Source: Candidatus Scalindua sp.
GTDB taxonomy: Bacteria; Planctomycetota; Brocadiia; Brocadiales; Scalinduaceae
Direction: 5' to 3'
Assembly (NCBI GenBank): GCA_031316235.1
Contig: JALDRA010000001.1
Span: forward strand, 3,360,001-3,392,000
DNA length: 32,000 nucleotides
Part shown: positions 1 through 32,000 of the stretch, piece by piece
How the letters are laid out: the number at the start of each line of letters is the position of its first letter
How positions within the stretch are numbered: the first letter of the stretch is position 1
Position numbers and translations under genes: made by a program
Notes under the pieces: model-generated
Database searches by the model: none
The model's input: only the letters and a program-made list of their open reading frames with translations
What the model was told of the DNA's origin: nothing

Positions 1-36
1 TTTTCCGTTTGGTATTTGAGGAGATTACGGTTCGAA

Positions 37-474
37 TCATATATCTCTGGCGGCTTCTTTTTCGTTGTGTGATGCGAGTAATGCTGTCAAGGGAGCATAC
101 TGCCACTCTGCTTTGTTTTTGATGGCAACTTCTTTTATCATTTCATAATACTTATTGTAAATTTCATAAGAGGTATCTTTATACCCGGTGTTACAGAAAA
201 AGACACGGCATCCGAGTGTTCTATAATCTCTGATCGTGCACTTCCTGTTGATAAGGAAAGGACATATGCGCTCTTTTGGGTCACAACGTGGTATCTCCAC
301 GTTTTCTGAAATGAAATTTACTTCAATGGTAGATGCGTACAATTCATGATCAAAGGTGTCGAAATTACAACATTCACCGCACGTATCACAGCCTGGATTG
401 TGCGCTTGCAGCTCATTCTCAAGCAATTTGTATATTGTAACAATTTCTCCGCTATTGCGGGGACCATTTTTCAT
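37..474 (-). CDS. YkgJ/UPF0153-family cysteine-cluster (CxxCxxCC) putative Fe-S/Zn-binding protein
   Basis: 145-aa ORF. It has a CDTCGECC motif near the N-terminus plus downstream conserved Cys residues (ICPF..., GCRVFFC), typical of the CxxCxxCC family. Confidence 0.7.
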   Translation of the reverse strand: MKNGPRNSGEIVTIYKLLENELQAHNPGCDTCGECCNFDTFDHELYASTIEVNFISENVEIPRCDPKERICPFLINRKCTIRDYRTLGCRVFFCNTGYKDTSYEIYNKYYEMIKEVAIKNKAEWQYAPLTALLASHNEKEAARDI

Positions 475-507
475 GATACCGTATTATACATACGATGAGC
501 GATTTTT

Positions 508-529
508 AAAGTTAAATAAAAGTTAAATA
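508..529. repeat. Perfect tandem duplication of the 11-mer AAAGTTAAATA in the divergent intergenic region
   Basis: Read directly: aaagttaaata aaagttaaata. It lies 34-55 bp upstream of the minus-strand ATG at 474. It could be an operator or promoter element, or slippage. Confidence 0.6.
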
Positions 530-893
530 GTAGTAGAAGGATAACTACTCAGTTTATTTATACCGTGAACGGTGATCTGAAATTTATCTTGAAATTAAAT
601 CGTTTCAGTGGTACGTTTTCATAGCTTTTCTAACATAACCTGCTAAAGTGTGTTATTTTACGAACTGGAATACTACGGTTTTCCTGACACAACCTTCTGG
701 GCTGGTACCGTTTGCAACCCTTGAAAGTATTCTGGCTGTAATAGCGCGATCAGACAAAGATTGTCTCTGTTATCCAAAAATTGTGTAAATTCTCAATTTT
801 CCCTGCCCTCCAGTAACTGTTTTGGGAGAGCACGAATATCAATGAACAGATAAATTGGACTTATTTATGAAGATAAGGAGATAAAAGAAGAAG

Positions 894-2966
894 ATGATAA
901 AAAATATCGCAAGGGTATTATCTTTATTCGTGCTTACGTTTGGAACAGGTTGTGATACTCTTATCAAGAAGGAGGATGGAGGGGAACCGATTGAAATTGC
1001 CGGAGATGACAAGGAGCAAAAGGGTAAGAAACCAAGGAAGTGGGAGTGGGAGATAGCACCGCAGGAGAACCTGGTTGAAATCGAAGATGCTGAACCGGTA
1101 CAGAAGGAGTTTGTATACCCGCTTGAGATTGCTAAAACAGAGCCTTATGATGCCTCCAAACCTGAGGGGGAAAAGGTTGACATTACCTTTAATTTTCAAA
1201 ATGCAGACATAAAAGAGGTCCTGAATGTTATCCTGGGAGAGATACTGGAGATGAATTATACCCTGGACAAAAGGGTAACGGGCTTGATTACCTTACGCAC
1301 AACGGGGAAGTTTTACAGAGGTGAGCTCATAAATGTCATTCAGGCTATGCTGAATATAAATGGTTTTGCACTGGTAAAAGATAGTAATCTCTTCCAGGTG
1401 TTGCCGATACAGGAGGCCCGCAGTGAGGCGGGAATAATAGATTTGGGCGATAGCCTGAAAACGCAGGACAGGGAGGTGGTTACTCAGATTGTTCTGTGCA
1501 AACATGTGGCTCCACAGGCTATCATACCAACTCTCAGGGGGTTATTGACAAAGGCAGGGTTTGTCATTGCACCAAATGATACCCATGCGATTGTCATTTC
1601 TGAGAAGGCGACAAACATGGAACGATTGTTGAAGATTATTGAGACATTTGATGTTCCCTTCTTTGCGGGAAAGGCATTGAAATTTTATGATGTGGAACAT
1701 GTTAATACGAAGGCCCTTGCAAAGGACCTGGAAGTGGTGGTGCAGACACTCGGAGCGAAGACAAAGGGGCCAAAACTGGATATAGCCTTTATCCCGTTCG
1801 AAGATACCAACAGTATGCTGGTGGTAACGAATCTTCCCGAACTCTTTTCATCGGTAGATTCGTGGATAGCAAATATTGACGTGCAATCAAAAGAGAGAAG
1901 GCTCCGGCTGTATGTCTATAAGATGCAGCATGAGCAGGCAGAAACCACGGTACCTATCTTGCTTGAGCTCTTTAAGGAGAAAATCACACCTGCAGTAAAG
2001 GCCGGAGAAACAACAGGCGAAACCATGAAGATCATTGCTGATAAGAGTACGAACTCTATAATTGTAAAAGCGCTGCCCACTGACTACTATGATATTAAGG
2101 CTATTATTGAGACCCTCGATGCTACGCCGCAACAGGTACTCATTGAGTCTGTTATTGCGGAGGTAAAGTTAACAGATGAACTGCAACGGGGTGTTGAATA
2201 TTTCTTTCGGCATAAAGGGCGCGACAGCGAAGGTGCAAGTATCTCTCTTCTGCCGGCAGGCATAACTTCCGGAGTAGACGCTCTTACGGGGGGAGGTACC
2301 AAGGTCTTTAGCATTAATAGTGAAATTGATGCAATTTTCAGTATCATTAACTCAGAGACAGAGGTGAAAGTGCTTTCCACACCACACCTCATCGTTCGTG
2401 ATGAGCAGACTGCGAGCATTCAGGTAGGGCAATCTGAACCGATAAGTACCGGTAGCACCACAGGAGCGGGTGCAGTTACGACATCACAGATTCAGTATCG
2501 GGATACTGGTACAATCCTGACGGTGACTCCACGTCTGGGTGAGAATGATATGGTAACGCTTGATATTACGCAGGAAGTAAGTTCTGCGACACCAACAACA
2601 GCTTCAGGTATAGATTCTCCAGCCTTTCCCATAAGGAAAATAGAGACTTCATTGGTAATCCTGAGTGGTCATACAATTTACCTGGGTGGGATTATTGATA
2701 TCGATGATACGACATCCATAAAAAAAGTTCCGCTCCTCGGTGACATTCCTTATCTTGGCTATCTCTTCAAGTCAAAGAGTGTAACGAAGGAAAAAGTTGA
2801 GTTGATGGTCTTGATTACGCCTTACGTAATAAACAATCACAGCGAGGCCGATGGATTAACCAAAGAATTCAGGGAAAAGCTGAAGAGGATAGCAAAGATG
2901 GAAAAAGGAGAAATAAAGAATATTATTAACAGCTCTACTCATCAGGTGCATAAGGAGATACAATGA
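894..2966 (+). CDS. gspD: Type II secretion system secretin GspD (secretin family outer-membrane channel)
   Basis: 690 aa. It has an N0-like domain (NFQNADIKEVLNVILGEILEMNYTLDKRVTG...) and repeated N-domains. The C-terminal secretin core ends in VPLLGDIPYLGYLFKSKSVTKEKVELMVLITPYVI. AAGGAG lies at 875-880 upstream of the ATG. The stop overlaps the next start (ATGA). Confidence 0.9.
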   Translation: MIKNIARVLSLFVLTFGTGCDTLIKKEDGGEPIEIAGDDKEQKGKKPRKWEWEIAPQENLVEIEDAEPVQKEFVYPLEIAKTEPYDASKPEGEKVDITFNFQNADIKEVLNVILGEILEMNYTLDKRVTGLITLRTTGKFYRGELINVIQAMLNINGFALVKDSNLFQVLPIQEARSEAGIIDLGDSLKTQDREVVTQIVLCKHVAPQAIIPTLRGLLTKAGFVIAPNDTHAIVISEKATNMERLLKIIETFDVPFFAGKALKFYDVEHVNTKALAKDLEVVVQTLGAKTKGPKLDIAFIPFEDTNSMLVVTNLPELFSSVDSWIANIDVQSKERRLRLYVYKMQHEQAETTVPILLELFKEKITPAVKAGETTGETMKIIADKSTNSIIVKALPTDYYDIKAIIETLDATPQQVLIESVIAEVKLTDELQRGVEYFFRHKGRDSEGASISLLPAGITSGVDALTGGGTKVFSINSEIDAIFSIINSETEVKVLSTPHLIVRDEQTASIQVGQSEPISTGSTTGAGAVTTSQIQYRDTGTILTVTPRLGENDMVTLDITQEVSSATPTTASGIDSPAFPIRKIETSLVILSGHTIYLGGIIDIDDTTSIKKVPLLGDIPYLGYLFKSKSVTKEKVELMVLITPYVINNHSEADGLTKEFREKLKRIAKMEKGEIKNIINSSTHQVHKEIQ

Positions 2967-3400
2967 ATGGCAATTCACGGGTAGGACCAGATTCATTCTG
3001 TTTTGGAAATTCCAGCAGAGGGTTTACCATCCTTGAGGTGATTGTGTCGCTTATTATCGTTGCCGTCTCACTAACGGCCTTCATTCAGTTGTTAGGGAAT
3101 TCTACACACCTCAGGGTCAAGATAAATGACCATCATGACCGGCTTAATGTCGCGGTAACAAAGGCGGAGGAGGCCTTCCTTGGTCTGTTGGATGGCAGCG
3201 GGATTAAAGGGGCCGATAAAAATTCGTGGCAGGGAACAATCCAGGATACAGGTATTACCTGGCGTGTAGAAGAAGAAAAAGAGGAAAAGGACGATAGCAA
3301 CACCGGGGATGGTGGCAGGGAGGTATTCTTTTACACGGTGCTGGTTGAAGGGGTTGAGTTGTCAAGCATACGAATAGAACAGGGTATACCTGGTGGTTGA
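2963..3400 (+). CDS. Prepilin-type N-terminal cleavage/methylation domain protein (minor pseudopilin, GspI-like)
   Basis: The motif RG|FTILEVIVSLIIVAVSLTAF has Glu at +5 and a hydrophobic helix. The size is small (145 aa). The start is translationally coupled to the gspD stop. Confidence 0.7.
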   Translation: MNGNSRVGPDSFCFGNSSRGFTILEVIVSLIIVAVSLTAFIQLLGNSTHLRVKINDHHDRLNVAVTKAEEAFLGLLDGSGIKGADKNSWQGTIQDTGITWRVEEEKEEKDDSNTGDGGREVFFYTVLVEGVELSSIRIEQGIPGG

Positions 3401-3490
3401 ATGAAAACGACCCACCAGCTGTACTGCCGTAATAATTCCGTAACCATCAGGTACTTGATTACGTTCCGGTTACAAAACCAGCGCACCTTG

Positions 3491-3639
3491 TATACTAAAA
3501 CCGATTTGATTTTCGGTTTTACCGGAAACCAGATCCTGGTGAAGGTATCCCCTGACAAAATGCGCCGAGGACTTTACTCGCTCAATTTTATCTCGGATTT
3601 TATCGGATTTTATCCGAAAACCTTTATGAGATGAGTATA
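3491..3639 (-). repeat. TATACT element, long form (copy 1, with a 10-nt internal duplication tatcggattt)
   Basis: The reverse complement aligns end to end with 7268-7406 and 11702-11840. The plus strand starts tatactaaaaccgatttgattttcgg and ends tatgagatgagtata. Confidence 0.9.
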
Positions 3640-3771
3640 TCCGGGCAGTTTTGAGTCATCCACAGGATTCACGTTTAAACACTGTTGTTGAGATGGAATC
3701 TTTCCTTTCTGTCTCATTGCTTATCTCCTCGGTAAAGGATTCAATGTTCGCTCAGTTGTTCAGAATTTCAG

Positions 3772-4410
3772 ATGGGGAAAAAAGAAGATGCATTCACCTT
3801 GTTAGAGCTTATTATTGCGCTGACTATCGGGGCAGCATTAATTGTGCTGGTTTCCGTTTCCGTCAGGATGGGGTTTTTTCAGATGGGGCGCGGCAGTAAA
3901 GCGCTTGAGGAGAGTTTGAGAGAAAAGAATGCGGTGCATTTTTTTTGCCAGCAGGTATCATCCCTGCGGAGAGAGAGCGTCGGGGATGAGGTGATTTTCA
4001 ATGGTGACTCGAAGAATATTCTCTTTGTAACACCAATGTCTCTGGAGAAAAACTACAGTACGGGGTTAATGACGGCAACATTTTTTCTGGAAAAAGGGGA
4101 AACAGGAGTAAAACTTAACTACAAGGAGAAAAGGCACATTCCCGTTGAAGATATTGAAGCGTACAAAGGTGAAAATAGAACGATTTTTGATCAAAGCGAA
4201 AGCGTAACAATCTTTGAAGGTTTTGATGAAATTGTTTTCCAGTTTCTCGATAGTGAGGATAGTGAAGACGAAGGTGCAGCTTTGGGTCAAACTGATGCTG
4301 TTTGGAAAGATTCATGGTTAGAAAAAGAGCTCCCAAAGGCCATAAAATTAATAATGACAAAAAATGGCATAAAAAGAGAAGTTGTTGCCCCAATAATGGT
4401 TATGTACTGA
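3772..4410 (+). CDS. Prepilin-type pseudopilin (GspJ-like size)
   Basis: 212 aa. N-terminal MGKKEDA|FTLLELIIALTIGAALIVLV has Glu at +5. The -1 residue is Ala rather than Gly. Its position upstream of the GspK-like gene fits GspJ. Confidence 0.6.
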   Translation: MGKKEDAFTLLELIIALTIGAALIVLVSVSVRMGFFQMGRGSKALEESLREKNAVHFFCQQVSSLRRESVGDEVIFNGDSKNILFVTPMSLEKNYSTGLMTATFFLEKGETGVKLNYKEKRHIPVEDIEAYKGENRTIFDQSESVTIFEGFDEIVFQFLDSEDSEDEGAALGQTDAVWKDSWLEKELPKAIKLIMTKNGIKREVVAPIMVMY

Positions 4411-5486
4411 TATTTGTCTTATGGTCGTTAACCATACTGAGTTCGGTGGCATTGAGTTTTTCAAAGGATACAAAGATTTCTATCCTCCTGAGCACTGTAC
4501 ATGCCCAGAGAGTGGTTGATAGCTATGCAATGCGAGGTGCCGTACTCTATGCACTGAATAAAATGTCAGGGAATAGCGAAACACTGACTGAAGCATCACC
4601 CCAGAATGAAATCGGATCAAAAGAGGTAGGAGAGGGGGATGCGATTACTGCGGCTGAACCCCCGAGAGATGATGGAAGAAAACCGCCAGGGGTAACAGAG
4701 AGAACAGCCGGATATTCTAAATCGAAAGAGGGTGACGAAAATAAGGAAACCGTTGTGTGGGTCCCCGGCAGGGAGCCGTACTCAGTAAAAGTCGGTAACA
4801 TTGATTGCGCTGTTTACCTCCATGACGAAAATGGAAAGCTGAACATAAACGGGATAACTAATGAAAATAGAGATATGTTTATCAGGTTTCTTGGTAAGAA
4901 AGGAATAGAGGTCCTTGATGCTGATGTGGTTGTGGATTCTATGTTGGATTGGCTGGATCCTGATGACCTCACTCATATTAATGGGGCGGAAGATAAATAT
5001 TATGAATCTTTACCTGAACCGTATAAAGCAAAAGATGCCTCCTTTTCTTCAATAGAAGAGTTGATGCTGGTTCGTGATGTAACAGCAGAAATCTTTGAGA
5101 GCATAAGAGATGAAATAACTGTATACGGCGAAAAACAGATCAAAATTAATGTAAATTTTACCTCAAAGGAGATCCTCAGTTCTCTACCGGGTCTCACAGA
5201 TGGTATAGCAGAAGATTTGATCTCCTATATTGAGGAAAGTGGTCCAATCAAAGAAGTTGATGATTTGAGAGAGGTATTTTGGAGTCTTGGCATAATAGGT
5301 GACAGTTTTGAAAAAATAAGGACGTATTTAACTGTTGAGCAATCAAGCTTTGTTACTATTCGTGCGGTAGTCAGGGGGTCAGACCAGTTGTCAACTCGAG
5401 GGGATAGTTCCGATGACTATGGATATCGGCTGATTGCGGGTAAGGGAGATATGGGGTATGGAATTGTTGCAGCCTTTCCTGAATAA
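4314..5486 (+). CDS. gspK: Type II secretion system protein K-like (GspK family minor pseudopilin)
   Basis: Hydrophobic N-terminal helix YVLIFVLWSLTILSSVALSF without Glu+5, a GKLNINGI motif, and a helix-hairpin-helix-like SIEELMLVRDVTAEIFESI. The start is uncertain (TTG 4302 or ATG 4314). Either start overlaps the upstream gene by about 100 nt. Confidence 0.65.
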   Translation: MVRKRAPKGHKINNDKKWHKKRSCCPNNGYVLIFVLWSLTILSSVALSFSKDTKISILLSTVHAQRVVDSYAMRGAVLYALNKMSGNSETLTEASPQNEIGSKEVGEGDAITAAEPPRDDGRKPPGVTERTAGYSKSKEGDENKETVVWVPGREPYSVKVGNIDCAVYLHDENGKLNINGITNENRDMFIRFLGKKGIEVLDADVVVDSMLDWLDPDDLTHINGAEDKYYESLPEPYKAKDASFSSIEELMLVRDVTAEIFESIRDEITVYGEKQIKINVNFTSKEILSSLPGLTDGIAEDLISYIEESGPIKEVDDLREVFWSLGIIGDSFEKIRTYLTVEQSSFVTIRAVVRGSDQLSTRGDSSDDYGYRLIAGKGDMGYGIVAAFPE

Positions 5487-5495
5487 ATTTGTGAA

Positions 5496-5608
5496 TATAC
5501 TCATTTCATAATGGTTTTCGGACAAAATCCGAGAAAAAACGGAGCGAGCATACCAGCAACCAAGATTTGGTTTTCAGAAAAACCGAAAACCAAATCGGTT
5601 TTAGTATA
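5496..5608 (+). repeat. TATACT element, short form (copy 2a, lacks the GC-rich hairpin module)
   Basis: tatactcatttcataatggttttcggacaaaatccgag...aaaaccgaaaaccaaatcggttttagtata. Confidence 0.9.
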
Positions 5609-5746
5609 TGCTCATCTTATACTGGATTTCGGATAAAATCCGGGAAAGAACAGTGCGAATAAAGTCCTCGGCGTTTTTTGTCCGGGGATACCAGCAACCG
5701 GGCTTTGGTTGTGAGCAAAATCTAACACCAGATCGGTTTTGGTATA
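5605..5746 (+). repeat. TATACT element, long form, diverged (copy 2b), head-to-tail with copy 2a and sharing TATA
   Basis: tatatgctcatcttatactggatttcggataaaatccggg...aaagtcctcggcgttttttgtccggggatacc...gatcggttttggtata. Confidence 0.8.
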
Positions 5747-5860
5747 CCTTTGCTGCTACGGAGATGTGAGCGCAAAATTTCCATTTGATTACGGAACCTA
5801 TTATGATATCATTACCACTGAAAGAGTCCGTTTCGTAAGCAGTTAGTTTTGCAGGTGTCT

Positions 5861-6559
5861 ATGGAAATAACCCGTAACATAAACTATGTAGCTATATTTC
5901 TGTTCCTGATTTTCGGAGTGGCTTATGCGGGTGATGAGGAAGTTGAGACCACGGCTGCATCGGGTGGGAACCAGATTGTAATATCTCCGGGTAATATCTT
6001 AATGGATCTCGCTGAATACGCATCAGTAAATGCTTACGTGATCGATAGTGATGGAAATCCTATTGAAGGTAAAACAATACAGGTTGTTCCGCAAGACAAC
6101 AACGTATCAATAAAGAACAGCGGGTTTGTTACGAACGAATTCGGGCATATCAGCTTTTTTGTCTTCGGAAAACAGGAAGGAGATGCTGTGGTCATTGTGA
6201 CTGACGGGACTGCTTCTTCCCAGCTAAATGTTACAACAAGAAACCTCATACACTACGTACTTCCCTATTTTTACGGAAATATGCAGCTGAGCATCATCAA
6301 TCCATCTTCAGAAGAAAATTTTGCAAAGGTTCAGTTTTATGAAAACAGCAGCGAAGAGGGTGAAAGCAGAGAAATACTCCCTTTTACCGTAAGGCTTTCT
6401 GGTAAGGAGATGAAGAAGATTTCTCTTGCTAAGGAATTAGGAGTTGAGCTGGGAGATGGTTGGGCAGAGATTCTTGCTACAGATGTTGTCATCGGCGGAG
6501 TTTGGACGAAGAAAGGCTATCTTCCCTTTCGGCCTGTTATACAAGGAGGCTTGCAGTAA
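5861..6559 (+). CDS. Secreted protein with bacterial Ig-like (Big/invasin-like) domain, function unknown
   Basis: Signal-peptide-like N-terminus (NYVAIFLFLIFGVAYAG). The segment AYVIDSDGNPIEGKTIQVVPQDN...GDAVVIVTDG resembles Big_1-type domains. ATG 5861 is preferred over TTG 5849. Confidence 0.55.
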   Translation: MEITRNINYVAIFLFLIFGVAYAGDEEVETTAASGGNQIVISPGNILMDLAEYASVNAYVIDSDGNPIEGKTIQVVPQDNNVSIKNSGFVTNEFGHISFFVFGKQEGDAVVIVTDGTASSQLNVTTRNLIHYVLPYFYGNMQLSIINPSSEENFAKVQFYENSSEEGESREILPFTVRLSGKEMKKISLAKELGVELGDGWAEILATDVVIGGVWTKKGYLPFRPVIQGGLQ

Positions 6560-6715
6560 TGTTTTTTTACAGCTACGTTTCATAGCGCGTCAGAGCCACC
6601 CCGCCTGTGTCGTTTCCTCTCCTCTTCACCCGTTGAATCCGCAGTGCTGTTCAGGCTAGACATATGGCTCAGCACGATCAGATCGACCCGGCCTGAACTG
6701 AAACTGAGTGCGATG

Positions 6716-6737
6716 AAATAACCAGGTTATTTTTTTT
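6716..6737 (+). terminator. Weak Rho-independent terminator-like hairpin
   Basis: The aaataac-cag-gttattt stem (7 bp, AT-rich) is followed by a T-run. It lies 157 nt after the stop at 6559. Confidence 0.3.
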
Positions 6738-6810
6738 CGAGACCCACAAGAGTCAGCAGCCATCAGATGATAAGGGCAAAATTTCAAAGAAACGGAATAT
6801 TGTGGTAACG

Positions 6811-7260
6811 ATGACAAGACGTAATAGTGAGGATTCATTCACACTTGTCGAGACTTTAGTTGTATTGGCTATTGTTGCGGTTATTGGTGTTGCGACAGTG
6901 CCGAAGATCACGGCAGCAATAGATACCGTGAGGTTTCGAGGGGCGGTATCTGAACTGATAACCTTCTTGAGGAAGACTCATCTTGAAGCAATACTGCAAA
7001 GAAAAAATCTTGAAATAGTCATCGATTTTGAAAATAATTCCCTGAAAATAGATGATGAGAGGCAGTTTGTCCTGCCAGCGGGAATGGCGTTGGAACCAAA
7101 AGAGCAGTATACTTCAGAGACGATGAAATATAGATTTTTTTATAATGGGAGGGGTACTGGTCCTGAAATAAACATACGGGGGGAAAATGAAAGAAAAGCT
7201 ACTGTGTATGTCGATTTATTGTCGGGATTGGCAGGGTATGATTTATCAGGTTATGATTGA
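6811..7260 (+). CDS. Prepilin-type pseudopilin, GspH/FimT-like
   Basis: N-terminal MTRRNSEDS|FTLVETLVVLAIVAVIGVATVPK with Glu at +5. The following segment (FRGAVSELITFLRKTHLEAILQRKNLEIVIDF) resembles the GspH/FimT domain. ATG 6811 is preferred over GTG 6802. Confidence 0.65.
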   Translation: MTRRNSEDSFTLVETLVVLAIVAVIGVATVPKITAAIDTVRFRGAVSELITFLRKTHLEAILQRKNLEIVIDFENNSLKIDDERQFVLPAGMALEPKEQYTSETMKYRFFYNGRGTGPEINIRGENERKATVYVDLLSGLAGYDLSGYD

Positions 7261-7267
7261 TAATGAA

Positions 7268-7406
7268 TATACTCATCTCATACTGGATTTCGGATAAAAT
7301 TCGAGATAAAATTGAGCGAGTAAAGTCCTCGGCTCTTTTTGTCCGGGGATACCTTCACCAGGATCTGGTTTCCGGTAAAACCGAAAACCAAATCGGTTTT
7401 AGTATA
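7268..7406 (+). repeat. TATACT element, long form (copy 3, used as the reference copy)
   Basis: tatactcatctcatactggatttcggataaaattcgagataaaattgagcgagtaaagtcctcggctctttttgtccggggataccttcaccaggatctggtttccggtaaaaccgaaaaccaaatcggttttagtata. Confidence 0.92.
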
Positions 7407-7473
7407 GATGAAAATATGGTTGGCTGCCTGGTGGTTTTTCCCGTTAGGCCTCCTCACGGCAATAGTGTCTGCA

Positions 7474-8577
7474 TCAACGTTCCCCGCCCCGTGTGATAAA
7501 GGGTGCATGTACAATCTCCGCAGCGTACTCTTTCCCTCTTATCTTTACGGTAACCTGACTTTTTTGTTCTGCAAAATCTTTGAGAACATAACCAAGGCCA
7601 ATGCCTATATTCAAGGTAGGACTGAAAGTGCCGCTGGTAACTTTACCGATAACGTTGTAATGATGAAGTATCTCATTATCTGTCCTTGGTATACCTTTAT
7701 CATGCATCTTAAATGCTACAAGTTTCTTCTTTATGCCACCTTCCCGCTGCCTCAGCAGTGAATCTTTTCCGATGAAATCTCTCTTGTTGAATTTGACAGT
7801 CCAACCAATATTTGCCTCAAATGGGGAGGTTGTGTCGTCAATATCATTGCCATAAAGCGGCAGGCCTGCCTCCAGTCGTAATGTGTCTCTTGCTCCGAGG
7901 CCTGCAGGCTTTAACCCCATCGGATTGCCTTTTTCAAGTAACCGATTCCAGACCTGCTCACAATGCTGACGATTAACGAAGATTTCAAAACCGTCCTCAC
8001 CGGTATAGCCTGTTCTCGATATTGTTAGCTCTATTTTTTTGTCAGTTATTTCAGCGAATTGGAAACGTGAAAGGGTCGTGCAGATTTCTCCATATGTCTC
8101 ACGGAGAATCCTCTCAGAATTTGGTCCCTGTACAGCAAGCAGGGCAACCTGGTCGCTGAGATTCTCGATACTGGTATCCTTTGTTTTCCACTTGCATATC
8201 CAATCGTTGTCTTTTTTTGTATTAACACAGTTTGCGACAACCATATATTTTTCAGGATTGAATTTCAACACGATAACATCATCGATGATACCTCCCTCTT
8301 TATTGCAAACAGGCGTGTAGAGGGCGTGGTTATTTTGGATGTCCCTTACATTATTGGTGATAATCTGCTGGATTAATTCCGTAGCCCCTTTCCCCGCAAC
8401 CACTATTTCACCCATATGTGAAATATCAAAAAGTCCGGCACTGTTTCTTGTGTTTCGGTGTTCTCCGATAATACTCTCATACTGAACCGGCATGAAAAAA
8501 TTGCAGAAGCTTGTCATGTGGGCGCCAAGTTCTACATGTACATCATATAAGGGTGTTTTTTTTGTATATTCAATCAA
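7474..8577 (-). CDS. gcvT: Glycine cleavage system aminomethyltransferase (T protein)
   Basis: 367 aa. KTPLYDVHVELGAHMTSFCNFFMPVQY...LFDISHMGEI and the C-terminal barrel are typical of GcvT. The start is TTG, with GAGGAG 5 nt upstream. Confidence 0.92.
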   Translation of the reverse strand: MIEYTKKTPLYDVHVELGAHMTSFCNFFMPVQYESIIGEHRNTRNSAGLFDISHMGEIVVAGKGATELIQQIITNNVRDIQNNHALYTPVCNKEGGIIDDVIVLKFNPEKYMVVANCVNTKKDNDWICKWKTKDTSIENLSDQVALLAVQGPNSERILRETYGEICTTLSRFQFAEITDKKIELTISRTGYTGEDGFEIFVNRQHCEQVWNRLLEKGNPMGLKPAGLGARDTLRLEAGLPLYGNDIDDTTSPFEANIGWTVKFNKRDFIGKDSLLRQREGGIKKKLVAFKMHDKGIPRTDNEILHHYNVIGKVTSGTFSPTLNIGIGLGYVLKDFAEQKSQVTVKIRGKEYAAEIVHAPFITRGGER

Positions 8578-8582
8578 ATGAG

Positions 8583-8588
8583 CTCCTC
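8583..8588 (-). promoter_or_regulatory. Shine-Dalgarno (GAGGAG) for gcvT
   Basis: Plus-strand ctcctc lies 5 nt from the TTG start at 8577, which supports the non-ATG start. Confidence 0.6.
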
Positions 8589-8617
8589 ATAGGGTGGAAT
8601 TGGTATTCATCCTGTGG

Positions 8618-8920
8618 TTACAATAGTTCTGGTTTCGTGTAGCCTTTTCTCTCAAGAAAATGAACTATTCTTTTGTTTACTCTTTGTGTTTTTGAGTAGT
8701 CGGGAAGCCAGAATTTAGAGGTATCGATGCCACTCACTGTTCTTTTATCTGTATTGATAATGAAGTTTACTTCTTCTGGTTTCTCCCCCTGGCTTTTGAC
8801 TAATATCACTCCATCATTCGGGTCAAAATCGATATTAACCCTCAAGTTCTCTTCGTGGAAGATCTTTCCGATGTTTCTTACGAGATTGATTAAGTCTTCT
8901 AATGTGTTGTCTTTTTGCAT
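8618..8920 (-). CDS. Hypothetical protein (about 100 aa), no recognisable domain
   Basis: Clean ORF 40 nt upstream of gcvT on the same strand. ATG at 8920 (TTG at 8923 is also in frame). Confidence 0.45.
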   Translation of the reverse strand: MQKDNTLEDLINLVRNIGKIFHEENLRVNIDFDPNDGVILVKSQGEKPEEVNFIINTDKRTVSGIDTSKFWLPDYSKTQRVNKRIVHFLERKGYTKPELL

Positions 8921-9019
8921 CAAAAATTTGCAAGTTGTTTTTTTATAATAGGGTTAATGTGCTTAAATCCCGATGATTAAACATTGCTGATTACGAATAG
9001 CACTTGCCAGGGGAAGGTG

Positions 9020-9850
9020 TCATGATACCTCTCCTGCCTGCAGGGCAACCCGAATCCTTTTCGCCTTTTCAATAAGGGGCAGTAATAAATCTAAGGGTAA
9101 CATTGAGGCTGAATCAGAAAGGGCATTTTCCGGGTTTTCATGTGTTTCTAAAAATATACCGTCACAGCCAGCAGCGATTGCGGCCATAGTTAAGGGTAAA
9201 ATCATCTCTTTATGGCCGCCTGACACTGAACCCTGACCTCCCGGTAGCTGTATACTGTGAGTTGCATCGTAAATAACCGGAAATCCCATTTCCTTCATGA
9301 TAATGATTGAACGCATATCAGTTACGAGATTATTATAACCAAAAGTTGTTCCCCTTTCAGTAAATAATATTTTGTCATTACCGGTTGAAAGGATCTTTTC
9401 TGCAATATTTTTAACATCCCATGGGGCCAAAAACTGTCCTTTCTTAATGTTTATGGGTTTTTCTGTCTCCGCAGCACGAAGGAGCAGGTCGGTTTGTCGA
9501 CAGAGAAATGCAGGTATCTGGAGAATATCCAGGGCCTCTTTTGCAATGGCAACCTCATCACAGCAATGGATGTCGGAGATTACGGGTAAACCGAAACGTT
9601 TCTTAATCTTAGAAAGAATTTTTATCCCCTTTTCGATGCCGGGGCCTCGGAACGATTTGATCGATGTGCGGTTTGCCTTGTTATATGAAGCCTTGAATAT
9701 CACTGGAATTTTTGCCTTATCGGCTATCTTCATTATTTTTTCTGCTATCCGGCAACAGCTCTCTTCTGTCTCAATGACACAAGGCCCGGCAATTAACACA
9801 AGAGGATTTTCTTCTCCAATAATGAAATTGTTGATCTTGATTTCCTTCAT
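9020..9850 (-). CDS. kdsA: 3-deoxy-8-phosphooctulonate (KDO8P) synthase
   Basis: 276 aa. LIAGPCVIE...FKASYNKANRTS...FRGPG...ISDIH...QIPAFLCRQTDLL are KdsA signature segments. Confidence 0.92.
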   Translation of the reverse strand: MKEIKINNFIIGEENPLVLIAGPCVIETEESCCRIAEKIMKIADKAKIPVIFKASYNKANRTSIKSFRGPGIEKGIKILSKIKKRFGLPVISDIHCCDEVAIAKEALDILQIPAFLCRQTDLLLRAAETEKPINIKKGQFLAPWDVKNIAEKILSTGNDKILFTERGTTFGYNNLVTDMRSIIIMKEMGFPVIYDATHSIQLPGGQGSVSGGHKEMILPLTMAAIAAGCDGIFLETHENPENALSDSASMLPLDLLLPLIEKAKRIRVALQAGEVS

Positions 9851-10261
9851 GAGAGGGCAATGGCTCTTTTAAAACGAAAGGTCAATACATTCACAGCAAA
9901 GTTTTTTTAGCCTGGGTTTTGATAGAAAAACGACAAAAAGTTCTTAAGAGCTGAAGTATTTCTATATCAAAGACATAGGTATAAGTCAATCCTTTAATTT
10001 CCTGGCAAATTTTCATTTGCTTTTTTACGGTTATTTGATGTATAATCCCGACACTACATAGTTTACACCAGCAGATAGAGATTTTTGAAATTATTTCTCC
10101 GCAAAACTTTATCTTCTTTATGATATGAATTAAACCAATTTCAGCTTTTATGAGCATGTGTTTTGCTTTGTAAAAGCTTTTGGTCTTATCGGTGAGAGTA
10201 TTGGCTTTTTATGAAAAGGCATCTTTTTTTGTAACATAATTATATTAAAGGGGTTAAGTGG

Positions 10262-11593
10262 ATGGTGCAGAGCGAAATAAACTTTGACACAGTTTTACAT
10301 ACCGAGACATTGGATAGAGAGGATATCAGTAACTTTAAGAAAAAAGTATACAGTTCTGTAGATGAGTTCGTTAGTCTGGAAAAGAGGATAAAGAAATTAG
10401 AAGAAACCATAAATGAGGCAGGGGATCCTTCGGGTGTGAAGGGAGAAATTCTGGTCTTGGGAATATGCTACTGGATATTGGGCAAGCAGAATCAGGCCAT
10501 AAAGTATCTTTCTGAGTCGAAATCACGTAAAATTGCATCCTATTACCTGGGAAAGTGTCATCAAGAGCTTGGAAACTATGAAAAGGCACTTGAGCTTTTT
10601 GAGAGGTCAAAGCGGTCAGATAGTGAAGAGTTTGCCATCCAGATCGACATAGCGGAGACAAAACGGCTGTCAGGTGATCTGCAGAATGCGTTAAAAATGA
10701 TCCAGGCATTATCTAAAAAATATGACAACGATGCAAACCTGCATTACCAGTGGGGGCATTGTCTTGACGATGAGGGTGAATACCAAGATGCTTTAGCTCA
10801 CTACAATCGTGCCCTGGATATTATGTCTGATCATCCGAATACTTTATTTCGACTTGCGTATAATTTTGATCTTAATGGTGAGGACGATAAAGCGATCGAA
10901 TATTATGAAAAATGTGTAGGGCAGGTTCCCACCTATTCAAATGCGATATTGAATCTTGGTATCCTGTATGAAGACCGGGAAGAGTATGCAAAGGCGATTT
11001 CCTGTTTTGAAAAGGTTGTAAAAATGAATCCCGTCCACCAGAAAGCGAGGCTGTTTCTTAGAGATGCCCAGTTTGGTCTGGATATGTGCATAGATGAAGA
11101 CAGGGCGAAAAAGGAAGACAAGGAGACCGAGGTTCTGAGCATACCAATATCTGATTTTGAGCTTTCTGTCAGGAGTAAGAATTGTTTGGAGAGGATGAAT
11201 ATTAATACGTTGGCAGACTTGACAAAGATAACCGAGGCAGACCTGCTATCGTATAAGAATTTCGGTGAAACTTCTTTGAATGAGATTAAACATGTTCTCA
11301 ATCAAAAAGGGTTGCGACTTGGGCAGACTCTTGAAGAGAACAAAACAACTGAGGAGCTTGCCGGAATCGATGTGGGGAGAGATAATGGCGGTATGTCCAA
11401 TCTTGTGTCAGAGCTGCCGCTTTCGACACGCTGCAAGAGTGCCCTGAAAAAGATAAATATTGAGAAAATAGGCGAGGTGGTGGAGAAGAAGGAATCGGAA
11501 CTGTTGGGTCTTGGTCTTAAGCAGGCCTATATTGATGAATTGAAGGCCAGTCTCGGGGAGCAGGGTTTTGGGCTCAGTAGTGAAGAAGAGTGA
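10262..11593 (+). CDS. TPR-repeat protein with two C-terminal RNA polymerase alpha-subunit CTD-like (HhH) modules
   Basis: The central part has TPR-like repeats (YYLGKCHQELGNYEKALELFERS..., AILNLGILYEDREEYAKAISCFEKVVKMNP). The C-terminal ISDFELSVRSKNCLERMNINTLADLTKITEADLLSYKNFGETSLNEIKHVL closely follows the RpoA alphaCTD pattern. A second, weaker module is LPLSTRCKSALKKINIEKIGEVV... Confidence 0.8.
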   Translation: MVQSEINFDTVLHTETLDREDISNFKKKVYSSVDEFVSLEKRIKKLEETINEAGDPSGVKGEILVLGICYWILGKQNQAIKYLSESKSRKIASYYLGKCHQELGNYEKALELFERSKRSDSEEFAIQIDIAETKRLSGDLQNALKMIQALSKKYDNDANLHYQWGHCLDDEGEYQDALAHYNRALDIMSDHPNTLFRLAYNFDLNGEDDKAIEYYEKCVGQVPTYSNAILNLGILYEDREEYAKAISCFEKVVKMNPVHQKARLFLRDAQFGLDMCIDEDRAKKEDKETEVLSIPISDFELSVRSKNCLERMNINTLADLTKITEADLLSYKNFGETSLNEIKHVLNQKGLRLGQTLEENKTTEELAGIDVGRDNGGMSNLVSELPLSTRCKSALKKINIEKIGEVVEKKESELLGLGLKQAYIDELKASLGEQGFGLSSEEE

Positions 11594-11611
11594 TGTGGGA
11601 ATTGTGAATGA

Positions 11612-11637
11612 CTGTTTATGGTAAAACAGCTTATTTC
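11612..11637 (+). terminator. Weak terminator-like hairpin after the TPR/alphaCTD gene
   Basis: ctgttt-atggta-aaacag followed by cttatttcg. The stem is short and the T-tract is poor. Confidence 0.25.
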
Positions 11638-11701
11638 GTAAATCCCGTTTTGTATGTTTTTTGTGCCTGATTGGATAACCATCCCCATCCAATTGTTGAA
11701 A

Positions 11702-11840
11702 TATACTCATCTCATACCGGATTTCTGATAAAATCCGAGATAAATTTGAGCGAGTAAAGTCCCCGGCGCTTTTTGTCCGGGGATACCTTCACCAGGATTT
11801 GGTTTCCGGTAAAATCGAAAATCAAATCGGTTTTAGTATA
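11702..11840 (+). repeat. TATACT element, long form (copy 4)
   Basis: Near-identical to 7268-7406 along its whole length. The hairpin module reads gtccccggcgctttttgtccgggga. Confidence 0.92.
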
Positions 11841-11945
11841 TCAACGGTGTGTATTTTTTGATGAATATTTTAATGCGTAGAGCGCCGTAGAACCGGGAAA
11901 CCATGTTTTTAACAGTATAAGGGTGTATGCTCCTGCAATAATTTA

Positions 11946-12533
11946 ATGTTCGATTATATCCTTGGTCTCATTGTAGAAAAAACTCCGTCTGCATTAATAA
12001 TAGAGGCTAATGGTATTGGGTATAAAATCCATATACCTCTATCGACTTATGAGAGAATTACAGAACAAGAAGATGCAAAAATATTCACAAAGCTTTTTAT
12101 TAAAGATGATGAAATAAAAATTTATGGTTTTTTCTCTCATGAAGAGAGATCGCTGTTTGATTTGTTGCTTTCGGTCAATAGCGTTGGACCAAATATGGCG
12201 CTTACGATTTTGTCCGGCAGTACTGTTGGGCAATTCAAGGATATGGTTCTTGGGAACGATTTGAGGGCACTGCAGAAAATTAAGGGCATAGGCAGAAAAA
12301 CGGCGGAAAGAATAATTCTTGAGCTGAAAGAGACTATTCAATCTATAGTACCTGAAGCAGTCTCATTGGTTGGGATGCAGAAGGCGAGTGTGGTTTCTGA
12401 TGCTATCATGGCCCTGATTGCCCTTGGTTACTCAAGACCTGTCGCTGAAAAGGCCGTAAAATCAGCTTCTGAAGATTTTACTATCACAGATGGGGTTGAA
12501 TTGCTCATTAAAGAGTCATTAAAAAAGGTTTGA
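11946..12533 (+). CDS. ruvA: Holliday junction branch migration complex subunit RuvA
   Basis: 195 aa. MFDYILGLIVEKTPSALIIEANGIGYKIHIP..., the HhH region LQKIKGIGRKTAERIILELK, and a C-terminal domain III. Confidence 0.92.
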   Translation: MFDYILGLIVEKTPSALIIEANGIGYKIHIPLSTYERITEQEDAKIFTKLFIKDDEIKIYGFFSHEERSLFDLLLSVNSVGPNMALTILSGSTVGQFKDMVLGNDLRALQKIKGIGRKTAERIILELKETIQSIVPEAVSLVGMQKASVVSDAIMALIALGYSRPVAEKAVKSASEDFTITDGVELLIKESLKKV

Positions 12534-12623
12534 GTCTTTGTTATGCTCATGCGTAATATAATTTACAGATACTCTTGCGGTTTGTGTCTCTGTAAGATGG
12601 AAAGTTAAAGGGGTGCTTGGAGA

Positions 12624-13643
12624 GTGGCAGATGAAAATGTTCTTTCTTGTGGTATGATTCCTGAAGATAGCAGTTTTGATGTCGCTTTGCGTCCAAAGAG
12701 ATTTTGTGACTTTATTGGTCAGGAGTCAGTCAGGAAGAACCTGCGCATATATCTTGAGGCATCAAAGAAGAGAGGAGATGTATTAGACCATATTTTGTTT
12801 TCTGGTCCTCAGGGGTTGGGGAAGACGACACTATCTCAAATCGTTGCCAATGAGATGGGTGTGGAGATCAGGGCTACCTCTGGACCTGTTCTTTTTAAGC
12901 CTGGGGACCTGGCGGGTATTCTCACAAATTTAAAATATGGTGATATGCTTTTTATTGACGAAATTCACAGGTTGAATACCACAATAGAGGAATATCTTTA
13001 TTCCGCGATGGAGGATTACTCTATCGATATATTGATAGATCAGGGACCGAATGCCCGGTCAGTGAAGATACAGCTCCCGCGTTTTACGCTTATTGGTTCA
13101 ACGACACGCGAAGGATTGTTGACGCCATCATTTAGGGCCAGGTTTGGCGTATTGGAGAGGCTGGAATTTTATCCGTGGGCTGAATTGCAGGAAATTGCAG
13201 TAAAGTCTGCACAGAAACTCGGCATGGAAATAGATGAAAAAAGTGCTGAATTGGTGGCAAAAAGTTCCAGGGGTACGCCTCGGATTGTGAACAGGTTCAT
13301 AAGGCGGATCAGGGATGTTGCTCAGGTAGAAGGCCTCAATAAAATCACAGAAGATATCGTAGGAAAAGGTCTGGAAATGCTGGGGGTAGATAAAAACGGT
13401 CTCTGTGGAATGGATCGGAAGATTTTGCGCACAACTATACTTCATAATGGAGGGCCGATTGGCTTGAAGACTCTTGCGGTTTCCGTTAACGAGCAGGAAG
13501 ATACAATTGAAGAGGTGTATGAGCCTTTTTTGATACAGAGAGGGTATATCAGTAAAACACCTCGGGGCAGGATAGCCACACAGTTGACCTATGACTATTT
13601 TGAGAATAGCTGCCTTCTGGAAAAACAGGACTCTTTTTTGTGA
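12624..13643 (+). CDS. ruvB: Holliday junction branch migration DNA helicase RuvB
   Basis: 339 aa. LRPKRFCDFIGQE..., Walker A GPQGLGKTTL, Walker B LFIDEIHRL, and sensor SRGTPRIVNRFIRRIRD. The start is GTG. Confidence 0.95.
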   Translation: MADENVLSCGMIPEDSSFDVALRPKRFCDFIGQESVRKNLRIYLEASKKRGDVLDHILFSGPQGLGKTTLSQIVANEMGVEIRATSGPVLFKPGDLAGILTNLKYGDMLFIDEIHRLNTTIEEYLYSAMEDYSIDILIDQGPNARSVKIQLPRFTLIGSTTREGLLTPSFRARFGVLERLEFYPWAELQEIAVKSAQKLGMEIDEKSAELVAKSSRGTPRIVNRFIRRIRDVAQVEGLNKITEDIVGKGLEMLGVDKNGLCGMDRKILRTTILHNGGPIGLKTLAVSVNEQEDTIEEVYEPFLIQRGYISKTPRGRIATQLTYDYFENSCLLEKQDSFL

Positions 13644-13647
13644 TTAC

Positions 13648-14220
13648 ATGAAAAATCTTTTACTGCACATTTGCTGTGCTGGTTGTTTGTGTGCACCGCT
13701 TGAGGAACTGAGGCGGGAAGGGCTTCACGTTCACGGTTATTTCTATAATCCGAATATTCATCCACTCCTTGAATTCAGGAGAAGGCTGAAAGCTGTTCAC
13801 ATCTTTCAGGAAAGTGATCCGATAAAAATTGATTATTGTGAAGAGTATGGGTTGAGAGAGTATCTGGATGAAGTGAATTACAAAGGAGATAACAGGTGTG
13901 GCGATTGTTATGCATTAAGGCTGAGAACTACTGCAAACTATGCAAAAGAGAATGGTTTTGATGCGTTCTGCTCTACATTGCTTTTTAGTGAACATCAGGA
14001 TCATGAAAACGTAAAAAAATGTGGTTACCAGGTCTCAGAGCAGGTTGGAATTCCATTTGAATATAGAGACTATCGATATCTGTGTGATTGCAGCCGAAAG
14101 ATAGCAAGTAAAAAAATGCTGTACAAACAATCTTATTGTGGGTGTATATTTAGCGAATTTGAAAGATATAAGGATACAACACGATATATGTATGAGGGTT
14201 GGAAAATAAAAAAACAATGA
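13648..14220 (+). CDS. queH: Epoxyqueuosine reductase QueH (DUF208)
   Basis: LLLHICCAGC..., FYNPNIHPLLEF, CGDCYALRL and YKQSYCGCIFSE match the QueH cysteine pattern. ATG at 13648, just after the ruvB stop. Confidence 0.85.
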   Translation: MKNLLLHICCAGCLCAPLEELRREGLHVHGYFYNPNIHPLLEFRRRLKAVHIFQESDPIKIDYCEEYGLREYLDEVNYKGDNRCGDCYALRLRTTANYAKENGFDAFCSTLLFSEHQDHENVKKCGYQVSEQVGIPFEYRDYRYLCDCSRKIASKKMLYKQSYCGCIFSEFERYKDTTRYMYEGWKIKKQ

Positions 14221-14247
14221 AGACAATTTATTTGTTTGTATGAAAAA

Positions 14248-15498
14248 ATGGTATACAAATTGTCTAAATATAATTTGAAAGTTAAACATGTTTTAATCGC
14301 AACAGGTTTTGTTTTTTTGTCTGCAGTGTTGCTGGTTTCATGTCTGAGAATAAGCAGCAAGCCCGAAATTGTATATAAATATGATACCTATTTAAAAGAT
14401 GCACCTGAAATTCGAGTTTTGTTGCTTGATGATGTACAAACAGCTGAAATTGCAATTCATCAACCATATAGCATCTCAAATTTAGATCGTAGTGTTGGTT
14501 TAACTCAAGGGATTGATTTGCCTGAGTCCACAATACGCCTTAAATCGGGTAATTTCTTTATCGAACCCATAAATTCTCCAGGTATATCGAAGGGTAAGGA
14601 TATTGTCATCGAGGCTGATGGCAAGATAGAGATAGCTCTTCTCAGTGAAGACGGGTATATTTCGTTAAATAAGTCGAAATACCGGGGTAAGCTTCTGCTG
14701 ATACCTGGAAGTGCTGACCGGTTCTCAGTTTTGGAGGAAATAGGTATAGAAATGTACCTTCCGGGTGTTATAGGGAGCGAAATACCTGAAACGTGGCAGG
14801 AAGATGCAATTTATGCCCAGGTTGTTGCAGCAAGATCTTATGCAGTATACCAAAAAAAAACCAAGAGTGATTCCAGCTTTCATATAGGTAAACTCGGGCT
14901 TGCATATCATGGTTCCTATACAGATAAACTGAAGATAAATTCGATAGTAGAGAAGACAAGAGGGATTGTGATGGTATACGATTGGGGAGTGTTGCCTGGT
15001 TATTTTCACAGTACCTGTGGTGGGCATACGGAAGACATAAATTTAGTTTTTGGTTTAAAAAGTATACCACCATTGAGCGGCGTAAACTGTGGTTACTGCG
15101 GTAAATCCAAATACTATCGATGGGAAAAAAGAGTGAAAAAAGATGAAATTGAAAGGTCATTGCAAAACTATAAATTTGATATTAAGCATATATATGATAT
15201 AGTTGCAGAAAAAAAAGGGGCAGGTGGGCACGGTTCGACGGTTAGGGTGAAACATTCAGGCGGTACGAACAGCTTTGACGCGAATGTGTTTCGCCTGATG
15301 ATTGGCCCGAAAACACTACTCAGCACTGCCTTTGCCTCCAAAGAGGAGGGGGATCTGTTTGTTTTTTGCGGGAAGGGCTGGGGGCACGGTGTCGGATTAT
15401 GCCAGTATGGGATGGAGGAGATGGCCGAATCAGGATTTCAGTGGTTTGATATCTTGAAACACTATTATCCGGGTATTGATCTTGTGAAGATTTACTGA
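14248..15498 (+). CDS. SpoIID/LytB domain protein (peptidoglycan lytic-transglycosylase / amidase-enhancer family)
   Basis: AQVVAARSYAVYQ, FHSTCGGHTED and GKGWGHGVGLCQYGMEEMA motifs. The N-terminal LLVSC looks like a lipobox. Confidence 0.85.
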   Translation: MVYKLSKYNLKVKHVLIATGFVFLSAVLLVSCLRISSKPEIVYKYDTYLKDAPEIRVLLLDDVQTAEIAIHQPYSISNLDRSVGLTQGIDLPESTIRLKSGNFFIEPINSPGISKGKDIVIEADGKIEIALLSEDGYISLNKSKYRGKLLLIPGSADRFSVLEEIGIEMYLPGVIGSEIPETWQEDAIYAQVVAARSYAVYQKKTKSDSSFHIGKLGLAYHGSYTDKLKINSIVEKTRGIVMVYDWGVLPGYFHSTCGGHTEDINLVFGLKSIPPLSGVNCGYCGKSKYYRWEKRVKKDEIERSLQNYKFDIKHIYDIVAEKKGAGGHGSTVRVKHSGGTNSFDANVFRLMIGPKTLLSTAFASKEEGDLFVFCGKGWGHGVGLCQYGMEEMAESGFQWFDILKHYYPGIDLVKIY

Positions 15499-15500
15499 AG

Positions 15501-16628
15501 TTGAGCTTTTCAAGGGAGGTTTTTTTGCAGTTCAGGCTACTTGCCTCTGATAAAAATACGAATGCCAGATGCGGTGAATTAATTACAAATCATGGTTTCA
15601 TCAAAACTCCAGTGTTTATGCCCGTTGGGACACAGGCAACGGTGAAGAGCCTGACAACCGACCAGTTAAAGGATGCGGGAGTTTCAGCATTGCTCTGCAA
15701 TGCCTACCATTTACATTTGAGGCCTGGAGAAGATATCGTTCGTGACCATGGAGGCCTGCATGGGTTTATGAATTGGGATGGAACGATAGTAACCGACAGC
15801 GGTGGCTATCAGGTTTTTTCCCTTGCAGGTCTGACTTGTGTCACTGATGATGGGGTGGAATTTAAGTCACCGGTTAACGGTTCAAAGATATTTTTCAGTC
15901 CTGAAAGAGTAATGGAAATTCAGCGATCTTTGGGAGCTGATATCATGATGGTTTTTGATGAATGCCTGCCTTATCCGTGTGAAAAGGAGAGGGCGCATAT
16001 ATCAATGCGGAGAACTGTAGAGTGGGCAAGGCGCTGTTATGATGTGCATCGAGATGAAGGGCAGTCTCTTTTTTGCATTGTCCAGGGGAGCGTTTTTCAG
16101 GATATTCGCCAGGAATGTGCTGCACGTCTGGTAGAAATAGGTTTTGATGGATACGCTGTGGGTGGTTTGAGTGTAGGGGAAGGAAATGAATTGATGAATG
16201 AGGTATTAGAGCATACGCTTCCTCATCTTCCAAAAGAAAAACCTCGTTACCTTATGGGTGTCGGATTTCCTGAAGATATCATGGATGGAATTGAGCATGG
16301 AATTGACATGTTTGACTGTGTCATTCCAACGCGCAATGGAAGAAATGGCTGTGTCTTTACCTCTCAAGGCAAGATAAATATCCTGAATAGTTGTTTTAAA
16401 GTGGATAAAGGCCCGCTTGACAATGCCTGTGGTTGCTATGCATGCAGGAATTTTTCGAGAGCTTATGTAAAACATTTGTTTGCAGCAAATGAGATTTTGG
16501 GCTTAAATCTTGTATCGTTCCATAATATATATTTTTTTCAAGAGATGATGAAAAAAGCCAGACAAGCGATAACTGATGGCATGTTTAAGGAATTTAAGTC
16601 CTCTTTTCTCTCAGCATTAGAAAAGTAA
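15501..16628 (+). CDS. tgt: tRNA-guanine(34) transglycosylase (queuine tRNA-ribosyltransferase)
   Basis: 375 aa. TPVFMPVGTQATVK, DSGGYQVFSL, VQGS..., GYAVGGLSVGE, and the zinc site CxCxxC...H (CGCYACRNFSRAYVKHL). The start is TTG. Confidence 0.93.
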   Translation: MSFSREVFLQFRLLASDKNTNARCGELITNHGFIKTPVFMPVGTQATVKSLTTDQLKDAGVSALLCNAYHLHLRPGEDIVRDHGGLHGFMNWDGTIVTDSGGYQVFSLAGLTCVTDDGVEFKSPVNGSKIFFSPERVMEIQRSLGADIMMVFDECLPYPCEKERAHISMRRTVEWARRCYDVHRDEGQSLFCIVQGSVFQDIRQECAARLVEIGFDGYAVGGLSVGEGNELMNEVLEHTLPHLPKEKPRYLMGVGFPEDIMDGIEHGIDMFDCVIPTRNGRNGCVFTSQGKINILNSCFKVDKGPLDNACGCYACRNFSRAYVKHLFAANEILGLNLVSFHNIYFFQEMMKKARQAITDGMFKEFKSSFLSALEK

Positions 16629-16669
16629 AGTAACTTTTATACAAATTTTTGAGTTGAACTCACACTATT

Positions 16670-16675
16670 AAGGAG
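16670..16675 (+). promoter_or_regulatory. Shine-Dalgarno (AAGGAG) for yajC
   Basis: aaggag lies 7 nt upstream of the ATG at 16683. Confidence 0.6.
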
Positions 16676-16682
16676 ATTTCTG

Positions 16683-17018
16683 ATGAATTTCTTATTTTTG
16701 ATGCAGGCAAAAGCTCCAGGGGGTAATTTCATGACCCTACTGGTTCCCTTTGCACTCATGTTTGCTATAATGTATTTTTTAATTCTCAGGCCTCAAAGAA
16801 AAAAAGAGAGAGACCGGTTGAATATGATAGCAAACATAAGGAAAAATGACCGTATTCTCACAAGCGGTGGGGTCCATGGTGTTGTTGTATCTGTGAAAGA
16901 GAAAGAGCTTGTGGTGCGAGTGGACGATGCCAAAGATGTAAAGTTGAAGATTGATAAAAGTGCGGTAACTTGCGTGACTCTACCGAGGGGTGATCAGGAC
17001 GAAATAGAACAGAATTAG
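16683..17018 (+). CDS. yajC: Preprotein translocase subunit YajC
   Basis: A single TM followed by FLILRPQRKKERDRLNMIANIRKNDRILTSGGVHGVVVSV, typical of YajC. It sits in the conserved tgt-yajC-secDF context. Confidence 0.88.
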   Translation: MNFLFLMQAKAPGGNFMTLLVPFALMFAIMYFLILRPQRKKERDRLNMIANIRKNDRILTSGGVHGVVVSVKEKELVVRVDDAKDVKLKIDKSAVTCVTLPRGDQDEIEQN

Positions 17019-17047
17019 TAAATTTGAGATTTCAGGAGATATTTTAT

Positions 17048-20000
17048 ATGCCAAAGAATTTGAGATGGAAAATACCCGTTATAGTAGTACTTATTGCAAT
17101 CGCACTGTTGGCAATCTATCCACCCGCAAATAAGGTCATAAAGATAGAAGAGGTAAAAGAGCTTGATGGTAAAGAAACCGGGCGATCGGTAATAAAGGAC
17201 TCCTCTTTTGGATTCCTGTATAGAAATCCAATAATAAATGAAACGATTTCACAGAAATATGTTGATGAAAACGGTTCAACCGTTGTGCAGAAAAAAGTTG
17301 AGCATGTTGCTCGTGGTCAAATAAAGCTGGGTCTCGATTTGAAGGGAGGGTCGGAACTTCTTTACAAAATAAGTGTTGCAGAAGGCGAGTCTCATCCGGG
17401 TTTGACCAGTGAAATTATTGCCGTTTTAGAAAAAAGGATTGATCCCCAGGGCATTATGGAGTACAGACTGCAGCAACAGGGAATCCGCAGAATACTCATT
17501 CAGGTTCCAGGTGCATCTCAGAATGAAATTGAGAGTCTGAAAAGCAGGATCACCCGACTGGGAAAACTGGAATTCATGATTGCTGCCCCGCCTGACAGTA
17601 TGGAATATAAGGAAGCGAAAGCGGGTAAGGCAGTGCCCGGTTATTATAAGCATTGGATTAAAAAGAAAAAAGGAGAAGTGGGAGAAACAGAGGACTGGGT
17701 ATTGGTACGCAATAAGAGTGAAATAACAGGTGAGCACCTTGAGAGAGTCTTTCCTGATCGAAAAGATATTCAACCGGTAGTTGGATTTGAGTTTGACCAG
17801 GTTGGCAAGGCGAAATTTGGTCGATTGACTGAACGGAATATTGGAAAACCTCTGGCAATTATATTAGACGGTGTATTGTACTCTGCACCGATAATACGTG
17901 ACAGAATACCTGGTAAAGGGATCATTGAAGGTAATTTTACTCAAGATGAGATAAATGATTTGATTGCAGTGATGAGGGCAGGGAGTCTTCCCGCTGATTT
18001 AGAGTTGGAGATGGAAACCACTGTAGGACCCAGTCTGGGAGCTGACTCTATAAGAAAAGGCCTTCTTGCCGGTCTGATAGGTACTATATTTGTTGCGGTT
18101 TTCATGTGCATCTATTATTTCGGTGCGGGTGCAGTCGCAAACTTTGCTTTTGTTCTCAATATCTTTATGGTTGTTGGAGCACTCTCGATATTAGATGCAA
18201 CCCTCACCCTCCCCGGTATTGCCGGCCTGGTATTGATGATTGGTATGGCGGTAGATGCAAATGTGTTGATTTTTGAAAGAATACGGGAAGAGAAAAATAA
18301 AAATAGATCGATAAAGCTTGCTGTTAAAAACGGTTATGAAAGGGCATTTACAACGATCATTGATTCAAATGTGACAACATTGATAACGGCAATTGTTTTG
18401 TACGCAGTGGGGACGGGGCCGATAAAGGGTTTTGCCGTAGTCTTAATCACTGGTCTTATAATTAACATGTTTACAGCGGTATTTGTCACCCGTACAATAT
18501 TTGAGATCTTTCTTGGTACTGGTGTGATGAAGAACTTTTCGATGTTGCAGTTTTTCAGGAAACCGAAAACTGATTTCGTTAGTTATCGTCGTTTTACCAT
18601 GATTGCATCTTTAATCTTCATTATTGGTGGTATTTCAATATTTGTTGTACGGGGTAAGAAAAATTATGACATAGATTTTACCGGAGGAACGTTAATTCAT
18701 CTAAAACTGAATACGCCGGTACCGGTAGGTACGGTAAGGGATAAGCTGTCAGATGCCGGGTATGCTGATGCTGAGGTCCAGAGCGTGTGGGCCAGTGAAG
18801 ATCTCACCAAGTCATTAGGTGAAACTGCTGAATTTGGTGTCAGAATAAAAACCCTGCAAAACGATAAAATTATTCAGAAAATTACCTATGATCTGAGGCG
18901 TGTAATCGGCCCGAAGGTGTTTTCTGACGTTGAGTTTGATACTCTCTCAGATTTTCGCTTGATCCTCAATAACCCCGTGGACGAATCCGCTGTACAGAAC
19001 TATCTGCTGGATGCCGACTACGGATATGATGATATTGCCTCTATTTATCCACTGGGAGAGGGGAAAACTACGAGAAAATACTCATTACATATGTCCGGAT
19101 TAACTGATCAGAAATCGAGAACTGATACGATCAAGGAGATGGTTTCTGCACTTTCAGGAAGAGTAAAGATAGCATCGGTAAAACCGGTTTTTAGTGATAT
19201 AAAAGAGGAACTTCCTTCTGTATCCATTGCAAAAGAAGGTACTCAGTTTGGAGTAGTATTTTCCATGGATGTTGATCTGAAAAATCCTGTGGACCCTCTT
19301 GTATTTCAGATAGAACTGAACAGGGAAGGGTATACCGATATTGATATCTCTCCGGGGGAGTCGAGCGGAAGATCATTATTTCCCAGGAAACTTCTCATTA
19401 CTGGACCACGAGATGTTCTCGAAACGATGAAGCAGATGGCAAAGCCGGTGAATGTTCCTTCGATTTTTATTGTAGATGATTTGAAGGTACAGATTGAGCT
19501 GAAAGAAGATCTTGATGAAGGTGCACTGAGAGCTGTATTGTCTGCTTCTGGTGAATTGAGAAAATCGATTGGTGAAATTTCAGGGATTGATGTGACTTCC
19601 GACAGATATGCTATTATCATGGAATCGCTCAATGCTGCAAAGATACAGGAAAAAATCCGTGAAGACATTTCCGATATTTTTAGAAACAATCTTTACGTCG
19701 ACAAAACAGATGTGACTTTTGATCTTCCTGCACGAGGTGTGAGTTCGCTGAATCCTGATTCACCATCTGGTGGAGAGGGGACTGATGCAGCAGATGACTC
19801 TTCGGTTGAAAAATCTTCAAGCAGCACAGAAGTTACCCTGAAAATGGATCATCCGGTTACCCTGGAGAAAATACAGGACGTACTTTCGATGGCAGGATAT
19901 CCTGACGCTTTAATGGATGGATATGATGAAGGTAAGGAATACAGTTCGGTTAATCTCAAAGCAGACGTTACAGAACTTGATGATATGAAAGCCAATATAG

Positions 20001-20659
20001 CTTCCGCATTTATGGTTCCCGATCCTTTCAAGAGGGTTGTAAGTATCGGTTCCAGCGTTGCTGCTGAGATGAAAAGCAGAGCTGCCCTGGCCCTGATTTT
20101 TTCTTGCCTTGCCATAATAGTTTATATATGGCTTAGATTCGGTGAGTTTAAGTTTGGTGTTGCAGCAGTGCTTTGTCTCGTGCATGATGTCTTGATTACC
20201 ATAGGGGCAGTTGCGGTTGCCGACCATTATGGAAATATTTTTGGTGATATCAAGGTCAATCTGCCAATGATAGCCGCCTTTCTCACTTTAATTGGTTATT
20301 CACTGAATGACACAATAGTTTTTTTTGACCGTATAAGAGAAAATCTCTCAGGTAAACAGAAAAATATATCTCGTGATCTCATCAATTCAAGTATCAATCA
20401 AAATTTAAACAGGACCATCCTGACAGGGATTACAACCTTTGGAGTTGTTCTGGCACTCTATTTTGTAGGAGGCCCTGCGATTCATGGATTTGCATTTGTA
20501 ATGATTGTAGGTGTCGTTGTTGGAACCTATTCTTCTATCTTTATTGCGAGTCCAATTTTGCTTGATTGGGAATATCTGAAAAAGGGTTTTAAAATATTTT
20601 TCCTAGCTGTGACATCTCCGTTCTGGTTCCCTGTTAGGCTAATGCGGAAGGGAAATTAA
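17048..20659 (+). CDS. secDF: Protein translocase subunit SecDF fusion (SecD + SecF), with an enlarged SecF periplasmic domain
   Basis: SecD P1 domain and TM bundle (LGLDLKGGSELLY, TVGPSLGADSI, GMAVDANVLIFERIREE). These are followed by the SecF N-terminus (DFVSYRRFTMIASL, DIDFTGGTLI) and the SecF TM bundle (GSSVAAEM..., IGYSLNDTIVFFDRIREN). ATG 17048 is preferred over TTG 17024. Confidence 0.9.
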   Translation: MPKNLRWKIPVIVVLIAIALLAIYPPANKVIKIEEVKELDGKETGRSVIKDSSFGFLYRNPIINETISQKYVDENGSTVVQKKVEHVARGQIKLGLDLKGGSELLYKISVAEGESHPGLTSEIIAVLEKRIDPQGIMEYRLQQQGIRRILIQVPGASQNEIESLKSRITRLGKLEFMIAAPPDSMEYKEAKAGKAVPGYYKHWIKKKKGEVGETEDWVLVRNKSEITGEHLERVFPDRKDIQPVVGFEFDQVGKAKFGRLTERNIGKPLAIILDGVLYSAPIIRDRIPGKGIIEGNFTQDEINDLIAVMRAGSLPADLELEMETTVGPSLGADSIRKGLLAGLIGTIFVAVFMCIYYFGAGAVANFAFVLNIFMVVGALSILDATLTLPGIAGLVLMIGMAVDANVLIFERIREEKNKNRSIKLAVKNGYERAFTTIIDSNVTTLITAIVLYAVGTGPIKGFAVVLITGLIINMFTAVFVTRTIFEIFLGTGVMKNFSMLQFFRKPKTDFVSYRRFTMIASLIFIIGGISIFVVRGKKNYDIDFTGGTLIHLKLNTPVPVGTVRDKLSDAGYADAEVQSVWASEDLTKSLGETAEFGVRIKTLQNDKIIQKITYDLRRVIGPKVFSDVEFDTLSDFRLILNNPVDESAVQNYLLDADYGYDDIASIYPLGEGKTTRKYSLHMSGLTDQKSRTDTIKEMVSALSGRVKIASVKPVFSDIKEELPSVSIAKEGTQFGVVFSMDVDLKNPVDPLVFQIELNREGYTDIDISPGESSGRSLFPRKLLITGPRDVLETMKQMAKPVNVPSIFIVDDLKVQIELKEDLDEGALRAVLSASGELRKSIGEISGIDVTSDRYAIIMESLNAAKIQEKIREDISDIFRNNLYVDKTDVTFDLPARGVSSLNPDSPSGGEGTDAADDSSVEKSSSSTEVTLKMDHPVTLEKIQDVLSMAGYPDALMDGYDEGKEYSSVNLKADVTELDDMKANIASAFMVPDPFKRVVSIGSSVAAEMKSRAALALIFSCLAIIVYIWLRFGEFKFGVAAVLCLVHDVLITIGAVAVADHYGNIFGDIKVNLPMIAAFLTLIGYSLNDTIVFFDRIRENLSGKQKNISRDLINSSINQNLNRTILTGITTFGVVLALYFVGGPAIHGFAFVMIVGVVVGTYSSIFIASPILLDWEYLKKGFKIFFLAVTSPFWFPVRLMRKGN

Positions 20660-20665
20660 GACAAG

Positions 20666-20683
20666 AAGGCCAGAGGCTTTTTT
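20666..20683 (+). terminator. Small terminator-like hairpin after secDF
   Basis: The aaggcc-aga-ggcttt stem (6 bp including one G-T) is followed by ttt. It is weak. Confidence 0.3.
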
Positions 20684-20707
20684 AACATTAACTGCGAAAG
20701 GGGTAAA

Positions 20708-21598
20708 ATGAGAAGAGATACGCAAATCGGTGTGATTCTCGGTATGGTTATACTGGTAATTATTGGTGTGTTTCTCAGTACGAGATCATCTTTTAAAGAA
20801 GCTGATATGCCAGTCTTACTTTTGCCCGAAGAAAGTATGTCTGTGGTTGAAGAGATAGACATATCTGATCTAGCGCAGGAACCGAAATCTGAAAGTCTGG
20901 AGCAGGAAATACCAGCTGAAGAAACGGTGATCGCTGAGGAACTATCGATAGATTATCCTGATGAAGAACCTTTAAAATATGGGACATTATTGGAAGGGAA
21001 ATGGAAGGGGATTGTACCAGAACTCAAAGATAAGCAGAAAGAGCTTTTTCATATCCAACAGACCGAAAAGGAATCAGGAAGAGAGTCTGATTTATCTATG
21101 GATCAAGATTCTCTATCAGATGTGGCAGAAGAGACGTCAGATGTGGCAGAAGAGACGAGTGTTGTTACCGATGCCGTTCCGGTAGATACCGACAGGGAAG
21201 TCATTCATACGGTACGTTCCAACGAAAGTCTTGCTGTTTTATCAAAGAAATATTATGGTGATAAAGCAAAATGGAGAGTTATTTTTGAGGCAAACAGAGA
21301 TAAAATGTCAAATCCTGATGTGTTATACGTGGGTCTCAGATTAAAAATACCAAGTTTGAGCGATTTGCCTCAAGGGTCCGGAAGCGATATAAGTAAGAAA
21401 CGATTTGCTCAAAGAATAAATCATGAAGCAGTAGAGACAAGAAACTATAAAATACGTCGGGGAGATACGCTTCACAGTATTGCGGCTGAGTTTTATGAGG
21501 ATGGGTCGTTGTGGTGGAAAATTTATGAAGCGAATGAGGATAAGATAGAAGATAAGAATTTTCTCATAATCGGACGCACCCTTGTTATTCCGGAGTAG
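20708..21598 (+). CDS. Membrane-anchored protein with two C-terminal LysM domains
   Basis: N-terminal TM (IGVILGMVILVIIGVFL) and an acidic linker. LysM 1 is HTVRSNESLAVLSKKYYGDKAKWRVIFEANRD...LRLKIP. LysM 2 is YKIRRGDTLHSIAAEFYEDGSLWWKIYEANED...RTLVIP. Confidence 0.8.
   Translation: MRRDTQIGVILGMVILVIIGVFLSTRSSFKEADMPVLLLPEESMSVVEEIDISDLAQEPKSESLEQEIPAEETVIAEELSIDYPDEEPLKYGTLLEGKWKGIVPELKDKQKELFHIQQTEKESGRESDLSMDQDSLSDVAEETSDVAEETSVVTDAVPVDTDREVIHTVRSNESLAVLSKKYYGDKAKWRVIFEANRDKMSNPDVLYVGLRLKIPSLSDLPQGSGSDISKKRFAQRINHEAVETRNYKIRRGDTLHSIAAEFYEDGSLWWKIYEANEDKIEDKNFLIIGRTLVIPE
21116..21157 (+). repeat. Perfect 21-bp tandem duplication inside the LysM gene (encodes SDVAEET x2)
   Basis: tcagatgtggcagaagagacg is read twice consecutively. 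Confidence 0.9.
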
Positions 21599-21669
21599 AC
21601 TGAAAGAGGCTGAATTTTTAATAATTATCATAGAGGCACACAAGAGGCAGAAGGGAAAGGAAATATAAT

Positions 21670-22833
21670 ATGATCTTGCTTTCGAGAATTAATAGTTGTT
21701 TTGTTTTAAAACTATTTTCTTTTTTATTATTTGTTATTATCTGTACCGGGGTAAATGTCAGTTCTGCGAGGGCACAGATAGCTGAAAGTCCCTGTCCCAT
21801 GTTTATGCATGATTTGAAACATACGGGAAGAAGTGAACTACAGGCAACCCCGGTGAGTGATGTTAAGTGGAGTATATTAACGGGAGGTGAGATATGGTCA
21901 TCTCCAGTAGTAGGAACAGACGATACGGTATATGTCACTTCGACGGATGGAAATCTCTTTGCATTAAATCCGGATGGTACTGTCCGTTGGACTTATCAAA
22001 CAGGAGGTGAATTATTTGGAACACCTGTTATCGCTGCTGATGGAACAATTTATGTAGGTGACGCTAAGAAAAAACTATTTGCCATTACATCAAGCGGTAA
22101 GATTAAATGGACATACTACGTTGGATCAGATGTGCATTCATCTCCGGCAATTGCTCAGGATGGCACCATCTATGTAGGTGCGTGGAATGGCAGCCTGTAC
22201 GCTATTAACAGTAACGGTACCCTTAAGTGGACTTATCGAACAGGAGCTAGTATCTTGTCATCATCTCCAGCTATTGGAGATGATGGAATAGTTTACATCG
22301 GTTCCTGGGATGGTCGATTGTATGCAATTAGTCCAGATGGTAAAATTCTTTGGAGCTTTCGTGCCGATTCCAGGATAGATGGTTCACCATCACTCAGTGA
22401 GGATGGGACATTGTACATTGGTTCCAATGACGGGACTCTATTTGCAATCGATTATCATGATAAAGGAAAGTTAAAGTGGAAATACGTTATCGGTTCACGA
22501 ATTCACTCAACTCCTGCGATAAGTAAGGACGGTACGGTATACGTAGGTGCAAAAGATGGAAAACTCTATGCAATTAATTCTGATGGTACATTAGCCTGGA
22601 CTTATGACACGGGTGACATCATAACCTCATCTGCAAGTATAAGTTCTGACGGAGTAATTGTTTTCGGGTCATGGAACGGAACTTTGTATGCTTTGAATTC
22701 TGACGGTTCTCTAAAATGGGAACACGCATTAAAGAGTTCAATAATCGCTTCTCCCATAATCGGTCCACAGGGTACCATATACCTGGGGGCTACCGACTGG
22801 AAGGTGTATGCGATTGGTAAAAAACAGGACTGA
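21670..22833 (+). CDS. Secreted PQQ-like / BamB-like 8-bladed beta-propeller repeat protein
   Basis: A signal peptide, then eight repeats of the pattern DGT[IV]YVGS.DG.LYAIN.DG.LKWTY. Confidence 0.8.
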   Translation: MILLSRINSCFVLKLFSFLLFVIICTGVNVSSARAQIAESPCPMFMHDLKHTGRSELQATPVSDVKWSILTGGEIWSSPVVGTDDTVYVTSTDGNLFALNPDGTVRWTYQTGGELFGTPVIAADGTIYVGDAKKKLFAITSSGKIKWTYYVGSDVHSSPAIAQDGTIYVGAWNGSLYAINSNGTLKWTYRTGASILSSSPAIGDDGIVYIGSWDGRLYAISPDGKILWSFRADSRIDGSPSLSEDGTLYIGSNDGTLFAIDYHDKGKLKWKYVIGSRIHSTPAISKDGTVYVGAKDGKLYAINSDGTLAWTYDTGDIITSSASISSDGVIVFGSWNGTLYALNSDGSLKWEHALKSSIIASPIIGPQGTIYLGATDWKVYAIGKKQD

Positions 22834-22942
22834 TCACGGAAAACACCTTTTTCTCCTGATGCCGGTTTCACGGTGATCCAACAGGGCAGTATTCACAGAC
22901 AAAATCTCATTCCAACGGTTGCCTGAGGACCGCTTCAGGGTT

Positions 22943-23986
22943 TCAGTAATCGTCTTCTCTGCTCTCTGGTTTCGTAGTAAGCTGTCCGCATGCAGCGAGG
23001 ATGTCGGCTCCTTTAGACCGTCGATAGAGGGCATGAGCTCCAAGGTCCAGCAGCGTCTGGTGAAATTTCATGACCTTCTCCTCGCTGGGACGTTCAAGTG
23101 AGGATCCAGGAAAGGGATTATAGGGAATGATGTTGATCTTACACGGTATATACCGAGTGAGCCGAAACAACTCCCTGGCATCTTGCAGAGAGTCTGTGAT
23201 CCCTTTGATAATAATATAACTGAACGTGACCTTGTCACCTGAGATCTGAGCGTGCTTTCTGCAGGCATCCATTAATTCATTAATAGGGCAGTGCTTGTTA
23301 ACTGGCATTAATCGGCTGCGTACCTTATTATCCACTCCGTTGAGACTTACGGTCAGCCGGACCCGCGCTTCGGTGACTCGGGGAATGAACCTGGCGATCC
23401 CCGCCGTGGAAAGAGTGATTTTTTTTCTGGGAAAGTTGATTCCCAGTTCACTAGTAAAGATCTCGATAGCCCTGAAAACTCCGTCAGGGTTATCCAAGGG
23501 TTCTCCCATACCCATGAAGACGATATTCGTGATCCGTTCATTTGCCTGCTGGAGCTTCGATAGCAGCAGATATTGTGCGACGATTTCACCGGCTGTCAAA
23601 CGTCTTTTCATGCGGGTTCTGCCCGTAAAACAAAAGAGACAGCCGAAATTGCATCCTACCTCTGAAGAGACGCACAGGGTTAGTCGACCATCTGATGGTA
23701 TTAAGACGGATTCAACAGCCTGACCGTCACCAAGGTAGATCAGGAATTTTTGAGTCCCGTCCTGGCTCCGGCAGTGCTTCTCGATTCTCGGCAGGGGAAA
23801 GGAAAGCAGCTGGGGAAGTTCGGCTCGGAATATTTTCGAAATATTTGTCATCAAACCGAAATCATAGACACCCTTCTGATAGACCCATTTGTAGAGCTGG
23901 CCGGCTCGATAGACCTCCTTTCCTTTGCCATGGAGAATCGACTGTAATTCGCTCAGTGTCTGGTCAAAAAAGCTTCTCAGCACCAT
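22943..23986 (-). CDS. rlmN: 23S rRNA (adenine2503-C2)/tRNA methyltransferase RlmN (radical SAM)
   Basis: 347 aa. YRAGQLYKWVY, the radical-SAM motif CVSSEVGCNFGCLFCFTG, GMGEPLDN, and the C-terminal ILAACGQL. Confidence 0.92.
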   Translation of the reverse strand: MVLRSFFDQTLSELQSILHGKGKEVYRAGQLYKWVYQKGVYDFGLMTNISKIFRAELPQLLSFPLPRIEKHCRSQDGTQKFLIYLGDGQAVESVLIPSDGRLTLCVSSEVGCNFGCLFCFTGRTRMKRRLTAGEIVAQYLLLSKLQQANERITNIVFMGMGEPLDNPDGVFRAIEIFTSELGINFPRKKITLSTAGIARFIPRVTEARVRLTVSLNGVDNKVRSRLMPVNKHCPINELMDACRKHAQISGDKVTFSYIIIKGITDSLQDARELFRLTRYIPCKINIIPYNPFPGSSLERPSEEKVMKFHQTLLDLGAHALYRRSKGADILAACGQLTTKPESREDDY

Positions 23987-24001
23987 TACATCACATCTCC
24001 T

Positions 24002-25630
24002 TTATAATGAAAATAGTTCACGCAACAGTGTTTCTGGGTAGATGCAGAACGGGTAGTCTCTCATGGAAACAATGGAATTATAGCGTAACTTCTTTTCCAG
24101 GGAAAGTAATTCTTTTTCCTTCTCCCTGACCAGGGTGGAGATCTTTTCCTTCATCAACAGGTTAAGCTCTTTCAGGCGGCTGAAGACACGGCGTTTTTCG
24201 TCCTGATTCCGTATTTGTGTCATAATCAGCATTTCCTTCTCCCTGATCATGGAAAGCATTGATGAATCACGCATGATTTCACTTGTCGTGTAGTTTTCTG
24301 GGTGGTAATTCATATCTTTAATGGTATCTCTTACTCCTTCCACATCTTTCAGAGTAACACGATATTGCTCAAAGGGTAGATGGAGGGTAGCAGAAATGGT
24401 CGCAAAAGAGGGAGGTTCAACCCCATAAAACCTCTTTATTATCTCGTCCGTAATCAGATCATATTTTGCTCCCCCGATTCCATGTACAAAGAGATCAGAT
24501 ATAAACATCCGGGCATACAGAGTATTGATAATTGCCCGGGGGCGTATGTTTAAGCCTGCATCTTTGATACGTACCAGTTTCTTGAGGTTCTCTGAGAGAT
24601 TCCCGCTGACGGTAAAATCCAGTTCCGCTATAATCTCTTTTCTGTACATCAGCCCCATGTGGCTCTCTTTTCCTGATGAGGCAAAAAGCCTTTCTCTCGG
24701 CCGGTTCTTCCCCCAAATCCAGAAAGGGAGTTCTATGATATCTCCCTGTCTCTCTAAATTTGGTAAGGGATTTGCTTTAGATCGGATTTTCTTCTCTTTT
24801 CGGTACCAGTCAAGAGTGGTATTATAGATATCAGCAAAGGTTTTCATATTCTGTGCTATATGAAGGAAAAATTCGTAAAATGGTTCAGTTTCTGCTATGT
24901 GAGAGACGGGAACTTCTAGATTGTCGATGGTAAATCTTCGCATGTACACATGTCTTGAGAAGGTAAGCAGGTCACGAAAATTTTCAGTTTCGTTATGAAG
25001 TTTCATGATGATATCCATAAATTCACTGAATGTGTGTTTCATTTCAGCATTATGTGTGTAGAGCGTCACGAGCCTTCTCAATTCTTTCAATTGAACGAGG
25101 TCTGTGTACCTGATCTCTTCAAAGGGTAAATCATCCGGCTTTGTCATGAACGGAATTTTTTCGAGTGAGGAACGTAATCCATTGAGATGAGGAATGCTGA
25201 AAAAGGGATCTCGGCAGATCTCGCTGTCCACTATGAGATTCAGCCCGATGCCGTTACCCTGTTTTGCCAGATTGTTTACAAGACCGTACTTAATCAGGAT
25301 ACCAGGGTGTGTAAGGATAGGAGCATGTCCTGTCTGGATGATGGTGGATTCGGGGGTATAGGCAGCATTGCGGTAAAAGAAATCCCTATCACCCGCTATT
25401 TTCAGATTTGTACAGAGAGACCACATCCTTTCGGTGTATTCTCTGGCTTTTTTGAATGTTTCTCGACGCACCCATTCACGAAATTGAGAATAGGGTCTGC
25501 CGTTAATGTTAAAACAGTAAGATTGAAATCCTCTCTTATTTAAATAGATTAATCCGGCAATCTCTTCATAAGCAGGTTTCATGAATATCTCTTTGTTGTT
25601 TTTCGGGATCGTGAATGTTTCAAAATTCAC
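24002..25630 (-). CDS. Conserved hypothetical protein, distant BshC-like architecture (putative ligase fold plus C-terminal coiled coil)
   Basis: 542-aa ORF ending 15 nt upstream of rlmN. The segment IIQTGHAPILTHPGILIKYGLVNNLAKQG...NLIVDSE parallels the BshC GGQQxGLxxGPLYxxxK...LAK...EDHD region by eye. The C-terminal part is rich in heptad-like K/E/L residues. The start is GTG 25630 or ATG 25582. The functional call has low confidence. Confidence 0.5.
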   Translation of the reverse strand: MNFETFTIPKNNKEIFMKPAYEEIAGLIYLNKRGFQSYCFNINGRPYSQFREWVRRETFKKAREYTERMWSLCTNLKIAGDRDFFYRNAAYTPESTIIQTGHAPILTHPGILIKYGLVNNLAKQGNGIGLNLIVDSEICRDPFFSIPHLNGLRSSLEKIPFMTKPDDLPFEEIRYTDLVQLKELRRLVTLYTHNAEMKHTFSEFMDIIMKLHNETENFRDLLTFSRHVYMRRFTIDNLEVPVSHIAETEPFYEFFLHIAQNMKTFADIYNTTLDWYRKEKKIRSKANPLPNLERQGDIIELPFWIWGKNRPRERLFASSGKESHMGLMYRKEIIAELDFTVSGNLSENLKKLVRIKDAGLNIRPRAIINTLYARMFISDLFVHGIGGAKYDLITDEIIKRFYGVEPPSFATISATLHLPFEQYRVTLKDVEGVRDTIKDMNYHPENYTTSEIMRDSSMLSMIREKEMLIMTQIRNQDEKRRVFSRLKELNLLMKEKISTLVREKEKELLSLEKKLRYNSIVSMRDYPFCIYPETLLRELFSL

Positions 25631-25816
25631 AGAACTTGGCTCCTGACGTTGTTAACTTCCTGTTTCTGCTTTGCAACAATAAAAACAGTAACAGATTCAC
25701 TATGCGGCAAAATGTATACTTAATAGTCAAAATTAAAAGATTGTTTCACCGGTATTTGTTTAGAACAATAACACAAACTGGACCCATTGCAAAATGATTT
25801 CCAGAATTTCAGGGTG

Positions 25817-25971
25817 TATAAGTTTGCACAGAATTTGATATTCCGATTGAACGAAACCAGAGGCCTGGTAATACACAGGTGAGGACTTTCTCCGGACAAA
25901 AAAACGCCGAGGACTTTACTTGCTCAATTTTATCTCGGATTTTATCCGAAAACCAGTATGAGATGGGTATA
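25817..25971 (-). repeat. TATACT element, diverged long-form copy (copy 5); left arm and hairpin well conserved, right arm degenerate
   Basis: The plus strand reads ...ccggacaaaaaaacgccgaggactttacttgctcaattttatctcggattttatccgaaaaccagtatgagatgggtata. The distal part keeps taccagg..ctggtttcg..aatcgg and a terminal tata. The low-coordinate boundary is approximate. Confidence 0.6.
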
Positions 25972-26282
25972 CAATATCTTTCCTTTGCTTTCAGCCTCAG
26001 CGTTTGTCTGCGTATATTCGTGCCTGATGTCTTTTGCCTTGCAAAGCAAGACCGCTGATTTATAATGAAAGTAAAGAGGTAAAAGGTGAAGACTATTTCG
26101 TGCCCGTTGTAACCAACTTTAAAAAGAGAGCCCTGTCTGTCAATACGTGAACTGTTTCACCTGTATTTATTGATATCTGCGTCTGTTTTTCTCGCAGTAT
26201 CTCTTTATGAAAAAAAGGTATGCAGTCAAGGGGGACTCGATAATCACAGAGCAGGTTGACTGTACCCTGGTACTACATTCTC

Positions 26283-27122
26283 ATGGAAAATAAATCTGAA
26301 AATAACAAAAAGCAGAGTAGTTTATCCCTGGAAAGGATAGCAGACGATTTATTTATAATTTTTGAAAATGAGATTTTATTCCAAAGGTACTATCCACCGA
26401 AAGACAAGCTGGAAAAGAGAGCAGAGGAATATTTCGAGCAGATATCCAAAGAAAAAGAGATGGAAAAAGGTGAATGTAAAGACAGCGTAAGTAAACCATT
26501 ACAAATGAGTATATTCAAGGATATTTTGCCAGCATATTCTGATTATAGGCAAATTAAAGATAGTTACTTGGAAAAAATTGAAAATAGAAGTCTTTTGAAA
26601 TATATATGCCTTACCGTGTTAGGTTTGGAGGCTTTAGAGGTATTATTTTTTAAAACTGGGGTACTTTCTCCTCCAATCTTGATTGTATCTGTTTTTTTTG
26701 AAATTTTATTAGGTGCGGCAATTTATAAAATTAAAAACTTAAAGGATCAGGATAAAATAATTGCTGCTAAGGGATATTTTTTTGCGACTGTTCATAATAC
26801 CCAAAAAAGTTTGAATACAGATATTGATTACCGTGAATATCAGACTAAAAAAAACAGTGATCAAATTATCTCAGAAATTAATGTATTATTGAAAAAATAT
26901 GATAATAAAGATCAATTTTGGGACGATTTTATTAAAATTCGAAAATACGATCCAACTACCCAAAAAGCATTTCAAAAATTGAATACTCCAAAATTTAAGG
27001 ACTTTGTACTGCTGCATTTTGATGATAAATATAACTCTCAGATCAGGAAAATAAGATACGATGAACTATTCAAACAAGCCGAGTTGTATTTTAAAAACAA
27101 GCAATACATTGATAAATCATAA
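26283..27122 (+). CDS. Hypothetical Lys/Asn-rich protein with two central predicted TM helices (orphan, AT-rich gene)
   Basis: Long ORF in a visibly AT-rich stretch. The hydrophobic segments are YICLTVLGLEALEVLFF and PPILIVSVFFEILLGAAIY. No family was recognised. ATG 26283 is preferred over TTG 26256. Confidence 0.55.
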   Translation: MENKSENNKKQSSLSLERIADDLFIIFENEILFQRYYPPKDKLEKRAEEYFEQISKEKEMEKGECKDSVSKPLQMSIFKDILPAYSDYRQIKDSYLEKIENRSLLKYICLTVLGLEALEVLFFKTGVLSPPILIVSVFFEILLGAAIYKIKNLKDQDKIIAAKGYFFATVHNTQKSLNTDIDYREYQTKKNSDQIISEINVLLKKYDNKDQFWDDFIKIRKYDPTTQKAFQKLNTPKFKDFVLLHFDDKYNSQIRKIRYDELFKQAELYFKNKQYIDKS

Positions 27123-27171
27123 TCTCATCTTTAGTTCTAGAATTTTCTAAAAACCAAAGCGTGGTTAATGG

Positions 27172-27283
27172 TATACTCATCTCATAATGGTTTTCGGATA
27201 AAATCCGAGATAAAATTGAGCGAGTATACCTTCACCAAGATTTGGTTTCCGGTAAAACCGAAAACCAAATCGGTTTTAGTATA
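27172..27283 (+). repeat. TATACT element, short form (copy 6a)
   Basis: tatactcatctcataatggttttcggataaaatccgagataaaattgagcgagtataccttcaccaagatttggtttccggtaaaaccgaaaaccaaatcggttttagtata. Confidence 0.92.
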
Positions 27284-27285
27284 TC

Positions 27286-27365
27286 CACGGACAAAAAACG
27301 CCGAGGACATTACTCGATCCGTTTTTTCTCGGATTTTGTCCGGAAAAAGTTATAAGATGAGTATG
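27286..27365 (-). repeat. TATACT element, partial copy (6b: left arm plus GC hairpin module only), inverted relative to 6a
   Basis: The reverse complement reads catactcatcttataactttttccggacaaaatccgagaaaaaacggatcgagtaatgtcctcggcgttttttgtccgt. Confidence 0.8.
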
Positions 27366-27486
27366 AAAGAGTAAAATAAAAAATAAGAGTTTTTTTCTTG
27401 CGCTCTTACTGCCCGGTCAGGCCGTTCGGGCAGGAGGGGCTTTACGGCGAACTGCTTCTTTTCAGATACGTCCGGGTCAGGTATGT

Positions 27487-29028
27487 ATGGAAAATAAAAA
27501 ATATAGACTGGAAGAGATACAGAACTGTATCACAACCCTTGAGTGGTTGGTTGAAAACAGTGAACAACTTGCCTGTTTAAGCAGACAGGAAAAAAAGAAG
27601 CTGTTTACCGCAGCGGGGAAAATTGCAAGGCCTTCGGTCGAAGAGAGGAAAAAACGTCTTAAAGATAAAAAGATTGCGAAAAGCCGGGGAACAAAAAAAG
27701 CTGACCGAGTTGCGCGGGGGAATACCGGCATCCGTGATGCCCGGCTGAAAGATGTATTCAGCGCTCCGAAAGAACTTCCGATGGACCGGATTGAATCGGG
27801 GCTTAAGCCGGAAGTGCTGAGTTCCGGACGCAATTGTTATGTGTGTAAAGCAGAGTTTACTACGCTCCATCATTTTTATGATTCAATGTGCAAGTCTTGT
27901 GGCGATCTGAATTATAGAAAACGATTCCAGACAGCATCGCTTCACGGCAAGGTCGCATTGATTACCGGCTCTCGTCTTAAGATCGGTTACCAGGCGACAT
28001 TGATGCTGCTGCGTGCCGGTGCAACGGTAATTGCCACCACCCGTTTCCCGGTTGATTCGGCAGAGCGATATGCAAAAGAGGAAGATTTTGCTCATTGGAG
28101 AGACCGTCTGCATATTCATGGCCTTGATTTACGCCATACCCCAAGTGTGGAAATTTTTGCCGGCTACATAGAGCAAAGCTACGACCGACTTGATATACTG
28201 ATCAATAATGCGGCTCAGACAGTTCGACGTCCTCCGGGATTTTATGCGCATTTAATTGGAAATGAATCAAAACCATTCCACAATTTTCCAGAGGATGTCC
28301 AGGTTCTTCTGAGGAACCATGAAGCCTGCAAAAACCAGCTGACAGGGCTTTGCCGGAACGGGCTGCTTGAGCAAGGCTCCCTTCTCCCTGTTGCATGGCA
28401 TGGACAAGGCCCTGGAATCGGATTGCGTGCTTCTGCAGAACTTTCGCAGATTCCCTATAATTTCGACAACTCAATAGTCGCTGCAGAGGTATTTCCAAAA
28501 GATGAACTTGATGTGGATCTTCAGCAGGTTGATTTACGGAAAACTAATAGCTGGCGTTTAAAGCTTGGTGATATCGAAACCCCTGAAATGCTGGAAGTAC
28601 AACTGGTGAATGCAGTTGCTCCATTTGTATTGTGCAATCGTCTGGCTAACCTGATGAAACGAGATAATACAGGGCAGAAACACATTGTGAACGTAACGGC
28701 GGTTGAAGGCAAGTTTTACCGGTTTAAAAAGTCAGATCGTCACCCCCATACGAATATGGCGAAGGCAGCCTTAAATATGCTTACCCACACTTCGGCAGGC
28801 GATTTCAAAAAATATGGTATTTTTATGAATGCGGTTGATACCGGCTGGGTGACCGATGAAGACCCGATAGAACTTTCCCGATTCAAACAACACGTGCATG
28901 ATTTTCAGCCTCCATTGGATATTGTGGATGGAGCGGCAAGAGTTTGCGACCCGTTTTTTGATGGCATTCTTACCGGGAAACATTGGGTTGGGAAATTTCT
29001 AAAGGATTATTTCCCGATCGACTGGTAG
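27487..29028 (+). CDS. SDR-family oxidoreductase with an N-terminal basic region and a CxxC...CxxC zinc-ribbon-like motif
   Basis: 513 aa. Rossmann motif [39 protein letters not shown], and AKAALNMLT. The N-terminus has a K/R-rich tract and [30 protein letters not shown]. Confidence 0.8.
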
Positions 29029-29036
29029 CTTTCATG

Positions 29037-29065
29037 TATACTAAAACCATTATGAGATGAGTATA
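29037..29065 (-). repeat. TATACT element, 29-bp termini-only mini copy
   Basis: The reverse complement is tatactcatctcataatggttttagtata. This is the left terminus joined to the right terminus across the shared GGTTTT. Confidence 0.8.
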
Positions 29066-29101
29066 TACCCATTCCAGAAATCATTCTGCAGCGGTATACA
29101 G

Positions 29102-29935
29102 CTAATTAACCTGGATAATTTCTGCCTTTTTCGGTTTTTTGAATTGGAATACCTCCGGTTTCAGGATTTGATTAAGAGAAGGATCCTTGAAGGTGATGCT
29201 TAATGTCGTTTCTGATTCAGGCCAGTTGATTTCGACCTCTTTCGGTAATGCATAGTCTTCAACGAGGACGTAATCATTGAAGGTGGCCTGCGCCTTGACG
29301 AGGCTATCAGTCTGAAACAGTATAAGTTCGGTTATTGTACTATCGATTCTGTCGATTTTTAATCGTCCGTAAGGAATATAGCCCTCACCAGTTTTATTAA
29401 ATACATGGATAAGCCAGAAGGTCGGCCAAGTCTCCATAAAGGCCGATCTCCCCTCGAAAAGTTTTCCATGATCCAGGAGCACGGCAATGTCATCGGGAAA
29501 GAGGTATGCCGTATCGTGTGCGGTCCGTTGTAAATGAGATCTTCCTGTGTAAACGGTCTTTTGCTTCGGGAGATAAAGCCAGAAGTTCTGGCCATCTGAA
29601 AGCATATTAAAGACGGTGGTGGCAAGCTTAAAGCCGATGACTCTGATTTTTTCTGGTTTTTGTAATACAAAGACACCCTTACAGGAGAATGGCCCATTGG
29701 TCTCCGGTGTTGTGAGTGTTATCTCGATGTTTGACTTGAGGCTGGTTATCTTTCTCTCTTCAGATACTATATGCTCTTTTAGCTGGAGGAAGGAGAGTTT
29801 CTGGATCCTGCCTGTATCAATCCGGGAGTGAAGATCGGTCTGTGTATCCAGGGGCAGATGAGACTTCTGTGTCGCACAGCCGGTAAAAAGGAGAGAAGCT
29901 GCCAGAAGTAATAGTATATAAGATTTACGGCTCAT
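29102..29935 (-). CDS. Lipoprotein with LolA/LolB-like (DUF4292-like) features
   Basis: Signal sequence plus lipobox-like MSRKSYILLLLAASLLFTGC. The beta-rich body has the pattern ...GVFVLQKPEKIRVIGFK...DGQNFWLYLPKQKTVYTG, typical of LolA-fold lipoproteins. ATG 29935 is preferred over 29971. Confidence 0.5.
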   Translation of the reverse strand: MSRKSYILLLLAASLLFTGCATQKSHLPLDTQTDLHSRIDTGRIQKLSFLQLKEHIVSEERKITSLKSNIEITLTTPETNGPFSCKGVFVLQKPEKIRVIGFKLATTVFNMLSDGQNFWLYLPKQKTVYTGRSHLQRTAHDTAYLFPDDIAVLLDHGKLFEGRSAFMETWPTFWLIHVFNKTGEGYIPYGRLKIDRIDSTITELILFQTDSLVKAQATFNDYVLVEDYALPKEVEINWPESETTLSITFKDPSLNQILKPEVFQFKKPKKAEIIQVN

Positions 29936-29976
29936 TTTTTTACCCTTGGTTACTATTTCCATCTGATTCATTTTCG

Positions 29977-30090
29977 CTACTCATCTCATAATAGTTGTCG
30001 GATAAAATCCGAGAGAAAAAAATGAGCAAGGATACCATTAACCAGGCTCTGGTTTTAAGAAAAATATAAAACCAGATCGGTTTTAGTATA
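29977..30090 (+). repeat. TATACT element, short form, diverged (copy 8); the right end overlaps the ndk stop
   Basis: gctactcatctcataatagttgtcggataaaatccgagagaaaaaaatgagcaaggatacc...aaaaccagatcggttttagtata. Confidence 0.8.
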
Positions 30091-30544
30091 TTTGCCGTAA
30101 GTTTCCCTGTGTTGATTCAAGCAACTCTTCTGTGCCGAAGAAAAGTGCAATTTCTCTCTCTGCGGATTCAGGAGAGTCTGACCCGTGTGCCAGGTTATAT
30201 CGATTGCTTAATCCAAAATCTCCTCGTATAGTTCCCGGAGCTGCCAGATGGCAGGCTGTTTTTCCCAACATGGTGCGGGTAACTTCTATGGCGTTGGTAC
30301 CTCTGATTACCAGGGCTACTATGGGGCCTGATGTCATAAATTCTATAAGTTTTTCAAAAAATTCTTTTCCTTCATGAGCAGAATACGTCTCTCTTGCCAC
30401 GCTTTGAGAGAGGAGAAGTAGTTTGAGACCGAGTATTTCAAGCCCCTTTTCCTCAAACCGGGTGATTATTTTTCCAATTAGTCTGCGTTGTACCGAATCC
30501 GGTTTAATGATGACTAATGTTTTTTGCAAGGTCGGCTCATTCAT
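30083..30544 (-). CDS. ndk: Nucleoside-diphosphate kinase
   Basis: 153 aa. TLVIIKPDSVQRRLIGKIITRFE, GPIVALVI, GTIRGDFG and NLAHGSDS (active-site His) motifs. Confidence 0.93.
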   Translation of the reverse strand: MNEPTLQKTLVIIKPDSVQRRLIGKIITRFEEKGLEILGLKLLLLSQSVARETYSAHEGKEFFEKLIEFMTSGPIVALVIRGTNAIEVTRTMLGKTACHLAAPGTIRGDFGLSNRYNLAHGSDSPESAEREIALFFGTEELLESTQGNLRQIY

Positions 30545-30582
30545 ACTAGGTTTTCTATAACCTCTGATCTGAAATCAGTATG

Positions 30583-31104
30583 CTACGTTATTTTCCCCCG
30601 GACACGCAAAAAAAATTTTTTATACTCTTCCGTCTGGTAATCAGGATATGTCCATGGCATGTTTGCGTATTGACCATATTTATAGTAGAGGGTGACTTCT
30701 GCGTAAATGCCCTTTTGAAGATAGATCCTGTGGTAAAAGTCTTTTGTGGAAGCAAGTATGAGCTGGCATTGGGTGAGATATCCCGGATCCAGATTTACTG
30801 GTCTCTTGATGCGGTACTCATCATTTTGTTTGAGTCTCTCCTCTAATTCATTTGTCCACACTTTGATAGCTGCAATCTCTTCGGGATCGATAAGGTCTTT
30901 AAAAGAGTAAAACGTACGCAAAATGTCTGATCCCATCTCTTTTCTGTAGTAATCGGTAAAATTGAAGGGGATAATATCGCTCTGCGTCTCAATTTCCCCG
31001 AGCCGTTCCTCAAGGAGTGGAGACACCTCTTCAAAGAGTGTCCTGATGCTCGAAAGCATTCCCACGATCAGTTTTACAGGCTTTGGCCGGGTAATTTCAG
31101 ACAT
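30583..31104 (-). CDS. DUF4416-family protein (recalled family assignment)
   Basis: 173 aa. PVKLIVGML..., IPFNFTDYYRKEMG..L.R.FYSF and IKVWTNELE match my recollection of DUF4416. It is tightly packed between proS and ndk. Confidence 0.55.
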   Translation of the reverse strand: MSEITRPKPVKLIVGMLSSIRTLFEEVSPLLEERLGEIETQSDIIPFNFTDYYRKEMGSDILRTFYSFKDLIDPEEIAAIKVWTNELEERLKQNDEYRIKRPVNLDPGYLTQCQLILASTKDFYHRIYLQKGIYAEVTLYYKYGQYANMPWTYPDYQTEEYKKFFLRVRGKIT

Positions 31105-31151
31105 CGTTTTTTACTCTTTAAACGAAATTACTTCACAGGGAGCAGTGAAAA

Positions 31152-32000
31152 TCAAGCAGGATCTCTTTGTGATGCACTATCTGTGGTTAAAGATTGTATA
31201 CAGGTTTTTGTTACCTGGACGATATTTTCAAGTCTTGAAAATGATACTTCGTTCGTAGAGCGTACCTTAATTTCCAGATCACCTTTCTCCTGGTAGCTTT
31301 TTCCCACGGTTATCCGGATTGGAATTCCAATAAGATCGGCATCCTTAAATTTGAAACCCGGTCTCTGGTCCCTGTCATCGAGCAAAACCTCCACTCCCTC
31401 TTTGCGTAAGCTGTCATAAATTTCTGTGGCTGTATCCATAAGGTTACGCTCTTTTATATTTACGGGTACGACCAGGACTTCATACGGTGCCAAAGGTATT
31501 GGCCAGATAATTCCATCCTTATCATGTGATCTCTCAATGGTGGCGGCGATGATTCTGTTTATACCGATACCATAGGACCCCATAACTATGGGCTGTTCCT
31601 TCCCTGTTTTATCCAGGTACTTTGCGTTCAGCGTTTTACTGTATTTTGTACCTAATTTAAAAACATGGCCTATTTCTATTCCACGGGAGATTGAGAGTAA
31701 GCTATTGCATTTGTGGCACTTATCGTCTTCTTTGACAAATCTGATATCGGCAATTGTGTCAACGGTGAAATCTCTTTCAAGATTTACATTCATAATATGG
31801 CTGTCAGCTTTATTCCCGCCTACCACGCAATTTTTCATATTTACAACTGCACGGTCTGCGACAATGTGTGCATTTAATCCAACAGGGCCTGCAAAACCTA
31901 CGGGAGCATTTGTAAGCGTGACAACTGTTTTTTCATCAGCCAATTCGATTGAATCCAGTGATAACTGTTTTGCCAGTTTTGCTTCATTAACATCATGATC
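31152..32000 (-). CDS. proS: Proline--tRNA ligase, C-terminal part (the 5' end lies beyond the window)
   Basis: GSYGIGINRIIAATIE, WPIPLAPYEVLVVPVN, and the anticodon-binding domain LLDDRDQRPGFKFKDADLIGIP. The reading frame stays open from 31943 to the window edge at 32000. Confidence 0.9.
   Translation of the reverse strand, partial: DHDVNEAKLAKQLSLDSIELADEKTVVTLTNAPVGFAGPVGLNAHIVADRAVVNMKNCVVGGNKADSHIMNVNLERDFTVDTIADIRFVKEDDKCHKCNSLLSISRGIEIGHVFKLGTKYSKTLNAKYLDKTGKEQPIVMGSYGIGINRIIAATIERSHDKDGIIWPIPLAPYEVLVVPVNIKERNLMDTATEIYDSLRKEGVEVLLDDRDQRPGFKFKDADLIGIPIRITVGKSYQEKGDLEIKVRSTNEVSFSRLENIVQVTKTCIQSLTTDSASQRDPA

Follow-up and report, generated by a model that had tools for sequence, protein, structure and literature searches.

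What are the short, structured repeats that lie so densely between the genes of this DNA? The window, meaning the whole 32,000-nt stretch analysed here, is part of a 4.15-Mb contig of Candidatus Scalindua sp. and contains 10 copies or fragments of one family, the TATACT family (nhmmer E of about 1e-24 to 1e-45). These repeats represent a hitherto undescribed family of non-coding miniature transposons from anammox bacteria (Candidatus Scalindua); literature searches on MITEs of Scalindua or of anammox bacteria gave no relevant result. The best explanation, which we consider very probable, is a MITE family of the IS630/Tc1-mariner type, mobilised in trans by an IS630-family transposase. This assignment follows from the TA duplication, the IS-like ends, the random orientation and the mini-derivatives that consist of terminal inverted repeats only.

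All copies listed in a first-pass annotation of this sequence are present, and their positions agree with those given there to within a few bases. The family members, together with the second-family element that hosts one of them, are listed here; M1 is an optional hairpin module.

3393 to 3687, plus strand: host copy of a second MITE family, context and not a TATACT member; limits approximate, from blastn and an alignment of seven intact copies
3491 to 3639, minus strand: full copy, 149 nt including the flanking TA/TA, with one M1 and a 10-nt internal duplication (nhmmer E=1.6e-42)
5496 to 5608, plus strand: short-form copy, 113 nt, without the middle module (nhmmer E=1.9e-27; CM 126.8 bits)
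5607 to 5746, plus strand: 140-nt copy, one M1 (nhmmer E=3.3e-40)
7268 to 7406, plus strand: 139-nt copy, one M1, between the convergent pseudopilin gene and gcvT (nhmmer E=5e-45)
11702 to 11840, plus strand: 139-nt copy, one M1, upstream of ruvA (nhmmer E=5.4e-44)
about 25817 to 25971, minus strand: old degenerate copy covering model positions 3-135, with its left arm whole, one M1 and a decayed second M1, and the right end eroded (nhmmer E=7.9e-34)
27134 to 27171, minus strand: right-hand remnant of an older split copy, with a degenerate end; forms an inverted repeat with 30029-30072
27172 to 27283, plus strand: young short-form copy, 112 nt (nhmmer E=2.8e-30; CM 138 bits)
27284 to 27365, minus strand: left arm and M1 of the same older split copy (nhmmer E=5.8e-24)
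29037 to 29065, minus strand: 29-nt ends-only derivative, TATACTCATCTCATAATGGTTTT-AGTATA, a repeat-family match
29976 to 30090, plus strand: diverged short-form copy (nhmmer E=7.5e-24)

The copies at 5496-5608 and 5607-5746 adjoin, with a single TA (5607-5608) common to both. The remnant suspected at 27143-27176 does exist and represents the right-hand part of the older minus-strand copy, which the insertion at 27172-27283 split in two. In the derivative at 29037-29065 two GGTTTT repeats are joined, as if an internal deletion had occurred. The window copies lie between called genes, and a screen of their interiors for ORFs of at least 80 aa, the only size screened, found none. The earlier statement that every copy is intergenic is true with one exception: the end of the 29976-30090 copy provides ndk (ORF 30083-30544 on the minus strand, NDK) with its final sense codon, TAC, and its stop codon, TAA (30088-30083).

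The element proper reads TACTCATC...GGTTTTAGTA. Copies are bounded by imperfect 26-nt inverted repeats, TA|TACTCATCTCATAATGGTTTTCGG ... CCGAAAACCAAATCGGTTTTAGTA|TA, with duplicated TA flanks, and these ends are the best-conserved parts in alignments of 38 and of 141 copies. The interrupted terminal inverted repeat proposed earlier, TATACT-N10-TGGTTTTCGG, is correct, the two ends matching at 18 of 26 positions. Subterminal hairpins are present in each arm as described, but the one in the right arm has a rival, longer palindrome, GATTTGGTTTnCGGT/ACCGAAAACCAAATC. The subfamilies reported in the first-pass annotation exist as well, within a modular architecture that it missed. Copies with paired ends span 57-221 nt, most commonly about 112, 139 or 166 nt, and the size classes of about 112, 139, 166 and 195 nt arise from optional hairpin modules: M1 occurs zero times, once or twice in tandem, and the optional modules, including the GC-rich M2, M3 and M4, are placed in loops or at junctions of a hairpin scaffold. 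Some of the GC-rich modules also occur alone, outside the family. At the other extreme are ends-only derivatives of 29-57 nt, with 57-nt examples in two further loci (L005 and L061). In two separate copies, one module carries an IS110-family element, at the same position each time.

A TA target duplication had been suggested from the termini, and it is now demonstrated by empty sites of three independent kinds. Global MAFFT alignments over filled and empty sites were unreliable; the junctions were read from the flanking sequence by eye. An orthologous pair is provided by locus L104 of Scalindua RBC_AMX3, which is filled, GAT-TA[TACT..AGTA]TA-CATG, against an empty site near 13640 in the window, GAT-TA-CATG. 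Paralogous sites are provided by three copies inside the second MITE family, a family of about 150 nt unrelated to the TATACT family, whose intact copies read CCTTG-TA-CCTGGG. In the window, the host copy at 3393-3687 (ends TAGTGTTTGAACGAAAAC.../...GTTTTCGTTCACGCACTA) is split by the 3491-3639 insertion at this TA, and the filled site reads CCTTG-TA[TACT...]TA-CC. The third kind is self-nesting: the 27172-27283 copy sits in a TA of the older copy of its own family, at the site GGA-TA-CC. Read on the minus strand the nested junction is GGA-TA[TACT...AGTA]TA-CCATTAACC, and the 29976-30090 copy has GGATACCATTAACC there.

The family extends well beyond this locus. In about 0.96 Mb, made up of the window and 117 genome-contig blocks, there are 188 nhmmer matches, 123 of them full length; the blocks sample seven other anammox MAGs (Scalindua SCAELEC01, RBC_AMX3 and OFTM1, Scalinduaceae CBDCUS01, an Anammoxibacter MAG and two further MAGs). 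The suggestion that the family might be a major genome component was overstated, as the window is a local hot spot with about 310 copies per Mb, and the additional copies in the sampled blocks give a rough density of about 70 per Mb. By this rough estimate a genome of 4-5 Mb would carry a few hundred copies, or about 1% of its length. Orientation relative to neighbouring genes is random: copies occur in all gene contexts, and in co-directional ones 26 run the same way as the genes and 22 the opposite way. Insertions also differ between lineages. Within an 8-kb syntenic block the window and L104 show three presence/absence differences, and the orthologous intergenic regions of L104 do not have the 7268-7406 and 11702-11840 copies, although those two empty sites are too diverged for exact placement of the TA. 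Short-form copies have a mean identity of 93%, so the activity that spread them need not be current.

No transposase was in sight in the first-pass annotation, and this holds inside the window; beyond the window, an IS630-family IS was found by scanning metagenome contigs at the DNA level with the IS end. It is about 1.12 kb long and encodes a DDE_3 transposase of 343-347 aa with an N-terminal HTH region. On one contig (L122) the IS is complete, at 1121 bp, and its 347-aa ORF has matches to DDE_3 (E=1.9e-30) and to HTH_33, HTH_29 and HTH_23. Scalinduaceae CBDCUS01 has five identical copies, each flanked by TA...TA, and the same IS end lies at four contig tips of SCAELEC01; a protein search with an X-padded 34-aa C-terminal fragment from those tips gave no match. 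At L038 2717 there is an end-like motif with no IS behind it. The IS is probably also present in the genome of the window, as judged from a homologue, P0047, that is annotated 'IS630 family transposase [Candidatus Scalindua sp.]', has a frameshifted C-terminus and lies on a contig of 4,149,782 nt, equal in length to the contig recorded for the window's RuvB.

With the right inverted repeat of the IS, the left end of the MITE agrees at 21-22 of 26 positions and its right end at 18-19 of 26, while the two ends of the IS itself are only 15-19/26 alike. The chance of 19 or more matches in 26 is about 7e-7. Both MITE ends are closer to the right repeat of the IS than to its left repeat. This similarity, combined with the TA duplication, suggests a link between the MITE and the transposase. 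Beyond the 26 nt of the repeat the resemblance ceases, so a simple internal deletion of this IS does not account for the MITE. In the fetched loci, where end pairs up to several kb apart were collected and ORFs of at least 100 aa clustered, nothing delimited by MITE ends carried a transposase. The only long 'elements' with MITE ends proved to be two MITE copies interrupted by the IS110-family element, which is a guest and not the mobiliser. IS630-family transposases insert almost only into TA, which is duplicated (PMC2170065).

Several other origins were weighed. The first-pass annotation had offered a MITE, an IS200/IS605-type palindrome-associated element or a REP-like element, and only the first of these stands in view of the TA duplication, the symmetric IS630-related terminal repeats and the absence of strand bias. 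The subterminal hairpin in each arm could be what a Y1 transposase (TnpA) recognises when it moves single-stranded DNA. Elements of the IS200/IS605 type have no target duplication and no terminal inverted repeats, and their insertion, beside a specific site of 4-5 nt, has an orientation linked to replication. In this family TA is duplicated at empty sites, the ends are symmetric inverted repeats that match an IS630-family IS, orientation is unbiased (26:22), and neither a Y1 nor a TnpB gene was seen beside any copy, making this origin highly improbable. REPs, imperfect palindromes of 20-40 nt without target duplication that are associated with RAYT transposases, resemble the family in that its copies are numerous, intergenic and palindromic. 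The stand-alone occurrences of M2, M3 and M4 even suggest that a REP-like micro-element may be a passenger. Spread of the family itself as a REP or BIME by a RAYT is nevertheless scarcely credible given units of 112-195 nt, 26-nt IS630-related terminal repeats, the TA duplication, and a Pfam scan of the window genes that found no RAYT gene. An artefact of assembly or binning could account for short-read contigs that break inside copies; contigs of the same strain (L002-L004) break inside the 11702-11840 copy and start at window position 11792. Such an artefact has next to no likelihood, since several independent assemblies, one of them long-read with contigs of 2.3 and 2.9 Mb, place the copies in unique flanking sequence, and a 100% identical short-read contig spans the 29976-30090 copy.

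The repeats might instead be functional structured RNAs, such as sRNAs, cis-regulatory leaders or a family of terminators, or in a weaker version MITE copies exapted for a task such as mRNA stabilisation or processing. Folded as RNA, single copies have z-scores of -4.0 to -7.4 relative to shuffled sequence. In 141 copies, 92.5% of the cells in the proposed helices pair and 19 pairs have changes at both positions, which is more than shuffled or slid controls give, and the optional modules sit in loops or at junctions. These pair statistics are weak, however, because the alignment was fitted to the model and the copies are closely related; with RNAalifold, 38 short copies showed almost no covariation, as expected of copies that are 93% identical. 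Rfam gave no matches, either at gathering thresholds over the whole window or at E<=1 on the copies in 3400-7500, and a promoter and terminator scan found no terminator-like and no above-background promoter-like signal in the copies. Copies have no preferred orientation relative to genes, nest in other repeats and differ in presence or absence between genomes. As the primary explanation, we regard an RNA function as very improbable. The earlier preference for a non-autonomous mobile element over a leader or riboswitch is borne out by the TA duplication at empty sites and the unbiased orientation, and the family has many further copies here and in related genomes. The base-paired interior is still better preserved than shuffled controls predict; some selection beyond transposition could be responsible, possibly reflecting an RNA-level role of transcribed copies.

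The comparisons show that the family is repeated, bounded by terminal repeats, flanked by duplicated TA, free of strand bias, inserted differently from lineage to lineage, and similar at its ends to an IS. The copies would have been moved in trans, by cut-and-paste into TA dinucleotides, and may be mobile today. The mover is probably the DDE transposase of the 1.12-kb IS630-family IS of the same genomes, whose right inverted repeat appears nearly identical to the MITE ends. A bipartite end motif (TATACTCAT + TGGTTTT[C/A]GG) is the predicted site of transposase binding and cleavage. The interior would serve as a hairpin scaffold, on which master copies may have gained optional hairpin modules at fixed points, giving rise to subfamilies that then amplified. 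Effects on the host would be by-products: a stop codon supplied once, altered intergenic regions, and landing sites for other elements.

A more speculative extension, which we think rather unlikely, is that the family goes beyond a passive MITE and forms a layered platform on which other mobile DNA settles. The hairpin scaffold could have repeatedly taken up small GC-rich palindromic micro-elements at its loops and junctions, and M1 could be a family-specific module that acts as a specific insertion site for the IS110-family element. The IS110 family includes RNA-guided 'bridge' recombinases. If this idea is true, the MITE seeds hundreds of landing pads throughout the genome.

Anammox bacteria are difficult to grow or have not been cultured at all, and most of their genomes are metagenome-derived. 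Hundreds of MITE copies, combined with at least two other MITE families, explain where short-read Scalindua assemblies fragment, and the insertions provide strain-level markers. The family also indicates past activity of an IS630-type transposition system across the lineages of Scalindua. The transposase and its matching ends, a defined pair predicted from sequence, might be tried as a genetic tool for Planctomycetota.

MITEs as a kind are well known, and the family is a fresh example that reveals no new mechanism. RUP of Streptococcus pneumoniae was assigned to IS630-Spn1 by its IS-like terminal repeats and TA insertion, the same argument for mobilisation in trans that is made here; it is a non-coding MITE of about 107 nt, with terminal repeats resembling those of an IS630-family IS of its own genome, that enters other mobile elements (PMC2229807). 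The two families have no sequence relationship. The Scalindua family belongs to a host in the phylum Planctomycetota, order Brocadiales, is modular with several size classes, and shares its genomes with at least one further MITE family (about 182 nt) that has the same end motif.

The Correia (NEMIS) elements of Neisseria are not known to have an established transposase partner, in contrast to the candidate found for the Scalindua family. They are similar in having two forms, of about 107 and 155 nt, distinguished by an internal block, terminal repeats of 24-26 nt, TA termini, and transcripts with a long stem-loop fold (PMC2229807). Correia elements also have an IHF site, promoters and RNase III processing, whereas the Scalindua copies show no promoter-like signal above background.

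BOX elements of Streptococcus pneumoniae have conserved end modules and a variable number of an internal module, and are not known to have an assigned transposase. The modular build of the Scalindua family, with M1 in zero, one or two tandem copies, is comparable, but here the TA duplication is clear and the ends are IS630-like. Among autonomous elements, ISY100 inserts into TA with TA duplication in vitro (PMC2170065). Like ISY100 and other members of the IS630/Tc1-mariner group, the partner IS combines an N-terminal HTH with DDE_3 in 1.12 kb flanked by TA, while the element in the window has no ORF of 80 aa or more and is about ten times shorter.

The TATACT element (the MITE studied here) is real, abundant and mobile. 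A repeat search of the window recovered the family on both strands (direct families D1-D4, inverted pairs I1-I25). Alignment of nine window copies gave a clear consensus, and a profile HMM built from this alignment gave nine matches in the window, with E-values of 1e-24 to 1e-45. The copies read by eye in the first-pass annotation agree with these matches to within a few bases, and the stretch at 27143-27176, listed there as a possible remnant, forms the right part of an older copy on the minus strand, split by a younger one. Particular arrangements in the window are:

5496-5608 and 5607-5746: abutting pair, with a single TA common to both copies
27172-27283: younger copy, inserted into an older minus-strand copy
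27284-27365 (-): left part of the older copy, split by the 27172-27283 insertion
29037-29065: end-only derivative of 29 nt, the two ends alone; the tenth item in the window, from the repeat search

The surrounding genes are housekeeping genes plus type II secretion or pseudopilin genes, from a diderm bacterium. The 29976-30090 copy contains, in its right end, the final sense codon (TAC) and TAA stop of ndk (30083-30090); its insertion thus reshaped the C-terminal end of nucleoside diphosphate kinase. A 443-aa protein (10262-11593, plus strand) joins TPR repeats to two stretches matching the RNA polymerase alpha C-terminal domain (PF03118, E=1.9e-30), an uncommon fusion that is kept in Scalindua RBC_AMX3 (contig locus L104, 4056-5387).

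The sampled genomes also hold a second, unrelated MITE-like family of ~150 nt, mainly TA-flanked, with ends TAGTGTTTGAACGAAAAC.../...GTTTTCGTTCACGCACTA and 53 blastn matches in 0.96 Mb. Its copies include:

window ~3393-3687
L005 314-481
L050 4427-4582
L075 1047-1204

The TA at both ends of the TATACT element had been suggested to reflect a target duplication, and three independent kinds of empty site establish this. At an orthologous site between ruvB and queH, RBC_AMX3 has a copy (L104 7305-7415) and reads GAT-TA[TACT...AGTA]TA-CATG, versus an empty GAT-TA-CATG in the window. Three TATACT copies, including window 3491-3639, lie inside second-family copies at one and the same internal TA; the sequence is CCTTG-TA-CCTGGG in intact second-family copies and CCTTG-TA[TACT...]TA-CC in those with an insertion. 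Finally, the young 27172-27283 copy sits in the TA of the older copy's GGA-TA-CC. This sets the limits of the element itself at TACTCATC...GGTTTTAGTA, with the outermost TAs belonging to the duplicated target. An 8-kb syntenic block shared by the window and L104 shows three presence/absence differences. Copies occupy all gene contexts, and in co-directional ones their orientation is unbiased (26 same, 22 opposite). End-only derivatives measure 29-57 nt. These are the properties of end-dependent mobile DNA.

A generic end motif, TATACT-N10-TGGTTTTCGG, served as the query for a partner insertion sequence. A similar end lies ~100 nt from the tips of four SCAELEC01 contigs, with a different flank at each, and scanning metagenome contigs with this end returned one contig (L122) that carries the whole of a 1121-bp element. 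The 347-aa ORF in it matches DDE_3 (E=1.9e-30), HTH_33, HTH_29 and HTH_23, which is the architecture of the IS630 family. Homologues at 77-87% identity include P0014 (343 aa), of which the long-read Scalinduaceae genome has five identical copies, with different flanks and each bounded by TATAC...AGTATA. Another, P0047, has the record name 'IS630 family transposase [Candidatus Scalindua sp.]' and a frameshifted C-terminus; we infer that it belongs to the window's own genome. The first-pass annotation had called for a longer, transposase-encoding element with the same termini, and this IS is a candidate: of the 26 positions in its right inverted repeat, 21-22 agree with the left end of the MITE and 18-19 with the right end. 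Between the two ends of the IS itself, 15-19 of 26 positions agree, and the chance probability of at least 19 end matches is ~7e-7. IS630-family transposases nearly always target TA, which becomes duplicated (PMC2170065). Taken with the end matches, this habit points to mobilisation in trans, in which the MITE would be moved by this IS630-family transposase or a close relative.

A third MITE family, absent from the window, is ~182 nt long with 18 matches in the 0.96 Mb sampled. At its ends (TATACYCATYRCAAATTGGTTTTCGG), 19-20 of 26 positions agree with the same IS630-type end motif, so a single transposase probably acts on two or more of the MITE families. Copies are:

L014 3193-3373
L042 2838-3019
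L096 6093-6274
L115 981-1162

In the long-read genome CBDCUS01, locus L127 carries two other transposase genes, an intact one of the IS110 family and one of the ISL3 family (669-1685 and 4623-5864), both less than 3 kb from one IS630 copy, forming a small insertion-sequence cluster.

TATACT copies fall into size classes of ~112, 139, 166 and 195 nt, the product of hairpin modules that may or may not be present at set positions of one shared scaffold:

M1: AAAGTCCTCGGCG.TTTTTGTCCGGGG, after GAGCGAGT, present 0, 1 or 2 times
M2: precedes the right palindrome
M3, plus an extended version: in the apical loop of the right palindrome
M4: in the left hairpin loop

M1 is confined to the family (78 occurrences inside, 0 outside); GC-rich hairpins like M2, M3 and M4 are also present elsewhere in the genomes. 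Those resembling M3 or its extension occur outside TATACT elements at L011 2966-2995, L042 4029-4058, L092 1118-1147, L044 6729-6756, L052 7091-7118 and L118 425-452, and some sit in what appears to be yet another repeat. These free-standing hairpins may be a REP-like micro-element that entered MITE master copies.

M1 is itself a site of insertion. A ~1.72-kb IS110-family element in RBC_AMX3 (L068 4442-6278 and L101 3150-5009, both minus strand) interrupts two MITE copies with different flanks at the identical position, CGGCGCC|TTTTGTCC. The inserts have the same relative orientation and are 99.5% identical; their ORFs match DEDD_Tnp_IS110 and Transposase_20, with the gene split or frameshifted. 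The identical position suggests that the IS110-family element targets M1 site-specifically.

Scanning a 20-nt core pattern against one genome per species gave at least 117 blocks, almost all from anammox MAGs: Scalindua sp. SCAELEC01, RBC_AMX3 and OFTM1, the long-read Scalinduaceae CBDCUS01, an Anammoxibacter MAG and two more. Two blocks from unrelated bacteria lack an HMM match and are therefore chance pattern matches. Over the ~0.96 Mb sampled, mainly anammox MAGs, the HMM gave at least 188 matches, at least 123 of them full length, so further copies do exist in related genomes. Counting only copies additional to the one that triggered each 8-kb block, SCAELEC01 and RBC_AMX3 have ~70 per Mb and CBDCUS01 has fewer; 35 kb of independently retrieved CBDCUS01 sequence held zero copies. 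Roughly estimated, each genome would carry a few hundred copies, making up ~1% of its DNA. With ~310 copies per Mb, the window is a hot spot, and extrapolating its density genome-wide, a possibility raised in the first-pass annotation, overstates the family. A near-consensus 113-nt copy (L082 4040-4152, 130.8 bits) comes from the Candidatus Anammoxibacter MAG OFTM134, assigned to another Brocadiales family; the Scalindua MAG OFTM1, with the same OFTM prefix, has the element too. Either horizontal transfer or the mis-binning of a contig from Scalindua could account for the OFTM134 copy.

In the strain of the window itself, short-read contigs break within the copy upstream of ruvA. An assembly artefact is excluded by copies in independent assemblies, one of them long-read. 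The main idea of the first-pass annotation, a non-autonomous mobile element or MITE, stands; its IS200/IS605-type and REP-like alternatives do not. Under the former, insertion should leave no duplication, terminal repeats should be missing and orientation should be biased by strand, and all three predictions failed when tested; the latter predicts units of 20-40 nt without duplication, which the copies do not resemble.

Folded singly as RNA, copies form two or three hairpin domains (z = -4.0 to -7.4 against shuffled controls); the effect is weaker for DNA (z = -2.5). With 141 copies aligned to a covariance model, the proposed helices are paired in 92.5% of their cells, and changes on both sides occur at 19 pairs, exceeding shuffled or slid controls. 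Because the model itself guided the alignment and the copies are closely related, this gives modest support for maintenance of the palindromes. A primarily functional RNA is contradicted by the unbiased orientation relative to genes, the nesting of copies in other repeats, the presence/absence differences between genomes and zero Rfam matches, which also sets aside an already described Rfam family. Secondary use of transcribed copies of this mobile element is possible.

Our literature search turned up no description of MITEs in Scalindua or any other anammox bacterium. TATACT is a new family within a well-known class of element, and its interest as such is modest. Its variable number of M1 modules recalls the BOX elements of pneumococcus. 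Like Correia elements, it has TA termini and size classes set apart by an internal block. Its nearest counterpart among known elements is RUP of Streptococcus pneumoniae, which was assigned to IS630-Spn1 by end similarity and TA targets and which also inserts into other mobile elements (PMC2229807). The RUP assignment rests on the same two arguments that we use for the TATACT family.
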